Shown here in pieces: positions 1 through 64,000 of a stretch of 64,000 nt of DNA (position 1 is its first letter; each line of letters opens with the position of its first letter). The stretch is taken from IMG/VR virus record IMGVR_UViG_3300027126_000001. The stretch is one strand, 5' to 3'. The DNA comes from a virus. Lineage: Duplodnaviria; Heunggongvirae; Uroviricota; Caudoviricetes. The translations under genes and the position numbers were made by a program. A model generated the notes under the pieces. The model ran no database searches. It had not been told where the DNA came from and was given only the letters and a program-made list of their open reading frames with translations.

Positions 1-357
1 AAATAGGAATTTGTTTTCATAATATGTATGAAGCTTTTTATTTGGAGTAAAGATAAGAATTTCTCTTGAGAATTCCAACTGTTTACCTTCTTTTATTAAG
101 CCTTTTATTTCTGAGTGAGAACCATAGTATGTTTTCCAGTCAGATTCTTTTCTAACTATTTTAGATTTACTAGCTCTTTTATCTGTTATTAAAGCCAGTT
201 CTTTTTTACCTAAAGCTTTTTTTGTAACAGAAATAAGTTGTTTCTTTCCTAAGTATTTTCTACCGGTTGGTAGATGTGTTACTTCGTAGATAAACCCGAA
301 AATGTCTTCGGGCATATCTGATAGTTCTTTAATTTCTTTTTCTTTATATAACCACAT
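1..357 (-). CDS. GIY-YIG-type endonuclease-like protein, N-terminal part (ORF runs off the window start)
   Basis: ATG at 357-355. 119 codons stay open to position 1. The translation MWLYKEKEIKELSDMPEDIFGFIYEVTHLPTGRKYLGKK contains GFIY...(9 aa)...YLG, the GIY-YIG signature. Not in the ORF track because it is truncated by the window edge. Confidence 0.55.
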   Translation of the reverse strand, partial: MWLYKEKEIKELSDMPEDIFGFIYEVTHLPTGRKYLGKKQLISVTKKALGKKELALITDKRASKSKIVRKESDWKTYYGSHSEIKGLIKEGKQLEFSREILIFTPNKKLHTYYENKFLF

Positions 358-372
358 TTTTATTTTGTTTTA

Positions 373-1950
373 TTAGAATAATGCATTCCAAATTGTTCCG
401 TTATAGTAGTATAGTACGCTAGATCCTGCTGAACCTGATGCTATTATCATTCCTTCTACCGGTGTTGGTGTTGTTGTTCTTACTGCTAACTGTAAGATAT
501 CTTTTAACATTAACGAACCTGTTACTTGGAATGTACTTCCTGATGCAAATACTAAATTTGATCTTGAGCTGTTTGAGGTTCCATTTCCTATTATGAAAGC
601 AGATTGTGCTGATGATGATATGTTGTACTGGCCTTGAACGTGTTGGTATGAACCTGATGCTACTGTTGCTAATCCTTCAGCATGAGATGCTAATCCTATA
701 GCGTCTGTACTAGCCCCTTCTGCATGTGAATAATTTCCTACTGCTGCGTTGTTGAATCCTTCAGCGTGTGAGTAAGATCCTGATGATACCGATAGCCATC
801 CTTCTGCATGAGAGTAATAGCCTGTAGCTGTTGTGCTGCGTCCTTCAGCGTGAGAGTAGTCTCCTAATGCTGTTGTATCGTTTCCTTCTGCATGTGAATA
901 AGATCCTGATGCTACTGTAGAGAATCCTTCAGCGTGTGAGTAGTCACCTAGTGCTACTGTATTCGCTCCTTCAGCATGTGAGGCAACTCCTGATGCTTGT
1001 GTTTGCTGTCCTTCAGCGTGTGAATAGTTGCCTAATGATTTTGTATTAGTCCCTTGTGCATGTGAGGCACCCCCTCTTGCTTCTGTATACGATCCTTCGG
1101 CGTGTGAGTGACTTCCTGATGCTATTGCCCCATTCCCTTCTGCATGTGAATATGATCCCGACGCTATTGTTACATTCCCCTCAGCATGTGAGCTATTTCC
1201 GACTGCAGTGGTACCGTACCCCTCAGCATGTGATCCTTCTCCTCCTGCCGTCGTTTCAATCCCTTCTGCATGAGATGCCTGATCCACTGTTACTGTCTGG
1301 TAACCTTCAGCATGAGAATAGTCTCCTACCGCTCTTGTGTCTCCTCCCTCTGCATGTGAGTACGATCCGGTTGCTCTTGTATTCTCGCCCTCTGCATGTG
1401 AGTAGTATCCTTTTGCAATAGTAATACTTCCTTCGGCATGTGAATATGATCCTGACGCTATGGTACCAAATCCTTCGGCGTGAGATGCTACCCCTACTGC
1501 CCCTGTGCCGGATCCTTCTGAGTGTGCGTAATTGGCTGTAGCTGTGGTTGTAAATCCTTCAGCATGGGAGCCGGTTGCGGTTGCCTGGCCATTTACCCCT
1601 TCTGCATGCGAAAATAATCCTGATGCTATAGTGCTGTAACCTTCTCCATGTGAAAACCTGTCATTTGGTGCAGAAATACTTCCACTTCCGTTTACTAGTG
1701 ATCCTGATATCTGAACTTGACTATCTGTATAGGTCATTGCTGCACTTCCTTCCCATTGTGATATGGTTGGGATTGTTAATGACATGCTTGCTGGTGCAGG
1801 TATATCTCTGTCTTCTATTATACTTCCTGTAGTGAATAGTGTTATTGTTCCACTTGAATATGATGCAGAGTAGAAGTATGATGAAAAGTTGGTATCTAAC
1901 TGATCAAATGTAAGTGCTGATCCTGTTACGTTTCTTAAAGTGATTGCCAT
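373..1950 (-). CDS. Tail fibre / receptor-binding protein carrying ~20 tandem 14-aa repeats (SHAEGxxTxAxGxY), YadA-head / hep_Hag-like
   Basis: 525-aa ORF. Residues ~110-440 are a near-perfect 14-residue periodic repeat (YSHAEG-x2-T-x-A-x-G-x), which is a 42-bp tandem repeat at DNA level (~640-1640). Gly/Ser/Thr-rich, and last gene of the structural block. Confidence 0.6.
   Translation of the reverse strand: MAITLRNVTGSALTFDQLDTNFSSYFYSASYSSGTITLFTTGSIIEDRDIPAPASMSLTIPTISQWEGSAAMTYTDSQVQISGSLVNGSGSISAPNDRFSHGEGYSTIASGLFSHAEGVNGQATATGSHAEGFTTTATANYAHSEGSGTGAVGVASHAEGFGTIASGSYSHAEGSITIAKGYYSHAEGENTRATGSYSHAEGGDTRAVGDYSHAEGYQTVTVDQASHAEGIETTAGGEGSHAEGYGTTAVGNSSHAEGNVTIASGSYSHAEGNGAIASGSHSHAEGSYTEARGGASHAQGTNTKSLGNYSHAEGQQTQASGVASHAEGANTVALGDYSHAEGFSTVASGSYSHAEGNDTTALGDYSHAEGRSTTATGYYSHAEGWLSVSSGSYSHAEGFNNAAVGNYSHAEGASTDAIGLASHAEGLATVASGSYQHVQGQYNISSSAQSAFIIGNGTSNSSRSNLVFASGSTFQVTGSLMLKDILQLAVRTTTPTPVEGMIIASGSAGSSVLYYYNGTIWNALF
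640..1640 (-). repeat. 42-bp in-frame tandem repeat array (~20 copies) inside the tail-fibre gene
   Basis: Recurrent gcatgtga / gcgtgtga (SHAEG codons read on the minus strand) every 42 bp. Confidence 0.75.
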
Positions 1951-1956
1951 GGTGTT

Positions 1957-2916
1957 TTATATGTCTATTTTAACAATTATTGTCATTTCTGTATTTGCAG
2001 GTTTTGGTACTGGTCTGTTTAATTTTCCAACTGCTATTAACTCATTTGCATCGTTATACAGTCCTACTGTAGTAATGTATGGTGTAAAACTACTTCCTGT
2101 TACGTTATTGTTCAACCTTCCATCGCTAATACTTGCAGAGGTTGAAAAGATATTCCCTTCATTATCATATACAGTTTTTAACGAACTTGTAAGTGCTGAT
2201 GGGTTGTATGTAAAGTTGTTTTCAAATTCCCTCACCTTGCAGTGATAGTTGTGGGTGAATATCGGTTGACTTGATTTGAATGTAAGCTGTACACCTTGTA
2301 CTGTACCTTTACCTCCCATTGCTGTACTGAATAGTGTAGCATATGTTAGGTCTGTTACTACTACTGTCCCATGTGGGTAGATAATATCTCCTACATACGT
2401 TCTAGGAGAGCTTCCAGATAAGTACAATAACCCTTCCCCGTCATCTAATATTGTTGCTGATGTTGGTATTATTACTACTTCTGCTGGTCTTGGGCGTCTT
2501 CCACCAAAATCTAGTGGTGATAGGTAACCTTGTAGAACTGCACCTTCTGCTAATGCACCTAGTTGTTGGAGTATCCCTGAATCAGCTTTAAGCATAAATC
2601 CGTCTTGCGGTTTTATTGCTGTACCGAATAATGTCCTTGGTATATTTAATTGAAAAGATCCTGTTGTCAGGTTTCTTGATTGTGACTGGTATAGTGTGGT
2701 TTGGTTGTAGTAGTCGTACTTATGGCTTGTTATGTTTCCTAATACCTTTGTCGGATAGTATAGTTGCTGTAAGCTATTTAACGCTGTCCCTGTTACATTT
2801 GGATTGTATGTTATTGAGTACGCACTAAACGCACTCCCTGTTACTGCCCAGGTCTTGTGGGCAGTATAGGTTGTGATAAAAGCATCTTGTTTGTTTAGTC
2901 TCTTGTAAGTGCTCAT
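1957..2916 (-). CDS. Tail fibre / structural protein sharing a conserved C-terminal module with the next gene
   Basis: 319 aa. C-terminus TTVGLYNDANELIAVGKLNRPVPK matches the C-terminus of the 2920-3930 product (TTVGLYNDSNDLLAVAKLSRPLLK). T/S/N/G-rich, as fibre proteins usually are. Confidence 0.5.
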   Translation of the reverse strand: MSTYKRLNKQDAFITTYTAHKTWAVTGSAFSAYSITYNPNVTGTALNSLQQLYYPTKVLGNITSHKYDYYNQTTLYQSQSRNLTTGSFQLNIPRTLFGTAIKPQDGFMLKADSGILQQLGALAEGAVLQGYLSPLDFGGRRPRPAEVVIIPTSATILDDGEGLLYLSGSSPRTYVGDIIYPHGTVVVTDLTYATLFSTAMGGKGTVQGVQLTFKSSQPIFTHNYHCKVREFENNFTYNPSALTSSLKTVYDNEGNIFSTSASISDGRLNNNVTGSSFTPYITTVGLYNDANELIAVGKLNRPVPKPANTEMTIIVKIDI

Positions 2917-2919
2917 TCA

Positions 2920-3930
2920 TTAATAATCAAGCTTGATTCTTACTAACGCTTCTTTTGTAAAATCTTTCAGTAAAGGTCTTGATAGTTTTGCAACTGCTAA
3001 CAAATCGTTACTATCGTTGTAAAGCCCTACTGTTGTCATATATGATTGTGGACTGTTAACCATTACATCCCATCTTAATTCTCCTGATCCTGTTATGTTC
3101 GATGGATTTGTTGAATAGTTAAATTCACTGTTTCTTACTCGGATAAATACGAAATTTGAAGAAATAGTCTCTTCAGAGCTTAACGAAAAATTACCTCCCT
3201 GTGCCAACATGCTAAAGAATATGTCTAGGTTATTAGGGGTTGCACTGTCGTTTGTTTCGTTTAGTACTGCTGCTAATCCTCCTCCTGCTGCTGATGCTTT
3301 TAGAGCTTCTCCGTTTATTACTACGATCCCTACATCTGGTAAGAATTTTCCATACGATCCTGAGTTGGGTGTAAAACCTGTTCCCCCGTTGTATGAAACT
3401 CCGTTCGACCCGCTTATAATATCATAAACTCTTCCCGAGTCTGTATAAGATACTGTTGTCTGGTTAGCGCTATTATCAGTTAGTTTTATTATATTAGATC
3501 CTGATGCTAATGTTAGGTTAAATGTACCTGGTTTTAGCTTCTCTTTATAACGAGATCTGTTTATAGATAGTATATATACTGAGTTTGGAGTAATCGTACC
3601 GAAGGTAAAATCTGTATTCTCATCTCCGTTGACCAATGTTCTGTACTGTCCGTAGGTTACTGCTGAGGGTGATTTTCCTGCAATTTCGCTTATATTTTCT
3701 GAACCTGATCCTACCCTATTGCCATATGCTGCTGCAAATTGTACTGTTGTTCCGGTAGTGCTAGTATTTAGGTTGTATACATTATAGTAGTAGTTTCCTG
3801 TGTTACTTGATACCTGTGATGATGCTGTAAAGAAGCTTGTAAGTGTTGTTGCTTGGTTTGTCCAGGCAGGTGCTACTACTGCTTCTGCACTTATTGTGAT
3901 ATCTTCTGGGTCTAATCTTTTGAATGACAT
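2920..3930 (-). CDS. Tail fibre / structural protein, paralog of 1957-2916 at the C-terminus
   Basis: 336 aa, shared C-terminal ~35 aa, 3-nt spacing to neighbouring genes. Confidence 0.5.
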   Translation of the reverse strand: MSFKRLDPEDITISAEAVVAPAWTNQATTLTSFFTASSQVSSNTGNYYYNVYNLNTSTTGTTVQFAAAYGNRVGSGSENISEIAGKSPSAVTYGQYRTLVNGDENTDFTFGTITPNSVYILSINRSRYKEKLKPGTFNLTLASGSNIIKLTDNSANQTTVSYTDSGRVYDIISGSNGVSYNGGTGFTPNSGSYGKFLPDVGIVVINGEALKASAAGGGLAAVLNETNDSATPNNLDIFFSMLAQGGNFSLSSEETISSNFVFIRVRNSEFNYSTNPSNITGSGELRWDVMVNSPQSYMTTVGLYNDSNDLLAVAKLSRPLLKDFTKEALVRIKLDY

Positions 3931-3936
3931 ATCTTA

Positions 3937-4596
3937 TTATTGATTTACTTTAATAATAGTTACCGGGATTGTTAGTCTTGCTCCTGAATCTCTACCTATT
4001 ACTGTAATAGTTGTGTTTAGTTCAGTTCTCTCTCCAAACAGTGTGTTAATTGTTGTACCTGTTAGGTTAATTGATGTTCCTATTACTGTCTTAGATACAT
4101 TTGTTCCTAAAGTTGTAGTAGAGTTTAGATTAGTAGCTTCTTGTGTATTAATCCCTACACCATTAAATGTACTCAGTACTCTAGCATCAGCAATAGTTGC
4201 AACATATCCTGCAGATTCGAATGCTTGAGAAGATCCTAAATAGTTTAAAGTTTGTGGTGTGATTGCAAGTGATGCTCCTTGTTTTAATCTGATTGCAGAG
4301 AATCCTAAATCTAAGATTGGCAACTTAGCAGTACCTCTTGGTAGTGTTGCAAGTTTATATTTCATGATTTGAGTTTCATCTGGAAATGCTTCCAGTAGTG
4401 GCATAGCCTCTATAGCTTCTCCAAAATAGGCAGACCCAGATGGGTGATCGGGGTTGTACAACGTATAATCTATTTCATCATCTGCTAATGCAAATTGCGT
4501 TATTTTAAAAGATCCATCTCCTCTTGCAAGTAATTCTCTTCCTTTTTTTGTTAAAATCGCATCTACTGTTACGACTGTATTATTCAAATATCCCAT
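3937..4596 (-). CDS. Virion structural protein (hypothetical)
   Basis: 219-aa ORF tightly packed in the structural operon. Confidence 0.4.
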   Translation of the reverse strand: MGYLNNTVVTVDAILTKKGRELLARGDGSFKITQFALADDEIDYTLYNPDHPSGSAYFGEAIEAMPLLEAFPDETQIMKYKLATLPRGTAKLPILDLGFSAIRLKQGASLAITPQTLNYLGSSQAFESAGYVATIADARVLSTFNGVGINTQEATNLNSTTTLGTNVSKTVIGTSINLTGTTINTLFGERTELNTTITVIGRDSGARLTIPVTIIKVNQ

Positions 4597-4649
4597 TTGT
4601 TTTTACTTTTATTAATAAATATATGACTTTATACTTTCTAAAACAACCC

Positions 4650-5756
4650 CTAAATAGTAGGTGTACTCCCTGATACTACATACCCTAGTGCATCTGTGTA
4701 CACAATGTACCCTGTATCCTTTAACCTTACCTTTCCCTGTCTTGTCGGTGAAGGGCGACTTTTTTCTAATTCAAACATTCTTATAGGGTTAATTCTATAT
4801 AATTTTGTAGAATCGTTTATAGCACTCCTTACTGTATTATTCCAACCTCGTACTACCTCCAGGTTATAGTCATTGTTAGATGTAAGTCTTCTTATCGACA
4901 CTACTTTTATTATTTCCGAAGAAGTTCCTGCTTTTATTAAATCCCCTGGCTCGTAGAGTTTAAGTGGTCTGTTTGATCCTTCTGGGTAGACTATCAACTG
5001 GGAGGCAGATGGACTTGCTGCTGGGCTTATATAAAATAGAGGTGTTGTATCTAACGAATATAGTGGGTATGTTTGTTCACTTGTGTGAAAATATTCTAGA
5101 TACGACCTCTCTGACACATCTATATTTGCTATCTCCGTGTCAGGTGTCTGTATTGGGTAATAGGTTCCTTGTAAACTTGTACCTCTAATTGCGGAATCAA
5201 TAGTTGCGTATGTTAAATTATTTGTAGGTGTTCCTTCATACCTTGCATTAATCCACCCTGTATCTGAGTATGAACTGTCTTGTACGTCAGCAAATGTTAT
5301 TGATGTATTCTTTAGTATGTACTCCGAAGCTCTACTATTTTGTGCTGTATTTAAAGTTACGTTATAGTCACTCACGTAGAAACTCCCTCCTCGTATATTT
5401 GGTAATAGAATAACCTCACCATCCTGCACTGTCTCATTTTCAGTAGGAGTGTACGTCACGTAGGGTTGAATATTCTTAGGTGTTACCTCAAAAAAGTAAT
5501 ACCTAAACGGTGTTGCTCCTCGAATAACTCTAGAGGTTATTACTAATTCCACAGTTGCTCCGGGATCATTATCTACCGGTAGTGTTATTGTCTGTGTTTG
5601 AGCAAGAATATTCCTTACCTCGCTACCTTCATTATCTAAAAAGGGAACTGTAACACCTAGTACTGTTATAGGTGCACTATCTGTGCACCATATATTAACT
5701 CCTTCCGGGTATAGGTCTGCTATTTCGAGAAACTCCTGTTGTGTTAGTGTTGCCAT
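4650..5756 (-). CDS. Virion structural protein (hypothetical)
   Basis: 368-aa ORF in the structural operon. Confidence 0.4.
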   Translation of the reverse strand: MATLTQQEFLEIADLYPEGVNIWCTDSAPITVLGVTVPFLDNEGSEVRNILAQTQTITLPVDNDPGATVELVITSRVIRGATPFRYYFFEVTPKNIQPYVTYTPTENETVQDGEVILLPNIRGGSFYVSDYNVTLNTAQNSRASEYILKNTSITFADVQDSSYSDTGWINARYEGTPTNNLTYATIDSAIRGTSLQGTYYPIQTPDTEIANIDVSERSYLEYFHTSEQTYPLYSLDTTPLFYISPAASPSASQLIVYPEGSNRPLKLYEPGDLIKAGTSSEIIKVVSIRRLTSNNDYNLEVVRGWNNTVRSAINDSTKLYRINPIRMFELEKSRPSPTRQGKVRLKDTGYIVYTDALGYVVSGSTPTI

Positions 5757-5785
5757 TGTTTATTCTGTTTGTATACAGTATTTTA

Positions 5786-8700
5786 TTAACTAAATCGATC
5801 TGGGACGTCCCCACCTGTGTCCTCTGTTATACACTCTTGTGGGCTATATGCATACTGGCCGTTGTCGCAGAGGTAGTTCCGTATGTCAGCTACCGGTGGT
5901 GAGGTTGGTTCTATAAGTACAAACGGTGTACATTCTGGTTCATTCTCTAAAGCTGTTATCCTCAATGTTAGTCCCTCTATGTACTCCTGGTCGACCTGGC
6001 TTGGGTATGTAAGTAGGAAGATATCCGTATACTCTATCTTAAATAGTGCAACGTTTCCTGTTATAGCAGGAAAAGAAGTCTGCGGTCCGTATCTCCAAGA
6101 ATACTTATATAGCCCTCCTCCATAAGGCCCGTTGCCGAATTCTCCTTGACCTGTTACTTCAAACTCCAAATCAGTTGGAGGGCGTAGTATAGTTGAAGCT
6201 AGTACCGATCCAAAGGCATAGTTGTCTAGTATTTCTACCCTATAGCTTAGTGTGTCAGGATTCTCTCCTGTAAAATATCTTGCCAAACCGTAGTTGTTTA
6301 CTGTACTACTTGGGATAACTTGTGTTGTATCTGTTGTACCTACATATTTTTTTAATCTCCAGTCTGCTCTATCAATAAGAGCTTTTGATTCTGTAACTAC
6401 ACTACATAATCCTGCTGCAATTGGATAGTTATAGGTACACGTTAACGGTATCTTGGTGTCTTGTACTGTTAATGTATACGTGTTTGTTGCTGCACCAGTA
6501 AAGGTTATAGTGGCAGCACCGGCACTCGAAAGAAGTCCGTTGTATACTACGTTTGAGTTTGTGTTGTTTACTATATTTAGGTTTATATTGGCTGGTAGAT
6601 TTTGTGAACCTATTGTAAACCAATTCTGTAAGTTATACACATTTGTATTTGTAACATTTTGCCTGAACTGTTCTGTAGTTTGAATATCACATACTGCAAC
6701 TTGTATTTTAATTGACGATGTACATATACCCTCTACCCCTTCGTTTGAAGCAGTTAAAGAGTGTGTGGTATAATTTGCATAGTTATTTGTATTGAAAGGG
6801 AATATGAAACTACCTGTAGGTTTATTACTACTTGTTATTTCGTACTCCATATTTTGTGATAACCCTGTGTATATATTATTACTGTTCCAGCTTCCTGAGT
6901 TTAGGTATAGTGTATTATTACTACTGCTGTAATATATACCTCCTTGTACATCTGTATAGGTAGTGTATGGGTTTAGTATACATAGGCCTTCTGCATTTAT
7001 CCACCTAGTTACATCAAAAGGATTTGTAAAAAATGTAGGTGTTTTAAACAAATTTGCACTGTTAAGTTCACCGTTTGATACCCTAATTGTACCTCCTGCT
7101 AATTCTCCGTTAATTCTAGCCTCTTGATGTAAATGTGCATCAGTTGTACCTATTCCGAACAGAGTTTGTACGTATGTAGTGTAGTTTGTATTTAACTCAC
7201 CATCCACACCTCCTTGTGTTACAGAATCATATGCACCTGCACTTTTTCCTTGTATAAACCCAGTATCAATTGATGCTGTATATTCTGGTCTTGTACCCTG
7301 TAATGTAGGGGATTTTGCTTTACTTCTCTGTAGCAAATGTGGTTTAATTATTACACCTGTGTCTGCTACTGCTCTTGCAGGTATGAAATCCTTAACCATT
7401 TTAAATACTGTATTGTCAAAGAATTTGATAAGTCTCACATAATCCTGTACATTATATGCATCTAAATCCCTTGTAATATATTCCACTACTGTATTCAGTC
7501 CTGAGTAATCGCTTTCATATAGATTTTGCGGATTACCTAAGAACTCATCTATAGTTGTAAATTCGTACGATAGAGATGTTGCAGTTGATGTAAAGGTCGG
7601 TGCCGGTATTGCTAATCCCCACACTATATCACTCAGGTTTTCTAAATCCTCTATACTTCCTCCATCTGCTAAAACCCTTGTACTATAGTTTGTGACAATC
7701 TGGTTAATTGACGCACTATATGCTGCTACCTGCTGTGCTATTGATCCTGAGGCTATGTTTGTATTTATTGCTACTATTGATGCCGATATTGCTATTGAAC
7801 CACTATCTAGTATAAACTTATCAATATTATCTGTTGGTGAGAATCCTACTTCTATTGTATGTAGATCGTCTGTGTATTTATACTCTCTCTTAACAATTGA
7901 AGTGTATCCAGATAAGGTGCTACCAGTTAATATACTTCCCGTATTATCTAGTCTAATTTTATCTAGTGAACTCGTATAGTGTTGGTAGTCCCCATAAAAA
8001 GGTGTTGTTGATACCTTCCTACCTCCATATGTTTTTACATCTAGAATGTCTGATGGTATTCCAAAACAGTTGATAAGTGCTCTAAGTCCTCTCTCTGTTC
8101 CTTTTGATTTTAAAAGAAGTGGTAGGTTGTGGTAAATTCTTTTATAAATTTCCCTTTGGTAGTTATCAAATGAAGAAGGTTGTATTGGAGTATTTGACCC
8201 TGTTACCGATCCTGTTACGTATGTAGTTATCTTTTCACTCCCTGATTGATATGGTTGCCCGATAAATGACGAAAATAAGTCCTCTATCGATTTATTCGAT
8301 GTGTATAGTTTTACTCCAAAATTTTTCAATACCTCTGCAACTAAGTCTCTAGATACTCCAAAATTTAACCTATTATCTGCATCGTATTTATCTGAAACTC
8401 CTTTTGCATATATCCACATATTGTCAAAGTGTTGACCAATCATATGGATAAAAGTTATATAACTTGCATTAGAACTGTCGTCTCTAAGGTAAGAAGGTAT
8501 GCTATTAATTAATATGTTAGTGTTTGTAACATCGTATGTGGCAGCTACAGTTAGCTTACTGTTAAACCATGTATCTGCTCCTGAAGTTGTATCGTTTATA
8601 TAGGGTTTTGTACTGTTTGTTTTTGGCCAGCTATTACTTCCTGATTCGTAATACAGAAATCTTTCGTAGTGATCAAAATTATTTACTATACCTTTTACAA

Positions 8701-9736
8701 GGTCTTGGTAGTACGTAATACTTCCTGTAGTACCTAAAGAAGATGTCGTAACTGCTTGAACGTTTGCAATCTGTGTATTATACGACTGTATTAGGTCTAG
8801 CTTGTACTTAAAATTCAATAACCTCTCTTGTGCAGATGAAAAATGTACAAAATTACTGTAATCGTTATGGTCAATACTTAATTGTACCCCTTTACTATTC
8901 ACTAATGAATACAGCTCGTTAGTTGTATTTGTAATAGGCAGACTTAGAAGAGTATCATAGGTACAGTAATCTGTAGGTATTACGTTTTCGTCTGCTAAAT
9001 CTAGATTGAAATTTGGAGATCTTAGCTGTAGTGCTGATTCTACCTCTGTTTCAAAAGTACTTGTTACTTCATATACGGTACTGTCACTTACAAGCTCTAC
9101 TATACGTAATGTAGATTTCTCTACGATATCCTCTAATAGTGGTTCATATAATTTAACGACCACTACTGTGTCGTCCCCTTCCTGTAGTGTATCTATATTT
9201 ACTCCTATAAGTAAATCGTTACTAAGTAGATTTACCCTAAATTCATTAAAGTATGATTGTGTCTCTAACTTTGTTTTTATAGAAGTTGTAAAGGTTGTTA
9301 ACTCTTCTGAGGTTAAATTGAAAGTTTTTAGTTTTAACTCTGTCCTATCTGGTGAGATTGAATCGATAAAAAACTCTACACTATCCCTACCTGTTGTATA
9401 TAGGTCATTTATGAAGTTGTAAAATAGCTTAACTCCTCCATTATCATACCCATACACCTTTACATCCTCTATAGGATCTATAGTTAATACTGATGCACCT
9501 TTCTTCCCTGCTGAAGCAGCGTTACCTAACTCTTTGTAATTTCTGTAGTCGTATTCACTCTCTTGAAGTTCTCCGGCAAGGTTGTAAATATGAAGTTCTA
9601 CTACATGTTCACTGCTATCAAATAACTGGTTTACCTGGAAGGTGTTTATCAAGTTAGTATCCTCTTGTGATAGAATTTCTACACTAGCTATGCTTTGAGG
9701 AGTGTCTTGATTGACTGTATATGTAATGTTTGTCAT
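5786..9736 (-). CDS. Large tail / baseplate-associated protein (host-specificity / fibre-like, 1316 aa)
   Basis: Uninterrupted 3.95-kb ORF downstream of the baseplate J/W-like genes. Size and position are typical of a central fibre or host-specificity protein. Confidence 0.45.
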   Translation of the reverse strand: MTNITYTVNQDTPQSIASVEILSQEDTNLINTFQVNQLFDSSEHVVELHIYNLAGELQESEYDYRNYKELGNAASAGKKGASVLTIDPIEDVKVYGYDNGGVKLFYNFINDLYTTGRDSVEFFIDSISPDRTELKLKTFNLTSEELTTFTTSIKTKLETQSYFNEFRVNLLSNDLLIGVNIDTLQEGDDTVVVVKLYEPLLEDIVEKSTLRIVELVSDSTVYEVTSTFETEVESALQLRSPNFNLDLADENVIPTDYCTYDTLLSLPITNTTNELYSLVNSKGVQLSIDHNDYSNFVHFSSAQERLLNFKYKLDLIQSYNTQIANVQAVTTSSLGTTGSITYYQDLVKGIVNNFDHYERFLYYESGSNSWPKTNSTKPYINDTTSGADTWFNSKLTVAATYDVTNTNILINSIPSYLRDDSSNASYITFIHMIGQHFDNMWIYAKGVSDKYDADNRLNFGVSRDLVAEVLKNFGVKLYTSNKSIEDLFSSFIGQPYQSGSEKITTYVTGSVTGSNTPIQPSSFDNYQREIYKRIYHNLPLLLKSKGTERGLRALINCFGIPSDILDVKTYGGRKVSTTPFYGDYQHYTSSLDKIRLDNTGSILTGSTLSGYTSIVKREYKYTDDLHTIEVGFSPTDNIDKFILDSGSIAISASIVAINTNIASGSIAQQVAAYSASINQIVTNYSTRVLADGGSIEDLENLSDIVWGLAIPAPTFTSTATSLSYEFTTIDEFLGNPQNLYESDYSGLNTVVEYITRDLDAYNVQDYVRLIKFFDNTVFKMVKDFIPARAVADTGVIIKPHLLQRSKAKSPTLQGTRPEYTASIDTGFIQGKSAGAYDSVTQGGVDGELNTNYTTYVQTLFGIGTTDAHLHQEARINGELAGGTIRVSNGELNSANLFKTPTFFTNPFDVTRWINAEGLCILNPYTTYTDVQGGIYYSSSNNTLYLNSGSWNSNNIYTGLSQNMEYEITSSNKPTGSFIFPFNTNNYANYTTHSLTASNEGVEGICTSSIKIQVAVCDIQTTEQFRQNVTNTNVYNLQNWFTIGSQNLPANINLNIVNNTNSNVVYNGLLSSAGAATITFTGAATNTYTLTVQDTKIPLTCTYNYPIAAGLCSVVTESKALIDRADWRLKKYVGTTDTTQVIPSSTVNNYGLARYFTGENPDTLSYRVEILDNYAFGSVLASTILRPPTDLEFEVTGQGEFGNGPYGGGLYKYSWRYGPQTSFPAITGNVALFKIEYTDIFLLTYPSQVDQEYIEGLTLRITALENEPECTPFVLIEPTSPPVADIRNYLCDNGQYAYSPQECITEDTGGDVPDRFS

Positions 9737-10074
9737 TATTGGTTAGCTGTTTCTAAATCTAAAATTTGCTGATTAGCCTGTAGTAGTTCGTCCCTTAACT
9801 GTGCGATTTCGTCAAGTAATGGCTGTATCTCTTCTGTACTTCTTTCGAAGTTTACTAGCTCTGAACTTTTCTTTATTAAGTATTCGTGAGAATCTGTTTC
9901 ACCCTCAACATCTATTACAAAGTAAAGTTTCTCATATAGTCTAAAAAACTCATCAACAGTATCAGGATCTTCTTCCGCTATAGGTTGTACGAAAGTATTA
10001 AAACTTCTATCTACTACTTTTTCAAACTCAACTGAATTATAAACTGTTTTCTGTATCTTTACGTCATTATCCAT
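9736..10074 (-). CDS. Small acidic coiled-coil protein (possible fibre assembly / chaperone protein)
   Basis: 112 aa. Shares nt 9736 with the downstream gene (ATGA-type overlap). C-terminal LRDELLQANQQILDLE heptad-like segment. Confidence 0.35.
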   Translation of the reverse strand: MDNDVKIQKTVYNSVEFEKVVDRSFNTFVQPIAEEDPDTVDEFFRLYEKLYFVIDVEGETDSHEYLIKKSSELVNFERSTEEIQPLLDEIAQLRDELLQANQQILDLETANQ

Positions 10075-11185
10075 TTCTAACTACTTTAAATACATTCTGA
10101 TTATCTACTACTGTGGTACTTCCGTCTAAAGTCGTTTTTATCAATATACGATAATATCTCTCAGGCTGCAAGCCATCCATGTATACATCGAAATACCCTC
10201 CTTGACTATCACAGCTTATCTTTGTAAATTTTGTATCAAAATCTATAATCATCTCTTCTGTATTTTCATCTCTTATTCCCCAATACGATCCCGAAGGTAA
10301 CGCATAGTTTGTTAGGTATATTGACGTAGTTGTGAAGGTTCTAATCGGATATTTGGGTTTAGCTGCTATTCTAAATCTCTGCTTACCTGTATTTACGTAC
10401 TTACCTGTATTATTAGTGATGTTAATAGTTGATATATTGTTTGAAAGAGTAGAGAGACTACCTGTACTGTACGAACTGTCATCCCACTTAAAATCTAAAT
10501 ATGGAGGATATATTGTGTTTGTATCTGCACTAAAATACTTCAACCTTATTGAAGAAGTCGTATTAAACTCTAGATTATTTGACAGTTTTAATATAACTCC
10601 GTTATTGGCAATCGTACCTGTTTTCCACAGTTTTACAGCTGGGGTTATGTTTATATCGATATCATATGTCGAGTTGATTGCATTTGATTGTGTGAATTCA
10701 AGACTTGTTGCTCCTGATCCTGTATACCATGTGCCTCCTCCTGGTTTTGTCGATATGTATGATGCAGTTACCCCTGTTGAATAGGTTGAGGTTGACCAAG
10801 GTGTCTCTAACCCTGTTTTTTGGTAGGTCCAAGAGACTCCTGATGTGTTTGTAGGAATATCCCCGTACTTTCCTGTACCGTTATCCCATCCCCCTACTGA
10901 ACTAGATACTGGGTATGCGTAGATTGTTGTGTCCACCGGTATTTGGTATGCATCTGCAAGATACAGCCCTAATGATGCACTGTAGTTATCATTCCCTATT
11001 TTATTGTTTACAATATCAGCTATTTCTGCAGAGCTAAACTGTACAAGTATTCGACTTGTTTCTCCTGTCCCTGTAATATCGTAATAACCTCCTAGCTCAA
11101 CTATCTCATCCAATCCTGCGTTAGATGTAGGAGTTTCACTAAAAATAAATGTATCTTTTTCGGGAAATATTCTGTATACTGCCAT
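10067..11185 (-). CDS. Baseplate-associated structural protein
   Basis: 372 aa, directly follows the baseplate-J-like gene (P2 gpI-like position). Confidence 0.35.
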   Translation of the reverse strand: MAVYRIFPEKDTFIFSETPTSNAGLDEIVELGGYYDITGTGETSRILVQFSSAEIADIVNNKIGNDNYSASLGLYLADAYQIPVDTTIYAYPVSSSVGGWDNGTGKYGDIPTNTSGVSWTYQKTGLETPWSTSTYSTGVTASYISTKPGGGTWYTGSGATSLEFTQSNAINSTYDIDINITPAVKLWKTGTIANNGVILKLSNNLEFNTTSSIRLKYFSADTNTIYPPYLDFKWDDSSYSTGSLSTLSNNISTINITNNTGKYVNTGKQRFRIAAKPKYPIRTFTTTSIYLTNYALPSGSYWGIRDENTEEMIIDFDTKFTKISCDSQGGYFDVYMDGLQPERYYRILIKTTLDGSTTVVDNQNVFKVVRNG

Positions 11186-11186
11186 G

Positions 11187-12986
11187 TTATAGTGTTGTTA
11201 TTCTTCCTTTAATATCTGTTGTTGGAAATTTTACCTCAAAAATCATAGGATCATATGAAGGGTATACCACATTGTTCCTAGTAGCTCCATTGATATCGTA
11301 TCCGTATTGTGAATAGTTTCCTCCTGTTAGGTTATTTACCTGTATCTTCTGTACTGTCTGTACCCCTGGTACCTGATCTAGTAATGTGTATACACTTGAT
11401 AGGTTTATTGGTTGATTTATATTCCATTTTTTAATACTGAAGTAGTCTTGAAGTAGAGTGTTACATTGTAGTAGTACGTCTCTACCTAAGAAGTTAGGTC
11501 GAACCACTACGTCATACTGCACCTCTATATTTACAATAAATGCATCCTTAATATTAATAGCATCTGTCAATATCATATACTCTGCTAAATACCTTTTCAG
11601 ATTATTCTTCAACGAAATTGGAGCTGTTGTAAGGTTGCTATTTAGATCGTATGCTAATGTATAAAGTGATAGTGATAGAGGATTACTATCTAATATACTA
11701 TCTGTACTTGAGTTTGGATTTGTTAACTGGTCCTGAGTTATATATACTTTGCTTACTGTTCCGTACTTTGCTGGTAGTGATAATGCTCTAACTGTATAAT
11801 CCTGTAAAGTTACTGCTCTTCCCTGTTCGTTAAACGCTCTTAAGGAGTTCTGTCTTAACTCTTCCACTGTATCTCCATCTCTTCCTCCTGTTGCTGCTTC
11901 GGGGTTATTAAATGTTAGCGAAGTTGTTGGATCAGCTATTGGGGTTAGTAAATTTGTAACAGTGTTTGCCGGTACATTTGAAGATACTCCTCCTCCTACC
12001 AAGTATTTGATTGTTAGAGTTGTATTTGAAGGAGCCAATCCATAAGTCTGTGTATGTAAGAAGTTAGAAGGATCGTATGCATAATCGATTCTAGAAATTC
12101 CTTGAGAAGTTCCTAATCCTACATTGGTTGGGTCCGGTGTCAATACACTATCATCTTGTCCTGTAATTCCTGCTCCAAACTGTATTTGCAGTTCTCCTGT
12201 TGAGTTAAATCTTGTTACAAATCTTCTAGGAACTTTTCGAAGTACCAAATTATACGGCACCAAACCGCTATCCGAGCTTGTGTTTTCGTCATCTACAAAT
12301 ATAGTATCTTGCCCTAAAAACGGTACTTCGTACCAGATATTACTAGCACTATCTGTAATTGATAAGATACCTACTACGTTTGTATCGTTAATATTTATTG
12401 TTTTAAATTTTTCTGCAGCTGTAATTTGCTGTGTGATTGTCTTTACTTCTCCTGAATATGCTTTTCTAGTTTTTGTTAGTCTGAACTGGTTTGGAGATGT
12501 TCCTGCTAAGGATTCTATTACTACTTCTGTCGGATCGTAGGAGCTTGAAAATGTAAAGTCTATAGGAGTATCTATATAGAATCTAGATTGACCTGATGTT
12601 GTTGAGCTTAGCTGTGTGCCTGCTGCTATTTGTAGGGCTTGTGACCAGTCTGGTTGACCTGTTACCGCACCTACAAGGTGTGATACTTCTATATCTACTT
12701 CAGAAACTGTTGTAACTTTAGGACGATATCCCATCATATACGCTAAGTTATAGAGATTTACAGGGTCCTTAGCATACTGTATATATGTTTCCTGTAATTG
12801 TAAATCTTGGTAGAAAGATAAAATATCTCCCACATAAGCTGCCATTTCTATAAACATCATACCTGGTGAGGTTGGTGTAAAGTCGTTGTATGTGTTTGGG
12901 AAATAATTCTTTGCGTACTCGATTAATTCAGATCTTAAATCTGTAAAATCTCTTCCTGTATATTTTATATCTCTATCTTGAGCCAT
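11187..12986 (-). CDS. Baseplate J-like (T4 gp6 / P2 gpJ family) protein
   Basis: 599 aa. N-terminus MAQDRDIKYTGRDFTDLRSELIEYAKNYFPNTYNDFTPTSPGMMFIEMAAYVGDILSFY is characteristic of the Baseplate_J family. Preceded by a gp25/W-like gene sharing nt 12986. Confidence 0.55.
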   Translation of the reverse strand: MAQDRDIKYTGRDFTDLRSELIEYAKNYFPNTYNDFTPTSPGMMFIEMAAYVGDILSFYQDLQLQETYIQYAKDPVNLYNLAYMMGYRPKVTTVSEVDIEVSHLVGAVTGQPDWSQALQIAAGTQLSSTTSGQSRFYIDTPIDFTFSSSYDPTEVVIESLAGTSPNQFRLTKTRKAYSGEVKTITQQITAAEKFKTININDTNVVGILSITDSASNIWYEVPFLGQDTIFVDDENTSSDSGLVPYNLVLRKVPRRFVTRFNSTGELQIQFGAGITGQDDSVLTPDPTNVGLGTSQGISRIDYAYDPSNFLHTQTYGLAPSNTTLTIKYLVGGGVSSNVPANTVTNLLTPIADPTTSLTFNNPEAATGGRDGDTVEELRQNSLRAFNEQGRAVTLQDYTVRALSLPAKYGTVSKVYITQDQLTNPNSSTDSILDSNPLSLSLYTLAYDLNSNLTTAPISLKNNLKRYLAEYMILTDAINIKDAFIVNIEVQYDVVVRPNFLGRDVLLQCNTLLQDYFSIKKWNINQPINLSSVYTLLDQVPGVQTVQKIQVNNLTGGNYSQYGYDINGATRNNVVYPSYDPMIFEVKFPTTDIKGRITTL

Positions 12987-13396
12987 TACTGTTCAAAGTT
13001 TATTAACAATTCGTCTTGTATATTTGTCATGTTTATGCTATAGTTTATATACAGTGTAAATGTACCTGTGTCCGGTGATGGTTGTGCTGTAATCTTATTT
13101 AATGTCACATTTGGAAACCATTTTGAAACACCTGCCCTTACAGCTTCCTTTACTCTTTCCGAGGTATCTTCTGTACTCTGTGCAAAAATGTATTGTCTAA
13201 GTCCTGCTCCCATTTCTGGATTAAGAAACCTCTCTCCTTCTTCTGTTAGGAAGAAATTTACTAGATTAGCTTTTATAGCTTCTCGAGTGGTGTAGGTTGT
13301 TGTGAACACCTGGTCTGATGTAAATGGAAGTCCCACTCCAACTCCAACACTTGGTTGTAAATCTAAAGGGTTTATTTGTTGAACTTGAAATGCCAT
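12986..13396 (-). CDS. gp25 / GPW-like baseplate wedge protein
   Basis: 136 aa, W-J gene order, overlapping stop/start at both ends (translational coupling). Confidence 0.45.
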   Translation of the reverse strand: MAFQVQQINPLDLQPSVGVGVGLPFTSDQVFTTTYTTREAIKANLVNFFLTEEGERFLNPEMGAGLRQYIFAQSTEDTSERVKEAVRAGVSKWFPNVTLNKITAQPSPDTGTFTLYINYSINMTNIQDELLINFEQ

Positions 13397-13788
13397 TATT
13401 CTCCGAATCTTGCTTTATCCTTCTCTACCGATGCTTTGTAAATTGCTCCTGCATTTTTTGCGAAACTCAAGGTGCTTAAATCTAATCCTGGTGCTGGTCT
13501 TGTTTGGAAACCTTCAATAGGATTCATCCCTAATCCAGGTGCTTGAACCATGTCTGAGGTTGCATTAACTAAATCTCTATAGGATTCTTGAGTCATAGAA
13601 GCTCTCGTTTCATTTAAGATATCCATAATCGGATCCCCTGTCCTTACAGTTTTTGCAACAGCAGGTCTATAATTGTCGTACCTGGTTATTTCTGCTACTA
13701 CCGGAGGTGTAGGAGAACTTCCCAACTCTTCCTGTAAAACTTCTCGTACTGCTTCCTTTATTAATTTTTTAAAAACATCTAACTTCAT
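13396..13788 (-). CDS. Hypothetical baseplate-module protein
   Basis: 130-aa ORF coupled to its neighbours. Confidence 0.35.
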   Translation of the reverse strand: MKLDVFKKLIKEAVREVLQEELGSSPTPPVVAEITRYDNYRPAVAKTVRTGDPIMDILNETRASMTQESYRDLVNATSDMVQAPGLGMNPIEGFQTRPAPGLDLSTLSFAKNAGAIYKASVEKDKARFGE

Positions 13789-13805
13789 ATTAATAAATAG
13801 TTATG

Positions 13806-14585
13806 TTATGGTAATTGATTATCTATTCTAAATTTTATCTCGTCTAGTAATACTTGTGTCGAGGAGCTAAATGATGGTTGCCCTCTTAGTACTACAATTC
13901 CTCTTCTATCTTTTGCAATAGCATACCTTCTCGGTGCTATTTGCGGTGAATTTGGGTCTTGAATAATTTCTAACTTGTAACCCTTATACTCGTAATCTGC
14001 ATCAGGAGTCCCTTCTGATCCAGTATTCTGTTTCGGTTGTGCTTGTGTTACTATTTTTGCTAGATCTGGGGATTGTTTACTACATTCCTGTATTGCTAAG
14101 TCTATTGCGTTCAGTCTATTTTTTAAACTTGCTAGTGTTGTTGCTACAGAATCTACTATACCCAATATCCCCCTTCTATCTGCTTCCAGTGTGTCCAGTA
14201 ATTTATTTAACCTAATTAAAGCATCACTATACTTTGTTAATATTTTTATTGGAATACCCAAACCTCCCGACATTGGCGGTATGATTGCGGTAGGAATTGG
14301 TATATTCGTAATAATCCTAATAATTGTCCTTACAGTACGTATAGTCGAATCAAGCCTCTTTGCTGTCGCTTTCAGTGAATTTATCCTTTTTTCAAAAGAG
14401 TTTATGACTTTAAGTAGGTTGTTTCTCTGCTTTATAATACTCTCTAAATCCTTTCCCGAAGGGCATTGGTTTGTAAATTTTGATAGTATTTCTAATACCC
14501 TGCCCTGTACTTGTGCTGATATTTTACCCTGTATAGCACCTACCTGTCTTGCTATTATTCCTGATATTTGCGGTACTATTGCCAT
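13806..14585 (-). CDS. Hypothetical alpha-helical structural protein
   Basis: 259-aa ORF. Confidence 0.35.
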   Translation of the reverse strand: MAIVPQISGIIARQVGAIQGKISAQVQGRVLEILSKFTNQCPSGKDLESIIKQRNNLLKVINSFEKRINSLKATAKRLDSTIRTVRTIIRIITNIPIPTAIIPPMSGGLGIPIKILTKYSDALIRLNKLLDTLEADRRGILGIVDSVATTLASLKNRLNAIDLAIQECSKQSPDLAKIVTQAQPKQNTGSEGTPDADYEYKGYKLEIIQDPNSPQIAPRRYAIAKDRRGIVVLRGQPSFSSSTQVLLDEIKFRIDNQLP

Positions 14586-15739
14586 TATTCTGTAAATACT
14601 TTTTTAGATTGAAATATCTTAAATTGAGCTTTTAGCGACTGTACTGTTGCTTTTAGTGCCGGCCCTGTTGCGTTTAACTGGGTTACTGGCCCTGCTCCAA
14701 CTGCAGAAGCTGTTGACATTGCATCTGCTACTGATGATAAGGTATCTAATAGTGCACCTAACCAATTCTCTAGCTGTTTACCTAAAACTACCGGTTGCTG
14801 TACACTTGGTGAAGCAGTCCTTGCTTTTTCTCCTAGTAGTATCTTTTTTGCATCTACACAGAAGTAATCTGTTGCGTCTAGGTTTAATGTCTTAGCATTC
14901 AATCCTACCGACTCTTTAGCTGATAGTAATATACTTTCCTCTTTTGCATTGAAGTACAGTCTTCCTCCATTAACTATTACTTGATTGCCTTTATATTGAT
15001 CTGCTGTTTTAGGTTCGGTATTATAAGATTTCCTTTTTGTATTAGCAGACGTTAACGGTACTTTATGGTCTGACATCATGTAAATTGAGTTTACATCTCT
15101 ATCTATATCTTCTACAATCGAATCTATACCATTTTTTGTCTTTATCTGACCGTTTCTTATTATTGTAAGGGGTTTTCCGTTATTCGATACTTCTGTCCAC
15201 GGATTCTTTTCAGTCTTATAACCTCCCATTCGGATAGACTGCCCTTGCCTGCCCTGTATTATCACATCTCCAGGAAACGGATAAAGAGGGTTAATATCTT
15301 TTAACTCTGGAATGTTCCTACCTATAGGGGATTGGAAGTCTACGCCTTGTGTTGGAAGTGCATTGTGATGTGTACTCCCCCATATATTCACTACACTTGA
15401 GTAGTAATTTAGAACTTCACTACTATTTTCCTGGAAGTCTGGTGTTGGACCAACTACTATTACTACGATTTCATTAACAAAAGGAAAATGCTTCACTGCA
15501 CTACTAAGTGGGTATGCATGTGGCAGTATTGCTTCCTTATCTACAGGTGTATTGATGTCCTGGTAGATTATTGAACCGATTGGTAGTTTATTCCCTTGAG
15601 CATCGTATAGTGTAGTAGTTTCGTCTAGTACTATATTTACAACTCTACCAAATACCGGTGTAGGTTGAGAATTACCTCCTCCACCTACTCCTCTTCCGGC
15701 ACTACTTATTGTATTCCCAAGAAAATAATTACCTGCCAT
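14585..15739 (-). CDS. Baseplate hub / central spike-like protein (tentative)
   Basis: 384 aa. N-terminal Gly-rich stretch then GRVVNIVLDETTTLYDAQGNKLPIGSIIY, which resembles the gp5 / VgrG OB-fold start. Position upstream of the W/J-like genes. Confidence 0.3.
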   Translation of the reverse strand: MAGNYFLGNTISSAGRGVGGGGNSQPTPVFGRVVNIVLDETTTLYDAQGNKLPIGSIIYQDINTPVDKEAILPHAYPLSSAVKHFPFVNEIVVIVVGPTPDFQENSSEVLNYYSSVVNIWGSTHHNALPTQGVDFQSPIGRNIPELKDINPLYPFPGDVIIQGRQGQSIRMGGYKTEKNPWTEVSNNGKPLTIIRNGQIKTKNGIDSIVEDIDRDVNSIYMMSDHKVPLTSANTKRKSYNTEPKTADQYKGNQVIVNGGRLYFNAKEESILLSAKESVGLNAKTLNLDATDYFCVDAKKILLGEKARTASPSVQQPVVLGKQLENWLGALLDTLSSVADAMSTASAVGAGPVTQLNATGPALKATVQSLKAQFKIFQSKKVFTE

Positions 15740-16086
15740 TACTCTTCTTCTTTTTTAATATCTTTCCCGATTTCCTGACTTTGTTCCATTAGTTTAGCAA
15801 GCTCTTCTGGGTCAAAGAAATCTGCTTCAGATCCTTTTCCTCCAGATTCTAACCTCTGTACTAAAGCTACCATCTTAATAAGGTGTTCATCATTCTTTAC
15901 TCCAACTTCTAAGTACTCTTTTATCATAGGAACAACTAAAGTTGCGTCTCCTATGTTTTCTACAAGAGGCTTTAACTCTCCAATAAGAGCATTAATCTGT
16001 TTTTCCTTATTTTTTGAATTATCGTAAATTTCTTTTAGAACATCAGAGACGGTCTTTTTCCCGAATATTGTAGTATCTAATCCCAT
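15739..16086 (-). CDS. Small acidic hypothetical protein
   Basis: 115-aa ORF. Confidence 0.35.
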   Translation of the reverse strand: MGLDTTIFGKKTVSDVLKEIYDNSKNKEKQINALIGELKPLVENIGDATLVVPMIKEYLEVGVKNDEHLIKMVALVQRLESGGKGSEADFFDPEELAKLMEQSQEIGKDIKKEEE

Positions 16087-16119
16087 GCTGTATTTATTTT
16101 ATAAATATCTTCGAATACA

Positions 16120-16842
16120 TTATTGAATTTCATACCCTGCTTCCTGATATACCTTATATGTCTTATAAAATTTTTCTTTAAGTCTGGAGATTACTCTAGT
16201 AAGAGTGGGTGTTTCGCAGTCTGTCATCTCCCGTATGTAAATGTATAAAGCTTTCTTCTTAAAAATATCTAAATCATGTCTAGTTTTAAATAACGTTAAA
16301 ATTGCATCAGCGACAACCTGTTCTGATTGTTTTTGAAAATCCTCCTCTAAAGTGTTGTAACAATTCTCAACAAACATATCTACTACTTTAGCTAGTTTTA
16401 TTTCCCTAGAGTATTCCTCAATATCACCTGTTTCGTACGAATCTTCCATTTCTTCAAAAGATCCTACTTGTTTCAACTTCTTGTAGTTCTTATTACTGTA
16501 ATTAATAAGCCACCTCTTCACTATTGTTTGAAAATAGGAAAACGCCTTAGCCCCGTTACTGGGGTCAAATCTGTGTAGTTTTTCCTCTACAAGCATACTT
16601 ACTATATCTAACTTTAAATCCTCAATGCTATCTACATCTAGGTAGTAGAACTTAAAAGTATGTATAATGTTTTCTGCTAATTTGTAGAGTGGTAAATAAA
16701 TCTCTTTTTTAAATACCTCATCCCTGTACATAGGGTCAGAGGATGCATTGTATCTTACTATTGCATCCTCTGTTCCTTGTGTAAAGTAGTAATTGTCTTT
16801 ATTCTGTGGTTTTGCCATAATCATCTGGTAGACGGTAGGCAT
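16120..16842 (-). CDS. Sigma-70-family RNA polymerase sigma factor (phage-encoded, probably the late-gene sigma)
   Basis: 240 aa. HRFDPSNGAKAFSYFQTIVKRWLINY matches sigma-70 region 2.2-2.3 (KFDPxxGxKFSTYAxxWIRxxI). The C-terminus ETPTLTRVISRLKEKF resembles a region-4 helix-turn-helix. Confidence 0.55.
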   Translation of the reverse strand: MPTVYQMIMAKPQNKDNYYFTQGTEDAIVRYNASSDPMYRDEVFKKEIYLPLYKLAENIIHTFKFYYLDVDSIEDLKLDIVSMLVEEKLHRFDPSNGAKAFSYFQTIVKRWLINYSNKNYKKLKQVGSFEEMEDSYETGDIEEYSREIKLAKVVDMFVENCYNTLEEDFQKQSEQVVADAILTLFKTRHDLDIFKKKALYIYIREMTDCETPTLTRVISRLKEKFYKTYKVYQEAGYEIQ

Positions 16843-17092
16843 TTATAGTATCTTGTATTTCTTTCATAAAGTTAAAGAAAACTCCGACTTCATCGTCAGA
16901 CCTAAAAGTGCCTTTCTCATCTAATTGTTCAACATAAATTTTTGATTCACTAATAAGATACGCAACCTTTCTTAAATAACCTACTTGGTACTCTATAATA
17001 TCTTCTTGCTTTGTCACCTTACGGTGTAAGTTCCAAGTAGTATATCCGAATACTAAAACCAATATTACTAAAATAACTGTTAATATTATCAT
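16799..17092 (-). CDS. Small membrane protein (N-terminal TM helix)
   Basis: 97 aa beginning MIILTVILVILVLVFGY. Confidence 0.35.
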   Translation of the reverse strand: MIILTVILVILVLVFGYTTWNLHRKVTKQEDIIEYQVGYLRKVAYLISESKIYVEQLDEKGTFRSDDEVGVFFNFMKEIQDTINAYRLPDDYGKTTE

Positions 17093-17093
17093 A

Positions 17094-17831
17094 TTAAATT
17101 TCTTTTACTAATCCCATTAATCCCTGAGATCCGTTTACTTTCTTACCTGTTGAAGAGGTTGTTTTCTGCACCTTAGGTGTGGAAATTCCTCCTGAAGATT
17201 TCCATGTATCGTATTCTACTTTAGAAGCTAGAAAGTCTGCTTGATGTAAAATATATACTAGATTTGTTCTGAATTTAGAATCTGGATTAAAGGATAGGTA
17301 GTAGGGTTTATTTACATCGTCATATAATCCATCATGTAACTTTATAGCTAAATACTCTTTCTCATTCATAGCTATTCCATTTTGTTGAAGTATGAAAAGA
17401 GAACGGTCTTGAATAAGCATAAAAGACAAGTCTTTATTATGAACATACTCCTCACCTAACTTATCCTTCCTCCAGACATCTGTTTGAGGGAGGTAATTAG
17501 GCTGTCCTCTAAACCCTATTTTTCCTAAATCATGATTAAGAGCTGCAAATACTAATTCCTCATCTGTAAAATCAATAGTAGCTCCCATAGCCTCCCATAA
17601 CTCTTTTGACTTAAAAGCACAATGAACAACACGGTTTACGTGGTCAATATACCCTCCGGGAAAAGCATTATGAAAGGAAGGTTTACCGGAAGCAGGAGCA
17701 AGTATCATTTCCTCCGCCAAAGACTCATAAAGAGATTTTAACTTCTCTTTACGATCTCCGGTGATAAAAGTATCTAATATTCTTAGATGCTTATCCCAAT
17801 TACTTTGTATCTGTTCTGCCGAAAGATTCAT
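17094..17831 (-). CDS. HD-domain phosphohydrolase
   Basis: 245 aa. H...HD motif (AALNHDLGKIGF) and a downstream LHDGLYDD. Confidence 0.55.
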   Translation of the reverse strand: MNLSAEQIQSNWDKHLRILDTFITGDRKEKLKSLYESLAEEMILAPASGKPSFHNAFPGGYIDHVNRVVHCAFKSKELWEAMGATIDFTDEELVFAALNHDLGKIGFRGQPNYLPQTDVWRKDKLGEEYVHNKDLSFMLIQDRSLFILQQNGIAMNEKEYLAIKLHDGLYDDVNKPYYLSFNPDSKFRTNLVYILHQADFLASKVEYDTWKSSGGISTPKVQKTTSSTGKKVNGSQGLMGLVKEI

Positions 17832-18004
17832 TAGTCTTGGTGCTCTGTGTTTAGTAATGTTTGAATATCACTTACCATTCCTAAAAGCTCCTCTACTTTT
17901 GTATAAGCGATAGCTTGTTCGTTCCTATGGATATGATATCCCATTTTTTTAATCTCTGCTTCTAATCGTTCCAACTTTTGTTGAAATAAGTCTTTATTTC
18001 TCAT
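17831..18004 (-). CDS. Small hypothetical protein (57 aa), not in the ORF track
   Basis: ATG at 18004-18002. Translates to MRNKDLFQQKLERLEAEIKKMGYHIHRNEQAIAYTKVEELLGMVSDIQTLLNTEHQD. Its stop overlaps the HD gene start as TAATG. A degenerate cassette lies upstream. Confidence 0.35.
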   Translation of the reverse strand: MRNKDLFQQKLERLEAEIKKMGYHIHRNEQAIAYTKVEELLGMVSDIQTLLNTEHQD

Positions 18005-18100
18005 CTTTTCTTTTTTTATTAATATTAGTTATTTTTATTTATTATACTATTAATTACCTAATAATGGCTAAGTTATGAACTTTTTTTTTAAGAAGCAACT

Positions 18101-18754
18101 TTACTGCTCAAACACTACTTTTAACTCTTTAACTACTGTCTGCTTATTCTCTCCGAAAGTGACATTAATGTATATAGTTGCTGACTCCCCTATAAAATCT
18201 TCAAAAAACGCCATTGATTGCTGAGGGGTGTAGGTGTATCTGGAATTAGTGCAGAAGTACGACTGTACTACCGACTGATTGGCATAGTAATCTGTATGGG
18301 GTTGAATTGTGTAACCTACTAAATTCATTATGGTAGTCTGTCCTGAAAGTTGCGGAAATGTGTAGGTTTGTGTACCTACTGCGATAGGTGTATCCATTTG
18401 ATTACTTGACCACAACCCTTGGTAGGAATATACAGGGTATGTCCAGGTTACATTTCCCGGCAAGTAGAAGAAATTAGAATCAAAAGATGTAATAACTAAC
18501 GGGACATTGTTAATTACATACCGAGAATCTAAAGGAGATAATTGCCCTTTCACTGTAAAATAGTTTAATCCAGCATGTTTTATATGCCAAACCCCTTGCC
18601 CATCTTGGTAAGTTCCAGGATGCCCTTGAGTATCTACCCAGAAAGTGCCGTAACAATCCCCGGATAAGCACACACTAGGCTCTATTTCAGGAGTGGAACA
18701 ACTAAGTACGAATAAAGAAAGTAATAAAAGGAATAAAGTTTTTAACTGTTTCAT
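18101..18754 (-). CDS. Secreted lipoprotein (start taken at the internal Met)
   Basis: MKQLKTLFLLLLSLFVLSCSTPE is a signal peptide with a lipobox (LSC). The longer ORF to 18808 is probably an over-extension. A degenerate cassette lies at 18775-18820. Confidence 0.5.
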   Translation of the reverse strand: MKQLKTLFLLLLSLFVLSCSTPEIEPSVCLSGDCYGTFWVDTQGHPGTYQDGQGVWHIKHAGLNYFTVKGQLSPLDSRYVINNVPLVITSFDSNFFYLPGNVTWTYPVYSYQGLWSSNQMDTPIAVGTQTYTFPQLSGQTTIMNLVGYTIQPHTDYYANQSVVQSYFCTNSRYTYTPQQSMAFFEDFIGESATIYINVTFGENKQTVVKELKVVFEQ

Positions 18755-18881
18755 AACATTTTTATTTTGATTGTACCTAAATATATGAAGAAAGACGGAG
18801 AGGAGCAACTATTTTATAAGTTATTTTCAAAGAATCGCCGCGCAATTATTTTATATATCCTACCCGGATACCTATTAAGTT

Positions 18882-19586
18882 TTAGTAAATTACGCATTCC
18901 CCAACGGTAAACAATGCACCTACCTCTCGAATCTTATCAAAAGCCTCAAAAGGAGTAACCTTAAAAAATTCTCTTTTACCTCCTCTATCGGAAGAAACCC
19001 TTACAGAACTAAAATGCTTGTGAACGGCCTTCTCCACTTTTAAAGCCGAACCTTTTTTCAAAGGAAGAGCAAATTTTGGAACCCACTCTTCAACCGTAGC
19101 TGTAGCGTTTATTGCCGTGACTCTCCTAGGAACGTCATGAATGGTCATTCCTATCTTAACGAGTGAAGTATACCCGGGATTAACCAGAACGTAAACATAC
19201 TCTATATCATCGGTAGATTTCTCTTTTATCTTAGAATTCTCTATACCGTGGAAATACCTCCAGGAATATGTATTGGTATCTTGATCTACCTGTCCTTCGG
19301 ATACCTCTATAAGGTATCTTGCCGAAAGAAAATCAAGGAGTTTACCTGGGGATATATGTCTGTGTTTGGATTGAAGGGTAGTAAATGCTTCTTTCCATTT
19401 TTTTCCTACCTTGGGGTAGGCTAGAACAGACTCTGGTGAAGAATCAACAATTGTAATCTCTCCTACTAATTCAAGAGACATGGCCTCTGCCATACTTATT
19501 TTATCTCTAAACATAATTGTTTTGAATTTTAGTTGAAAAAATCCCTTACTACTAAGTTGATAACACTCCCTGCAATTATAGGCCAT
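18882..19586 (-). CDS. T5orf172 / GIY-YIG-superfamily domain protein
   Basis: 234 aa. YVYVLVNPGYTSLVKIGMT...RRV matches the T5orf172 (Mug113-like) domain consensus. Confidence 0.45.
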   Translation of the reverse strand: MAYNCRECYQLSSKGFFQLKFKTIMFRDKISMAEAMSLELVGEITIVDSSPESVLAYPKVGKKWKEAFTTLQSKHRHISPGKLLDFLSARYLIEVSEGQVDQDTNTYSWRYFHGIENSKIKEKSTDDIEYVYVLVNPGYTSLVKIGMTIHDVPRRVTAINATATVEEWVPKFALPLKKGSALKVEKAVHKHFSSVRVSSDRGGKREFFKVTPFEAFDKIREVGALFTVGECVIY

Positions 19587-19726
19587 ACGACAATTGTTAC
19601 TAGTATTTCGCCAAAAGTCATTGTAGTACTAGAACGAGTAGCCCATATAATGGCATCCCCTATTGCTGCACAAATAAATCCTACAATAAAGTAATCTAAT
19701 AAGATATCTAAAATTAAACTTTCCAT
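19529..19726 (-). CDS. Small two-TM membrane protein
   Basis: 65-aa hydrophobic ORF. Confidence 0.3.
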   Translation of the reverse strand: MESLILDILLDYFIVGFICAAIGDAIIWATRSSTTMTFGEILVTIVVWPIIAGSVINLVVRDFFN

Positions 19727-19770
19727 AACCTTTTTGTTTTTAAATTATACATAAAGATAAGTGTTTATTC

Positions 19771-20196
19771 TCACTCTACCAACTGATTTAGTGAAAAAAG
19801 TTGTTGAAATTTAGATAAAATAATACATTTTTCATAATACTCTTCTTCTATAAATAGATCAAGTATTTCCTGTAGGGCGTAGTTAATGGATTGTAATCCA
19901 AATTCATCCTGTAGTGATCCAATAGTAACTTCCGGTATCTCTTCAATTCTCTCAAGGTATCTCATAAGTCCTATAAAGTACTTTAGTTTAATAGAATCCC
20001 TTACGCAGTCATATTGCTGGCCGTATCTTTTTTCATATAACTGATCTATTATGTAATAATTCTCCACCCCCTTCACCACCGTCCCAAATAAAACAAAAGT
20101 GTTATCCAACACATTCTCGGATTGGTGTTCTCTATACACTTCTTCATCTCCTATCTGGAATATGTTGAAGAGTTGATTTGTATCTAATTTTTTCAT
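19771..20196 (-). CDS. Hypothetical protein
   Basis: 141-aa ORF. Confidence 0.4.
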   Translation of the reverse strand: MKKLDTNQLFNIFQIGDEEVYREHQSENVLDNTFVLFGTVVKGVENYYIIDQLYEKRYGQQYDCVRDSIKLKYFIGLMRYLERIEEIPEVTIGSLQDEFGLQSINYALQEILDLFIEEEYYEKCIILSKFQQLFSLNQLVE

Positions 20197-20256
20197 ATTA
20201 TCTTTTATATAAATATATAATGTTGATGTAATGAAAAATTTTCCGGAAAAATTCCT

Positions 20257-20523
20257 ATGAATTTCTGGAAATTATACGGAAAAGGTGATTTGGAATTATT
20301 TATTAGTATGGAAGTATATAAAAACTTTAGCGGGAAATCATCTGTATATGCATATATTATAGGAGCAGATTACATATCCATACAGTTTAAGAATTTAAAA
20401 GTTTACAACTATACATACTCTAGGGCAGGGGCAGGTAATGTAGAGAGAATGAAAACTTTAGCCAAACAGGGGTTGGGGTTGAATACTTTTATTAAGAGGT
20501 ATGTCAATAGTAATTATAGTTAA
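20257..20523 (+). CDS. KTSC-domain protein, the only credible plus-strand gene
   Basis: 88 aa. VYAYIIGADYISIQFKNLKVYNYTYSRAGAGNVERMKTLAKQGLGLNTFIKRY resembles the KTSC domain (xVxFxNGxxYxYxxVPxxxYxxLxxAxSxGxYFNxxIRxxY). Converges on the minus-strand array. Confidence 0.45.
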   Translation: MNFWKLYGKGDLELFISMEVYKNFSGKSSVYAYIIGADYISIQFKNLKVYNYTYSRAGAGNVERMKTLAKQGLGLNTFIKRYVNSNYS

Positions 20524-20582
20524 ACTTATATAAATATATATTACCATAGTCTAAAAATCGTCAGAAATATCTCTCTTAACTA

Positions 20583-20612
20583 AACCCGAGAGACCCGACT
20601 GTGATACCCGTT
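20583..20612. repeat. Three inverted-orientation copies of the iteron core (ACCCG, the reverse complement of CGGGT), including an exact GATACCCGTT
   Basis: aaACCCGag, agACCCGac and gatACCCGtt at 20584, 20593 and 20606, in the convergent gap between the KTSC gene and the array terminator. Confidence 0.45.
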
Positions 20613-20674
20613 AGGGAAACATACTAGCAGTTTTCTCTCAACTTGACATCACCGTGACGTCACCTTGACCATCC

Positions 20675-20706
20675 ACAAAAAAAAAGAGGCCTAAGCCTCT
20701 TCTTTA
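20675..20706 (-). terminator. Rho-independent terminator of the small-gene array (minus strand)
   Basis: Hairpin AGAGGC-TTAG-GCCTCT (plus 20685-20700) overlapping the TAG stop, followed on the minus strand by a 9-nt U-run (plus A-run 20675-20684). Confidence 0.6.
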
Positions 20707-20966
20707 AATTCTACCAAACTTTCAAATCGATATGTTACTACAACCTTCTTACCCATCACAAAGGTAAATCCAGTAAAACTAACTCTACCTACCCGATCTA
20801 CATTACATTCGTACTCATTTAATACTATTCTACCATCTAAAGAAGATCTTATTTGTCTTGTAATACATTTACCTGCATCCTCTCTATAGGAGTAAGTTGA
20901 ATCTCCTTTGTAAGTTGATTGTCCGATTGTAAAAGGTGTTCCGTTTAAAAATTGTTCTCTTGTCAT
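20691..20966 (-). CDS. Small hypothetical protein (array gene)
   Basis: 91 aa, cassette promoter upstream (20967-21035). Confidence 0.45.
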   Translation of the reverse strand: MTREQFLNGTPFTIGQSTYKGDSTYSYREDAGKCITRQIRSSLDGRIVLNEYECNVDRVGRVSFTGFTFVMGKKVVVTYRFESLVEFKEEA

Positions 20967-21012
20967 AATGTTATCTTGTTTTAATTATTGATACCTAAAT
21001 ATATGAACTATT

Positions 21013-21246
21013 CTAATCAAAGGCAACTATTTTTAAACTATTTTTATCTACTGAGGTTAGTTTATTTTCTATTGTTCTTAAGACTGCTTCATCATTCTGA
21101 TCAAACATCTCTAATAAGACTCCTATAACTCTCTTTCCAAAGAACTTATCTGTGCCTTCATAAACCATTCCAATCATTGGAGAGGAAGTCTTAGCGACTT
21201 TCCTCCCTTTGACCTTCCATGTTCCTTTTAAATCTCCATCACTCAT
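21013..21246 (-). CDS. Small hypothetical protein (array gene)
   Basis: 77 aa. Its last codons contain the AGTTGCC -33 element of the next cassette. Confidence 0.45.
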   Translation of the reverse strand: MSDGDLKGTWKVKGRKVAKTSSPMIGMVYEGTDKFFGKRVIGVLLEMFDQNDEAVLRTIENKLTSVDKNSLKIVAFD

Positions 21247-21443
21247 TAGGATGCCTTTGCTAACTCTTCTTGAACATTCTCTAATGCGATCTTATAGCCA
21301 AAGTTAATAGCCATCTGCATTAAAAGAATATCCATTGAACCATTATTAGCTTTAGCAAATGCTTCAAGATCTTCTCTTGTGTTAGGAGTTGCTACAATAC
21401 CTCTTGATAACATTTTGAACTGCTCTTCGAAAAACTTTTCCAT
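21246..21443 (-). CDS. Small hypothetical protein (array gene)
   Basis: 65 aa, cassette upstream. Confidence 0.4.
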   Translation of the reverse strand: MEKFFEEQFKMLSRGIVATPNTREDLEAFAKANNGSMDILLMQMAINFGYKIALENVQEELAKAS

Positions 21444-21519
21444 AACTTATTTGTTTTAATTATTGATACCTAAATATAAGAACTAACTCTGTAACTAGCA
21501 ACTTTATTTTTAACAGAGA

Positions 21520-21714
21520 TTAATCATAACCTCCGTCTTCTTCTTCATCTCCTTCAATACTTAATTTGTAATTTCCTTTAGCTGTTTCAACAATATCACA
21601 ATCATTTACTTTAATCCAACTACCTCCTCTTCCTGTTTCGATATACGAGAAGAATTTAATCTTTTTGTCTTGATCTAATTTTGATAACTGATCTACTAAT
21701 TCTTTTACTAACAT
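21520..21714 (-). CDS. Small acidic hypothetical protein (array gene)
   Basis: 64 aa, cassette upstream. Confidence 0.4.
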   Translation of the reverse strand: MLVKELVDQLSKLDQDKKIKFFSYIETGRGGSWIKVNDCDIVETAKGNYKLSIEGDEEEDGGYD

Positions 21715-21766
21715 AACTTTTATTGTTTTAATTATTGATACCTAAATATAAGAATTAACTTTGTAA

Positions 21767-22072
21767 CTAACAACTTTCTTCTAACCTTTTTTCTGTAACT
21801 AATGTATAATAAGTTCCTGAATATCCATTAGCAGCAGAGTTGTTTGTAGCTATGTTTAAGCTTGTAATTAATCCTGCTATTGCCTTTGGATTACAATTTA
21901 CCTTTTTATTACCCTTTTCATGTTGCCAAGAAGCCCCACATTCTAAAGTATAACTAAAATACTTTATAAGATATTCTAAAGTACCTTCTGCATAAGAATA
22001 CCTTGTTGGTCTTGATGACATAAATCCTCCATTTCTAGCTATTTCGATAATGAATGTTTTTTCTTTTTTCAT
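21767..22072 (-). CDS. Small hypothetical protein (array gene)
   Basis: 101 aa, cassette upstream. Confidence 0.45.
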   Translation of the reverse strand: MKKEKTFIIEIARNGGFMSSRPTRYSYAEGTLEYLIKYFSYTLECGASWQHEKGNKKVNCNPKAIAGLITSLNIATNNSAANGYSGTYYTLVTEKRLEESC

Positions 22073-22115
22073 GATACTATATGTTTTAATTATTGATACC
22101 TAAAGATAAGAAATA

Positions 22116-22129
22116 GCCCCCGAAGGGGC
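22116..22129 (-). terminator. UUCG-tetraloop GC hairpin inside a cassette (gene-end terminator/insulator); equivalents at 25299-25312, 25627-25640, 26244-26257, 28538-28551 and 38924-38937
   Basis: GCCCC-CGAA-GGGGC on the plus strand, which is GCCCC-UUCG-GGGGC on the transcript, followed by a U-rich tract. The 5' arm retains the AGTTGCC -33 element. Confidence 0.45.
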
Positions 22130-22137
22130 AACTCTTT

Positions 22138-22494
22138 TTACAATTCATTTTCTGCTCTTTCTAGCTCAACTACATCATCTTCTTCAATAGCTTCTCCGAA
22201 GTCCATAAAGTTATTCTCTAAAGCTTCTCTAACATAATCTAAATTCAATCCAATACTTTCTACTTCCAATCTATTATCATAACTGATATTAAATTCAACT
22301 GAAGTATAATCTACAATCTCTTCTGTATTCCTTTCAAAGCTATCGATAACTTTATCAATTGCTCTTTCAATATCATCTACTGAGATTACTCTTCCTCCTC
22401 CTTCAATTGAATTGATAAGATTAATAACATCTTCTTTTGAAAAGATTGAAGATACTGAATTCTGAACTGACTGTAATACTAATTCTTTTTTCAT
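22138..22494 (-). CDS. Small acidic hypothetical protein (array gene)
   Basis: 118 aa, cassette upstream, hairpin terminator downstream. Confidence 0.45.
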   Translation of the reverse strand: MKKELVLQSVQNSVSSIFSKEDVINLINSIEGGGRVISVDDIERAIDKVIDSFERNTEEIVDYTSVEFNISYDNRLEVESIGLNLDYVREALENNFMDFGEAIEEDDVVELERAENEL

Positions 22495-22560
22495 AATGTT
22501 ATATGTTTTAATTATTGATACCTAAATATATGAACTTTAATTGTAACTAGCAACTTTATT
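22495..22560 (-). promoter_or_regulatory. Representative promoter/leader cassette: AGTTGCTAG, 16 nt, TATATTTAGGTATCAATAATTAAAACATATAAnATC, ATG
   Basis: Near-identical copies lie at 20967-21035, 21444-21519, 21715-21766, 22073-22137, 22750-22816, 23201-23264, 23538-23599, 23858-23940, 24776-24840, 25256-25326, 25585-25649, 25947-26033, 26211-26267, 26571-26646, 26869-26931, 27109-27180, 27514-27595, 27764-27822, 28030-28110, 28495-28561, 28838-28910 and 29473-29545. Degenerate copies lie at 18775-18820, 31484-31560, 32935-32991, 35057-35140, 36018-36074, 36450-36486, 37658-37720, 38889-38955, 53348-53387 and 55883-55899. TTG(C), a 19-nt spacer and TAnnTTTAG fit the Bacteroidetes sigma-A -33/-7 promoter geometry. 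Confidence 0.6.
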
Positions 22561-22749
22561 TTAAAAAGATCTTTCCCAATCTCTCTCTTTAACATCATCA
22601 ATAATGTCCGAAAGTACTTGTCCTAACTCTTCATCAAAGTCAACATCATCAATAGATGTTTTGTCTTCTTTGTATTGAGCAATTAATTCATCAATCTCTT
22701 CAATGAATCTTTCTTTAATCAACTTTAATTCTTTAAATGCTTTTGCCAT
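22561..22749 (-). CDS. Small acidic hypothetical protein (array gene)
   Basis: 62 aa, cassette upstream. Confidence 0.4.
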   Translation of the reverse strand: MAKAFKELKLIKERFIEEIDELIAQYKEDKTSIDDVDFDEELGQVLSDIIDDVKERDWERSF

Positions 22750-22816
22750 GATTTTATTTGTTTTAATTATTGATACCTAAATATATGAATTAACTTTATA
22801 ACTAGCAACTATTTTT

Positions 22817-23200
22817 TTAGTTATTTTTAGCAATGTTTCTAAGATTAGTATACCAGTTTATTTGATAATCATCAGCTGTACCGATTAATTGTTTTAACAT
22901 TTGATCTTCCATTCCTACCTTCTCTAGAATGAATTGCATAGTCTCTCCATCTACATCAATCTCTCTTAAAGTATCAATTACTAATTGTACCTTATCTGAA
23001 TGATCAAGATGTATATGATAAGATTTAAAGTAATTATTCTCCCAATTGATGATCATTTGCTTTTCATCCTCTGTAGTGATTGTAGTTTCATTCACATCAA
23101 AGACCTCTATGATATCTGCGAAGTCCAATTCAAATTCATTCTGTGTTCTGTTTGATGCCTCTCTAATAAAGAAGTTGACATCCATAAATTCTTTTGTCAT
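22817..23200 (-). CDS. Small hypothetical protein (array gene)
   Basis: 127 aa, cassette upstream. Confidence 0.45.
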   Translation of the reverse strand: MTKEFMDVNFFIREASNRTQNEFELDFADIIEVFDVNETTITTEDEKQMIINWENNYFKSYHIHLDHSDKVQLVIDTLREIDVDGETMQFILEKVGMEDQMLKQLIGTADDYQINWYTNLRNIAKNN

Positions 23201-23264
23201 AATATATTGTTTTAATTATTGATACCTAAATATATGAACTTTAATTGTAACTAGCAACTTTATT

Positions 23265-23537
23265 TTACTGAGCTTTTTTTATTTCTTTTAAAAATTCCTC
23301 TAACATATCTTCATCTGAATTATGATACCCTAACTGACTGAAGAAGTTAGTTTCTAATTTTGAAATCAAATCTGTGAAAGATTCTATTGAATCAATTTCA
23401 AATAACATTTCCCCAAGATTTGAATAATGATTTCTAAATTCTTCTTTCTCTAAAGGAAGATCATCTGCAAAGATGTTGTACATTTCAATTGCAGATTCTT
23501 TCAATACTTGTTTTGCTGTATATAATAAATTTGACAT
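23265..23537 (-). CDS. Small acidic hypothetical protein (array gene)
   Basis: 90 aa, cassette upstream. Confidence 0.45.
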   Translation of the reverse strand: MSNLLYTAKQVLKESAIEMYNIFADDLPLEKEEFRNHYSNLGEMLFEIDSIESFTDLISKLETNFFSQLGYHNSDEDMLEEFLKEIKKAQ

Positions 23538-23599
23538 AATATATTGTTTTAATTATTGATACCTAAATATATGAACTTTAATTCAATTGAGCAACTTTT

Positions 23600-23857
23600 T
23601 TAAACTAAACATTTAAAAGAAGTTTCAAAATAAACACTACTTTTTACAGCTTGTCTAACAGCATAGATAGCATCCAATAATTCTTCATACTCAAAGACAT
23701 ACATAGGAAGTTTTGTTTGCATATTGCTGATTGAGAAACTTGTCCTGTTGTGGTTAATTAGAGTGTAATCTAAAGTTTCTCCATTTGAGCGTACTTCAAG
23801 ATTTTTTTTATTACCCATGTAATCACTAACTCCGATAACTGCTACTAATTTTGACAT
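23600..23857 (-). CDS. Small hypothetical protein (array gene)
   Basis: 85 aa, cassette upstream. Confidence 0.45.
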   Translation of the reverse strand: MSKLVAVIGVSDYMGNKKNLEVRSNGETLDYTLINHNRTSFSISNMQTKLPMYVFEYEELLDAIYAVRQAVKSSVYFETSFKCLV

Positions 23858-23986
23858 AATATATACTGTTTTAATTATTGATACCTAAATATATGAAATA
23901 GTCTAGTAACTAGCAACTATTTCACAAACTATTTTAACCCAAAAAGGCCCCTAATAGGAGCCCTTTCTTCGATCAATAATTAAAAA

Positions 23987-24775
23987 CTATTCAGCTAAAG
24001 TGTGCTGAACAATATTTTCTCGTAGTCCATAAACTTGATCAATTATAGAACTAACGTTTATATTTTCTTCGCTTGATGTACTACTTCCATGAGCAAAAGT
24101 AAATACTGCAGTACCTTTCTTACCCGACTTAGAAACATCAATCAACTTAATACTAATTACAGTTGGAGTGTAGTTGTATTTCAATTGAATACCTTTTCCT
24201 TTGACAAACTCAACTCCACCATTCTTTAAATCGAATTCAATTTTTTCTCTTTCTATAACTCTAATTAACTCTTGAACTTCTCTAACCTCTCTTCCTACTT
24301 GTTCCATTTCTTTATACACTGCACTATATTCTTCTCTGAAAGAAATCACAGCTTCATTTGCAGCATCAATCATTTTATCTTGATCATTCAAAACAATCTC
24401 TGCTAAATCTCCTAACATTCTTAATCTTTTTAATTCGAAAGAGTCAACTCCTTTTGTAGAAGTAGTATAGTAAGATAAATCAATTCCACTATAACACTTG
24501 TTACTTTTCACTCCATCAAAATTCCAATTCTCTCTTAAATTTAAACTAAATAATTCTTTCTTGTAAGAATAATCTGGATGATCTGCTTTAAAGTAAACAG
24601 ACCCTCTAGTTACTTCAATGTAAGCATAAGGACTAAATCCTGAGAAGAAGGGAAGTAAAGCATCTGAAATTGCTTGTTGCTCTCTTACGTAAATGTCCCC
24701 TCTTTTGTTTTCTATTAATTCTTTTTGAGCTGTAAGGATTGCTTTTTGATCCTCTAATAAACTTAATCTTGTCAT
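23987..24775 (-). CDS. Hypothetical protein, largest gene of the array (262 aa)
   Basis: ORF with a cassette upstream and a GC hairpin downstream. Confidence 0.5.
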   Translation of the reverse strand: MTRLSLLEDQKAILTAQKELIENKRGDIYVREQQAISDALLPFFSGFSPYAYIEVTRGSVYFKADHPDYSYKKELFSLNLRENWNFDGVKSNKCYSGIDLSYYTTSTKGVDSFELKRLRMLGDLAEIVLNDQDKMIDAANEAVISFREEYSAVYKEMEQVGREVREVQELIRVIEREKIEFDLKNGGVEFVKGKGIQLKYNYTPTVISIKLIDVSKSGKKGTAVFTFAHGSSTSSEENINVSSIIDQVYGLRENIVQHTLAE

Positions 24776-24866
24776 AATGTTATATGTTTTAATTATTGAT
24801 ACCTAAATATATGAACTTTAACTTTATGAGGCAACTATTTTAACAATTATTTTTAATTTATTTTGA

Positions 24867-24942
24867 TGTTGTGGAAGGATTCGAACCTTCGTCCTATCGG
24901 CCCCCTCGGACCGATCGCTTTCGCCGCTTCAGCTTCACAACA
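24867..24942 (-). tRNA. tRNA-like element with a canonical acceptor stem and T-arm but a non-canonical anticodon arm
   Basis: Minus strand reads TGTTGTG-AA-GCTG...GAAGG-TTCGAAT-CCTTC-CACAACA-T. A 7-bp acceptor stem, a perfect GGTTCGAATCC T-arm and a D-loop GG are present. The anticodon arm ATCGGT/CCGAGGGG/GCCGAT gives an 8-nt loop, and no CCA is encoded. Downstream lies the hairpin AAGCCC-N8-GGGCTT. Confidence 0.4.
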
Positions 24943-24958
24943 GCTTTATAAGCCCTTT

Positions 24959-25255
24959 TTATAGGGCTTTTAATATTTCTCTCTCAGCATCATTTGAAAC
25001 TGATTTACTTTTTGATCCGATATGCCATGTTACATATTCATCCCTTTCTAACGGACGACCTTCCTTCCAGTCGTAAATACAAAATACTTCCCCTTCATTT
25101 GTTTCCATTTCCCATTCGAAATTCACTTTGTCCTCACCCGTATTATATTCCATGGTCGGCTCTCCGAATGCTGAAATTAATTGATCAACTGTTGCTCGAA
25201 TTACAACTCCGTGAAATGACGTCCCGCTTGTGCTTTGATAAGTTTCTTTTGCCAT
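24959..25255 (-). CDS. Small hypothetical protein (array gene)
   Basis: 98 aa, cassette upstream. Confidence 0.45.
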   Translation of the reverse strand: MAKETYQSTSGTSFHGVVIRATVDQLISAFGEPTMEYNTGEDKVNFEWEMETNEGEVFCIYDWKEGRPLERDEYVTWHIGSKSKSVSNDAEREILKAL

Positions 25256-25326
25256 GATTTTATATGTTTTAATTATTGATATCTAAAGATAAGAAAAAGG
25301 CCCCGAAGGGCCAACCCTTTTGTCAA

Positions 25327-25584
25327 TTATTTTTTAAAAGTTTTTCTATTGGCTGTAAATGAGATAACCTCGTTTAAGTTAACAAATCTGAAGTCTCTTT
25401 TCTGCATATCGTATACAGTTAATAAATTCTTTTCGGAAGGATTGAAAGAATGTCCAACTCCTTTAACTCCTTTTCGTACTCCTCTCATGGCATTCATTTT
25501 TCTAAGACTTCCATCTTTTTTAACAAAAGTTACAGAGAAGATTTTCTTGTTAGCAGTTTCTTGTAATAGATTTTCTACGATCAT
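25327..25584 (-). CDS. Small basic hypothetical protein (array gene)
   Basis: 85 aa, cassette upstream. Confidence 0.45.
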   Translation of the reverse strand: MIVENLLQETANKKIFSVTFVKKDGSLRKMNAMRGVRKGVKGVGHSFNPSEKNLLTVYDMQKRDFRFVNLNEVISFTANRKTFKK

Positions 25585-25649
25585 GATTTTATATGTTTTA
25601 ATTATTGATACCTAAATATAAGAAGAAGCCTCCTAAGAGGCAACTTTTT

Positions 25650-25946
25650 TTAGATATTTTTTATAACTAATTTCAAATAGATTGGACGAATCTTACCACA
25701 CTTTAATCTAGAAGCCCAGCCCTCTTCCTCCAAAGTAGACTGTATATCCTTCACAGATAAGCCTTCTCTATGGAGAGCTACAATTCTAACTTTCATAGAA
25801 TCCTCTTTTGATTTCTTCTCTACAGTAGCTCCTTTAATATGTTTTTCAACAAGTGCTTGAAGATCTTCAGTCTTCATCATATGAGCTGGTTTAGTAGTTT
25901 GAACATTTAAACTTTTTACTTGAGCAATTAATTCTGATCTTGTCAT
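25650..25946 (-). CDS. Small hypothetical protein (array gene)
   Basis: 98 aa, cassette upstream. Confidence 0.45.
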   Translation of the reverse strand: MTRSELIAQVKSLNVQTTKPAHMMKTEDLQALVEKHIKGATVEKKSKEDSMKVRIVALHREGLSVKDIQSTLEEEGWASRLKCGKIRPIYLKLVIKNI

Positions 25947-26033
25947 GATTTTATATGTTTTAATTATTGATACCTAAATATATGAACTTAACTAATACGA
26001 AACAACTTTTTTAACAATTATTTTTAATTAGAA

Positions 26034-26210
26034 GTAATCTTTTTTACTGTATAAGACATTCCGTAATAACTCTTCTCTCCAGGAGATAATGCTGCTCTTC
26101 TTCTTTTAGCATAGGCCTTAGCCTCTTCATGATTTTCAAATTCAGCAACTACTTTGCTAATTGTACCGATATACCCTCCCTTTTGAATAACCTGTGTCAT
26201 GATTTTATAT
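26034..26210 (-). CDS. Small hypothetical protein (58 aa), below the ORF-track cutoff
   Basis: ATG at 26210-26208. Translates to MTQVIQKGGYIGTISKVVAEFENHEEAKAYAKRRRAALSPGEKSYYGMSYTVKKITSN. A full cassette with a UUCG hairpin lies upstream (26211-26265). Confidence 0.4.
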
Positions 26211-26267
26211 GTTTTAATTATTGATATCTAAAGATAAGAAATAGCCCCCGAAGGGGCAACTATTTTA

Positions 26268-26570
26268 CTAGTTATTTTTCAAAAAGTTTTCTTTAACAGA
26301 AGTTGGAACATAATAACGATATAGATTTCTACTATCGTTTTTCTTTTTCCATAGAAATCTTTTATACAAACCTTTTTGAAGTCCACGTCTTAACATGTCG
26401 GCATATTTTTTATTCGATTCCCAAGTTTCATTTCTGTAATAGTCAAAAACTTGTTCCTGAATTTCAGATTCTGTTCGAAATGGTTTTTCGATTAAAAAGT
26501 TTACAATTTCATTTACTGAACGATAAGGTTGGTCAAAACCTTTACCTAATAACATACTTGAATAACCCAT
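26268..26570 (-). CDS. Small basic hypothetical protein (array gene)
   Basis: 100 aa, cassette upstream. Confidence 0.45.
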   Translation of the reverse strand: MGYSSMLLGKGFDQPYRSVNEIVNFLIEKPFRTESEIQEQVFDYYRNETWESNKKYADMLRRGLQKGLYKRFLWKKKNDSRNLYRYYVPTSVKENFLKNN

Positions 26571-26646
26571 AGTTTATATTGTTTTAATTATTGATACCTA
26601 AATATATGAACTATTCTTTAAACGAGCAACTTTTTATACAACTTTT

Positions 26647-26868
26647 TTAGTTAAAGTATTCTGTATACAAATCATTATTTAAACCCTCTTCTAAAAATTC
26701 AGTCAAACTCCAATCAAAATAATTTGAGATATCTGAACTTAAAGTTTCTTCTAATTCCTCTAAATTAATATCTTTTTTTAATTTTAGATCAAAACCCTTA
26801 CCTGCATCTTCAAGAGCATTAACTAAATCCTCTTTACTAATTTCAAATGTAATTTTTACTGTACTCAT
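26647..26868 (-). CDS. Small acidic hypothetical protein (array gene)
   Basis: 73 aa, cassette upstream. Confidence 0.4.
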   Translation of the reverse strand: MSTVKITFEISKEDLVNALEDAGKGFDLKLKKDINLEELEETLSSDISNYFDWSLTEFLEEGLNNDLYTEYFN

Positions 26869-26931
26869 TTTTATATGTTTTAATTATTAATACCTAAATA
26901 TATGAACTATTATTTTAGTAGGCAACTTTTT

Positions 26932-27108
26932 TTACAACTTTTTTAAAAAATAAAGTTGATAGTCACAAATTAGATTTATAACGTCATCTTCTTCTAACTC
27001 TCCAAATTCTTCTTCATAGTTAGATATGATATTTTCTAAGTAGTCAAAATCTTCAACTTCACTTCTAGTTAGCTTATGTGCATCTAACCATTTAAAAACT
27101 TGCTCTTT
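26932..27108 (-). CDS. Small acidic hypothetical protein (58 aa), not in the ORF track
   Basis: ATG 27108-27106. Translates to MKEQVFKWLDAHKLTRSEVEDFDYLENIISNYEEEFGELEEDDVINLICDYQLYFLKKL. A cassette lies upstream (27109-27180). Confidence 0.4.
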   Translation of the reverse strand, partial: KEQVFKWLDAHKLTRSEVEDFDYLENIISNYEEEFGELEEDDVINLICDYQLYFLKKL

Positions 27109-27318
27109 CATAACTTTTATTGTTTTAATTATTGATACCTAAATATATGAACTTAACTAATACGAAGCAACTTTTTTTACAACTAATTTAAAGAAAGATT
27201 TGCTTGGGCCATTCTAACAACTAATTCCTGAGGATTAAATGACATATAAGAAACTCCTCCTAGATTTACTTCGTAATAAGTAACTCCTAATAATACTACT
27301 TTTTTCATATACTTTTTA

Positions 27319-27513
27319 TTATAAGTTCTCTAAAAATTCTTCATTATCTTCATCATTTATCCATTCATCAAAATTTATTTCAAATTGATTGTAAGGATGT
27401 TGAGTAATTTCTCCTAAGTATTCTAAAAATACTTTTTTTGTTTGTTCTTCATTCCAACCACATTCTAAACATGTACGAATGATTCCTTCTGGGATGTTAA
27501 TTGTAACTTGCAT
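27319..27513 (-). CDS. Small acidic hypothetical protein (array gene)
   Basis: 64 aa, cassette upstream. A possible co-transcribed 41-aa ORF follows at 27187-27309. Confidence 0.4.
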   Translation of the reverse strand: MQVTINIPEGIIRTCLECGWNEEQTKKVFLEYLGEITQHPYNQFEINFDEWINDEDNEEFLENL

Positions 27514-27595
27514 AACTCTTATTGTTTTAATTATTGATACCTAAATATAGTTAAAAGAAAGGGAACTAGCAACTAATTCCCTAACTTTTCTTAAC

Positions 27596-27763
27596 TTATC
27601 TTACTTCCAATATATCTAACACAACATCCTCCCTCTCTAATTCCTCTAAAGCTTCTATCCCATCTTCTACAAACAATTCCTCTTTTAAGAAAGTATCAAC
27701 TTTCTCTATACTATCAAAAACTTCAGCAACTGCTCCATCTATACTTAAAATAAATACCTTCAT
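27596..27763 (-). CDS. Small acidic hypothetical protein (55 aa), not in the ORF track
   Basis: ATG 27763-27761. Translates to MKVFILSIDGAVAEVFDSIEKVDTFLKEELFVEDGIEALEELEREDVVLDILEVR. A cassette lies upstream (27764-27840). Confidence 0.4.
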   Translation of the reverse strand: MKVFILSIDGAVAEVFDSIEKVDTFLKEELFVEDGIEALEELEREDVVLDILEVR

Positions 27764-27822
27764 AATTTTATATTTTTTAATTATTAATACCTAAATATAA
27801 GAACTCTTTTTTAATCTAGCAA

Positions 27823-28029
27823 CTATTTTTTAATAAAATCACAACTTTTTTCTTCAAACCAAGCTTTATTCGTTTCATTGGTATAAGGAAAAGTAGTAAC
27901 ACTAAACCCATGAATAAGAGCAATTGGCTCAAATCCTTCGGCTAAATAACCTTGATAAACTTTACCATTTTGATCGGCTGAGGAAAGTTTAGACTCTCCC
28001 GTCTTTGCATTGTACAAAAATACTTTCAT
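27823..28029 (-). CDS. Small hypothetical protein (array gene)
   Basis: 68 aa, cassette upstream. Confidence 0.4.
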   Translation of the reverse strand: MKVFLYNAKTGESKLSSADQNGKVYQGYLAEGFEPIALIHGFSVTTFPYTNETNKAWFEEKSCDFIKK

Positions 28030-28110
28030 CTTTTATATTGTTTTAATTATTAATACCTAAATATAGGAAAAAGGATTGTAACTAACAACCCTTTCCCCAT
28101 TTATTTTTAA

Positions 28111-28494
28111 TTATTTTTCTAAACCATTTATAACAAAAACTTTATCTGCCCAAGTCTTAGCATTGACTGCCTTGTATTGATTGTGATCCATTAGATTTGT
28201 ATTGTAGAATAAAGAATTGATTGTTCCTACCTCTATAGTCTCAGCTATCCTCTCATCCAATAAGATAACCTTTGTGCCCTTCTTAGCAAATACTGTTGTC
28301 CAATGGCTAGTTCCTTCAGCTTTAAACTGGATAGTCTGAAGAGCTCCTTTCTTCCATCTATCAAGAGAAGGTATATCAGACCCTATTTCAGCTGCTATCA
28401 TAAAGCCTGCTGGTACTTTTGTAATGGCCTGGAAGATACCTTTTCTACCTCCGATGAAATCTACTACTGTTAATCCTTTAATTTTGTTTACCAT
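28111..28494 (-). CDS. Small hypothetical protein (array gene)
   Basis: 127 aa, cassette upstream. Confidence 0.45.
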   Translation of the reverse strand: MVNKIKGLTVVDFIGGRKGIFQAITKVPAGFMIAAEIGSDIPSLDRWKKGALQTIQFKAEGTSHWTTVFAKKGTKVILLDERIAETIEVGTINSLFYNTNLMDHNQYKAVNAKTWADKVFVINGLEK

Positions 28495-28561
28495 GATATA
28501 TGTCGTTTTAATTATTGATACCTAAAGATAATGAATTGGCCCCGAAGGGCCAACCCTTTTG

Positions 28562-28837
28562 TTAATTATTTAAGTAATTAGCTTTGTAATTTGTTACTAT
28601 TACCTCAAATTGAGCTAGACAATCTACAGCTGATTTACCTTTTAAGCCATAGTATTGTTTTAGATCTTTTAATTTAACCCCTCTACAGCTTAATCCTTTT
28701 GACATTAATTTAAGGTTAAAATGATGAACTGATAATTGATAACCAAAGTAATTAACATTACCATTAGGAGTTGATACTGTAGGAGTGTTTAAAGTTCCTT
28801 CCTGTGCTGCTGTAAGAGCTTGTTCAAATTGTGTCAT
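28562..28837 (-). CDS. Small hypothetical protein (array gene)
   Basis: 91 aa, cassette upstream. Confidence 0.45.
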   Translation of the reverse strand: MTQFEQALTAAQEGTLNTPTVSTPNGNVNYFGYQLSVHHFNLKLMSKGLSCRGVKLKDLKQYYGLKGKSAVDCLAQFEVIVTNYKANYLNN

Positions 28838-28970
28838 AATATACTATGTTTTAATTATTGATACCTAAAGATAGTAAATTATCTAATACGAGGCAACTTT
28901 TATTCCATATTATTTTCCTATTAAAACAAATACTGCCATAGATAAAATATATTAAAAAACTTTGTGAATT

Positions 28971-29010
28971 AGTTGCTAGATAGAATCATTCTTCGTATCT
29001 TTAGGTATGT
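28971..29010 (+). promoter_or_regulatory. Plus-strand copy of the cassette promoter (AGTTGCTAG, 16 nt, TATCTTTAGGTATG) with no ORF downstream
   Basis: The -33-like 9-mer is identical and the spacing to the -7-like TAnnTTTAGGTAT box is the same as in the ~25 minus-strand cassettes. It points rightward into a GC-rich non-coding stretch that ends at the 29117-29145 terminator. Confidence 0.5.
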
Positions 29011-29011
29011 T

Positions 29012-29156
29012 AGAAGGGAATAAAGGGCCTGGCACTGAAAGACTGTCGGAAGAGTAGACGGTCCGGTACGCCTATTTCTGTAGTTGGTAATACCTAGTAC
29101 CTGGTGGTAAAAAAAGAAGGGCCCTGTTGGGAGCCCTTTTTCTTATGCTTGTCTTT
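29012..29156 (+). ncRNA. Candidate ~140-nt small RNA (promoter-to-terminator unit on the otherwise empty plus strand)
   Basis: Bounded by the plus-strand cassette promoter and the hairpin AAGGGC-N10-GCCCTT followed by TTTTTC. GC content is far above the surroundings (GGGCCTGGCAC...GACGGTCCGGTACGCC). Only a 16-codon ORF is possible. Confidence 0.4.
29109..29145. terminator. Bidirectional rho-independent terminator
   Basis: An A-run (29110-29115), then a GC hairpin (29117-29138), then a T-run (29137-29141). Confidence 0.55.
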
Positions 29157-29262
29157 TCTGTCGTAGGTCTTTTTGCTCTTATACACCTTGTGCTGGGAGG
29201 CTGCCCATCTCTCCTGGAGAGTTACCTGAATTGTTTTCATTACTTGCTGAGGTTTGTTTCTA

Positions 29263-29472
29263 TTAAATATCCTCTTCTAGGAAGAAAGGGTCCCCTGAGG
29301 TATCAAATGTAATAAATCCTTCTCTATTAGTATAATAGTCATTAGGTCCAGTACTCATAAAGAATAGAGTTTCTTCCTCATCATTCCTCCCTACATAGTG
29401 AGCTTTATTTCCTCTCTTATCCAAAGTATATTCAACCCCTACAACTAAATCATCTCTTTCAATTTCTCTCAT
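29263..29472 (-). CDS. Small hypothetical protein (last array gene)
   Basis: 69 aa, cassette upstream (29473-29545). Confidence 0.45.
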   Translation of the reverse strand: MREIERDDLVVGVEYTLDKRGNKAHYVGRNDEEETLFFMSTGPNDYYTNREGFITFDTSGDPFFLEEDI

Positions 29473-29574
29473 ATCGTATATGTTTTTAATTATCTATACC
29501 TAAAGATAAGAACCATTGGCCATATAAGCAACTTTTTTATAGGCTTTTTTTACCCCCGGAGGGGGACAGGAAAC

Positions 29575-29730
29575 GGGTAACTAGAACGGGTCTCAACCGG
29601 GTCTCTTAACGGGTCACTAGACGGGTAACAAAACGGGTATCTAAATCGGGTATCTCCTTACACTCTGCATTATCTGCCTATAGGGACAGGTACCAAACGG
29701 GTATCTGAAATGGGTATCTGCTTACACTAT
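29575..29730. repeat. Iteron array A: ~9 direct copies of (A)ACGGGT(A/C), spaced 11-13 bp
   Basis: cgggt occurs at 29583, 29595, 29606, 29619, 29630, 29642, 29655, 29706 and 29720. Two copies of the longer unit GGGACAGGnAAACGGGTA and two copies of GGGTATCTSCTTACACT are also present. Confidence 0.7.
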
Positions 29731-30002
29731 ATAGGATAGTTTCTTCCTATTATAGAAAAAAACTATTAGGGAGACACATACCCCTCATTTTACCTATCCT
29801 TATTCTACCATCCCTTCTCTATCGTTTTACACATCGTATATACTATACAGTACCTTTTCATACCTACTACCATATGTCTTTATACTCTTTACTAGGTTTT
29901 ACTACTCTTTATGTTTAATCAGAGTCCTTAACCTTTTACTATGTATCTCAGCAGTTCTCCCTATGTCTCTCCTTATATCTCTCCAGCTCTATATGTATGT
30001 AT

Positions 30003-30095
30003 ATTCGGGTAATAGGCCGGGACAGAAACGGGTAATTGAATGGGTATCAAATGGGTATCGGACCGGGTTTGTAGACGGGTCTCTTAACGGGTTTC
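30003..30095. repeat. Iteron array B: ~8 direct copies of the same (A)ACGGGT motif, same orientation as array A
   Basis: cgggt/tgggt occurs at 30006, 30029, 30042, 30053, 30064, 30076 and 30088, and GGCCGGGACAGAAACGGGTA recurs. The two arrays are separated by a ~270-bp tract that is C/T-rich on the plus strand. Confidence 0.7.
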
Positions 30096-30151
30096 TATAT
30101 AATATTCTCTATAGGATTGTCCATTGTCCTTATAACGTCTTCTTTATTATC

Positions 30152-30427
30152 CTATATAGTATTCTTATCTATTATATTGCTGGAGATATTATTTCTTTCT
30201 ATAGTACTTACCCCCTCTACGGATACTCTCTTTATTCTTATTTGCCAAACTTCTTTTACTCTTATGTATCCATTCTCGTCTGGCTTACCTACATACTTTA
30301 GTAAGGCCATATGACTATTCTTTTTTACTAGAGTGAATGTCTTTGGATCATAGTAGTCTCTAAGGGTAATAATATAACCTATCCTTCTACATATTCTCCA
30401 ATATAGATTTCCTATTAGCTTTTTCAT
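30152..30427 (-). CDS. Small basic hypothetical protein
   Basis: 91 aa; its stop overlaps the next gene's start. Confidence 0.4.
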   Translation of the reverse strand: MKKLIGNLYWRICRRIGYIITLRDYYDPKTFTLVKKNSHMALLKYVGKPDENGYIRVKEVWQIRIKRVSVEGVSTIERNNISSNIIDKNTI

Positions 30428-30618
30428 ACCTCTTCCAATGTCAATATTGATACTGTGTGCGGGAAGTCTTCTATGTCTCTTAACACTACTAATCCGTGTT
30501 GTGGAACTACATGGACAGCTATTCCTTGTATAGGTTTTCCTGCACCCTTTCTAGAGTTGAATGTCATTTTACTTGCTGTGTACTCCTTGGTGTACAATAC
30601 TACGTCTTCAATTTTCAT
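30424..30618 (-). CDS. Small hypothetical protein
   Basis: 64 aa. An upstream 46-aa ORF (30616-30749) overlaps it by 4 nt. Confidence 0.4.
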   Translation of the reverse strand: MKIEDVVLYTKEYTASKMTFNSRKGAGKPIQGIAVHVVPQHGLVVLRDIEDFPHTVSILTLEEV

Positions 30619-30774
30619 CTTGTATAACTAAATAAGGTTTATCATTCTCTGTCTTTTTTATTGTACCCCTTTGTATTAATTCCTGAGTACCTTGAGGATC
30701 TTTCTGAGACATTATTAGGATTGTCTCCTCCATGTAAATTACTTTCATACTACTTTTATTTAGCTTTTTAACCT

Positions 30775-30855
30775 CCTACAACTCGGAGGGTTGGGAGAAT
30801 TTGCGCGTGACACCTTCGGTAAGGAGAGAGAAGCGCCCCCTCCTTCCCTAAGTCT
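30775..30855. other. GC-rich nested-stem element in an AT-rich intergenic region
   Basis: CCTCC-N8-GGAGG, then GGAGGG[..GCGC[..CCTT-CGGT-AAGG..]GCGC.]CCCTCC. No ORF is present. Confidence 0.35.
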
Positions 30856-30961
30856 CTAGATTGAATCAATCTGTTCCTGTGTTAAACTATCTCTCCATTC
30901 TTGTACATACTTCTCATCTTCGTCAAGTAGTGCCTGTAATTCTTCTTCTGTCATAACTTAT

Positions 30962-31345
30962 TTATTTTAATATTTCTCTTAATTTAATTAATACTTTTTT
31001 CAAGTGTCTTGTATTGTCATAGTTGTTTATAAACGAACCCTGAATATCACTTGCTGTAAATAATGTCTTTGTGATATACCCTTCAAAGAATCTAGAACGA
31101 CATTGTTCTAATATTTCAGGACATTTACTCTCACTTGTCATCAATCCACATATCCAAAATCCATCTTTTTTCTCCAACAAAATATAAGGGTGATTAAATG
31201 CTGTATGCATAAAAACATCTCCTACTTTATGAAATTTAGGCTTTCTAGTAGCTGATGATCCTGGTAAACAATTTACCCATGATATTAACTGTTCTTGACT
31301 GTATTTACCCGCCTTTACTTTTTCTAATAATTGAAACTTATCCAT
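30962..31345 (-). CDS. Hypothetical protein
   Basis: 127-aa ORF. Confidence 0.45.
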   Translation of the reverse strand: MDKFQLLEKVKAGKYSQEQLISWVNCLPGSSATRKPKFHKVGDVFMHTAFNHPYILLEKKDGFWICGLMTSESKCPEILEQCRSRFFEGYITKTLFTASDIQGSFINNYDNTRHLKKVLIKLREILK

Positions 31346-31360
31346 AACCTTTATTTTTTA

Positions 31361-31483
31361 TTAAGAATTAATAACTCTACAAACCCATGCTTGAGAAACA
31401 TTAAGTCTTTGTGCAATAATAGAAGTTGTTAAATTTTCATTAAAGAATAAATCCTTTGCCATTTGTGTTTTTGTAATTTTCAT
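31361..31483 (-). CDS. Tiny helix-turn-helix protein (40 aa), not in the ORF track
   Basis: Translates to MKITKTQMAKDLFFNENLTTSIIAQRLNVSQAWVCRVINS. TSIIAQRLNVSQAWVCRVI is a textbook HTH. A cassette-like promoter lies upstream (31484-31560) and the gene probably co-transcribes with 30962-31345. Confidence 0.35.
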   Translation of the reverse strand: MKITKTQMAKDLFFNENLTTSIIAQRLNVSQAWVCRVINS

Positions 31484-31570
31484 AACCTTTATTATTTTTA
31501 ATTATACCTAAATATACGAAAAAAGAGCTGCGCTAGCAACTCTTTTATTAATTATTTTTAAAATATTTTA

Positions 31571-32407
31571 CTATTTTATATTCATCATGAAGTTACCTCC
31601 ACCACTTGTGATGTATTGAGGTACCTTAGATCCACCTCTTCTCCATGCTTCAATCCATTGTTGTTGCAATAGCATTGGTGTTAACGTTCTTTGTTTTAAA
31701 CTATTTGCTTCAGCTTCAGCTCTTGCTCTTGTAAGTGTTGATTGAGCATCTCCTTCTGCTTCTGCTACTTTGATCTTTGCTTCAGCTTCGGCTTGTTTAA
31801 CTCTATTCTCAGCCATTAAAGCTTTCTGTACTGCATTATTCTTAGCATTAATAGCATTCTTAAATGATTTTGGATATTCTAAATTAGTTGTAAATTGATC
31901 CAATACAAATCCTTCTGGTTCTAATTGTTTTCTTAGTGTAGCTTTTACCTTATTATCAAATGCCTCTCTACTTGAGATTAATTGATCTGCTGTATAACTA
32001 TTTGTAACAATTCTGAATGCTTCTGTTACCGCTGTCTTTAAGAATCCATTTTCAATACCATCTAAGTCTTTTCTATATTTGGCAAAGATTTGAGTTGCTT
32101 TATCAGGATTAATTCTATAGTTCACAATTGGGCTAACATGAAACTCTGATCCATCTTTACTATTTACTACAAATGATCCTTCGTCTGTATATTCTTTATG
32201 ACGAATATTGATTGGAAATTCATAAATTGTAGTTGTGATTGGATTATAAAACACTGTACCTGTACATTCTGTTACTCCACTCACCCCTCGTCCTGTACCA
32301 AACTTGTTTACTTTGATACCAATGTTACCTGAGTCAATATTTTCACATGACATTGTAACTGCAAAAATTGTTAGGATTAATCCTACTGCTACTAAAATTC
32401 TGTTCAT
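31571..32407 (-). CDS. SPFH / band-7 (stomatin-prohibitin-flotillin-HflK/C) family membrane protein
   Basis: 278 aa. N-terminal TM helix, then an SPFH core, then a C-terminal Ala/Glu-rich coiled coil (QAEAEAKIKVAEAEGDAQSTLTRARAEAEA) typical of HflK/YqiK-like proteins. Confidence 0.55.
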   Translation of the reverse strand: MNRILVAVGLILTIFAVTMSCENIDSGNIGIKVNKFGTGRGVSGVTECTGTVFYNPITTTIYEFPINIRHKEYTDEGSFVVNSKDGSEFHVSPIVNYRINPDKATQIFAKYRKDLDGIENGFLKTAVTEAFRIVTNSYTADQLISSREAFDNKVKATLRKQLEPEGFVLDQFTTNLEYPKSFKNAINAKNNAVQKALMAENRVKQAEAEAKIKVAEAEGDAQSTLTRARAEAEANSLKQRTLTPMLLQQQWIEAWRRGGSKVPQYITSGGGNFMMNIK

Positions 32408-32442
32408 AACTTGTTGTTTAAATTTGATTTATAATTAATTGT

Positions 32443-32934
32443 TTATTTTTCTAAAATTACTTTTGCGAATGTAGAATCTACTTTCATCTTCTCCATCAAC
32501 TCTTTAGCTGACATATTCTTAGCTTCGTCTAAGATCTTTTGTTTTTGATCTTTGATATTCAAATCTACTTTAGCTTCTGATGCCATGTTCTTTAACTCTG
32601 TTACTACAAAGTTGGATAACTCATGTGGAATTTGTTTAGCAGTTGAATCTGTTGTTAAGAAATTCATTGTTTGACCTCCTGCTACAATTAGTAATGCATC
32701 TTTCTTACTTGGAGTAAAGATAAATAAACTCCAGAATAAAAATGCAAATGGATAGGACCACCACATCCACTTTCTAGCTTGTACAGCTGAATCATCTTCA
32801 CCATTACCTCGGCAAATAAAATTAACTACTGTTGAAATAACTACTACAGCTGTAAAAATAAATAATCCTACTTTAAACATGTCCCTTGCATTGTCTGCAA
32901 CTGTTAACCAATAAAATAATTCTGTGTAATTCAT
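32443..32934 (-). CDS. Two-TM membrane protein
   Basis: 163 aa, with two hydrophobic helices in the N-terminal half. Confidence 0.4.
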   Translation of the reverse strand: MNYTELFYWLTVADNARDMFKVGLFIFTAVVVISTVVNFICRGNGEDDSAVQARKWMWWSYPFAFLFWSLFIFTPSKKDALLIVAGGQTMNFLTTDSTAKQIPHELSNFVVTELKNMASEAKVDLNIKDQKQKILDEAKNMSAKELMEKMKVDSTFAKVILEK

Positions 32935-32991
32935 AACTTATTTGTTTTTATTATTATACCTAAATATACGAATAATATTGTTAGGAGGCAA

Positions 32992-33342
32992 CTATTTTAG
33001 CCCTAATTTTTTTCTTTTCCAATTTTCTTTTGGACCTATTGCAAACATATCATCAATTCTTTTCTTATTTTTGCTCCATATAGGAATAACACCTACATAT
33101 TCTATATAGTAAGGAAATAACCAATGAATTCTCCAAGATTTTTCTATATTTTTCTTTAAGTATTTTGGTTGTATTCTATAACAATACTCTGATTGATATA
33201 CCTCGTACTCATCTGATATCTTATTTAGATATTCTTCTAAAAGATTGTCATTAAGTATACCTTTGTTTTCAAGAATGAAAAAACTTGACAATATAACTGT
33301 TAATATAACTGCTAGAATTGTTAAAATTAATAAAAATACCAT
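32992..33342 (-). CDS. Small membrane protein
   Basis: 116 aa, N-terminal TM. Confidence 0.4.
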   Translation of the reverse strand: MVFLLILTILAVILTVILSSFFILENKGILNDNLLEEYLNKISDEYEVYQSEYCYRIQPKYLKKNIEKSWRIHWLFPYYIEYVGVIPIWSKNKKRIDDMFAIGPKENWKRKKLGLK

Positions 33343-33344
33343 AA

Positions 33345-33566
33345 CTACTCCTGTTTTTCTTTATTAATTTCTTCCTCCGGCTTGAGTACTTTCAACAAAT
33401 ATAATCCTAAGAATGCAAACGCTACACCCACTATTGCAAGTACCACTATTCCTAAGTTGAATAAATAACTATCTGGTCTATTCATTAAGTATAGTCCTAA
33501 GTCCATTAATTGCACTAACCCAAAGGCTATTATCAATCCTGCTAAAATTTTAATAACTGTCTTCAT
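33345..33566 (-). CDS. Small two-TM membrane protein
   Basis: 73 aa. Confidence 0.4.
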   Translation of the reverse strand: MKTVIKILAGLIIAFGLVQLMDLGLYLMNRPDSYLFNLGIVVLAIVGVAFAFLGLYLLKVLKPEEEINKEKQE

Positions 33567-33773
33567 TAACTAAATAATTTATTTGTTGTTTACAATCTTC
33601 AATACTACTACCTGTACCGCTAGGTTCATCACAATTATTAGTATTATAAAATAAATACTTTACACTTTCAAGGTGCCCATAATTATAATCATTTATTAAG
33701 ATTTTATAACCTTTATAATCTACCATAACTTATTAATTTTAATACTTTAATACTACTCCTAATTTTTCCATAA

Positions 33774-33986
33774 TTACAATTCGTTTTCTTTTGTCCCTGA
33801 AAGTGCATCTACGTCTGCATACTTAGCATTTACTTGCTCAGCTAATACCTCTCTCAGCATTTTAATATTTTCTGATCCTACTTCCCGTAAAGCTCTCAAA
33901 GGTGATTTGTAGAGCTTAGGATGTATTTTTCCATTTTTCAGCACTACCTGAAAATAGTTTTTTGACTTCTCTGCTGCTTTTGTCAT
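33774..33986 (-). CDS. Small hypothetical protein
   Basis: 70 aa. Confidence 0.35.
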   Translation of the reverse strand: MTKAAEKSKNYFQVVLKNGKIHPKLYKSPLRALREVGSENIKMLREVLAEQVNAKYADVDALSGTKENEL

Positions 33987-33992
33987 TGTATT

Positions 33993-34232
33993 CTAGTCTA
34001 TGTATATTAATTTTCCTTGTTCATCTTCTATTTTTGTTACTTGCATTTTCTTATCTAAATTCTCTAGCATTACTCGTCCGTTCATTTGGAAGTACATATT
34101 GAAGGCTTGTTGGAATATTTCAAAGGGAGGTGTTACTCTACTGCTGTCTTTATTTTCTAAGAAGTATTGATAAAACCAAGCCAGATCATACTGGCCTGAT
34201 TTTCTCATCTGTATATACTTTTCCCTATCCAT
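33993..34232 (-). CDS. Small hypothetical protein
   Basis: 79 aa; ATGA overlap with the next gene. Confidence 0.4.
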   Translation of the reverse strand: MDREKYIQMRKSGQYDLAWFYQYFLENKDSSRVTPPFEIFQQAFNMYFQMNGRVMLENLDKKMQVTKIEDEQGKLIYID

Positions 34233-35056
34233 TAGTTAATGAATGCTGTTGCTAATTTAAAAAGCTTTTGATTAACTTCTAAATCTTTTTCGAATGACTT
34301 AATCTTTCTAACCTTTCTTACTTTAGCACCATTTAATGCTGCTGAATATCCTCCTTGAGTAATCTTCTCCTGGATTACATTAAATACTTTCCAAAGGTCA
34401 TTTCCTTTATCTTCCTCTCTTGTAGGAGTTAAAACGTCTTGAATAGTTTCTTCATCCCATACAGCATCGATTCTATTAGTTCTCAACTGCATTGCATCGA
34501 TAGCTAATTGTCTCTGCTCTACAGGGGTTAATTCTCTTAACTGCATTTTGTTAAGAATCTGTACCTTATTAGGAAGATCAGCTACTGCTTGAGATACTAC
34601 ACCTCTTAATTCTTCGAAGGTATACCCTTTGTGACGGATTTTGAATGCTGAGAATTCCTCATCAGCTACTACAAGTCCATTTGAGCATACTAATCTGTAG
34701 ATACCAACTCTAAATTGAAATGAATTAAATCCATCATGAGAGTTAGTTAAAATGATTCTCGGAAAAGCATCATCACCATTCTTACCTTTAATCATAAGAT
34801 CTGGATTCTGAAATGATACCATGTGCTTGGAGAAGATTGTAGTCTTATCAGACTTTCTAGCCTTTCTTTGAGAGGCTGTTACTGGTAACCATCCTAACTT
34901 TTCTAAGTCATCGATGATAGTTTCAGTATTAACATGTAAGTATTTATCACTTACTTTGTTGCTTGTCGGCTCTGTAGCAAATGCTACTGGTGCTAAAGCT
35001 TTTACTTGATCTTTTGAAAGGTAAGAATCTAAACCTGTGTTGAATTTTGATAACAT
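34232..35056 (-). CDS. DUF932-like protein (phage/plasmid-associated)
   Basis: 274 aa. ILTNSHDGFNSFQFRVGIYRLVCSNGLVV matches the NSHDGS...R.VC.NG signature of the DUF932 family. Confidence 0.4.
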   Translation of the reverse strand: MLSKFNTGLDSYLSKDQVKALAPVAFATEPTSNKVSDKYLHVNTETIIDDLEKLGWLPVTASQRKARKSDKTTIFSKHMVSFQNPDLMIKGKNGDDAFPRIILTNSHDGFNSFQFRVGIYRLVCSNGLVVADEEFSAFKIRHKGYTFEELRGVVSQAVADLPNKVQILNKMQLRELTPVEQRQLAIDAMQLRTNRIDAVWDEETIQDVLTPTREEDKGNDLWKVFNVIQEKITQGGYSAALNGAKVRKVRKIKSFEKDLEVNQKLFKLATAFIN

Positions 35057-35140
35057 AACTTATTGTTTTTAATTGATTTCTATACCTAAAGATATGAATA
35101 AAGATTTATACTAGCAACTAATCTACAAACTTTTTTTAAT

Positions 35141-35392
35141 TTAATCTACAAGACCTAACGTCTTGGCCCTATAGTAACTTACTTCTTTACCTGTTTTAGG
35201 ATTTAAGAACATTTGTTTTGTTTTAGGAAGATTGGCCTTAATCTTTTCCTTTTTAGCAAATTCTTCTAAATAACCTTTAGGGTATTCAAACTCTGCCTTC
35301 TCTATACCAGATGTAATACTATGTGTCCTATATGTATAAGTTGTAATAATTCCAGTATGCTCACAAGTAAAGATTGATACTAATTTTTTCAT
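35141..35392 (-). CDS. Small hypothetical protein
   Basis: 83 aa. Confidence 0.35.
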   Translation of the reverse strand: MKKLVSIFTCEHTGIITTYTYRTHSITSGIEKAEFEYPKGYLEEFAKKEKIKANLPKTKQMFLNPKTGKEVSYYRAKTLGLVD

Positions 35393-35691
35393 AAACTTTT
35401 ATCTTTTAGTTCCTTAATCAGCAGGAATGTATCAATAGCTTCATCTGACATCTCCCACTCTTCGTAATGCTTTAGGCAATTCTCTAGAGCTATTATCCAC
35501 TCTTTTGATGTAAGTGAGATTTCAAAAGATGTATCTATTCCCTCCATCTCTATTTCAAATAAGAGAGCTGTCTTCTTACCGCTCTTCATAGCTTCCTCAA
35601 TGCCCTCTCGAATATTGTCTGTCATATCGACTGACTTTTCTCTGAAGATTTGTTCTAACTCCTGTAGGTCTTCTATCTCTAATTTCCTCAT
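35389..35691 (-). CDS. Small acidic hypothetical protein
   Basis: 100 aa, coupled to its neighbours. Confidence 0.4.
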   Translation of the reverse strand: MRKLEIEDLQELEQIFREKSVDMTDNIREGIEEAMKSGKKTALLFEIEMEGIDTSFEISLTSKEWIIALENCLKHYEEWEMSDEAIDTFLLIKELKDKSL

Positions 35692-36017
35692 ATACGATTA
35701 CTATTTGATAATGATTTTTGATTGACTGGCATCTCTGGATTTGTTACGATTGTTTCTGTATCCATTCTGATTACTTCTACATTTGATTGTACAATATAGA
35801 CTGGACCATTATACTCGTATGTATGCATTGGTACATTGAACATACTATCTCCTAAGCCCGGCTGTTTGATAGGCTCAGTTATTCTTCTCTTTCCGTCAAA
35901 TGATCTGAATTCTCTAGCTGTAGTACGGTACCAATTACCTTTTATACAAACCTCACATACTCCTGAGGTATTAAAGTCGTATATTAATTTTGCGGTATTA
36001 CCTGTCTTCTCTGCCAT
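35688..36017 (-). CDS. Small hypothetical protein
   Basis: 109 aa. Confidence 0.4.
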   Translation of the reverse strand: MAEKTGNTAKLIYDFNTSGVCEVCIKGNWYRTTAREFRSFDGKRRITEPIKQPGLGDSMFNVPMHTYEYNGPVYIVQSNVEVIRMDTETIVTNPEMPVNQKSLSNSNRI

Positions 36018-36074
36018 AACCTTTATTTTTTTATTTAACTAAATATACGAATAAAATCTCTACCAGGCAACTTT

Positions 36075-36449
36075 TTATTGAAGAAGTTTAATTCTCGTAT
36101 ACCCGTCAATGTGTATTTGATTTTCACCTTCACCAGATGCTCCTTTAATAGGAATAAATAAATGCCCATGCTCTATTCTTAGTCTACGTACAATATTCTC
36201 AAACAAATACTTTTGTACATGTCTGTTATCTACAGGAAAATCGTATGCAAAAATATCATCATTACAATACCCTCTCATAGTCTCTATTGTAGGTACTTTA
36301 AAGATCAGTACTTTATTTTTAAAGAGCTTCTGAATATAATAGTCAATTGCTCTTGTGGTATTTCCGTACCTTCTAATACTTACATACCCTATCTCTTTAG
36401 CTCTTCTCTTAATGAAGTCTTCTACGTCTGCATTTATTAAATATTCCAT
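36075..36449 (-). CDS. Hypothetical protein
   Basis: 124 aa. Confidence 0.4.
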   Translation of the reverse strand: MEYLINADVEDFIKRRAKEIGYVSIRRYGNTTRAIDYYIQKLFKNKVLIFKVPTIETMRGYCNDDIFAYDFPVDNRHVQKYLFENIVRRLRIEHGHLFIPIKGASGEGENQIHIDGYTRIKLLQ

Positions 36450-36486
36450 AACCTTTATCTTCTTATTTATACCTAAATATATGAAC

Positions 36487-37035
36487 TTAATTTCTATTCT
36501 GCAACAGATTTAATAATTTATTTACATCACCTATCATTATTTTTTTGTGAAGCTCTCCTTGTATCTCTCTTGTGTAGTGGTATCCATCAGGATCAAGGGA
36601 CTCTACAGGCTTCCCTAAGATATCGCTAACCAGTGTGTTGGGTATTGGTACTCCACCTTTTTTAAGCATTATATGTTCCATTGCACCTGAGAATTCTCCC
36701 CAAGCTCTGTTCATCTTAACATCCTCTTGGCTCATCTTCATTAGTCCTTCCTTTCCTTGCATGCTTCCATCTGTTCCTGCTGCAATAGATTTTCTTCCTA
36801 GTTCATCCTTGTAGATCTTTATTGCTACAATTTTACCATCTCTTCTTACAAGTTTAGCCAATCCTGTCTTGTTAATTAAATCCTCTTTAGATTTTGCAGA
36901 TTTGAATCCTCCTATGGATGCATAGCTTTTCTGCAACATATCCCAGATCTCGTCAATGTATGGAACTAGTTGTTGGTCTGTGTGTAAGTTTATATATCTC
37001 TCAAACAATATGTTTGCAATAGTTAATTGTTTCAT
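36487..37035 (-). CDS. Hypothetical protein
   Basis: 182 aa. Confidence 0.4.
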   Translation of the reverse strand: MKQLTIANILFERYINLHTDQQLVPYIDEIWDMLQKSYASIGGFKSAKSKEDLINKTGLAKLVRRDGKIVAIKIYKDELGRKSIAAGTDGSMQGKEGLMKMSQEDVKMNRAWGEFSGAMEHIMLKKGGVPIPNTLVSDILGKPVESLDPDGYHYTREIQGELHKKIMIGDVNKLLNLLQNRN

Positions 37036-37054
37036 GTAGTTTTTATTATAAATA

Positions 37055-37657
37055 TTACCCTACCATGTTCTCCTTAATTGCTCGTACAACATCTGATATG
37101 TCTTGAAATCTATGATCTTGTTGTGAGTAGGATAACCTGTATGGTACCTCAAAACTTTTAATAAACATTATTACTTCTTTAAAATCTAATAACTCATCTT
37201 GTGTTGATAAGAAAAAGGAGCTACTGTTAATACTCTGTGCAGTGTAGTTCTGAATCATTGCTTGGTATATTGTTCGTAGTTCATTCAGAAACTCGTAAGT
37301 AACTTTAAACTGCTCCTGAGTCTTATAGTTTGTAACAGTCTCTCCATTGTGTCGAGTAAGGGTAAGATGAGGTGTGAATGAAGGATTTATTATATAAAAA
37401 TAGTAAGATATCTGATCACAATATATAGTACTCAGGTACATTGCATAGAACCCACCTAAAGACGTTCCTACTATATGTACTTCATGTCCCTTGTACAGAT
37501 CCAAAATTGTACGCAAATGCTCAATAGCCTTCTCAGGCTGGTATGATAGTTGAGGTGCATGTATGAGTACGCTGTCAGGAAACTGTATTGATAACTCTAC
37601 AGCTTTTTGCCCTGGTCCTGAATTGAATCCGTGAATATTTATGATAACCTTTTTCAT
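37055..37657 (-). CDS. Alpha/beta-hydrolase (YqiA-like esterase)
   Basis: 200 aa. IHGFNSGPG near the N-terminus and a GTSLGG nucleophile elbow (GxSxG). Confidence 0.5.
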   Translation of the reverse strand: MKKVIINIHGFNSGPGQKAVELSIQFPDSVLIHAPQLSYQPEKAIEHLRTILDLYKGHEVHIVGTSLGGFYAMYLSTIYCDQISYYFYIINPSFTPHLTLTRHNGETVTNYKTQEQFKVTYEFLNELRTIYQAMIQNYTAQSINSSSFFLSTQDELLDFKEVIMFIKSFEVPYRLSYSQQDHRFQDISDVVRAIKENMVG

Positions 37658-37817
37658 TATAATTTTTCTATACCTAAATATATGAATATGTATTCATATA
37701 AGCAACTACTTTTTAAACAATTTAAAAAAATCTGTACTTATATTTTTCTCTCTTAATTTTTCATTCAACTCATGCTGTTTGACTAATTGATTGGCAACTA
37801 TTCTTTCTCTGGAAGGT

Positions 37818-38483
37818 TTAGTCTTCTTCTTCTTTCCCATAGTTATTATAATTTTCTGAGATATAGTTTCTAGGGTCGGTAGGGTTGATTTCTTCTTTCC
37901 AGAGTCCTAATGATTTTAAATGCTCTTTCATTGTATCATCCACCTCCCAGTCAAAACTACCAACCTGTCTATCAACAGAATCTTCCATTGCAAGGACTTG
38001 CCTGTCAGTAATGGGAGATACCGAGTATAGAAAAGAACAGTTATAGCACATAAGTTCTATATTAGAAAGCTCGTAATTTGTTTTGTTTTTATCTTTGAAC
38101 TGAAGTATCAAAGGTATTTTATGATCTGTTAACCTCTCTTCGTGAAAGCCGCATTTACAGCATTCCTCCTTTAAGTACCCTTCAAAGATTAACCTCTGTT
38201 TAATTTTAGCCGGTTCAAAGCTATTAACCGGAATCTTTCCTTCTATTAGTTCTTTGAGAGGAGCTTGTTTACCCTTGTTAGGTAAGTATTTAGGTATACC
38301 AATACCTGATTGATTTTTATGAGCCTCCCATAAAGTTACCCCTTCCTCATTTACATATGTTCTAGCAAACTTCTTATAATGTACAAAGCTACATCTAAGG
38401 AAGCGAGCAGCTCCTCTATTACTTTTAGAGTTCTGCATCGCTCTTAGACAATCATCTTTTGTTATAAATTTAGCTTTTGGCAT
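37818..38483 (-). CDS. HNH endonuclease-like protein
   Basis: 221 aa. CCKCGFHEERLTDHKIPLILQ...NYELSNIELMCYNC has the CxxC-H-N-CxxC pattern of an HNH motif. Confidence 0.45.
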   Translation of the reverse strand: MPKAKFITKDDCLRAMQNSKSNRGAARFLRCSFVHYKKFARTYVNEEGVTLWEAHKNQSGIGIPKYLPNKGKQAPLKELIEGKIPVNSFEPAKIKQRLIFEGYLKEECCKCGFHEERLTDHKIPLILQFKDKNKTNYELSNIELMCYNCSFLYSVSPITDRQVLAMEDSVDRQVGSFDWEVDDTMKEHLKSLGLWKEEINPTDPRNYISENYNNYGKEEED

Positions 38484-38888
38484 CTATTCGTCGTCTTCTT
38501 CTAATTCTAATTCTTCAATACCTTCCAGATCTTCTTCTTCCTCTTCGATGATCTCTTCCTCTAGGTCATCATCCAAGGCTTTACCTACAACTGCTACAAG
38601 TGCTTTAGCATCATCAGCTAATTCATCTTCATCATAGTTTAACACCTCTAAAGGAACATTTCGTACTCCTCTGGAGGTATTTTCTAGCTCTTGAAGTTTT
38701 CTAGCAACATCTTGATCTAGTACGTCTAATTCTGTTACTGTGTAGTCTCCTTCTCCTATTACTCTAATACGTCCTACCTTTGGCTTAACATCTGAGCAGT
38801 TAACGCAAAAGTCATATCCGAATTTATCTAATCGGAGTTTTGGCATATCATTGCCACATCTTGTACAAGGAATCATTTCTAAATTCAT
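38484..38888 (-). CDS. Zinc-ribbon protein with a poly-acidic C-terminal tail
   Basis: 134 aa. CTRCG...CVNC, then an E/D-rich tail (EEEIIEEEEEDLEGIEELELEEDDE). Confidence 0.4.
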   Translation of the reverse strand: MNLEMIPCTRCGNDMPKLRLDKFGYDFCVNCSDVKPKVGRIRVIGEGDYTVTELDVLDQDVARKLQELENTSRGVRNVPLEVLNYDEDELADDAKALVAVVGKALDDDLEEEIIEEEEEDLEGIEELELEEDDE

Positions 38889-38955
38889 AACCGTTTTTAT
38901 TTATTAATTATATCTAAAGATATGAAATTGCCTCCGAAGAGGCAACTTTTATCTA

Positions 38956-39357
38956 CTATTTTTTTAAACTAGTTATAACATTCCATACCTGCTCAGGTGT
39001 TTCAAAGTCTACTGTAATCATATCCTTTCCATCTGAGAGATCTATCTTACCGTCCCAGTTATCTAGGGTAGGTACTTGGTAAATGTAGTACTGTATTAAA
39101 GCGAACTGTTCTTTACTAAAATGTATTTTAAATAGATTCTCTATAATCTGCAGGAACTTCTCTTCATAGACTGACATATCTAATCCAAGTTCTTCCTCCA
39201 TAAAGTCTCTCCTGTCCTCTATTTCTCTTAAAAGGATAATATTTTCTATAAAAAGCTTCTTTTCCACTACCTCCCTAGCCATATCCTTTTCTTTTATCTG
39301 AACACTACCCTTTAAGTAGTTGTTTAGTGTTTTCCTTAATTCCTTCTTGAGCACCAT
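38956..39357 (-). CDS. Hypothetical protein
   Basis: 133 aa. Confidence 0.4.
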   Translation of the reverse strand: MVLKKELRKTLNNYLKGSVQIKEKDMAREVVEKKLFIENIILLREIEDRRDFMEEELGLDMSVYEEKFLQIIENLFKIHFSKEQFALIQYYIYQVPTLDNWDGKIDLSDGKDMITVDFETPEQVWNVITSLKK

Positions 39358-39517
39358 ATGTGTAGTTTTTTACTTCAAAAATTATTAAAAAATCATTCAC
39401 CGGCAGCATTTTACTTAGTGAGAAGAATTTAACTGCTTCTTCTTTGCTCAATGCCTCTACCACCCCTACTGGTTCTTGTGTTGGGTCGTTCTTACTGTAA
39501 AAACAAAACTTACTCAT
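39305..39517 (-). CDS. Small hypothetical protein
   Basis: 70 aa; overlaps the previous ORF, so the true start may be internal. Confidence 0.3.
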   Translation of the reverse strand: MSKFCFYSKNDPTQEPVGVVEALSKEEAVKFFSLSKMLPVNDFLIIFEVKNYTYGAQEGIKENTKQLLKG

Positions 39518-39535
39518 GTTATAATTTATTTATGG

Positions 39536-39877
39536 TTATCCTTTAGCTGCTTGACTTAAAGCATTTATTATTATTTTATTAAGATATTCAATGTATATGA
39601 AGAAACCTATAACTGTCTTATCCTTTAATTCTCTGTCTCTCTCAACAGATAGCCCCAGTGAGGATAGTCCTTGATTTAACTTCTGTTGTAGTTCCATAGC
39701 GATGTCATCCTGTTGCTGTCTTGACATGCCTGTAAATGTAGTTGGAAGGAATTGTACCTTCACTCCTTTTTTATTCGGATCTTCATTAACATCAATCTTA
39801 AGAACAAGTTTATGTCCTTTGAAGTTTACTTTTGTTACTTCTGAAAGTATTTGTTTTATTTCGTTTAGTAAAGTCAT
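39536..39877 (-). CDS. Hypothetical protein
   Basis: 113 aa. Confidence 0.4.
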   Translation of the reverse strand: MTLLNEIKQILSEVTKVNFKGHKLVLKIDVNEDPNKKGVKVQFLPTTFTGMSRQQQDDIAMELQQKLNQGLSSLGLSVERDRELKDKTVIGFFIYIEYLNKIIINALSQAAKG

Positions 39878-39900
39878 ATTGGTTTTTTTATATAAATAGT

Positions 39901-41127
39901 TTAGTTCTTACATACTATTAGATTATTCTGATATTCTTCTAAAGAGTTAATAGTTACCTTAAATATATCTAGTTCAAACTCTCCTACCTCTCCACTCTCT
40001 TTTATTATTTCCGGCAATTGTTGAATAATATTAAAGGATTGTTGAGTGAATTGTTTTGCATCAAACTCTAATACAATATCATTTTCTAACTTAGGATCGT
40101 TATACTCTATAGTATATATTCTCTTTGATAAGTCAAATTTAGTATTTAACTGCTCCTTGTCAATATAATGTGAGGTAATAACCTGCATAGTATCGTCTAT
40201 GTATATCCTATCGCACCAAGGTTCTAATACTTCTAGTACCTGTAAATTAGAGTTTTTAATTACATAGGCTATGTTATATTTCGGCGGAACTTTTGGCATC
40301 ATAAGTTCATCATGTAGTACATTACTTCCCCATTTTCTCCACCACTCTCTGAATTTAATTGCTCTTAATGCTTTGTATTCTTCAGAGTCTTTTGGCTTAT
40401 ACCAAATTGTCCCATCTGGTAAAGGAATCTCAGCCTCTATCTCTAATCCATCTTTAAACCTACTTCCTCTACAAGTCATATGGTATGTCAAAGAATCTCT
40501 TGATTGTATTAAATCATATCCGGCTAAGTACATTCTATTGAAGATATCCGAGTCTTCTAATTCCATTGGAGCAAATAACTTGTCATGTCCTCCTATGGCT
40601 TGAAAGTCTTCTTTATTCATACACCATGGAGCAAAGATTCCATTTGTTGTTTGATCTTTGTATACAGTTTGACTCTCTTTTACAAATTGTAAGAAGTCTT
40701 CTTTCTTAAACTCTTCCGGCTCTGTTCCAAACAGTCTTACAAACTTCTCAGGCCCTGGAGGATGTAGAGGCGGTTCAACTCTAGTAGCTGCTACAACTGT
40801 TTTATCTTTTAAATGCTTAAGTAAGTTCTCTACATATCCTGGAGCTACAACCATATCGGCGTGAAGTATGCTGAATGCTTCTGTCTTAGATATCTCAACT
40901 CCTTTGTCATATAGAATGGTATGTCCTTGTCTTTCTGGACCTTCGTTTCTGTATTTAATTATGTTATCTCCTTTTAAGGATTGAATCCAATCCCAAGTAC
41001 CATCTGTTGATGCATCGTCTAATAAAACAATATCATGCTGAGTTCCGTAATGCTCTTGTATAGAACCAACTGCTTGTTTTAAGTATTTTAAATTATTCCT
41101 GGAAGGAATTACAAAACTTATTCTCAT
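39901..41127 (-). CDS. Glycosyltransferase family 2
   Basis: 408 aa. The N-terminus MRISFVIPSRNNLKYLKQAVGSIQ...VLLDDASTDGT is the GT-A / GT2 signature. Confidence 0.6.
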   Translation of the reverse strand: MRISFVIPSRNNLKYLKQAVGSIQEHYGTQHDIVLLDDASTDGTWDWIQSLKGDNIIKYRNEGPERQGHTILYDKGVEISKTEAFSILHADMVVAPGYVENLLKHLKDKTVVAATRVEPPLHPPGPEKFVRLFGTEPEEFKKEDFLQFVKESQTVYKDQTTNGIFAPWCMNKEDFQAIGGHDKLFAPMELEDSDIFNRMYLAGYDLIQSRDSLTYHMTCRGSRFKDGLEIEAEIPLPDGTIWYKPKDSEEYKALRAIKFREWWRKWGSNVLHDELMMPKVPPKYNIAYVIKNSNLQVLEVLEPWCDRIYIDDTMQVITSHYIDKEQLNTKFDLSKRIYTIEYNDPKLENDIVLEFDAKQFTQQSFNIIQQLPEIIKESGEVGEFELDIFKVTINSLEEYQNNLIVCKN

Positions 41128-41894
41128 TTTAATTTATTATATACATTTTCAATTCCTTGCTCTAATCCGATAAAAGCTACTGGAAGCTCGGTAAAGGTCC
41201 CTATATAATTCTCTCCTGGTAGAGGATCTTCTATGTTAATTGGTACTTTATTTATTGATAAATGGTTATTTATGTAATTAGCTATTTTGCTTAATGATAC
41301 TGTATCTTCATATATGCAGTCTACTTCTTTTAAAAGATCTTTACCCTCCATGTAATATACTATTGTAGAGATTAGATCAGGCATGTATATAAAGTCCATT
41401 AACCTATCTTGGTATACTACTATAGGTTCGTTGTTAAGAACCTTTCTAATACTGGATTTAATAAATCGAGTATCGTTTTCATTTTCATCAAACACTGCAA
41501 ATACTCTTAAGGTATAGAAATCATCATACTTGTGAACTAGCTTATTGATAATATTTTTGCTATGACCATATGGAGTGTCCGGCAAATACCTTTCTGCTCC
41601 CGAACCTATATTGATTAGCTTCTTAAAGTGATCTTTTTTTGATAGTAAGTTATAGAACATAACTAAATTCCAGAACGATATAGTCTCATCAGGATCTCTA
41701 GTATTAGCTACTCCTTTTATAGCAGTATGTATAACAACATCGAACTGCTTATTCTCAAAAAATTTATCTACAGAAGATTTATCAGTTAAGTCTAATTCAT
41801 CTTTCCCAGGAGCTATTATATGGTACCTACTCCATAAAGTATTAGTAATACTTTTAGCAATATACCCTTTTCCTCCTGTAACTAATATTCTCAT
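41124..41894 (-). CDS. NAD(P)-dependent sugar epimerase/reductase (RmlD-like SDR)
   Basis: Start moved to MRILVTGGKGYIAKSI (Rossmann GxxGxxG). TAA-T-ATG junction with the upstream gene. Confidence 0.5.
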   Translation of the reverse strand: MRILVTGGKGYIAKSITNTLWSRYHIIAPGKDELDLTDKSSVDKFFENKQFDVVIHTAIKGVANTRDPDETISFWNLVMFYNLLSKKDHFKKLINIGSGAERYLPDTPYGHSKNIINKLVHKYDDFYTLRVFAVFDENENDTRFIKSSIRKVLNNEPIVVYQDRLMDFIYMPDLISTIVYYMEGKDLLKEVDCIYEDTVSLSKIANYINNHLSINKVPINIEDPLPGENYIGTFTELPVAFIGLEQGIENVYNKLK

Positions 41895-41895
41895 A

Positions 41896-42432
41896 TTACT
41901 TCTCTTTACTAAAATCCCCAAATTCAACTAAGATAGTATTTATGCCATCTACTCTATTTAGAGCTTTTTTATAAGCAGGTACAATATCTTCAGGTTCAAA
42001 TAACTCTACAACTTCTATATTACGATTCATCTGCCTGAAAGCCTCCGAGAAGTTTCCTTTGTGTTGACATTGAGGGTCAACTGGTCTTTCGCTACCTACT
42101 GCTACTCGTATAATAACTTTAGGATCTAACTTACCATTAGACATTTCAATAAACTTATCCAGGTGATTAACTATTTGATCAACTCCCATAAGTAGAAAAT
42201 TCCACCTAGGATATGTTGATACAGGTATCATGCCTTCAATTGCCATTCCATTTGCTAGTCCTGTTTGAAAATATTCGGCCACTGGAAGTTCTAATTTCTT
42301 TTCAGCTGGTAGGTGAGACATGGTATCAAATAGTCCAGTTCCTTCGTACTCTACTGCTTGACCTATAAAGAACGTCTTAGGATGTTCTGCTAACAAGCTC
42401 ATTGCTTTCTGTAACTCTTCAAAGTATTTCAT
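41896..42432 (-). CDS. Transketolase-like TPP enzyme, C-terminal (pyrimidine-binding) subunit
   Basis: 178 aa with a Transket_pyr-like fold signature. Paired with the adjacent TPP-binding subunit. Confidence 0.4.
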   Translation of the reverse strand: MKYFEELQKAMSLLAEHPKTFFIGQAVEYEGTGLFDTMSHLPAEKKLELPVAEYFQTGLANGMAIEGMIPVSTYPRWNFLLMGVDQIVNHLDKFIEMSNGKLDPKVIIRVAVGSERPVDPQCQHKGNFSEAFRQMNRNIEVVELFEPEDIVPAYKKALNRVDGINTILVEFGDFSKEK

Positions 42433-42441
42433 ATCTCTATA

Positions 42442-43068
42442 TTAAAATTGAACTCTCATTCCTGCTCCGGCGTGAGGGTATTTGTTATTAGTATACTGAT
42501 AGTATATTAAATTCTTCTGTCTTAACAGTCCTCCTGTATACTCTGATTCAAGATAATACGGTCTTTCTCTCTTCCAGATATCTGGTGTAGGAGTGCACAC
42601 TGATTTTTTATTATCCTCTACAACAAAAGTTATTGGTAGGTCATGATTCAAACTGTACTTATAAGCTTCGTGAAATGCTCCTGTTTCGGCTGACATATCT
42701 CCTACCCAGCACCAAACTCTATTTGATTTTCCTTGAAGTTTAATTGCTAATGCAATACCTGCTGCTATGGAAGGAATACCTCCTACAATAGAGCTGCATA
42801 CAAATTTATACTCTGGAAGATTAACCACCATAGATTTCCCTTCTAGAATATTCTTTTTCATTACTTCAGCTGGAATTCCTTTTAATAATCCTTGGTAATG
42901 GTTTCTCCAGGTACAGCACACCCAGTCATTTTCTACATCGACATCTTTAAACAATTCTATCATTAAATCCTCATTACCCGAATAGAGGTGTATAGGTGCT
43001 TTAATTTCACCCCTATTGAATGAATCCCCAATTTCTGTTTCAAATTGGATTAATTGTTCTCTTACCAT
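42442..43068 (-). CDS. Transketolase-like TPP enzyme, N-terminal (TPP-binding) subunit
   Basis: 208 aa. VGDMSAETGAFHEAYKYSLNHDLPITFVVEDNK is a GDG-x(24-27)-N TPP-binding motif. Confidence 0.5.
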   Translation of the reverse strand: MVREQLIQFETEIGDSFNRGEIKAPIHLYSGNEDLMIELFKDVDVENDWVCCTWRNHYQGLLKGIPAEVMKKNILEGKSMVVNLPEYKFVCSSIVGGIPSIAAGIALAIKLQGKSNRVWCWVGDMSAETGAFHEAYKYSLNHDLPITFVVEDNKKSVCTPTPDIWKRERPYYLESEYTGGLLRQKNLIYYQYTNNKYPHAGAGMRVQF

Positions 43069-44018
43069 ATAAATTTTTCTCTATAATATTCTACAATATA
43101 CTTTAATTCAGTATCAAAATTAATTTGAGGCTTCCATCCTAATGCTCTCAACTTATCATCATTTAAAGCATATCGAACATCCTGCCCTTGTCTATCGTAT
43201 GAGAAGTCTACAAAGTCTTCTAACATATAATCTTGATCTTTATTGTACAATATAAGAACTTTTTTGATAGTATCCAAATTACTTTGCTCAAATCCTCCAC
43301 AGATATTAAAGATTTCATTCTGCACTCCTGATTCGATTATCTTCACAACAGCATTGGCTGTATCCTGAGCATGAAGCCAAGTTCTGATTGGAGTACCGTT
43401 ATTGTGTAAAGGAATCTTTTTGCCTAGCTTTAAATGCTTCAATGTTTTTGGAATTAGTTTTTCAGTATACTGCCCAATTCCGTAGTTGTTAGTTGGACGA
43501 ACAATTACATATGGAAGGTTGTAAGTCCTACCCCATGCTGTTACAAGCATATCTGCTGCAGCTTTTGTAGCTGAATATGGATTGGAAGGTTTAAGTAAAT
43601 CTGTTTCAACATGCTCTCCTTCTTCAATATCGCCATATACTTCATCTGTGCTAAAGTGGAGTAGTGTAGGTTTTGTTGAATGTTCTCCTCTATGATTCTT
43701 AATTAACTCTAATAGGTTATGAACTCCATTTACATTCGAAGATACAAACTCATCTGAATTAGCAATTGAATTACCTACGTGAGTCTCAGCTGCTGTATTG
43801 ATTATATAATCACAATCATATAGAAACTTCAAATCGTTAATATCACAATCAACAAAAGAGAAGTTACTGTATTCTTTAAATTCTTTTAATAGAGTTTTAT
43901 TGGCTGCATATGTTCCTTTATCAACTCCTTTAACATACCATCCTCTATCAAGGCATACTCTTGTTACATAGGATCCTATAAACCCTAGACAACCTGTTAC
44001 GTAAACTACTTTCGTCAT
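43062..44018 (-). CDS. NDP-sugar 4,6-dehydratase (RmlB-like extended SDR)
   Basis: 318 aa. VTGCLGFIGSYV Rossmann motif and YSATKAAADMLVTAW (YxxxK catalytic motif). Confidence 0.55.
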   Translation of the reverse strand: MTKVVYVTGCLGFIGSYVTRVCLDRGWYVKGVDKGTYAANKTLLKEFKEYSNFSFVDCDINDLKFLYDCDYIINTAAETHVGNSIANSDEFVSSNVNGVHNLLELIKNHRGEHSTKPTLLHFSTDEVYGDIEEGEHVETDLLKPSNPYSATKAAADMLVTAWGRTYNLPYVIVRPTNNYGIGQYTEKLIPKTLKHLKLGKKIPLHNNGTPIRTWLHAQDTANAVVKIIESGVQNEIFNICGGFEQSNLDTIKKVLILYNKDQDYMLEDFVDFSYDRQGQDVRYALNDDKLRALGWKPQINFDTELKYIVEYYREKFIW

Positions 44019-44019
44019 T

Positions 44020-44691
44020 TTATTCTTTATATAAGTGTTGTGAAAAATCTACTGCATCTACATAGTCCTGATACAGATTAAATACACTCTTGTACTTTGA
44101 ATCTACACCTGTGCCGATCCAAAATTCACATTGATGGCGTTCATCAAATATTAACGGCATCTCTTTTGGATGTTGTAATTTATTAATGTGGCTTGCTCTT
44201 GTCCACCAAAAGTTCTGTGAGAAATGACGTACTGGGTTATATATCAGTTCAGCACCTACTACATCGTATTCTTTTAAGAACTCTAAACTCTCCCTGTACC
44301 TAGTTACATTCCAGTGTAGTTGATATTTTCTGACATCTTCAATCCATTTATATTCTGGAACTTGTGTTGAATTGCTAGATCCTTTTGTATGTAGGTACAA
44401 TATATTATCTGTTGGATTATACTTACAGTGTTTAATTATTTTATCTAGTGTTGGAAATTCCCAAGCATGTACATTTGTTCCGTTGTAATTTATTTTACCC
44501 TTAGGTACATTAAACCTAATATTTGGATTCCCTAATAGTTCTAAATTAATTTCATCGACATCTGTATATATTTTTGAATCTAATATATGTTGAGCTATTT
44601 CATCAACTATTGCTTGACATCTTCCATGGTTATTGTATCCATTCTTGTCTATCAGTAGGTTTGCTGCATGAATAAATATAATGTTTCTCAT
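44020..44691 (-). CDS. Hypothetical protein of the glycan island
   Basis: 223 aa. Confidence 0.4.
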   Translation of the reverse strand: MRNIIFIHAANLLIDKNGYNNHGRCQAIVDEIAQHILDSKIYTDVDEINLELLGNPNIRFNVPKGKINYNGTNVHAWEFPTLDKIIKHCKYNPTDNILYLHTKGSSNSTQVPEYKWIEDVRKYQLHWNVTRYRESLEFLKEYDVVGAELIYNPVRHFSQNFWWTRASHINKLQHPKEMPLIFDERHQCEFWIGTGVDSKYKSVFNLYQDYVDAVDFSQHLYKE

Positions 44692-45500
44692 ATTGCAGTC
44701 CAGGTATTTGGATAGTAATTTTTATTTATAAATTGACTTTCTTTGTCAGAAGGTCCAATATAGTCTTCCGGGCAAACAACTATTTTATTTGGATTGTTGT
44801 TTAAATAAGCACCCCACCAACTAAAGCTAGAATTTGCAATTATGTTATGATCACATAAAGACATCATACACATATCTACATAATTTGAATTACCTTCACT
44901 AAAGTGTATATTATCCCCTACTAGTACTTCTTTACACCATTCTATATCGTCTGAGAATACTAATAGTTTAAAGTATGTAAATTTTTCTAAGAATATATTT
45001 ATAGCTTCATTATAATAATCTAGTGTAAGATTTAGTGAAGAAACTTCTAAATAATCTCCTCTTCTAAAATGTACAGAAACTATAGGGTAGTTCTCACCTT
45101 CTTTTACCTCTTCTACCTTACTAATAGCTTCAGCTAATATACTCTCCTTAAATTTAAAAGCATCCTTAATAAGATTTTCATACTTATCCCAGTAGTGGTA
45201 TAGGTGGAACCATCCCTGTATATCCCAATTAGTATTTGGATCTAGATTAAAAACTTCTTTATCACATATTTTCTCTTTAAGAGTATATATAGAGTGAGTT
45301 CCTTCTGAAATACTTTTGATTGGATGTTTCAAATCAAACGCTTCAAATAACCTTACTCCTCTAAACAGTTCCATATATTCTTTGAAGAATACAATATCAC
45401 TACCTAAGTGTTTTGAGAGTGCCAGCAAGCCAGCGTACTGGCTCATCTGCGAACCAAACTGAGGCCCTATTGAGAGGTTTGTTTTTGTTATATAGTTCAT
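44688..45500 (-). CDS. Alpha-1,2-fucosyltransferase (GT11)
   Basis: Start at the internal MNYITK. GSQMSQYA (compare GNQMFQYA), HFRRGDY, and DHNIIANSSFSWWGAYLNNNPNKIVVCP (compare H. pylori FutC [27 protein letters not shown]). Confidence 0.7.
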   Translation of the reverse strand: MNYITKTNLSIGPQFGSQMSQYAGLLALSKHLGSDIVFFKEYMELFRGVRLFEAFDLKHPIKSISEGTHSIYTLKEKICDKEVFNLDPNTNWDIQGWFHLYHYWDKYENLIKDAFKFKESILAEAISKVEEVKEGENYPIVSVHFRRGDYLEVSSLNLTLDYYNEAINIFLEKFTYFKLLVFSDDIEWCKEVLVGDNIHFSEGNSNYVDMCMMSLCDHNIIANSSFSWWGAYLNNNPNKIVVCPEDYIGPSDKESQFINKNYYPNTWTAI

Positions 45501-45540
45501 TATTATTTTATCTTTTATTAATATACGAAATACTCTTCTA

Positions 45541-46386
45541 CTATACAACTTTATAGTGATCGATAAGTTTTTGCACAATTTCATCAATACTATATTCACA
45601 GTTGTATCCAAAATTTCTTAACTTTGTTGTATCCAAGTATGAATTTTTTACCTGTACGATATTGTGAAAATGTGTAGGTTCTATATTAATAATCTGAGAG
45701 TTTGAATTAGCTTTTTTAATTGCTTTTTTAATAATGTTTAAGAATAAGTAAGGTTTTCCGCTTCCTATATTTATAATCTCGTCTACAGGTGCATTCTCTA
45801 TACAGTGGTGTATTGCTTTACATACATCATCTACGTAAATATAATCTCTAAGTACATTTCCTCCGTAATATAGTTCTACGTCTCTACCTTCAACAATTTC
45901 TTTAATTAAGAACTGTAGTGCATTTTTCTTTTTAGAAATTTTTTGATCTCCTTCTCCTAGTACATTTGCTAGTCTAAATATTCTGTACTTTACATTATAC
46001 GTATTACAAAAACTTATAATTAACTGTTCTGCACATCTCTTTGTAATAGAGTAAAAGCCTGTAGGATTACAGCTTAGGTCATCTTCTTTAAAAGGAGTCT
46101 TATCATTTTGTCCGTATACAAACCAGGAGCTAATAAAATTAAAAGTTGTATCTGGATTATCTTTTATATGCTCTAGAACATTTAATAAAACTTTTAAGTT
46201 TGTATCTACATCTACGTGTAGGTCTTTGTGTATATTATAATTGTCAATTGTACTAATAAAATACAGTAACTCTTCTGATTGAGGTTTATAATCAGCTCTC
46301 TTGTTTATAATAACTTCTTCTGGGTATAGTTCACAGAATTTACTGCCGATAAAACCTGTTCCGCCAAAAACGTTTATTTTTTTCAT
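45541..46386 (-). CDS. NAD-dependent epimerase/dehydratase (SDR)
   Basis: 281 aa. FGGTGFIGS Rossmann motif and YSITKRCAEQL (YxxxK). Confidence 0.5.
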   Translation of the reverse strand: MKKINVFGGTGFIGSKFCELYPEEVIINKRADYKPQSEELLYFISTIDNYNIHKDLHVDVDTNLKVLLNVLEHIKDNPDTTFNFISSWFVYGQNDKTPFKEDDLSCNPTGFYSITKRCAEQLIISFCNTYNVKYRIFRLANVLGEGDQKISKKKNALQFLIKEIVEGRDVELYYGGNVLRDYIYVDDVCKAIHHCIENAPVDEIINIGSGKPYLFLNIIKKAIKKANSNSQIINIEPTHFHNIVQVKNSYLDTTKLRNFGYNCEYSIDEIVQKLIDHYKVV

Positions 46387-46391
46387 ATAAT

Positions 46392-47675
46392 TTAATTTAT
46401 TAAGTTTATCTTATCATCATGTTGCTGAGATCTTCTACTGTGAAATCCGAATGTATTTTCCAAATTGTAGTCACATTCTGCTATTGGAAGTTCTAATGAA
46501 AAAGTCATTGCAAGAGTTACAGGTGCTGTATGTATGTCCATATCTCTTAAAATCTTATTATGTGTTACTCCTATAATCCAATCATCATTGCATGGCTCAT
46601 ATTCCAAACCTCTTGTCGCGTCCAGTAGACGTCTACTTCTTATACAGAACCCTCCGTTACCTACCCTTCCGTATTCTATATCTGATGTAGGACCTGGCCA
46701 CGGAGCTCCTATGTAGTCGTACTTTAAAAAATCTGAATTCCAAAGATGTGGATTTATTACAAAACCATCGTCATGTATCATTAGTACAAATTCAGAATCT
46801 GTATAATTGTATAGCTCTTTTAATGTAAAATCACTATACCCTTCCCTTGTAGTGAACTTAGGTACTTGTACATGTATCATATCTGCAGGCAGATTCTGCG
46901 GTACTGTATCTGAAAATATCTTTTTGCTTGCAAAGGTAATATGTTTACAGCTGTATTCTATAGCTTTAACCGACTGTTCTGGGTTATGTGTATTGATTGA
47001 TATTATCTCTACGTTAGGTAGTTTCAGTTTATGTTCATACCGTTCCAGCTTTTTTATATTATTACGAGCTTCTTCATGTAGTTTTCCATGAAAACCAAAT
47101 GTATTGTTTAAGTTGTATTCACATTCAGGTATTGCATGTTCTAACGAAAACCTAGACGCTACATCCACAGGTGCATACTTACATCCGTTTTGTTTAAAGT
47201 AATCGTAATATGTATTTGTGACCAATACGTCATTGTGTGCATCTGTATAGGGAATAGTTTCTTCTAAATTTAAAAACTTCTTACTTTTCAATACAAACCC
47301 TCCGTTACCTACTCTATTTCTTTTACACCATTCAAGCCCAGCTGGCCAGGGAGCTCCTATGTAGTCGTACTTTAGAAAATCATCATCCCATTTATCTGCA
47401 TTAATCACAAAACCGTCTTCATGTATAGATAACATATACTCGTTGTCTATGTATTTAGGTAAGGTATTGAGATGAAACCAGTTCATTGTACTATGTGTCT
47501 GCTTCTCTATTTGGATGTATTCTATATGAGCTGGTAGGTTGCTCGGCCTGTAGTGGGCAAGTATTTTTATAGATCCGAATTTTATCTGCTCAGAACTATA
47601 TAAAAGAGCTTTTACAGATTCTTCTGGGTTGACACAGTTTACCGATATTAAATCTATTTTGGAAAGATCTTTCAT
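46392..47675 (-). CDS. Internally duplicated protein of unknown function (two ~210-aa homologous halves)
   Basis: Both halves carry YDYIGAPWP...GNGGF and end NTFGFH(G/S). Confidence 0.4.
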   Translation of the reverse strand: MKDLSKIDLISVNCVNPEESVKALLYSSEQIKFGSIKILAHYRPSNLPAHIEYIQIEKQTHSTMNWFHLNTLPKYIDNEYMLSIHEDGFVINADKWDDDFLKYDYIGAPWPAGLEWCKRNRVGNGGFVLKSKKFLNLEETIPYTDAHNDVLVTNTYYDYFKQNGCKYAPVDVASRFSLEHAIPECEYNLNNTFGFHGKLHEEARNNIKKLERYEHKLKLPNVEIISINTHNPEQSVKAIEYSCKHITFASKKIFSDTVPQNLPADMIHVQVPKFTTREGYSDFTLKELYNYTDSEFVLMIHDDGFVINPHLWNSDFLKYDYIGAPWPGPTSDIEYGRVGNGGFCIRSRRLLDATRGLEYEPCNDDWIIGVTHNKILRDMDIHTAPVTLAMTFSLELPIAECDYNLENTFGFHSRRSQQHDDKINLIN

Positions 47676-48649
47676 TACAGTGTGTTAAATAAATTATCTA
47701 TGTAGTACTTCTCTATGTCTTTTTGCCCTTTTGTACACCCATATGCCATATGTATTCCATAGCAATTTCTTACATATATTGGGGATTTGTCTACTTTATT
47801 TGCATACATTGTTAACTGCCCTTCATCCCAATTATCAAAGAATAATTTCTGTGCTTCCAAGTAAAATTCTGTTTTTGCTATAAATAAGTTATTACAGAAA
47901 TAAGGTGTTAGGTATTTTTCTAAAAAAAGTTCTGAGTTATTCAGTACAAGTTCTTTCTTCTCTGCTGCATGTCTAGCAATGTACATGTTGTAGTCGTAAG
48001 AGAATCTGGCAGGATGTACCCCTTTAACTATGCTGTAGAACCATGGTAGCCCTTCCCTTCCTTTTACAGGATTAATCCTATCTACTAACTTCCAATAGTC
48101 TTCTCCATTCCATGCACTTAATCCCTCTATGTACCTAAACACTTCAGAATAATTACATCCAAAAATATTCGGATCTATATTATCTTTCAGAAAAATTTTA
48201 TATACATCCTCTTTTTCTTGTTCTGTTAAAAAATCTTGTAGAAATAACTCTACAGAAGGCATTCCATTTGATAATGTAGGAGCTAACACTGACACGGTAG
48301 GGTCATTTAGTATACCTCTATTTTCAATCATATAGTCCCAGACATAACGATTTATAAAAACATCATCATCCCATTTACAGAAATATTCTGTTGTTGTTTG
48401 TTGAGCTACTTGCATTTTATGCTCATAGGCGTCTGTCGGCATACTAGCTAAAGTAGCTTCTATTCCTCCTTCTACTACTGGGTATAATATTTCTTCCCAA
48501 AGTCTGTTATCATTTTCATGACAGTACACGTAAAGCTGTATTTCTTTCTTGTTACCTTCTTTAATGTTTACAAGTTCTTTTAAAGCTGCTTTTACTAAAG
48601 GTAGTCTGTATTTATTCTGTGAACTGTTAAATAAGTTAATCTGTATCAT
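47675..48649 (-). CDS. Hypothetical protein (possible glycosyltransferase)
   Basis: 324 aa; ATGA coupling. Confidence 0.4.
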   Translation of the reverse strand: MIQINLFNSSQNKYRLPLVKAALKELVNIKEGNKKEIQLYVYCHENDNRLWEEILYPVVEGGIEATLASMPTDAYEHKMQVAQQTTTEYFCKWDDDVFINRYVWDYMIENRGILNDPTVSVLAPTLSNGMPSVELFLQDFLTEQEKEDVYKIFLKDNIDPNIFGCNYSEVFRYIEGLSAWNGEDYWKLVDRINPVKGREGLPWFYSIVKGVHPARFSYDYNMYIARHAAEKKELVLNNSELFLEKYLTPYFCNNLFIAKTEFYLEAQKLFFDNWDEGQLTMYANKVDKSPIYVRNCYGIHMAYGCTKGQKDIEKYYIDNLFNTL

Positions 48650-49436
48650 CTGGTAGTAATTTGTACTGTAAATCTGTATTTAGAACTCTAGCAAAATAGT
48701 TTACATTAGAGTTAGTGCAACATAGTAACATGTTAGCTTTGGACAGTAAGTATGCTTCTACAATTACATCTTCGCCTACATAGTACTTACTACATTCATA
48801 GTCATTAGCATAATGTAACGGGATATCATTATTGCTTCTAAAAGTTGCAGGATACTCCACTACTTTATCGCCAAAAGCTTTCTTTATTGCATCTACTCTA
48901 TTCTGCTCATCAGATGCTATGAAAAGCACATCGTACTCATCTATGTACTTTTTAATACGTTGAATATAGAAATCCATAGAAAGTTTATCTGGGTGATCTG
49001 TACCTCTACAATGTACTCCTAATACTCTTTTTCCTTTAAAGTGAGTATTGTAAAAACTGTTAATTTTAGACTCTACATGAGGAAGAAGTTTTACGTACTT
49101 TTTTACTATTTCTCCATACTCTTTACGTTTAACTTTATAGTCTTCCGGGGTGGTGTATATGTCCCTAAATTCACTAAACTCATCATGAAGTAATCCTACC
49201 TCTGATAAAATTTCAGAAGAAGTAGGCTTAGTGTCTGTGTGAGGTTGTTCAAAGTAGTATTCCCAAACGTTCTCTATTTCTTGTTGACGGTACATTTCTT
49301 CATCGAAGTAGCAAGATTCTCTACCAAAATGTATGTAGTACTTATCGTTAGGGTAGTGGTACATTCCTCTTATTGTTTGCCAAATAAAAGCAAACATCCC
49401 TGAGTTGTGTTGTGTGGGGTGTAAATATCTGTACAT
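48636..49436 (-). CDS. Hypothetical protein of the glycan island
   Basis: 266 aa. Confidence 0.4.
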   Translation of the reverse strand: MYRYLHPTQHNSGMFAFIWQTIRGMYHYPNDKYYIHFGRESCYFDEEMYRQQEIENVWEYYFEQPHTDTKPTSSEILSEVGLLHDEFSEFRDIYTTPEDYKVKRKEYGEIVKKYVKLLPHVESKINSFYNTHFKGKRVLGVHCRGTDHPDKLSMDFYIQRIKKYIDEYDVLFIASDEQNRVDAIKKAFGDKVVEYPATFRSNNDIPLHYANDYECSKYYVGEDVIVEAYLLSKANMLLCCTNSNVNYFARVLNTDLQYKLLPDDTD

Positions 49437-51091
49437 TAATTAATTAATTTTTTAAAATACTTATTAAATAACTGATCATTGTTGTAAGCGTATTGTTTAG
49501 CTTTTTCAAAATTCTCTTTAATATACTCTTCTCTGGAATGATAATCTTTTTCTGTTAAATTGTTGATCAATTGAAAAAGCTCTTCCTCTGTATTAAATAT
49601 AAGAAAACCTTTTGTATTAAAAAACTCATCTATATTTGAACATCCTTTATAAATTGGAATAGTTCCTGTTAGAAAGCAATCCAATATCTTTTCTGTAAAA
49701 TAATTGTCATGTACTCCATTTTCAATTGCGATAGAAAATTTATAGTCTTTTAATCCTTCAATCTTACCTTGAATCTCTCTCAACCCTACTCCATAAAAGT
49801 CTATATTAGGAATCCTAAGGTCAATAATTTTTTGAACACATCCTACTCTAAATCTATGTCCCTCAGTCATTGTCTTATTAGAAGTGATAAACGAAATATG
49901 TTTTGGTTTATCTTTATAGATTTGTATTAGAGAGTCATCTTGAAGAAGTGGATGTTCTGCTTTATGTACATTTTTATTTAACACCACTTCGTAACCTCCA
50001 TTTCTGAAGACTGCATTCGGTAATTTAAGTAACTCTTTATCAAAGGTAAGTACTAAGTCAAACATTTCACTATTTTCTTTTACGGCAGTATACACTTCAT
50101 TTTGGGAAAGTAAGTGTGGTGCTTCATGTACATCCGCTATAACCAGTCCTCTGTCTACTTTTATAACTCCCTTTACGTACTTTAGTATTTCTGTATCCTC
50201 AATAAGAGTTATATCAAATTCTCCATCAGATAAGTTATATGTATAAGAAAATGTTTCCGGTATACTATTCTTTTCTCTAAAATTGCCCAACACATTTACC
50301 TGTGGTAATTTCTCTCCAGATAAACTTTCTCTGTATTTCTTCCTATCTCTAATCTCTAATTCATACCTACTATTGTCTTTACTCTCTCTTTCGTGAGTAC
50401 GAACTTGATTGGCCTTACTGTGGTTATATACACAGTCAAAAAAGTCTACAACCTGTATTTTTTCCTTAGGGCACATTTCCATACAAGGATACTGAAAGGC
50501 TAGATCTGCTGCATGCCAATAATATTCTCCGTCTTGCAGTGATCTTAAATCTCCTAACTTAACTGCTTGTAGTAGAAATGCTCTGTAAGTTCTTAGATGA
50601 GAAGCTCTCCAATGATCTCGACGGTAAAGTTTATACTTATGTACAAAATCAGAATGCTCTGTTGACTGTGGATATGGTAGTGTTGATTCTGCATCCGGAC
50701 CATCCCATACAATAAATCCTCCATATGTCATCCAACAATCCTTTTTATTATAAAAAGTATTGAGCTTCCCTAAAACTGTTTCATCATAAAGCCAATCGTC
50801 TCCATCTAAGTGAATTACGATTTCTTCAGGGTCTTCTATGTAACTATTCAGATTATGGAAGTAATTATACATAGCTCCTTTATTTTCGGAATTTCTTATA
50901 ATGTTCCAGTTAGGAAGCTCTCCTACAATCTCTTTTACCTTTTCGTAGGTATTGTCTTTAGAAGCATCGTCTATGTAAGTGACTTTGTAATTGGTGTATG
51001 TTTGATTTAGAATACTTGCAAGATTATATTCAACCCACTCTTCATTATTATAGGAAGGAGTTATTATTCTAAATTTATTTTGCTTTTCCAT
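49436..51091 (-). CDS. Bifunctional glycosyltransferase: N-terminal GT2 domain fused to a C-terminal GT10 (alpha-1,3-fucosyltransferase) domain
   Basis: The N-terminus RIITPSYNNEEWVEYNLASILNQTYTNYKVTYIDDASKDNT is GT2. The C-terminus YKFSIAIENGVHDNYFTEKILDCFLTGTIPIYKG matches the GT10 motif of H. pylori FucT (YKFSLCFENSQGYGYVTEKIIDAYFSHTIPIYWG). Confidence 0.65.
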   Translation of the reverse strand: MEKQNKFRIITPSYNNEEWVEYNLASILNQTYTNYKVTYIDDASKDNTYEKVKEIVGELPNWNIIRNSENKGAMYNYFHNLNSYIEDPEEIVIHLDGDDWLYDETVLGKLNTFYNKKDCWMTYGGFIVWDGPDAESTLPYPQSTEHSDFVHKYKLYRRDHWRASHLRTYRAFLLQAVKLGDLRSLQDGEYYWHAADLAFQYPCMEMCPKEKIQVVDFFDCVYNHSKANQVRTHERESKDNSRYELEIRDRKKYRESLSGEKLPQVNVLGNFREKNSIPETFSYTYNLSDGEFDITLIEDTEILKYVKGVIKVDRGLVIADVHEAPHLLSQNEVYTAVKENSEMFDLVLTFDKELLKLPNAVFRNGGYEVVLNKNVHKAEHPLLQDDSLIQIYKDKPKHISFITSNKTMTEGHRFRVGCVQKIIDLRIPNIDFYGVGLREIQGKIEGLKDYKFSIAIENGVHDNYFTEKILDCFLTGTIPIYKGCSNIDEFFNTKGFLIFNTEEELFQLINNLTEKDYHSREEYIKENFEKAKQYAYNNDQLFNKYFKKLIN

Positions 51092-52035
51092 TTATCTATG
51101 CTGTAATATTTTCTATAATTCTCCTTAGCTGTTCTGCTACACTCTTCGTAAAACTCTTTATCATCTCTTAATCTCTCAGCAAGCATGACTGCTTTCTCCA
51201 CATCCTCTACATCAACTGATAAATCTGGATGGCAGAGTCTTTGTGTGTCTACTTTCTCATTTCCTATACAAGGTATGTTAAAATAAGCACAATTCAAACT
51301 AAAGGTTCCAGCTGCTATGGTTGGCATAAGGTGTACAGCATATTTGAATGAACTTAACTGTTCCATCCAATCTGTCCACATAACTCTTGGTAAATGATTT
51401 ATCAACTGATCCTCTCCCTCTCTCATTGCATGAGAAGTCTGTCCCCATATTGGAACATCAAACCTCTGTGCTACTGTAAAGCTTTCCATACCTCCATACC
51501 ATCTAGCAAAATTACCTCCTATGATAACTTTTTCTTCTCTAATAGGTTGAATATCTTTTACTATAGAATCAATCATTAGAGTAGGAATAACGTGCACAGG
51601 TACGTTAGGAAACATTCCTTTATAGTATTTTACATCGTGTTGGTTATGTGCAAAGATACCGTCTGAGGAGATGAGCATATTATAGAATAATACTTGATCG
51701 ATCATTTCATAATCATTCCACCACCAGTGAGGTCCTTCCTGAACTATATACACTTTTTTATTGGTAAGCTTTAATCTCTCTATAGGTTCTTTTACCAGAA
51801 GTTCACTTACTGGATTCTGATCAGCTGCAAGTTGACTTCCTTCTGCACTTAAGTATAGCTTTCCTTTAGGAAAAATAACAAAGACGTGATCATATCCTTC
51901 TACTTCCTGAAAGTGATGTATGTGTCTATGGTCAGCACCTAAAGCATGCATCCAAGCAAACTCTGTTCGCATATTAGAGTGATTGGAAGGAATCTTTCCT
52001 TCAAAACCCATCTCTGTTAGGAATGCTATCTTCAT
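51064..52035 (-). CDS. Hypothetical protein (possible glycosyltransferase)
   Basis: 323 aa. Confidence 0.4.
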   Translation of the reverse strand: MKIAFLTEMGFEGKIPSNHSNMRTEFAWMHALGADHRHIHHFQEVEGYDHVFVIFPKGKLYLSAEGSQLAADQNPVSELLVKEPIERLKLTNKKVYIVQEGPHWWWNDYEMIDQVLFYNMLISSDGIFAHNQHDVKYYKGMFPNVPVHVIPTLMIDSIVKDIQPIREEKVIIGGNFARWYGGMESFTVAQRFDVPIWGQTSHAMREGEDQLINHLPRVMWTDWMEQLSSFKYAVHLMPTIAAGTFSLNCAYFNIPCIGNEKVDTQRLCHPDLSVDVEDVEKAVMLAERLRDDKEFYEECSRTAKENYRKYYSIDKWKSKINLE

Positions 52036-52036
52036 A

Positions 52037-53347
52037 TTATTTATTGAAGAACTTATCTACGATTGTTTCTATATATTCAATTTGCTCTAAAGTAATAACT
52101 GGAGAGCATCCTAAGAAGAAAGTATCTGTTGTTACTTTTCTTGATACTGGATATTTTTCAATTACTTCTTTAGGGTCAATTAAATGAGAGTATCCTGGCT
52201 GAAGCATAATGTTACCTGCAAAGTAAGGTCTTGTTTGAATCTTATTTGCTTCTAAGTATTGACAGAACTCAGCTCTTGTAAAGTCCATTCCATCTTTAAC
52301 TGTTAATGCAACTGCAAACCAATCTGGATCTGATTTATCAGTAGCTTTAGGAAGGATAAACTTATCTTCATACTTTTTAAAGATGTCAACAATTGCTTTA
52401 TGATTTCTTCTTCTTATTACTCCAATCTCTTCTAACTTACCTAACTGAACATTACCCATTGCAGCTTGTAATTCAGTTGGTTTTAAATTATAACCAATCT
52501 CTTCGTAAGTATATTTGTGATCAAATATCTCATTAGGAAGACTTGGCAACCAATTACTGAACCTTATTCCGCATGAACCGCACTCTAAAGCATTTGCCTT
52601 ACCTTGACAGTAACATCCTCTACCCCAGTCTCTAAAACTTCTTAAGATTTTTTCTAGCTGTGGATCACTACATGCTACAAATCCTCCTTCACCCATCGTA
52701 ATGTGATGTGCTGGATAGAATGAACATGAGGACATTTTACCGAATGATCCTAACATCTTACCATCATAAGTTGTTCCTAAAGCATCACAGCAATCTTCTA
52801 ATAAGATTAAATCGTATTTGTTTACAATTTCCATCAATCGATCCATGTTAGGTGGATTACCTAATACGTGAGCAAATGTAACCACTTTAGCATCTGGATG
52901 ATCAATACATGCTTGCTCTACTTGATCTAAATCTAAGTTTAAAGATTCTAATTCAATATCAACAAAGATTGGTGTAAAGCCTGCTTGAATGGTAGGACTT
53001 AAAGTAGCTGGGAATCCAGCAATTGGAGTAATTACTTTCGTACCTTTTGGTAAGTTCATTCCTCTTTTAGATGTTAAAGCTAACATCATTAGTAGATTAG
53101 CACTAGAACCGCTATTAACAATAACTCCGGTCTTGTGTCCTAGTTTTTTAGGAAACTTTCTTTCGAACATTGCTCCTTCTTTTCCTAAAACCAACCAACC
53201 TTCTAGCATAGTCTTAACTACAGCTTGATATTCTTTTTCGTCAAAATAAGGTCCGGCATATTGAACTAAGTCCTCTCCTGCTACCCACTTTTTTTCACTG
53301 TTCTTTTTTGTAATGTGCTCTTGTACTAAGCTTAAAATTTGATCCAT
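52037..53347 (-). CDS. DegT/DnrJ/EryC1/StrS-family PLP/PMP-dependent sugar aminotransferase or 3-dehydrase (RfbH-like)
   Basis: Start at the internal MDQILSLV (436 aa), which leaves a cassette-like promoter upstream. GWLVLGKEGAMFERKF...VNSGSSANLL is the family signature. Confidence 0.6.
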   Translation of the reverse strand: MDQILSLVQEHITKKNSEKKWVAGEDLVQYAGPYFDEKEYQAVVKTMLEGWLVLGKEGAMFERKFPKKLGHKTGVIVNSGSSANLLMMLALTSKRGMNLPKGTKVITPIAGFPATLSPTIQAGFTPIFVDIELESLNLDLDQVEQACIDHPDAKVVTFAHVLGNPPNMDRLMEIVNKYDLILLEDCCDALGTTYDGKMLGSFGKMSSCSFYPAHHITMGEGGFVACSDPQLEKILRSFRDWGRGCYCQGKANALECGSCGIRFSNWLPSLPNEIFDHKYTYEEIGYNLKPTELQAAMGNVQLGKLEEIGVIRRRNHKAIVDIFKKYEDKFILPKATDKSDPDWFAVALTVKDGMDFTRAEFCQYLEANKIQTRPYFAGNIMLQPGYSHLIDPKEVIEKYPVSRKVTTDTFFLGCSPVITLEQIEYIETIVDKFFNK

Positions 53348-53387
53348 ATAACTGATTTTATTTGTTTTATTAATATATGAAATTATC

Positions 53388-54380
53388 TTATTGCTGGCAA
53401 CTATTTTTATAATAATTCTCCCAGTATTCAATCATTTCATCCAACATACTTTCAAAAGTATATTCATGCTTCCATCCTGTTGTTTCAACTAACTTAGAGC
53501 AATCTCCTTTCAAGTCATGTAATTCTTCTGGGCGTAAGAATTTCTCATCCTGCTTAACATACTGCTTCCAGTCTAGTTCTAACTTACCAAATACATATTC
53601 ACATAACTCTTGTACTGAGTGGGATACTCCTGTTGAGCATACAAAGTCATCCGGCTTGTCTTGTTGAAGTATCAACCACATTGCATAAACATAATCCTTA
53701 GCATGACCCCAGTCCCTTGTAGCATCCAAGTTTCCTAGCTTTAATTCATTTGATAATCCTAACTTAATCTTAACCGCCTCTTTGCAGACTTTATTTGTTA
53801 CAAAGTTTGTACCTCTACGAGGTGATTCATGATTAAATAATATACCGTTTGATACAAACATATTGTATGAGTTACGGTAATTTCTACTAATGTTATACGC
53901 AAATACTTTAGCACATCCGTAAGGTGATACTGGATTGAGTGGTGTAGTTTCTCTTTGAAATCTATCCTCATCAATACTATTTCCAAACATTTCTGAAGAT
54001 GATGCTTGGTATATTTTTGTTTTAGGGGATACAAGCCTTACTGCTTCAAGGATATTTAATGTACCTATTCCTGTTGTATTGGCTGTATATAGGGGTTGGT
54101 CGAAGGATATTCTAACATGCGATTGTGCTGCTAAATTATATAATTCATCTGGCTGTACCTTTGCAACAACCCTTACCAGTGATGCTAGGTCTGTAAGGTC
54201 AGCGTACTCTAGCTTGATACTATTATATACTGCATCTAATCTTGCTGTTTGATTTTCAGCTACAGAATTCCTCTTTACTGTTCCCCATACTTCATATCCC
54301 TTTTCTAGGAGTAATTCAGCTAAGTATGATCCGTCTTGTCCGTTTATTCCTGTTATAAGTGCTACTTTATTTTCTCGCAT
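53388..54380 (-). CDS. gmd: GDP-mannose 4,6-dehydratase
   Basis: [33 protein letters not shown] is nearly identical to the E. coli Gmd N-terminus ([29 protein letters not shown]). Confidence 0.8.
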   Translation of the reverse strand: [330 protein letters not shown]

Positions 54381-55275
54381 TATCGTAATTTTCTATAAAC
54401 CATTTAACTGTTTCTTTTATCCCTTGTTCAATTGAAGTGTATTTAAAGTCTGGAAGATATCTTTTTACCTTTTCATTTGAAGAAGGCTTTCTAAATTGTC
54501 CATCTGGCTTATCTGTTTCAAAAATAATATTTCCTTTATAATTAAACTCCTCAGCTATTAGCCCTACCAAGTTTTTAATACTTATTTCCTCTGAGGTTGT
54601 AAATATGATTGGTTCTTCTTCGTCGTAATTCTCAACAGCCCATTTAGCTAATTCAGCTACATCTTTAGAGTAAATAAATTCTCTTAAAGGCTTCCCCGTA
54701 CCCCATACTTTGAAGTCTGTTTTATTTTGTATTGCTAAATACATTTTATGTAGAAGCATCGGCACTACATGTCCATGTTCTAAAGAGAAGTTATCATTTG
54801 GTCCGTATATGTTTGTTGGAATTACAGAAGTATATTTCAATCCATACTGCTCTCTATAGGCTCTAATTTGTATATCTGCTAGACGTTTAGCATAGGCATA
54901 AGGATAGTTTGAACTGTGAGGAAACCCATTATGTACTTGATCTTCTGTTAAAGGATAGTTTACTTTGTCTGGAAATACGCAGGTGGATAGAAATGATACT
55001 AGATTTGTAACCCCAGCCAGTCTAGCTGATTCAATTACATTTGTATTGATCATTACATTATCGTACAGGTATTCTCCTTTGTACTTCATATTTCCCCCCA
55101 AACCTCCTACTTTGCCGGCACAGTGAATAACGTGAGTTGGTTTATGCCATTCAAAAGCTCTTAAAGTTTCTTCTGGGCTTGCTAGGTTATATTCTCTTCC
55201 TATTTTAATATCAGCATCTATAGCTGAACCTACTAGGCCTTTTCCTCCTGTTATTAGTAATTTAGAGTGTATCAT
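54367..55275 (-). CDS. fcl: GDP-L-fucose synthase (GDP-4-keto-6-deoxymannose 3,5-epimerase/4-reductase)
   Basis: Start at the internal MIHSKLLITGGKGLVGSAI. PTNIYGPNDNFSLEHGHVVPMLL, WGTGKPLREFIYSKD and KPDGQFRK align with E. coli Fcl ([46 protein letters not shown]). Confidence 0.75.
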   Translation of the reverse strand: MIHSKLLITGGKGLVGSAIDADIKIGREYNLASPEETLRAFEWHKPTHVIHCAGKVGGLGGNMKYKGEYLYDNVMINTNVIESARLAGVTNLVSFLSTCVFPDKVNYPLTEDQVHNGFPHSSNYPYAYAKRLADIQIRAYREQYGLKYTSVIPTNIYGPNDNFSLEHGHVVPMLLHKMYLAIQNKTDFKVWGTGKPLREFIYSKDVAELAKWAVENYDEEEPIIFTTSEEISIKNLVGLIAEEFNYKGNIIFETDKPDGQFRKPSSNEKVKRYLPDFKYTSIEQGIKETVKWFIENYDNARK

Positions 55276-55882
55276 AGTAACTATTCTGTCTTTCTTGTCT
55301 GTCGATTGTCTTTGGATGATATAAAGCCCATTCCTCTTCTGGTGGAAGCATTCCATGTATCTTAAATCCTTCTAGTACTTCATGTACTTTGTTTACCCAT
55401 CTTATATGAGGAGCATTCTTATAAATTCTCATTTGCCAATCTGCCCAGTTGACCCATCCTTTTTCATTTACATGCCATCCCCACTTCTGAATATGCTCTT
55501 GTGTTAAACCCTCTACAGTATTTACTCTAGGGATTCTAAGCATATCGACATCATTGGTCTTTAGCATTTCAGGAAGGTTTTGTATCAAATTAATATGAGG
55601 AATCTCATCAGCATCTATCTGAAAGATATAATCTCCTGAACATACTTTGAAGAATTTATTCTTCCAATCAGCGAAGTGTCCCTTAAATTCAGATTCGATT
55701 AAAAGTATTTGATTTATCGAAGCACATGCTTTTAAAACTTCTTGTAGCTCTTGAGACATTTTAGGACTATCTGCTAGTACTACTATCTCATCTTCTGTAC
55801 GTTTGTTGGAAAGGAGGAAGTTGACTAGTCTTTTCACTTCCTCCAATTCATTACAAACTGTTATTGCATAACTTATTTTCAT
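55262..55882 (-). CDS. Small GT2-like glycosyltransferase
   Basis: 206 aa; N-terminus MKISYAITVCNELEEV. Confidence 0.45.
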   Translation of the reverse strand: MKISYAITVCNELEEVKRLVNFLLSNKRTEDEIVVLADSPKMSQELQEVLKACASINQILLIESEFKGHFADWKNKFFKVCSGDYIFQIDADEIPHINLIQNLPEMLKTNDVDMLRIPRVNTVEGLTQEHIQKWGWHVNEKGWVNWADWQMRIYKNAPHIRWVNKVHEVLEGFKIHGMLPPEEEWALYHPKTIDRQERQNSYYDTL

Positions 55883-55899
55883 ACTTAAATATATGAAAT

Positions 55900-56358
55900 T
55901 TATTCTTTATCTGCAACTTCTACATCAAAAAATCCTATTACTTCTAAGGCATCCATAAAATCTCTTTGACCAAATATTTGAAGGTTTCCCATATCCATCT
56001 TATGTGTTTGCCCTTTAGGGAAGTTTGCTTTTTCTTCCTCTACAATTTCGATAGCTTTTACTGCAGACCACATCCAATTATCTTTTGATGTACCGTCTAA
56101 GAATACCATTCCTTTACCTGGGATAGTGATTGTGGCTGGAAGCCATACCTTACCTGAATCATCTGTGTATAAGAGATCTTTGTATAGTTCCGGTGATGCT
56201 TCTAAGGTTTTGTTTACCAAATCTCCTCCCTCAACCATTAAGGTTGAAGTTGAATATCCGCAACCAAAGCAAAAGCTTGTTGTTACTTCTTCTGTTACTG
56301 CTTGTTCATAGCAAGCATTTCCTCCACAGTGTGGACAGTCTACCATTTTTTCTTCCAT
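55900..56358 (-). CDS. Zinc-ribbon protein
   Basis: 152 aa. CPHCGG...CFGCGY. Confidence 0.4.
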   Translation of the reverse strand: MEEKMVDCPHCGGNACYEQAVTEEVTTSFCFGCGYSTSTLMVEGGDLVNKTLEASPELYKDLLYTDDSGKVWLPATITIPGKGMVFLDGTSKDNWMWSAVKAIEIVEEEKANFPKGQTHKMDMGNLQIFGQRDFMDALEVIGFFDVEVADKE

Positions 56359-56900
56359 TATACTTTTTTAGTTATATACCAGGTATCATCATCTTCAGAG
56401 TACCCTTTATTAAATTCAAACTCACTACTATTTAATTTTCTAAACATGTTTTGAAAATAACTTAATCTATCATCTTCAAGACCATCTCCATCATAAGGTT
56501 CAAATTTTATACCCTCACTATCAGTATTGTTTAAAAAAGGAATGATTTCACTATTCATTACTTTTTGTAAAAATATTGCTTTAGGTAATCGATTTGGATC
56601 ATTATCATCCCACTTAAACTGCTCTTCAGGAGTAGGTGCATTTAGATTTCCAAATTTCAATTCCCAAAAATTATCACTTGGATCATATACTAACCTAACT
56701 TCAAAAGGAGAACTATCATTAGTTCCTCTAAATTCTTTTGGTTTGAATATTATAATATTACCTTGGTTTAATTTTCTTACCCCCCATTGAGATATTTCAG
56801 TAAGGATGTATTGTTTTGTAGCTTCTTTCTTTTCTGTTAAGTTTGTATACTTACCTAATGACTGATAAACTTCAGTTGCCAGTATTGTTAAGGCTCTCAT
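56358..56900 (-). CDS. Hypothetical protein
   Basis: 180 aa; ATGA coupling. Confidence 0.4.
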   Translation of the reverse strand: MRALTILATEVYQSLGKYTNLTEKKEATKQYILTEISQWGVRKLNQGNIIIFKPKEFRGTNDSSPFEVRLVYDPSDNFWELKFGNLNAPTPEEQFKWDDNDPNRLPKAIFLQKVMNSEIIPFLNNTDSEGIKFEPYDGDGLEDDRLSYFQNMFRKLNSSEFEFNKGYSEDDDTWYITKKV

Positions 56901-58196
56901 TTATTCTATTTTCTTTAATTTTGGTAATTCTATTTTCTTAAGCTGTGGTAGCTTTAACTGAACCTGTTTAGGAAACTCAGGGACATATTGTGTTAGAAGG
57001 TTATCTAGCGTTTCTGTCATCTTTTCGTATGAAAAATGTGTTCTACTCTTGTGTCCTTGTCTCTTAGCAAGAGGTTTCCACTTTTCATAGTTGTCGTAGA
57101 TGTCCTTAAATGCCTGACCTACCTGCACTGGATCTGCTGAGAACCATTGACTGTCGGTTAATATCATATTAGGAACTGCCGCTGAAGGATGTACATTTGT
57201 GAGATTACCTCCTATGTATTTTACAAATTCTTTATCAAGAAAATCTACATGACCTGACCAAGCTGATGCTATAATTGGTTTGTTTACTAGACTAAACTCT
57301 AATAGAGGTCTTCCAAACCCTTCTCCTTTTGTTAGAGAAACCATTGCTTTTACTTTACCGTAGTTGTATAGTTCGTTAATCTCTGTATCAGTCATGTCAC
57401 CATGGAGTAGGTATACGTTAGGTAAATCACCTTTAACTGTTTTCCTTATTGCATCTACCCTGTCTAGCAGTTCTTCCCTATCCATAATAGATGTTCCTGA
57501 TCCTGCTTGTACTTTCAGTAGTAGTGCCGGCCTTTTTCCTTTAGGTTTATTTTTAAATGTCTCCAGGAAAGTCTTAATGGTATATCCTATATTCTTCCTA
57601 TCCTCTCCCATGATTCCAGGTAACCAATGTCCTACTGCTAAGAAGCAAAACATTTCATCTATCTCATCAAATTTTAACTTTACAGGAAATGCAAGTGGGG
57701 AGTATTTTGTAATATCAGCTCCTTCAAACAACACCTCTACTTTTGACTTTAATACAAGTTCTCCCGTTACTTGACCTGTATTACTGTCCTGCATATTAAA
57801 TTTTGAATCTTCAAATACTTTTTTTGCATGCTCAGAAGATACTAATACCAAGTCCATGTTATTACATCCCTGTATCCAGGTAGGATCACATACTGTAGTC
57901 TCAATTCCGGCTGTTACTCCTATATTATATTTACCTACTTTTTGAAATTCATTCGGTACTGTGATCTGAATCCATATATCAGGCTGTTGTGTTAGTTGTG
58001 GTATGATTCTAGAGACTAAGGATTCGTTATTATGGTCTTTTAAGTATCCGAATCTAGTTCCTCCCCATCTCTGTGATAATATTTTTACATCATACTTATC
58101 TGTATCGATAATTGATTGTACAAAGTCTCTTGCTCTTGCTCCATATCCTGAGTAAGTATCAACTGGACAGCTTACTACTAATGTAGGTTTACTCAT
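56901..58196 (-). CDS. Hypothetical protein (possible GT-B glycosyltransferase)
   Basis: 431 aa. Confidence 0.4.
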   Translation of the reverse strand: MSKPTLVVSCPVDTYSGYGARARDFVQSIIDTDKYDVKILSQRWGGTRFGYLKDHNNESLVSRIIPQLTQQPDIWIQITVPNEFQKVGKYNIGVTAGIETTVCDPTWIQGCNNMDLVLVSSEHAKKVFEDSKFNMQDSNTGQVTGELVLKSKVEVLFEGADITKYSPLAFPVKLKFDEIDEMFCFLAVGHWLPGIMGEDRKNIGYTIKTFLETFKNKPKGKRPALLLKVQAGSGTSIMDREELLDRVDAIRKTVKGDLPNVYLLHGDMTDTEINELYNYGKVKAMVSLTKGEGFGRPLLEFSLVNKPIIASAWSGHVDFLDKEFVKYIGGNLTNVHPSAAVPNMILTDSQWFSADPVQVGQAFKDIYDNYEKWKPLAKRQGHKSRTHFSYEKMTETLDNLLTQYVPEFPKQVQLKLPQLKKIELPKLKKIE

Positions 58197-58198
58197 AA

Positions 58199-59641
58199 CT
58201 AGTATATTAATTTATGTGTTATACGTTTTTTAGGTCTGTCTGTAATTTTATGTAATTCGAATCTTTCTCTTGGAACAAACTTCTCAAATGATTCATCCAT
58301 TGCATCAATTACATTCTCACACATCTGTCTTGCTGACATTCCTGATTCATCAGATATTACCCATTCTCTTGCTTTCAATCCTTTAGCATCTCTTTCTTCT
58401 TTTGACATCTCATATGCCTTTAAAATAGCTTTTGCTACATCTTCTGGTGCACATCTATCGTCAAAAATATAAGGAGTTGGAACTGAACCTACCAGTGAAA
58501 TGTTTGAAGGGAACACCGGGATGGCCCATTCACCACACTCCCTATATGTTCCTCTATGGTTAGAAGGAAAGTCTGAACTGAAGTCAATCCACTTACCATT
58601 CTCATCCGTAAATCTCATTTGATCCTGCATACCTCCAGTTACATTTGCAATGATCATTCTACCTGCCATCATAGTTTCAGTTAGAGATAGTCCCCATCCT
58701 TCGTTTGAAGTAATAAGTAATCCTACATCAGCTACGTTGTAAAGCAAATTCATTTGTGGAGTATCTAGTTTATCTTGAGAGAAGAATACATTTATATTTT
58801 CATCACATAAAGCTTCTCTTACCGCATAAAGATCTGTTCCATTTTCATCTACAGCTTGAGTATGCATTACAAGTGCACATCTCTTTGCTCTCTCTTCTCC
58901 GATTAAATCACAGAATAATTTGTATGAAAGGATTACATCTCCTGGAGATTTTCTTCTAATGTTTCTTGAATTAAACAGAACTACAAAGTCGATTTGTTTT
59001 TCTCCAAACATATTGTTCTTAAACTCTTGTAATAGTTCAAAATTTTCATGACCTTCTCTAATAGGAAAGAAGTGTTTATCATTTATTCCATGAGGAACGT
59101 ACTTGATAATTTTACCCTTAGTAGACTCTCCTAAAACTATTTCATTAATATTTTTAGTTTGTTTTGAGATTGCCATTAATAAGTCACATGATTCGTAGTA
59201 TGCTTTATTGTATAACGGTGCTGGAAGATCATCCCAAATGTTTAGATACATTAGTGGGATTTCATTTCTAATTTCTCTCTCTATCTCAAACAACCAAGTC
59301 CAATATCTTGGATCTGTGAATATAAAAATTGCATCAGGCTTTTCCTGCTGCATAAGTGAACGTATAAGCATTGCATCTCCATATCCATTGCTAGGCAATA
59401 CTCTTACCCAAGCATCTTCAATATCTGCAAACTTATTTACCTCCGAGGATATATCAAGTCCTTTTCCTGCATCAGGATGGTTAATGGCTGCTCCTACATT
59501 AAGCCAATTGAAATGGTGGGCTGTTCCTACAACAATCTCTCTTGCCATAGTTGCGATACCGGAATGCATCCTAATATCATCGCATAACAGAAGAATCTTC
59601 TTTCGATCTTCTCTCTTTACATAACGAAATTTTTCTTTCAT
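58199..59641 (-). CDS. Glycosyltransferase family 4 (GT-B, group 1)
   Basis: 480 aa. EGWGLSLTETMMAGRMIIANVTGG resembles the GT4 E-x7-E region. Confidence 0.55.
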   Translation of the reverse strand: MKEKFRYVKREDRKKILLLCDDIRMHSGIATMAREIVVGTAHHFNWLNVGAAINHPDAGKGLDISSEVNKFADIEDAWVRVLPSNGYGDAMLIRSLMQQEKPDAIFIFTDPRYWTWLFEIEREIRNEIPLMYLNIWDDLPAPLYNKAYYESCDLLMAISKQTKNINEIVLGESTKGKIIKYVPHGINDKHFFPIREGHENFELLQEFKNNMFGEKQIDFVVLFNSRNIRRKSPGDVILSYKLFCDLIGEERAKRCALVMHTQAVDENGTDLYAVREALCDENINVFFSQDKLDTPQMNLLYNVADVGLLITSNEGWGLSLTETMMAGRMIIANVTGGMQDQMRFTDENGKWIDFSSDFPSNHRGTYRECGEWAIPVFPSNISLVGSVPTPYIFDDRCAPEDVAKAILKAYEMSKEERDAKGLKAREWVISDESGMSARQMCENVIDAMDESFEKFVPRERFELHKITDRPKKRITHKLIY

Positions 59642-59645
59642 GTAA

Positions 59646-59828
59646 CTACTTTAATTTTAAATTTGTTTGGTTGTGTAACTTTTGCTTAAAGCTCTCCTCT
59701 GTAAGGTATAAGTAAATTGCTCTATCTACAAGTTTCTGTAAGGAAAATTTATACCTCACACATTCTTCTTTAAATTCTTGAAACAATTCTTGTTCTACCT
59801 TTACGCTGGTTAATTTTTTTGTGTCCAT
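59646..59828 (-). CDS. Small hypothetical protein
   Basis: 60 aa. Confidence 0.3.
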   Translation of the reverse strand: MDTKKLTSVKVEQELFQEFKEECVRYKFSLQKLVDRAIYLYLTEESFKQKLHNQTNLKLK

Positions 59829-59873
59829 TGTAAGTGTGTTTTTACTATTATTATATATAAATATATACAGTTT

Positions 59874-60809
59874 TTAAAAAGTCGATCCACAATACTCTGT
59901 TCCTCTGTATTCACAGAACATACAATTTGACTTGGAAGGTTTCTTTTCATACTCCTTGTCAATATACTGTCCTTGCTCATCAAAAGCATCGTCAATAAAT
60001 TTTGCAAGAGCTGTTGTTGCTTGCCCTCTTTTTATCTTTCCTGAAGGTGGTATAAATTCTTGAACTCTTCTTCCCATTGCTGGGTATTCTGGATTGGTAG
60101 GGACTTTTCTCTTTACAATAAAATACTTTACATCTACCTTGTCAACATCGATATTAAACTGTCTTGCAAGGAATTCCTTATACAGTAGTAATTGTGCCAG
60201 CTTTTTATCATCCTTCTTTGCATAATCATTCCACCCTGAGGTTGATGTTTTAATGTCTAAAATAATATACCTGTCATCTTGCTCATCGTATAAAACGATA
60301 TCGATATACCCTTTAAAAAATACATTATCGGCTATCTTATGTACTAAGGGAATTTCTACTCCTACCAGCTTATAGTACTTGGTACCAAAGTAATTAGCAC
60401 GTTTCTTACGGACGTAATTTAATATTTCAACACCATCATTATGAAACTCAGATAACTCCTCAGAACTAGAAAAATGTTTTCCATACTTTTCTTTCTCTTC
60501 AGTGTAAATACTGAATAGTTTTTGTTCAAGCATTGCACCAAGATCCATTTCATTGGACTTCTTTACTGTTCCGTCATAAAGTTCTGTTAACCATTCCTGC
60601 ATTACCTCATGTACTGCTGTACCAAATACTGTGTGAATAGAAGGTCTATACTCCTGTAGTCCTTTTACGTACTTCAATGCCCATTGGTGTGGACATGTAT
60701 TGTATGCCAAAGTTTGACTGTATGAAATTGATTTTTGAGTAGTATAATCTAGTTCAGGTTTACAAAAGTCTCTAATTAGGCTTACTTGTTTAAGAATCTT
60801 CTTTGCCAT
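59874..60809 (-). CDS. Cas4 / RecB-like PD-(D/E)xK nuclease with Fe-S cysteines
   Basis: 311 aa. N-terminal TCPHQWALKYV (first Cys), core GYIDIVLYDEQDDRYIILDIKTS (D...D/E-x-K), C-terminal CMFCEYRGTEYC (three Cys). Confidence 0.5.
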   Translation of the reverse strand: MAKKILKQVSLIRDFCKPELDYTTQKSISYSQTLAYNTCPHQWALKYVKGLQEYRPSIHTVFGTAVHEVMQEWLTELYDGTVKKSNEMDLGAMLEQKLFSIYTEEKEKYGKHFSSSEELSEFHNDGVEILNYVRKKRANYFGTKYYKLVGVEIPLVHKIADNVFFKGYIDIVLYDEQDDRYIILDIKTSTSGWNDYAKKDDKKLAQLLLYKEFLARQFNIDVDKVDVKYFIVKRKVPTNPEYPAMGRRVQEFIPPSGKIKRGQATTALAKFIDDAFDEQGQYIDKEYEKKPSKSNCMFCEYRGTEYCGSTF

Positions 60810-61059
60810 CTTTTAATTTTCTAAGTTCTCTTTTCAAGTACCACAATGCTTTTTCAAGCTCCTGAATTGTGTCGTCTTTCTTACCTGCTCTGGAAATATA
60901 TTTTATAGTATTTCCTAAGCAGAATCCTAAGTTCCATGCTTCTATAACTTTAATTGCTTCGTAAGGATTGTCCTTTCCTCCATAGTGTTGAGGGTGGTTA
61001 ACTAATTCCTTTTTCCTCTTTTGTTTGTCAACAGTATACTTTACCTCTCTTGGATTCAT
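60790..61059 (-). CDS. DUF3310-family phage protein
   Basis: Start at the internal MNPREVKY. HPQHYGGKDNPYEAIKVIEAWNLGFCLGNTIKYISRAGKK matches the HYxxG...LGFxxGNxxKYxxRAG signature. Confidence 0.45.
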   Translation of the reverse strand: MNPREVKYTVDKQKRKKELVNHPQHYGGKDNPYEAIKVIEAWNLGFCLGNTIKYISRAGKKDDTIQELEKALWYLKRELRKLKDGKEDS

Positions 61060-61119
61060 ATTATAACATTTATATAAGTATAATATAAGAAAAAAGGCTT
61101 GCAAAAGCAAGCCTGGTTT

Positions 61120-61521
61120 TTATTTTATTAGAAGGTATATACTGAGAAATGTTGCTATACCTGTTGTTACTTTATAAAATACACTAGCAGTTTTAGCTGA
61201 TCTTACTTCTTTATGAAGATCATCTGTTAGATGTTCATATTGTCCTATTTGTAATTCTTGTTGACGAATGATGAATTTGTTATTCTCATCCTTATCATTT
61301 AGTAATTTTATAATCGTATCTTTGTGTGCTTCCCTTTCCTGAAGTTTTGATATCTTTTCTTTAGTAAGTTCTAATTCAAATTTACATCCATCGTATCTAA
61401 TAAGATCTGCTACTATAAGTCTAGCAGTCTTAGTTGGAATTATTACTTTGGTTGTATCTGTTTGAGAAAAACTGCTCAAGCTCAGCATTAGAAAACTTAT
61501 TAGTACTACTAACTTTTTCAT
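61120..61521 (-). CDS. Secreted or membrane lysis-associated protein (o-spanin-like candidate)
   Basis: 133 aa, with an N-terminal signal peptide MKKLVVLISFLMLSLSSFSQ. Confidence 0.3.
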   Translation of the reverse strand: MKKLVVLISFLMLSLSSFSQTDTTKVIIPTKTARLIVADLIRYDGCKFELELTKEKISKLQEREAHKDTIIKLLNDKDENNKFIIRQQELQIGQYEHLTDDLHKEVRSAKTASVFYKVTTGIATFLSIYLLIK

Positions 61522-61810
61522 CTGTTTGTTTTTTTATTATGTTTATATTTTTATCAATATAGTGAATTTCTTTTGAAATTCCAAATACTCTTTGTTGGAC
61601 TGAGTCAATTTTTACTGTTATAGTCTTGTCTATAGTTTTTGCAGAATCAACTTTGGTTTCTATTAGTTCTATCTGCTTTTTATATTGTTTAATATCAGTA
61701 GAAATTCCTTTAGTATTGATAAGGTTCCATATTAATAGTCCTGCAACTAATGCTAGTACTATGTTTTGCTTGTTAATTGCTGTTATCTCTTTCACCTTTA
61801 TGTTTATCAA
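61430..61810 (-). CDS. N-terminal-TM coiled-coil protein (i-spanin-like candidate)
   Basis: 126 aa; a TM helix at residues ~17-35, then a coiled coil. Confidence 0.3.
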   Translation of the reverse strand: MINIKVKEITAINKQNIVLALVAGLLIWNLINTKGISTDIKQYKKQIELIETKVDSAKTIDKTITVKIDSVQQRVFGISKEIHYIDKNINIIKKQTDEKVSSTNKFSNAELEQFFSNRYNQSNNSN

Positions 61811-62198
61811 GTTTATCTAAAATTTGTATAAGTAACTCATTTTTTATTATACCTACCATTGAAGCATTTTTAAAAATAGAAATTAATTGGAATACTAAAA
61901 ATGGAGCTATAATAGTTTCACTTAACCACGATGTTCCAGTAAACCCTTTCTCTATAGTTAGTATAGCAGATAGCATTACCACCCAAAATCCAAAGGTTCT
62001 TAGTACTTTTAATGCTTTACAAGTTTGGAAACCTTTTGCTTTTGTACCTGCCCACACACCAAAAAAACCATCAGCAAATACTACAAATGCTACTGAGAGG
62101 TATTGTTCGATGTTATCTGCTGTAAGTTCCATAAAGTAGGAACCTATAAATGCACAAGCTGTTGTCAATGTTAATGTGATTATAAGTGATGTTTTCAT
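61773..62198 (-). CDS. Holin-like protein (3-4 TM helices)
   Basis: 141 aa, multi-TM, immediately downstream of the endolysin. Confidence 0.45.
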   Translation of the reverse strand: MKTSLIITLTLTTACAFIGSYFMELTADNIEQYLSVAFVVFADGFFGVWAGTKAKGFQTCKALKVLRTFGFWVVMLSAILTIEKGFTGTSWLSETIIAPFLVFQLISIFKNASMVGIIKNELLIQILDKLDKHKGERDNSN

Positions 62199-62209
62199 GC
62201 TATATGTAA

Positions 62210-62821
62210 CTACTTTACAAATTCGTAATACTTTTTAGTTTTTTGATTTCTATCTTCTAACCCATGAGTACCACCATTGATTCTTTTTGTAAGAGCTAAT
62301 ATGGCTGCATCGTTAATTCCTTTGTCGCATATTTCCCACAATTTATTTTTGTCAAAGAAGAACATTGCTGATTCAAAAGAATAAGTTGTTGCTACTAGAT
62401 CTGGATTGGTCATGATTTCTGGTTTGTTTAAATACTTAGCAAATGCTGCGTAGTTGTCTTTACCAGTTAATTGAAGAGCTCCTCTTCCTCTAAATTTAAA
62501 ACCATCTCCGGATTTTTCATCTCCGTTACCCATTCTTGATGCGTAAACTCTATTAGCAATTTTTTCAGGATTTCTAGCATATGATTCTTCTAAAGTACCT
62601 GGGAAGTATTTTCCAAAGATACCTTGAAGTCCTTGTGCTGAGTAGTTTAAGTTTTCAGAGAATGCTTTAAATCCTCCTGTTTCGTGTGAAGTTTGTGCAA
62701 AGAAATGTGCTGCTCTAACTGGAGTTAATTTGTAAAACTCCATTGCTTTTTTCATTGTTCCTGGACCAAAAGCACCATCGGCTGTTACTCCGATCTTAGT
62801 TTGTAAACTTTGTAAACTCAT
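62210..62821 (-). CDS. Endolysin: peptidoglycan-binding domain + GH19 (chitinase-like) lysozyme
   Basis: The N-terminus LQSLQTKIGVTADGAFGPGTMKKAMEFY is PG_binding_1-like. AAHFFAQTSHETGGF...FKFRGRGALQLTGKDNY is the GH19 core. Confidence 0.65.
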   Translation of the reverse strand: MSLQSLQTKIGVTADGAFGPGTMKKAMEFYKLTPVRAAHFFAQTSHETGGFKAFSENLNYSAQGLQGIFGKYFPGTLEESYARNPEKIANRVYASRMGNGDEKSGDGFKFRGRGALQLTGKDNYAAFAKYLNKPEIMTNPDLVATTYSFESAMFFFDKNKLWEICDKGINDAAILALTKRINGGTHGLEDRNQKTKKYYEFVK

Positions 62822-62831
62822 TATTTAATTT

Positions 62832-63995
62832 TTATTTATTAGTATTACTTTCCTGTGTGGCATATTTAATTCCCATAATTGTACCAACTATTGAAAATGC
62901 ATTTGTTAATAATACACTAAACATATTCGACCAGGTTGATCCAATTATCTGTGTTTCTTTGTTTGTTACAATAGCTGCCCAGTATAATAAGGTTGTTACA
63001 ATTCCTACTCCTATTATAACTGCTAAAGCACATTTAACAATTACTTTTATTAACTCACTCTGACCTTTTTTTATTATTACGTCTAAGTCATTTAAAGCAG
63101 CATCTTTCTCTTTCTCTATTGAATCTTTAAGTTTTTGAGAGTTTTCTAACTCAACTGTTAAATTCTTTGAAAGTTCATCTATTTTCTTTTTACTATTTAC
63201 AGCTTCAGTAACATCAGTAGCAATTTTAACTACGTTAGTGATATTCCCTTTACTATCAAACACAGGATTATATGATGCTTGTAAATAAATAGTAGATCCA
63301 TCTACTTTCCTTCTTTCAAATATTCCATCAAAGAACTTACCTTTTCTTAAATTTTCCCAAAACTTTATGTACTCGTCTGATTTCGAATACTCATAGCTAA
63401 TAAAAATACTATGATGCTTTCCAATGATCTTATCTTTTTCATTGGATCTATATCCCATAGTTTCCAAAAATATAGAATTTACATCTGTTATAAACCCATC
63501 AGTATTAAAACTAATAAGAGCGGTGCTTCTATTGATTGCATCTACTTGTTTCTTACTATCGACAATTAGTGTAATATCAGTAGCGATTTTCATTATCTTA
63601 GTAATCTTACCACTATCATCAAAAATAGGATTGTAAGTTGCTTGAAGATTTATAAGACTTTTATCTTTTCTTCTTCTTTCAAATTCTCCCTGATAGTACT
63701 TACCACTTCTTAGTATGTCCCAAAATTTTTCATATTCAGGTGATTTTGCATACTCTTCACAAACAAAAATGCTGTGGTGTCTACCTATAAGTTCGTCATG
63801 ATTACCTACACCATAACCCATCGCTTCTAAAAAAATATCATTTACCCCTAATATAATACCGCTTAGGTCAAAGTAAATAATAGCATTGCTTCTATTAATT
63901 GCTTCAAGTCTACTTAGCAACTCTTCTTTCGATAAGTTTTTCATGCTATTCTTTATTAGAGTTGTTTCCTCCTCTAAAACCTGCAAACTTCTCAA
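62832..63995 (-). CDS. Tandem PAS-domain protein with a C-terminal two-TM anchor and no output domain
   Basis: 387 aa. Two ~110-aa repeats (GIILGVNDIFLEAMGY...GRHHSIFV...KIATDIT and GFITDVNSIFLETMGY...GKHHSIFI...KIATDVT) fit PAS. The C-terminus has two hydrophobic helices. Confidence 0.5.
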   Translation of the reverse strand: MRSLQVLEEETTLIKNSMKNLSKEELLSRLEAINRSNAIIYFDLSGIILGVNDIFLEAMGYGVGNHDELIGRHHSIFVCEEYAKSPEYEKFWDILRSGKYYQGEFERRRKDKSLINLQATYNPIFDDSGKITKIMKIATDITLIVDSKKQVDAINRSTALISFNTDGFITDVNSIFLETMGYRSNEKDKIIGKHHSIFISYEYSKSDEYIKFWENLRKGKFFDGIFERRKVDGSTIYLQASYNPVFDSKGNITNVVKIATDVTEAVNSKKKIDELSKNLTVELENSQKLKDSIEKEKDAALNDLDVIIKKGQSELIKVIVKCALAVIIGVGIVTTLLYWAAIVTNKETQIIGSTWSNMFSVLLTNAFSIVGTIMGIKYATQESNTNK

Positions 63996-64000
63996 TCACA

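What the first reader, a model, noticed from the sequence alone, without database searches (positions are those of the whole stretch)
29560..30110. Two co-oriented iteron arrays (~17 x AACGGGTA at 11-13-bp spacing) flanking a 270-bp polypyrimidine tract: candidate replication origin or master operator
The 950-bp gene-free region between the early array and the downstream genes contains (A)ACGGGT(A/C) roughly every helical turn: 9 copies in 29577-29728 and 8 in 30003-30095. The extended unit GGGACAG(G/A)AAACGGGTA recurs three times and GGGTATCTSCTTACACT twice. The intervening 29750-30000 is strongly C/T-biased on one strand, which would suit a DNA-unwinding element. Helically phased direct repeats bracketing an asymmetric easily melted tract is the classic iteron-origin layout. 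The same core occurs inverted three times at 20583-20612 (including an exact GATACCCGTT) in the convergent gap after the KTSC gene, which suggests a dedicated DNA-binding protein with at least two loci.
Basis: seen in the sequence. Interest (0 to 1): 0.7.

Follow-up and report, generated by a model that had tools for sequence, protein, structure and literature searches.

The report
Bipartite iteron arrays, probable phage origin
A family of T4-like Flavobacterium phages keeps one unique non-coding element, two arrays of a 12-bp repeat around a conserved 273-bp core, which is most likely a protein-coated DNA site such as the replication origin, though nothing here proves that function.

Summary
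In the 679-bp gap between minus-strand genes (29473-30151), RAA-CGGGT-HWC units recur every 11-13 bp. There are 9 copies in 29574-29715 and 7-8 in 30006-30092, all in one orientation. Thirteen of the 14 plus-strand CGGGT in 64 kb lie here (Poisson P about 1e-26).

The window is related to Flavobacterium phage immuto (160 kb, T4-like, all genes co-directional). In immuto the arrays occur at this one locus only. About 20 related contigs keep the same order: GC hairpin, array A (9 to over 15 copies), an invariant A7 box, a core (273 nt in 5 of 6 aligned relatives), then array B (3-8 copies). The flanking genes vary.

The core is not a melting element: its GC equals the window mean and it is only 66% pyrimidine. 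It has no conserved ORF, no RNA covariation and no Rfam match.

Best reading (confidence about 0.4): an iteron-type nucleoprotein site, probably the replication origin. No initiator gene was found. Rivals are a packaging or concatemer-junction signal (T7-like anatomy, but the terminase is T4-type), a split centromere-like or regulatory array at the head of the early-gene block, and an unstructured RNA.

The parts
29501..29531 (-). First promoter of the dense early-gene array (TTGC-N20-TTCTTATCTTTA, followed by GGTAT), 21 nt downstream of the GC hairpin
   Evidence: One of 28 near-identical Bacteroidetes-type promoters between 29531 and 20996. Its -33 and -7 blocks are conserved in all relatives.
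29553..29565 (.). GC hairpin CCCCC-GGA-GGGGG. It is preceded by T7 on the + strand and followed by A7 on the gene strand, so it is not an intrinsic terminator on either strand.
   Evidence: Present in all relatives as C4-6 / mostly GNA triloop / G4-6. It lies in the most stable 25-mer of the 64-kb window. It folds as a 5-bp stem.
29563..29728 (+). Array A: 9 RAA-CGGGT-HWC units at 11-13 bp, starting with the extended unit GGGACAGGAAACGGGTA and interrupted by a 64-nt internal duplication (29628-29664 / 29692-29728)
   Evidence: Homologous arrays of 9 to over 15 copies occur in relatives.
29748..29768 (.). A7 box TATTATAGAAAAAAACTATTA (86% A+T, ATAG/CTAT dyad), at a conserved position next to array A
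   Evidence: The exact 21-mer or 19-mer retrieved the related contigs. Divergent relatives L121 and L239 have TATATAGAAAAAAAAGTAATA instead.
29735..30007 (.). Conserved non-coding core, 273 nt: 66% pyrimidine on the + strand (purine-rich on the gene strand), average GC
   Evidence: 273 nt in 5 of 6 aligned relatives and 231 nt in L008. Mean pairwise identity is 81% against 60% for the arrays. No conserved ORF. No RNA covariation. Fold z-scores are -1.76 and -0.49. No Rfam match.
29768..29785 (-). Weak terminator-like hairpin followed by the T7 run of the A7 box, on the gene strand
   Evidence: The stem is not conserved in relatives, so its function is doubtful.
30006..30097 (+). Array B: 7 CGGGT/TGGGT units plus the extended unit CCGGGACAGAAACGGGTA, in the same orientation as array A
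   Evidence: Relatives carry 3-8 copies.
20583..20612 (-). Secondary locus: three copies of the same core in the opposite orientation. It lies between the terminator of the last dense-early gene and the first late-type promoter.
   Evidence: Two copies are conserved at the homologous place in immuto.
20643..20674 (.). Neighbouring conserved 11-nt repeats with a palindrome, TTGACATCACCGTGACGTCACCTTGACC (possible site for a second protein)
   Evidence: Nearly invariant between the window and immuto.

Best explanation
The element is a cis-acting DNA site that becomes coated by many copies of one sequence-specific DNA-binding protein, probably phage-encoded and not yet identified. It most likely serves as the phage's iteron-type origin of replication.

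Proposed mechanism (all steps inferred):
1. The protein nucleates at the extended GGGACAG-RAAACGGGT unit that starts each array.
2. It polymerises head-to-tail along the roughly 12-bp units. At 11.9 bp per unit the filament spirals around the duplex about once every 7-8 sites.
3. The two co-oriented arrays hold the length-constrained core between them.
4. The complex opens the A+T-rich A7 box next to array A, and the phage DnaB-type helicase and DnaG-type primase are loaded there.
5. Where no terminator intervenes, early transcripts reading into the purine-rich core could add an R-loop primer.

Shown here: the repeat anatomy, its uniqueness in the genome, and its conservation pattern. Inferred: protein binding, melting and origin activity.
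For: - The arrays are far beyond chance and strictly co-oriented.
- In the complete related genome (immuto, 160 kb) clusters of the motif occur only at this locus.
- Across about 20 related contigs the core motif, orientation and 11-13-bp spacing are kept (274 units: spacing 11 x58, 12 x109, 13 x34). Spacer sequences, copy number (array A 9 to over 15; array B 3-8) and both flanking genes change. This is the signature of a protein-binding array, not of coding sequence or RNA structure.
- The core is as conserved as the best coding segments and has no ORF, no covariation and no Rfam match. It is 273 nt in 5 of 6 aligned relatives, and the one deletion is 42 bp, about 4 helical turns.
- An invariant 21-bp, 86% A+T box lies next to array A.
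- The phage family encodes its own DnaB helicase, DnaG primase, family-A DNA polymerase and SSB, so it needs a loading site.
- From my own knowledge: repeat-rich non-coding regions in phage genomes have often proved to be origins.
- The terminase is T4-type, which weakens the packaging alternative.
Against: - No initiator-like, helicase-loader or other DNA-binding family was detected in 40 proteins around the element and next to the replication genes.
- The one conserved neighbour that was modelled is a small beta-barrel of moderate confidence with no significant structural match.
- The element is not next to the replication genes.
- There is no GC-skew inflection, though co-directional transcription would mask one.
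- The core has average GC content, so no clear DUE exists beyond the 21-bp box.
- The spacing is 12 bp rather than 10.5-11 bp.
- Two relatives have an intrinsic terminator that blocks upstream transcription before the core, which weakens the R-loop step.
- There are no functional data of any kind.
Confidence: 0.4

Rival explanations
1. Packaging or genome-terminus signal. Either the core is a short terminal repeat flanked by short-repeat arrays, as at the T7 concatemer junction, or the two arrays are small-terminase binding sites flanking a pac cleavage region, as I recall for P1 and SPP1 pac.
For: - T7, read here: a 160-bp terminal repeat is followed by CCTAAAG units at 12-13-bp spacing, with a looser array before the right-hand repeat. 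This is the same anatomy as arrays flanking a unique segment.
- As in T7, every gene of the related genome is on one strand, and a dense block of small early genes starts right after the element.
- DUF932, an early gene 4-5 kb upstream here, lies inside an annotated 'redundant repeat' of jumbo phage CBB.
- The element is far from the terminase genes. From my own knowledge that suits phages with fixed terminal repeats better than pac phages.
Against: - The large terminase is closest to T4-like cyanophage gp17 (31-34% identity, E-values 2e-59 to 9e-70). From my own knowledge that clade packages by headful without fixed ends.
- Early promoters lie on both sides of the element.
- No CGGGT copy lies inside the core, unlike T7, whose repeat unit also occurs inside the terminal repeat.
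- The related metagenome contigs that break in the element stop at different positions, not at one terminus.
- The element is 53 kb from terL, which is atypical for pac sites.
Confidence: 0.17
2. Transcriptional control or insulation at the head of the early-gene block. A repressor or roadblock protein coats the arrays to regulate the adjacent first early promoter or to stop read-through. Together with the inverted copies at the far end of the block, it may bracket the whole 7-9-kb early module.
For: - Array A ends about 45 nt upstream of the -33 element of promoter 29531-29501, and this arrangement is kept in all relatives.
- The only other motif cluster sits exactly at the other end of the dense early array, in inverted orientation, and is conserved in immuto.
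- All genes are co-directional, so insulation from upstream transcription units would be useful. In immuto the gene upstream of the element has a late-type promoter.
Against: - Seventeen to thirty sites plus a 273-bp conserved core is far more than one promoter needs.
- The other 27 early promoters have no such sites.
- A plain terminator does the insulating job in immuto.
- No regulator was identified.
Confidence: 0.17
3. Centromere-like or genome-organising site. This would be a split array of direct repeats that a small centromere-binding protein wraps into rings or filaments (as at tubC, and as I recall for R1 parC), used to position or condense phage DNA.
For: Type III centromeres are direct repeats split into blocks. 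In prophage c-st the split site spans more than 350 bp, contains iterons of different affinity and forms a double ring (PMC6009700). The two blocks, the roughly 12-bp unit and the extended nucleation-like unit here match that anatomy.
Against: - No TubR/TubZ, ParM/ParR or ParA/ParB family was detected in the neighbours or annotated in the related genome.
- The phage lacks an integrase and plasmid-maintenance genes and looks strictly lytic.
- One exact core-box pattern, scanned across genomes of 185,579 species, matched only one MAG contig.
Confidence: 0.08
4. The region is transcribed, and the purine-rich, repeat-bearing RNA is the functional product, for example as a protein sponge or an unstructured regulatory RNA.
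For: - In the window no terminator separates the upstream early operon from the element.
- The gene-strand sequence is purine-rich, with many GGAG-like motifs and 16+ ACCCG repeats.
Against: - No promoter of the early or late class lies inside the element.
- There is no Rfam match, no covariation and only weak folding z-scores.
- Terminators cut off upstream transcription in two relatives, at different places.
- The hairpin at the 3' side is followed by A7, not U.
Confidence: 0.08

Closest known systems
Iteron-type theta origins of plasmids and phages (lambda ori, P1 oriR/incA, F, R6K gamma, pSC101; named from my own knowledge)
   Same: Tandem, co-oriented direct repeats of one motif at near-helical spacing. 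An adjacent A+T-rich box. A second set of the same repeats at a distance, as with P1 incA or F incC. A unique position in the genome.
   Different: The repeats are 12 bp rather than 17-22 bp, and there are many more copies (16-30). The two arrays flank a 273-bp conserved non-coding core instead of a rep gene. No Rep gene is recognisable nearby. There is no clear DUE or DnaA boxes. Activity is untested.
T7 concatemer junction (terminal repeat flanked by arrays of CCTAAAG-like short repeats)
   Same: Arrays of a 6-7-bp core repeated every 12-13 bp, co-oriented, on both sides of a unique 160-270-bp segment. A fully co-directional genome with early genes immediately downstream.
   Different: The terminase here is T4-type, not T7-type. 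Early promoters lie on both sides. There are no repeat copies inside the core. Physical ends are unknown. There is no sequence similarity.
tubC split centromere of type III partition systems (pBtoxis, pBM400, prophage c-st) and R1 parC
   Same: Direct repeats split into two blocks that a small protein coats cooperatively. Iterons of high and low affinity. Location just upstream of a promoter (PMC6009700).
   Different: No TubR/TubZ or ParR/ParM genes. A lytic phage. The spacer between the blocks is much longer and sequence-conserved.
T4 oriE '12-nt iterons'
   Same: [quoted passage not shown] The origin is said to depend on an early promoter (PMC3016281).
   Different: T4 oriE lies inside the gene 5 coding sequence, and no link between its repeats and origin activity has been established. 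Here the repeats are non-coding and bipartite.

Membership tests
Iteron-type replication origin | Tandem direct repeats of one motif, co-oriented, at roughly helical spacing | tested here: met
   16-17 units at 11-13 bp in the window. Across relatives, 274 units with modal spacing 12.
Iteron-type replication origin | Adjacent A+T-rich DNA-unwinding element | tested here: inconclusive
   An invariant 21-bp box of 86% A+T adjoins array A. The 273-bp core has average GC content and average duplex stability.
Iteron-type replication origin | Cognate initiator (Rep) gene, usually adjacent | tested here: not met
   No Rep, initiator or helicase-loader family in 40 proteins scanned against Pfam, 20 of them also against PHROGs. 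Many ORFans remain, so absence is not proven.
Iteron-type replication origin | Replication starts here (copy-number peak, autonomous or phage-dependent replication) | not testable with these tools
   GC skew shows no inflection, but all genes are co-directional, which would mask one.
T7-type concatemer junction / short terminal repeat | Unique segment flanked on both sides by arrays of a short repeat | tested here: met
   T7 ends compared directly with the window.
T7-type concatemer junction / short terminal repeat | Terminase of a clade that makes fixed ends | tested here: not met
   TerL of the related complete genome is closest to T4-like cyanophage gp17 (31-34% identity).
T7-type concatemer junction / short terminal repeat | Physical genome ends map to the element | not testable with these tools
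   The GenBank records were opened at a gene start. The related metagenome contigs that break in the element stop at varied positions.
pac site (P1 / SPP1 type) | Located in or next to the small/large terminase genes | tested here: not met
   In immuto, terL is at 119.0-120.6 kb and the element at 66.3-66.9 kb.
Type II/III plasmid centromere (parC / tubC) | Blocks of direct repeats forming a discontinuous site | tested here: met
   Two blocks, with first cores 432 bp apart (29574 to 30006). Precedent in PMC6009700.
Type II/III plasmid centromere (parC / tubC) | Immediately upstream of the centromere-binding protein gene and its motor (TubR/TubZ, ParR/ParM) | tested here: not met
   The downstream gene is hypervariable and the neighbours have no such domains. 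None is annotated in immuto.
Structured non-coding RNA | Conserved secondary structure with compensatory changes, or a match to a known family | tested here: not met
   RNAalifold covariation term +0.88, with 1 compensatory pair of 56. Fold z-scores -1.76 and -0.49. No Rfam match at E<=1.
T4 oriE-type repeats | 12-nt repeats embedded in the gene 5 coding sequence, antisense to the primer RNA | tested here: not met
   T4 oriE is annotated inside gene 5. Here the repeats are intergenic, with non-triplet indels between relatives.

The most novel reading that the evidence does not exclude
The arrays are not an origin in the usual sense. They would be one end of a protein-bounded chromosomal domain. 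About 17-30 co-oriented sites sit upstream of the 7-9-kb block of about 28 strongly promoted early genes, and 2-3 inverted sites sit exactly at its downstream end. One polar DNA-binding protein could then form a loop, or a fork or transcription barrier, that isolates the host-takeover module in a genome where every gene points the same way.
Probability: 0.1. Interest if true: 0.7.

Novelty: new variant of a known kind. Interest (0 to 1): 0.45.

Why it matters
To my knowledge, replication origins and other cis-acting sites of phages infecting Bacteroidota are essentially unmapped. This element is unique in its genome, sharply defined and conserved across a widespread freshwater and brackish phage lineage. 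One member of that lineage, immuto, is cultured on Flavobacterium sp. LMO8, so the element is directly testable. If it is the origin, it would be an unusual bipartite iteron origin with no recognisable Rep protein, and it would point to a new initiator family among the ORFans. If it is not, it is a large protein-binding array of unknown purpose next to the host-takeover genes.

Tried and rejected
- DNA-unwinding or polypyrimidine reading of the core. Rejected: GC 33.7% against a window mean of 33.8%, only the 85th percentile for instability, and strong sequence and length conservation.
- Structured ncRNA. Rejected by RNAalifold, single-sequence folds and Rfam at both thresholds.
- Hidden small ORF in the core. 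The candidate start codons are not conserved, as read from the sequences.
- Promoters inside the element. I derived the early consensus (TTGC-N20-TAnnTTTAGGTAT) and the late consensus (cTATTTATAa). Neither occurs in the element.
- GC hairpin as a terminator. Rejected: the T run precedes it on the + strand and an A run follows it on the gene strand.
- Binder search. Pfam and PHROGs on the neighbours and Pfam on proteins near the replication genes gave only Band_7, DUF932 and UPF0227. The 40-aa HTH is not conserved. The conserved 64-aa neighbour has 7 homologues, a pLDDT-67 beta-barrel model and no significant PDB match.
- Searching viral contigs for the bare repeat pattern returned mostly unrelated repeats that looked protein-coding, plus one new relative, L121.
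- The search for related loci with the 69-aa downstream protein found nothing. That gene is hypervariable.
- Contig ends as evidence of physical termini. Locus ends in IMG/VR are storage chunks. The related metagenome contigs that break in the element stop at varied positions.
- T4 oriE as a close analogue. Its repeats lie inside gene 5.
- No paper on immuto itself is in the library.

Full report
**What is there.** All genes around the finding lie on the minus strand. The finding sits in the 679-bp gap between ORF 30152-30427 and ORF 29263-29472. On the plus strand, CGGGT/TGGGT cores start at 29574, 29587, 29598, 29610, 29622, 29634, 29647, 29698 and 29711 (array A). In array B they start at 30006, 30029, 30041, 30052, 30064, 30076 and 30088, plus a degenerate CCGGGA unit near 30018. 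Spacings are 11-13 bp, and none lies on the opposite strand. Thirteen of the 14 plus-strand CGGGT in 64 kb fall in this 551-bp span, where 0.06 are expected (Poisson 2e-26). Tandem Repeats Finder independently reports a period-12 array.

Three details are overstated:
- The gap is 679 bp, not 950.
- The period is about 12 bp, not one helical turn.
- The central tract is 66% pyrimidine (window mean 57.4%, top 0.4% of windows) with exactly average GC, 33.7% against 33.8%.

**Whose genome.** The region matches Flavobacterium phage vB_FspM_immuto (Immutovirus, 160 kb) at about 74% nucleotide identity. I read the whole immuto record. Nearly all of its roughly 240 genes are on one strand. It encodes T4-like portal and capsid proteins, a DnaB helicase, a DnaG primase, a family-A DNA polymerase, SSB and a 7-deazaguanine DNA-modification set. 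Its large terminase is closest to T4-like cyanophage gp17, at 31-34% identity. In the complete genome, clusters of the motif occur only at the homologous locus (66317-66411 and 66770-66889). GC skew is positive throughout with no inflection.

**Conservation.** A 21-mer from the centre (TATTATAGAAAAAAACTATTA) retrieved 10 IMG/VR stretches besides immuto. A 19-mer retrieved 11 related metagenome contigs. Further relatives came from a repeat-pattern scan (L121), from the first core scan (L002/L172) and from a protein look-up (L239). All share one order:
- an early promoter;
- a GC hairpin (C4-6, mostly a GNA triloop, G4-6);
- array A, with 9 to over 15 copies;
- the A7 box;
- a conserved core;
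- array B, with 3-8 copies.

Over 274 units the logo is R-A-A-C-G-G-G-T-H-W-C-T-A, with spacing 11 (58 cases), 12 (109) and 13 (34). The core motif, orientation and spacing are constant. Spacer sequences and copy number vary, and single-base indels exclude coding.

The core is 273 nt in five of six aligned relatives and 231 nt in one. That 42-bp deletion equals four helical turns. Mean pairwise identity is 81% for the core and 60% for the arrays. Both immediately flanking genes differ between contigs. Only a 64-aa, a 32-aa acidic and a 48-aa basic protein are constant neighbours.

**What the core is not.**
- It has no conserved ORF; the candidate start codons are lost in relatives.
- It shows no conserved RNA structure. 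The RNAalifold covariation term is +0.88, with one compensatory pair of 56. Single-sequence z-scores are -1.76 and -0.49.
- It has no Rfam match, even at E<=1.
- It is not easy to melt.

The constraint therefore acts on primary sequence and length, as expected for a DNA-level nucleoprotein site.

**Transcriptional setting.** I derived the early promoter consensus (TTGC-N20-TTCaTATATTTAGGTATCAATAATTAAAACA). There are 28 copies from 29531 down to 20996, one per small gene, and seven more between 31539 and 38945. I also derived a late-type consensus, cTATTTATAa, from the immuto structural genes. Neither occurs inside the element. The first promoter of the dense block lies 21 nt beyond the hairpin.

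The hairpin has a T run before it on the plus strand and an A run after it on the gene strand, so it is not a terminator. It lies in the most stable 25-mer of the window.

Upstream transcription is cut off by an intrinsic terminator before array B in immuto. In L239 a terminator lies between array B and the core. In the window there is no clear terminator.

The secondary locus (3 inverted copies; 2 in immuto) lies exactly between the terminator of the last dense-early gene and the first late-type promoter. It sits beside a conserved TTGACATCACCGTGACGTCACC repeat.

**Search for the binder.** Pfam was run on 40 proteins around the element and near the immuto replication genes, and PHROGs on the 20 in the window. 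They gave only Band_7, DUF932 and UPF0227. The conserved 64-aa neighbour has seven homologues. Its model is a small beta-barrel (pLDDT 67) with no PDB match better than E = 0.1.

**Interpretation.** A unique, bipartite, co-oriented array whose motif and spacing are fixed while everything around it drifts is best explained as the binding site of one sequence-specific protein. Among functions known for such arrays in phage genomes, an iteron-type origin is the most common. It also fits a phage that brings its own helicase and primase and has an invariant A+T box beside the array. I put this at about 0.4. No initiator was found, there is no clear DUE, the unit is 12 bp, and nothing functional is known.

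The T7 concatemer junction is a real anatomical analogue. I read the T7 ends and found a 160-bp terminal repeat followed by CCTAAAG every 12-13 bp, with a looser array on the other side. The genome layout is also T7-like. However, the T4-type terminase, the early promoters on both sides and the absence of motif copies in the core argue against fixed ends here (about 0.17 together with a pac site).

A regulatory or insulating role at the head of the early block, perhaps together with the inverted copies at its far end, is about 0.17. A tubC/parC-like split centromere matches the anatomy (PMC6009700) but lacks partner genes (about 0.08). A functional unstructured RNA is about 0.08. T4 oriE, the textbook '12-nt iteron' case in T4, lies inside gene 5, and its repeats have never been tied to origin activity.

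**Verdict.** The origin interpretation is plausible but only partly supported, and its DUE argument is wrong. The element is a new variant of a known kind, an iteron-like protein-binding array. It is of moderate interest and testable in a cultured phage-host pair.

Noticed in passing
window 20996-29531 (minus strand), plus 31509-38945: About 28 near-identical early promoters (TTGC-N20-TTCaTATATTTAGGTATCAATAATTAAAACA), one per tiny gene. In several, the terminator hairpin of the preceding gene sits inside the promoter spacer (for example TTGCCCCTTCGGGGGC...). Seven more copies lie upstream of the element.
   Followed up: partly
immuto MW353175 whole record (L014-L017); the window is collinear with its 43.7-101 kb: Nearly all of the roughly 240 genes of this 160-kb T4-like myovirus are on one strand. 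GC skew is positive across almost the whole genome, with no inflection.
   Followed up: partly
window 24865-24942 (minus strand): ARAGORN calls a tRNA-like gene with a four-base anticodon (gagg), 'tRNA-???', inside the early-gene block. It could be a frameshift-suppressor-like tRNA or a degenerate tRNA.
   Followed up: no
window 20643-20674: 11-nt tandem repeats with a GTGACGTCAC palindrome (TTGACATCACCGTGACGTCACCTTGACC). They are nearly invariant between the window and immuto, just after the terminator of the last dense-early gene. This may be a binding site for another regulator at the early/late boundary.
   Followed up: partly
window 20257-20523 (plus strand): The only plus-strand ORF in this neighbourhood (88 aa). 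It has no counterpart at the homologous place in immuto, so it looks like an insertion next to the secondary motif locus.
   Followed up: partly
window 29263-29472 and homologous positions in L001-L080: The first gene after the element's promoter is hypervariable (59-91 aa, unrelated between contigs), while the second gene (48-aa very basic protein, 29094-29240) is always conserved.
   Followed up: partly
immuto 18.6-37 kb (L014): A full 7-deazaguanine DNA-modification gene set (DpdA, QueC, QueD, QueE, QueF, FolE). The G-rich CGGGT sites may therefore carry modified guanines in vivo, which would matter for any binding assay.
   Followed up: no
window 653-1127: 42/84/126-nt tandem repeats (3-10 copies, 63-74% matches), matching repeats at immuto about 100.1-100.6 kb inside a tail-spike gene.
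   Followed up: no
window 31571-32407, 34232-35056, 37055-37657: Early-promoter-driven genes for an SPFH/Band_7 protein, a DUF932 protein and a UPF0227 alpha/beta-hydrolase. The DUF932 homologue in jumbo phage CBB lies in an annotated 'redundant repeat'.
   Followed up: partly
L239 (JGI contig Ga0633749_0000046, 266,723 bp), locus 4450-5850: A divergent relative on a much longer contig keeps the element, but with only 3 array-B copies. A terminator between array B and the core is built from an inverted pair of the motif itself (ACCCGTC...GACGGGT followed by T7).
   Followed up: partly

Follow-up and report, generated by a model that had tools for sequence, protein, structure and literature searches.

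Organization of the island

The window, the whole 64,000-nucleotide stretch of viral DNA that was analysed, contains 21 tightly packed open reading frames between positions 39901 and 59641, all on the minus strand. At least 17 of these 21 genes carry sugar-nucleotide or glycosyltransferase (GT) signatures, with up to 12 GT domains spread across 10 genes; no sugar-related signature was found in 44020–44691, 55900–56358 or 56358–56900. The island is about 20 kb long and has a flat GC content (0.31–0.35), with a small-gene region on one side, the lysis cassette on the other, and about 20 kb separating it from the structural genes. A preliminary description assigned one-third of the segment to it, which fits the window (31%) but not the genome of roughly 160–167 kb, of which it is about 12%. 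The genes are listed below, beginning with the flanking gene.

59874–60809, minus strand: PD-(D/E)XK (Cas4-like) nuclease, a flanking, non-glycan marker of the locus boundary (PF12705 in a precomputed annotation; PADLOC Cas4, 1e-7)
58199–59641, minus strand: core GT with GT-B fold (GT4-like), 480 aa, first gene of the island and hallmark of the lineage (phrog_2170 glycosyltransferase, 2.2e-14)
56901–58196, minus strand: core GT4-like glycosyltransferase, 431 aa (PF00534, 1.1e-4, and PF13692 (below cut-off); phrog_2170, 4e-15)
56358–56900, minus strand: ORF of 180 aa, a sporadic insertion within the core block; no family match
55900–56358, minus strand: core protein, 152 aa, with an N-terminal four-cysteine zinc ribbon (CPHCGG...CFGCGY; weak Lar-type zinc-ribbon match, 0.0032)
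55262–55882, minus strand: core GT2 glycosyltransferase, 206 aa, ending the conserved block (PF00535, 2.5e-12)
54367–55275, minus strand: GDP-L-fucose synthase (Fcl/GMER type), 302 aa (top PDB match human 4e5y, 2.9e-94, full length)
53388–54380, minus strand: GDP-mannose 4,6-dehydratase (Gmd), 330 aa (PF16363, 4.4e-119, 398 bits)
52037–53347, minus strand: E1/RfbH-type PMP-dependent NDP-4-keto-6-deoxyhexose 3-dehydrase, 436 aa from ATG (NF011936 RfbH, 2e-138, 461.7 bits, cut-off 423)
51064–52035, minus strand: probable GT-B (GT4-like) glycosyltransferase, 323 aa, constant partner of the GT2-GT10 fusion (weak WsaF_C and GT4 PDB matches, E 0.09–0.4)
49436–51091, minus strand: bifunctional protein, 551 aa, with N-terminal GT2 (GT-A; PF00535, 3.7e-18) and C-terminal GT10 (fucosyltransferase family; PF00852, 8.2e-11)
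48636–49436, minus strand: third fucosyltransferase-fold enzyme (NodZ/FUT8/POFUT superfamily), 266 aa
47675–48649, minus strand: protein of 324 aa with a conserved WDDD motif; no family match
46392–47675, minus strand: tandem DUF5672 protein, 427 aa, with two GT-A-fold glycosyltransferase-like domains
45541–46386, minus strand: SDR-family NDP-sugar epimerase/reductase, 281 aa (PF01370, 2.5e-32; GGTGFIG and YSITK motifs)
44688–45500, minus strand: GT11-family fucosyltransferase, 270 aa from ATG at 45500 (PF01531, 1.8e-27, 96.8 bits, cut-off 23.9)
44020–44691, minus strand: DUF8361 protein, 223 aa (PF27674 in the precomputed annotation of an identical Logan contig)
43062–44018, minus strand: RmlB-like NDP-hexose 4,6-dehydratase, 318 aa (TIGR01181, 6.7e-91, 304.7 bits, below the 365 cut-off; PF16363, 1e-56)
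42442–43068, minus strand: TPP-binding subunit, pyruvate dehydrogenase E1-alpha-like, 208 aa, shortened (PF00676, 9e-16; TIGR03182, 7.1e-22)
41896–42432, minus strand: pyrimidine-binding subunit, E1-beta-like, 178 aa, shortened (PF02779, 2.5e-6; NF006667, 3.1e-13)
41124–41894, minus strand: SDR reductase/epimerase with an RmlD/Fcl-like N-terminus, likely start ATG at 41894 (PF01370, 2.8e-21; PF04321, 3.2e-14; VTGGKGYIA and YGHSK motifs)
39901–41127, minus strand: terminal GT2 glycosyltransferase, 408 aa, C-terminal half uncharacterised, a semi-conserved island end (PF00535, 1.9e-18)

Profile searches bear out the three GT2 genes, the GT4-like gene, the three SDRs and the split E1-alpha/beta-like TPP enzyme named in the preliminary description, and add the RmlB-like dehydratase; a GT-B gene is also present. 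The island contains no membrane protein gene, every product being predicted soluble, and no gene for an initiating phosphoglycosyltransferase, flippase, polymerase, ligase or exporter.

Sugar-nucleotide pathways

Two genes provide a GDP-L-fucose branch. Gmd scores 399.8 bits against TIGR01472, just below the cut-off of 415, has the GxxGxxG, SSE and YxxxK motifs, and matches GMDs in the PDB at 1e-91 to 2.6e-99. The catalytic LSTC, YAYAK and GHV motifs of Fcl align with human 4e5y, and Fcl reaches 227 bits against NF047922, under the cut-off of 500; it is nearer to the eukaryote-type enzyme than to the E. coli enzyme. The near-identity to the E. coli enzymes first ascribed to both proteins is not seen, identity to the E. 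coli K-12 proteins being 46% for Gmd and 34% for Fcl. Assignment of the pair is secure at the family level, and together they are predicted to convert host GDP-mannose to GDP-L-fucose. The pathway earlier called complete is so only from GDP-mannose onward, with no ManA/B/C or any nucleotidyltransferase gene in the island, and since there is no nucleotidyltransferase both sugar pathways would depend on host precursors.

The second set of enzymes centers on 52037–53347, for which the RfbH/DegT-like assignment of the preliminary description is upheld by a score above the NF011936 cut-off. It matches CDP-6-deoxy-L-threo-D-glycero-4-hexulose-3-dehydrase (3bcx) at 5.8e-103 and ColD at 2.2e-50, and in the alignment the Schiff-base Lys is replaced by His (YPAHHITMGEGG) and the Cys cluster is aligned. 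The ORF reaches 53431 when started from TTG. An E1-type dehydrase normally requires a reductase partner (E3), and no E3-type reductase was found in the island. The RmlB-like dehydratase has a counterpart with at least 62% identity in about 23 of 28 loci with a full-length GT2-GT10 fusion, and the TPP subunits fall well short of true E1 subunits in length. Similar E1-alpha/beta-like pairs (Plm8/9, AviB1/2) extend NDP-4-keto-deoxysugars at C4 with a chain of two carbons that comes from pyruvate (PMC4802897). Judging from the gene set, the RmlB-like dehydratase, E1-type 3-dehydrase and TPP pair probably make a branched 3,6-dideoxyhexose; with the SDR reductases they would take host NDP-glucose to a two-carbon-branched 3,6-dideoxy-4-keto sugar (yersiniose- or paulomycose-like).

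Glycosyltransferases of the cassette

Pfam and NCBIfam profile searches place 44688–45500 in GT11, as had been proposed; the motifs HFRRGDY and NSSFSWWGAYL (VSVHFRRGDY and IIANSSFSWWGAYL) are present, and the protein is 31–35% identical to cyanophage GT11 or 'alpha-1,2-fucosyltransferase' gene products. The C-terminus of 49436–51091 likewise belongs to GT10 (PF00852, 42.3 bits against a cut-off of 23.9), with the GT2 domain N-terminal to it. This GT10 half contains YKFSIAIENG...YFTEKI...TIPIYKG and matches plant FucTA (9s6a, 1.5e-9) and H. pylori FucT (2nzw/5zoi, ~1e-7) with IEN and FTEK aligned; E457, N458, T466, E467 and K468 are invariant across 26 family members. The fusion has 717 metagenomic homologues (54–90% identity among the 120 matches listed), and is abundant on long viral contigs, but its matches across 185,579 bacterial species genomes reach at most 43% identity. 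These are long-resident phage-lineage genes and not recent acquisitions from hosts.

The two proteins proposed as possible GT-B enzymes fared differently. The product of 51064–52035 has weak GT4/GT-B support and is 24% identical to gp173 of Flavobacterium phage immuto, annotated 'GDP-mannose-dependent mannosyltransferase' (tblastn, 1.65e-10); it occurs in 24 of 30 GT10-bearing loci versus 10 of 77 others. Searches of Pfam, NCBIfam, PHROGs and PADLOC, and a profile search of the PDB, gave no match to 47675–48649; K92, W93, D94 and D96 are invariant in six orthologues, and the protein is possibly a GT-A enzyme. A direct search of the Pfam copy gave no match for 44020–44691. The preliminary description overlooked the GT-A fold of DUF5672, the NodZ/FUT8-fold enzyme at 48636–49436, and the second deoxysugar pathway.

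The conserved core and residence in a phage genome

Core block genes are present in 58–83 of 83 loci, and cassette genes are patchy. A four-gene core is common to at least 600 IMG/VR contigs of related aquatic phages. Its GT-B gene (58199–59641) has at least 600 IMG/VR relatives at 59–100% identity, and is 85% identical to immuto gp181 and 43% identical to its counterpart in Microcystis phage Mel-JY01; a profile of 16 orthologues has chlorovirus NY-2A GT B736L as its top match (3oy2, 4.8e-11), the closest solved structure. The GT4-like gene (76 of 83 loci), the zinc-ribbon gene (65 of 83) and the core GT2 gene (58 of 83) are 80%, 78% and 66% identical to immuto gp180, gp179 and gp178, respectively. 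The insertion at 56358–56900, with no match in Pfam, NCBIfam, PHROG or PADLOC, is present in five of 83 loci and missing from immuto. The terminal GT2 is 59% identical to immuto gp169 and 86% identical to its counterpart in related locus L087. The flanking nuclease is kept in 79 of 83 loci, with the same synteny in L084, and in relatives including Mel-JY01 a nuclease of this type lies upstream of the GT core, either adjoining it or with one or two small genes between.

The island belongs to the genome of an Immutovirus-like Flavobacterium myovirus; it is neither host DNA nor an assembly chimera. Collinearity with immuto (Immutovirus), at 78–82% nucleotide identity, extends over the tail/baseplate region and both flanks of the island; the matching locus in immuto holds another glycan cassette. 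The gene content does resemble bacterial polysaccharide loci, as expected if host capsule or O-antigen DNA had been misassembled onto a phage or lay beside a prophage, an origin that the preliminary description itself raised. That explanation is effectively refuted: phage genes lie on both sides in the order seen in immuto, an isolated virulent phage; an identical 21.7-kb stretch is found on contigs of two independent sequencing runs; a 167-kb IMG/VR viral contig is 94.6–99.1% identical over the island and both edges; the GC content shows no break, and neither an integrase nor a supported tRNA gene marks the edges; and the architecture is common to hundreds of viral contigs. The sole ARAGORN call, a tRNA-like sequence at 24865–24942, is doubtful and unsupported by Rfam.

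Variation among related loci

From 55 loci, 368 cassette ORFs fall into 193 protein clusters, 125 of them singletons; the main families are SDRs, GT2s, methyltransferases, DegT enzymes, acetyltransferases and nucleotidyltransferases, and no initiating transferase, flippase or ligase is among the top families of the approximately 55 cassettes sampled. Compared with the minimal cassette of L087, the window has two clean insertions, 53359–55257 (Gmd and Fcl, 1.9 kb) and 44031–49443. L085, L086 and L087 all have the GT2-GT10 fusion without Gmd, Fcl or GT11, and Gmd is not in the sequenced range of 18 of 30 GT10-bearing relatives, which makes the donor sugar of the GT10 domain uncertain. GT11 is present in 10 of 22 Gmd-positive relatives versus 7 of 85 others, with weaker enrichment of GT10 (12 of 22 versus 18 of 85); the loci are related and often incomplete, and these counts are indicative only. 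The fusion tracks the RmlB-like dehydratase and the GT-B at 51064 more tightly than Gmd and Fcl, and it belongs to an older cassette with these two genes, the RfbH-type dehydrase and the TPP pair.

These patterns bear on the model in the preliminary description, in which GT11 (alpha-1,2) and GT10 (alpha-1,3) both use island GDP-fucose to form a difucosylated epitope of the Lewis-antigen type known from Helicobacter pylori. Both families are there with intact GDP-fucose-binding motifs, Gmd and Fcl are encoded, and the enrichments above point the same way. Shared use of GDP-fucose is unbacked by the comparative data, however, given that the fusion commonly occurs without the fucose genes; moreover, no LacNAc-forming galactosyl or GlcNAc transferase is identifiable in the island, and the GT10 domain is only 31–38% identical to Helicobacter enzymes, over approximately 155–210 residues. 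Neither linkage nor acceptor is fixed by family membership: a colitosyltransferase is classified in GT11, and protein O-fucosyltransferases are among the members of GT10. We consider a Lewis-type product unlikely.

Putative roles of the glycan

The explanation that best accommodates these observations, to which we give an even chance, is a phage-resident island of two layers with fucose and branched-sugar pathways and putative virion glycosylation. The lineage core (the GT-B at 58199, GT4-like at 56901, zinc-ribbon protein at 55900 and GT2 at 55262) forms one layer, with the terminal GT2 at 39901 closing the island and a swappable cassette (41124–55275) in between. Fucose would be transferred by GT11 and the NodZ/FUT8-fold enzyme, with the GT10 domain as a possible third transferase, and the GTs together may build a complex hetero-oligosaccharide. 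With only soluble products and no initiation or export genes, assembly would be cytoplasmic and stepwise, on an acceptor that is not among the island's products.

That acceptor would be conserved across the lineage and would most likely be a phage structural protein, giving virion glycosylation as in chloroviruses and mycobacteriophages, a tentative assignment that we favor at somewhat less than even. A phage-side or universal acceptor is favored by retention of the core block and its synteny in Mel-JY01, whose host (from the record only) is in another phylum, and also by the chlorovirus likeness of the core GT-B and the phage-resident GT2-GT10 family; a universal lipid-linked primer (e.g. Und-PP-GlcNAc) could explain cross-host conservation of the core equally well. 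Mycobacteriophage GTs are described beside capsid genes, unlike the island with its distance from structural genes. Nearly as likely as virion glycosylation, and a real possibility, is that the soluble GTs work on the inner side of the host membrane and modify intermediates of O-antigen, capsule or O-glycan carried on undecaprenyl, with host flippases and ligases exporting the product. This is the standard reading of analogous cyanomyovirus and pelagimyophage clusters (PMC7029224, PMC12801897, PMC9602691); a bacterial O-antigen locus stripped of Wzx/Wzy would have an indistinguishable gene content, the missing acceptor and export functions must pre-exist, and hypervariability suits an arms race at the cell surface. 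On the other hand, rebuilding an outer-membrane glycan takes time that a virulent phage hardly has, conservation of the core GTs (43–100% identity) extends across phages with recorded hosts of different phyla and envelope glycans, the GT families are of the phage lineage and not copies of host genes, and initiating transferases, flippases and ligases are lacking from the main cassette families. Virion and host-surface purposes are both live options that sequence alone cannot separate. Glycosylation of phage DNA bases to evade restriction is far less probable. All the enzymes are cytoplasmic, and phage GTs attach diverse glycans to DNA (Pyle et al. 2024, as cited in PMC12619734). By LC-UV-MS/MS, however, immuto DNA has canonical dA, dC and dT with all G as 7-formamidomethyl-7-deazaguanine, and no glycosylated nucleoside is reported (PMC10516641); immuto has the same GT core. 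No hydroxymethyl-pyrimidine pathway was seen within the window. We also know of no DNA glycosylation system that approaches twelve GT domains and two deoxysugar pathways.

The preliminary description holds in that the phage carries a multi-enzyme glycan locus that includes members of GT11 and GT10 and a GDP-L-fucose branch of its own. The novelty of the locus is modest, lower than first implied, because cyanophages already have fucose toolkits: S-SRM01 also combines Gmd and Fcl with GT10, GT11 and a NodZ-like enzyme (PMC9602691, PMC12801897), as do the cyanomyoviruses S-SCSM1 and S-SCSM2R. Among deposited phage records Gmd is found in 84, GT11 in 103 and GT10 domains in 21, and hypervariable GT islands are already described in pelagimyophages (PMC7029224). 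The island represents one form of a glycan locus that varies greatly among hundreds of related aquatic phages and in which the cassette would diversify exposed outer sugars in the manner of an O-antigen locus. If these sugars remodel the host surface, they may block superinfection, keep progeny off debris, or alter grazing.

Gene content of the island

Every ORF of the window is on the minus strand, and the island (39901–59641) holds 21 genes that are close-set and in many cases overlapping. Most gene assignments of the preliminary description were upheld by Pfam and NCBIfam searches. We refer to the GT-B gene at 58199, the GT4-like gene at 56901, the gene at 55900 for a 152-aa Zn-ribbon protein and the GT2 gene at 55262 as the core, to the GT2 gene at 39901 as the terminal GT2, and to the genes in between (41124–55275) as the cassette.

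Island genes with family or structure matches (coordinates, strand, assignment, match)
39901–41127, minus, GT2, PF00535 1.9e-18
41124–41927, minus, SDR, PF01370 2.8e-21
41896–42432, minus, split TPP enzyme, pyruvate-dehydrogenase E1 beta-like part, PF02779 2.5e-6
42442–43068, minus, split TPP enzyme, pyruvate-dehydrogenase E1 alpha-like part, PF00676 9e-16
43062–44018, minus, RmlB-like 4,6-dehydratase, TIGR01181 304.7 bits, under the cut-off of 365
44688–45500, minus, GT11, PF01531 1.8e-27
45541–46386, minus, SDR, PF01370 2.5e-32
46392–47675, minus, tandem DUF5672 protein, PF18922 6.5e-36
49436–51091, minus, GT2-GT10 fusion, PF00852 8.2e-11
52037–53431, minus, RfbH, NF011936 461.7 bits, over the cut-off of 423
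53388–54380, minus, Gmd, PF16363 4.4e-119
54367–55275, minus, Fcl, PDB 4e5y 2.9e-94
55262–55882, minus, GT2, PF00535 2.5e-12
56901–58196, minus, GT4-like, PF00534 1.1e-4, under the cut-off
58199–59641, minus, GT-B, phrog_2170 2.2e-14

Up to 12 glycosyltransferase (GT) domains are distributed across 10 island genes. PHROGs placed two core GTs in a generic 'glycosyltransferase' family only and gave no match for eight other proteins scanned, and PDB profile searches returned marginal GT4 matches only for 51064–52035 and no match for 47675–48649. When the core proteins and those of unknown family were searched with PADLOC, the sole matches were Cas4-like, to the flanking nuclease, and no defence system was found apart from these. 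An Rfam gathering search of the whole window gave no match. A sigma-70 scan of the island was uninformative, with 67 promoter-like sites against 90.5 in shuffled sequences and Bacteroidota promoters not being modelled, and a terminator scan of the island found none on the minus strand.

A 180-aa ORF without a family match (56358–56900, minus strand) splits the core between the GT4-like gene and the gene for the 152-aa protein. It is present in about 5 of 83 related loci at 93–100% identity, which suggests a small insertion of recent spread.

The island resides in a phage genome

The preliminary description had raised the possibility that the island is host chromosomal DNA or the product of a chimeric assembly, and we examined this through collinearity with a cultured relative, independent contigs and GC content. 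The relative, immuto (Immutovirus), is a 160-kb virulent myovirus isolated from the Baltic Sea; its tail/baseplate region and both island flanks are collinear with the window at 78–82% nucleotide identity, and window positions 39001–62836 match immuto 43717–60876 at 82%. The annotated immuto glycan cluster (gp169–gp181) occupies exactly the same position, between small early-type genes and the genes for a nuclease, holin and endolysin. By tblastn, the parts shared with immuto are both flanks of the island (83–91% identical), the terminal GT2 (59%), the core GT2 (66%), the 152-aa protein (78%), the GT4-like protein (80%) and GT-B (85%); in place of 41124–55356, immuto carries aminotransferases, a PglB-like protein, a mannosyltransferase and a methyltransferase. 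An identical 21.7-kb sequence is found on contigs from two independent sequencing runs, and a 167-kb IMG/VR contig (L093; IMGVR_UViG_3300046003_006038) matches at 99.1% over 38866–46424 and at 94.6% over 47003–61097. GC content is flat across the island (0.31–0.35). Because of the immuto collinearity, the independent contigs including L093 and the flat GC, both an assembly chimera and host DNA are ruled out.

Protein identity between L093 and the window drops to 80–88% for the core GT2, the GT2-GT10 fusion and the DUF5672 protein, a sign of recombination or quicker divergence within the island. Recent uptake of the GT2-GT10 fusion from a sequenced host is not supported, as a search of 185,579 bacterial species genomes gave no match above 43% identity.

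Several other features of the window are recorded here. Just beyond the endolysin gene, a 387-aa ORF with a TTG start (62832–63995, minus strand) encodes two PAS domains (PF08447 2.8e-23, PF13426 1.6e-22) and hydrophobic C-terminal segments and has no counterpart at the immuto locus; a phage membrane PAS sensor beside lysis genes would be unusual. The stretch that separates the island from the structural genes contains genes for SPFH/Band-7 (31571–32407), DUF932 (34232–35056) and UPF0227 (esterase-like; 37055–37657) proteins, all on the minus strand, the DUF932 gene being common to the window and immuto. The region 20000–28000 has the lowest GC of the window (0.27–0.32) and a strongly negative GC skew, and its ORFs are small (about 90–130 aa) except for one of 262 aa (23987–24775) that has no Pfam match. 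ARAGORN called a tRNA-like element with a four-base anticodon (gagg) at 24865–24942 on the minus strand, at which the Rfam gathering search found no tRNA; the call may be false, or the element may be a tRNA that is degenerate or of the frameshift type.

A conserved core and a swappable cassette

The core GT-B has at least 600 IMG/VR relatives, and the 80 that were kept are 59–100% identical to it. In nearly all loci the gene order is PD-(D/E)XK nuclease, GT-B, GT4-like, 152-aa protein and GT2, with variable genes thereafter. Up to 7.6 kb immediately downstream of the core was taken from each of 55 loci; clustered at a minimum of 30% identity, the 368 ORFs so obtained gave 193 clusters, 125 of them singletons. 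A Pfam census of 148 representatives was dominated by SDR epimerases/dehydratases, GT2 and methyltransferase families including FkbM and TylF, and also contained DegT, hexapeptide acetyltransferases, nucleotidyl- and cytidylyltransferases and DUF5672. We conclude that the locus is O-antigen-like and hypervariable, with the conserved GT core as its anchor. Core and synteny are kept at 43% identity in Microcystis phage Mel-JY01, on which a literature search found no paper, and remoter core relatives are present in a huge phage and in Rhodothermus phage RM378. Among solved structures, the one that best matches the core GT-B profile is that of chlorovirus NY-2A glycosyltransferase B736L (4.8e-11).

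The PD-(D/E)XK (Cas4-like) nuclease gene (59874–60809) lies upstream of the GT core, adjoining it or one to two small genes apart, and this linkage is lineage-wide (related loci L001, L084, L085 and L086, Mel-JY01 included).

Cassette composition can be followed through the GT2-GT10 fusion, a large phage-lineage family. Its metagenomic homologues number 717, and most of the 120 listed are full-length; these 120 are 54–90% identical and lie on contigs of up to 182 kb. The loci compared for co-occurrence are kin to one another and often incomplete, so the counts are indicative only: a homologue of the GT-B at 51064 is present in 24 of 30 GT10-bearing loci against 10 of 77 others, and the RmlB-like dehydratase in 15 of 30 against 5 of 77 (and in about 23 of 28 loci with a full-length fusion). 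The other usual partners are an RfbH or DegT gene and the TPP pair. One related locus (L087), whose fusion is 91% identical, is a minimal cassette with the order core, RfbH, GT-B, GT2-GT10, 4,6-dehydratase, TPP-alpha, TPP-beta, SDR and terminal GT2. Relative to it the window has two clean insertions, 53359–55257 with Gmd and Fcl, and 44031–49443 with DUF8361, GT11, SDR, tandem DUF5672, a 324-aa unknown and a NodZ-like gene; the window's cassette is a mosaic.

The GDP-fucose pathway

A complete GDP-L-fucose pathway had been proposed, with Gmd and Fcl near-identical to the E. coli enzymes. The pathway is complete only from GDP-mannose onward: ManA/B/C and a nucleotidyltransferase were found neither in the island nor among ten flanking ORFs scanned, and the identities to the E. 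coli K-12 proteins are 46% for Gmd and 34% for Fcl. Gmd matches PF16363 over its full length (398 bits), its best PDB matches are all GMDs (1e-91 to 2.6e-99), and it scores marginally under the equivalog cut-off of TIGR01472 (399.8 bits; cut-off 415). Aligned with E. coli Gmd, the segments GINGQDGSY, ASSSEMFG and YGCAK of its translation supply the NADP-binding glycine motif and the SDR catalytic S/T, E and YxxxK. Fcl is nearer the eukaryote type (319 bits to human 4e5y versus 171 to E. coli 1bws) and does not reach equivalog level with the bacterial model NF047922 (227 bits versus a cut-off of 500). Residues 5–302 align with human GDP-L-fucose synthase, and LSTC, YAYAK and GHV are conserved; from the literature on the E. 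coli and human enzymes we take these to hold the catalytic Ser/Cys, YxxxK and His.

Subject to the same reservation about related and incomplete loci, GT11 occurs in 10 of 22 Gmd-positive relatives against 7 of 85 others and the NodZ-like gene in 8 of 22 against 5 of 85, and because both are enriched in this way the island's GDP-fucose would most plausibly be used by GT11 and the NodZ-fold enzyme. A route from Gmd through a ColD-like and a ColC-like enzyme to GDP-colitose is conceivable for some relatives, in which Gmd and an RfbH-type gene are present without Fcl. It is less likely here, where the dehydrase is E1-type (348 bits to E1 versus 175 to ColD) with His and Fe-S features and the reductase is far closer to true GDP-fucose synthases.

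Enzymes of the fucosyltransferase families and DUF5672

Both family assignments of the preliminary description held. The product of 44688–45500 matches the GT11 family PF01531 over profile positions 33–277 of 298 (E 1.8e-27; 96.8 bits versus a cut-off of 23.9), and in a search for the alpha-2/alpha-6 fucosyltransferase superfamily motifs HxRRGD(Y) and (N)SSFSWW its translation was found to contain VSVHFRRGDY and IIANSSFSWWGAYL. Family membership does not set donor, linkage or acceptor, and alpha-1,2 fucose transfer is predicted at most.

Residues 393–517 at the C-terminus of the GT2-GT10 fusion match PF00852 (E 8.2e-11; 42.3 bits versus 23.9), the GT10 motifs first described are present in the translation, and the PDB matches of the domain are exclusively GT10 enzymes (9s6a, 5zoi/2nzw and FUT9 8d0o). 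The IEN and FTEK segments of this half (FEN and VTEK in 5zoi) lie within its alignment to plant FucTA and H. pylori FucT, and E457, N458, T466, E467 and K468 are invariant across 26 family members; in the structure paper on H. pylori FucT, GDP-fucose is reportedly bound by the Asn of FEN and the Glu-Lys of TEK. In a search for the N-terminal acceptor domain that holds the catalytic base of GT10 enzymes, residues ~230–390 matched neither PF17039 nor the N-domains of solved GT10 enzymes; they are conserved in the phage family. The proposal that the locus's own GDP-fucose feeds GT10 fares poorly, since Gmd is in range in only 12 of the 30 GT10-bearing relatives, leaving 18 without it within the ±10 kb fetched, and three loci (L085, L086 and L087) have the fusion without Gmd, Fcl or GT11. 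The GT10 domain may draw on GDP-fucose made by the phage or by the host, or on a different 6-deoxy sugar.

The product of 48636–49436 gave weak NodZ matches by sequence. An AlphaFold2 model built from 45 homologues (pLDDT 92.5) points to a third fucosyltransferase-fold enzyme; H142 and R144 of HCRGTD are invariant, and the nearest viral model is the cyanophage S-SRM01 'fucosyltransferase'. The DUF5672 model (pLDDT 91.6) predicts a GT-A fold, and in homologues the domain is joined to GT2, methyltransferase, radical-SAM and GT9 domains; a single-sequence PDB search with the DUF5672 protein gave nothing meaningful, and a literature search on DUF5672 nothing relevant.

A probable second sugar pathway

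The RfbH-like protein exceeds the NF011936 equivalog cut-off (461.7 bits; cut-off 423) and matches 3bcx at 5.8e-103 versus 2.2e-50 for ColD. It has His for the PLP-binding Lys, with YPAHHITMGEGG as in wild-type E1 (3bcx), the H220K mutant (3bb8) reading AKH. The cysteines of EDCCDALG and CyC...C align with E1 and, by its literature, are presumably the [2Fe-2S] cluster ligands. On these features the protein is an E1-type 3-dehydrase. Pfam and NCBIfam searches of the island and its surroundings found neither a flavodoxin-reductase-like E3, the reductase partner of E1, nor a cytidylyltransferase for the supply of CDP-glucose.

PDH-E1 alpha/beta-like pairs place a pyruvate-derived two-carbon branch onto C4 of NDP-4-keto-deoxysugars, as with Plm8/9 of paulomycose and AviB1/2 of avilamycin, a different TPP enzyme acting in yersiniose (PMC4802897). 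Taken together, the E1-type enzyme, RmlB-like dehydratase, TPP pair and SDRs would probably form a second pathway, with a branched 3,6-dideoxyhexose as its product; the island encodes neither an E3 reductase nor a nucleotidyltransferase.

Comparison with known systems

Phage 'LPS-like' gene clusters have been known in marine cyanophages since 2005, and we know of no glycosylation target demonstrated for them so far. The cyanomyoviruses with 'LPS / cell-wall synthesis and modification' clusters (P-SSM2, S-SCSM1, S-SCSM2R, S-SRM01, S-SM2 and S-T4) resemble the present phage in being large virulent aquatic myoviruses with Gmd, Fcl, GT11 'alpha-1,2-fucosyltransferase', GT10 and NodZ-like genes (PMC9602691, PMC12801897), along with many further GTs and NDP-sugar epimerases. 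Besides five other GTs, S-SCSM1 has Gmd, Fcl, an alpha-1,2-FucT, a NodZ FucT and a POFUT (PMC9602691), and S-SCSM2R has 13 GTs including one GT10 and two GT11 (PMC12801897). In S-SRM01, Gmd, Fcl, GT10, GT11 and the NodZ-like enzyme each have a counterpart. They belong, however, to another phage lineage and host phylum, with protein identities of only 31–52%, whereas our island is a contiguous 20-kb block with a four-gene conserved GT core and a replaceable centre, has its GT10 domain joined to GT2, and adds an E1-type 3-dehydrase and a PDH-E1-like branching module.

The 'host recognition cluster' of pelagimyophages and cyanomyophages is likewise a hypervariable, non-syntenic island of GT and O-chain-type sugar genes within otherwise syntenic aquatic myophage genomes, and has been read as a means to modify the surface or to avoid coinfection (Zaragoza-Solas et al. 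2020, PMC7029224). Those islands lie inside the structural module among tail-fibre genes, with GT8 dominant (PMC7029224), while this one lies between lysis/replication genes and the small-gene block, is free of fibre genes and has a conserved GT core as its anchor.

Chloroviruses and giant viruses (PBCV-1 GMD/GMER and A64R; NY-2A B736L) share virus-encoded GDP-fucose synthesis and soluble cytoplasmic GTs, although their hosts are eukaryotic, the likeness is at fold or family level only and glycosylation of virion proteins is hypothetical for the phage lineage. Chlorovirus GTs decorate the major capsid protein without the host ER/Golgi. Mycobacteriophages are to our knowledge the sole established case of phage virion glycosylation, and their system reportedly comprises two GTs beside structural genes and no sugar-nucleotide pathways; our island, in contrast, has 10 GT genes and two pathways away from structural genes. 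The mycobacteriophage GTs act in the cytoplasm, where they attach glycans to subunits of the capsid and tail tube (Freeman et al. 2023, cited in PMC12619734).

Bacterial O-antigen and capsule loci have the same conserved ends and variable centre, and these loci and the yersiniose, paulomycose and eurekanate pathways use the same RmlB, RfbH/E1 and SDR reductase families; the thiamine-dependent two-carbon branch from pyruvate also recurs in branched deoxysugar pathways (PMC4802897), its function in the island being predicted. Unlike these loci, the island lacks Wzx, Wzy, Wzz, an initiating transferase, a nucleotidyltransferase and an E3 reductase, its TPP subunits are about 60% of normal length, and its genomic host is a virus. 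H. pylori FutA/FutB (GT10) and FutC (GT11) share family and GDP-fucose-binding motifs with the island enzymes, but the Helicobacter enzymes are 31–38% identical over part of the GT10 domain and the island GT10 is fused to GT2. Of the interpretation first offered, the phage glycan locus stands and the Lewis-type link is improbable: the comparative context ties the island GT10 to another sugar pathway, and LacNAc acceptors are without support.

A phage-borne fucose toolkit is not new, because it is already evident in the cyanomyovirus reports and in deposited phage records (Gmd in 84, GT11 in 103, the GT10 domain in 21 and RfbH-type genes in 8, mostly of cyanomyoviruses); GT-rich hypervariable islands are known from pelagimyophages as well. 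What is new is its Immutovirus-like lineage (phages of Flavobacteriia), the layout of conserved core and swappable cassette and its scale, the GT2-GT10 fusion family, the E1 and PDH-E1-like branching module in a phage, and the predicted folds of DUF5672 and the NodZ-like protein.

The acceptor

None of the island proteins has predicted transmembrane segments, and there is no flippase, polymerase, initiating phosphoglycosyltransferase, ligase or exporter among them. Because membrane, export and initiating genes are missing, the glycan must be assembled in the cytoplasm, onto an acceptor already present. DNA is unlikely to be that acceptor, because immuto has the same core and yet its DNA contains only dA, dC, dT and, in place of G, 7-formamidomethyl-7-deazaguanine, no glycosylated nucleoside being reported (PMC10516641).

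We tentatively consider a phage structural protein, a reading that we regard as quite possible though short of probable. It is favoured by conservation of the core across phages whose recorded hosts span different phyla, by the standing of the GT families as phage-lineage genes, by the fold-level links to chlorovirus GTs and by the mycobacteriophage precedent (cited in PMC12619734). The island is, however, about 20 kb away from the structural genes, and a universal lipid-linked primer would account for core conservation equally well. The alternative acceptor is a host lipid-linked envelope glycan; host remodelling of this kind is the usual interpretation of the cyanophage and pelagiphage clusters (PMC7029224, PMC12801897), and we hold it only slightly less likely here than a structural protein. 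The fuller model for a structural-protein acceptor, in which a core common to hundreds of Immutovirus-like aquatic myophages primes the protein and the hypervariable, recombining cassette adds a strain-specific outer virion glycan, in this case of fucose and a branched 3,6-dideoxyhexose, is speculative and on balance unlikely.

This lineage is a tractable test case, as the cultured virulent phage immuto (on Flavobacterium sp. LMO8) shares the conserved GT core, the cassette can be separated from that core, and clean insertions provide natural variants with and without Gmd/Fcl and with and without the GT11 block. If the host envelope is the target, the island would be an unusually elaborate superinfection-exclusion device for a lytic phage; if the virion is, particles would carry strain-specific glycan coats, affecting adsorption, grazing, stickiness and defence evasion in aquatic systems. 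Either way the island is a source of enzymes with predicted activities, namely GT2-GT10 fusions, a compact NodZ-fold fucosyltransferase, DUF5672 GT-A domains and a miniature PDH-E1-like sugar-branching pair. Should the model of a core-primed, cassette-extended virion glycan be true, it would amount to serotypes of phage particles, comparable to those that O-antigens give bacteria, and to the first complex, self-supplied virion glycosylation among phages of Gram-negative bacteria.
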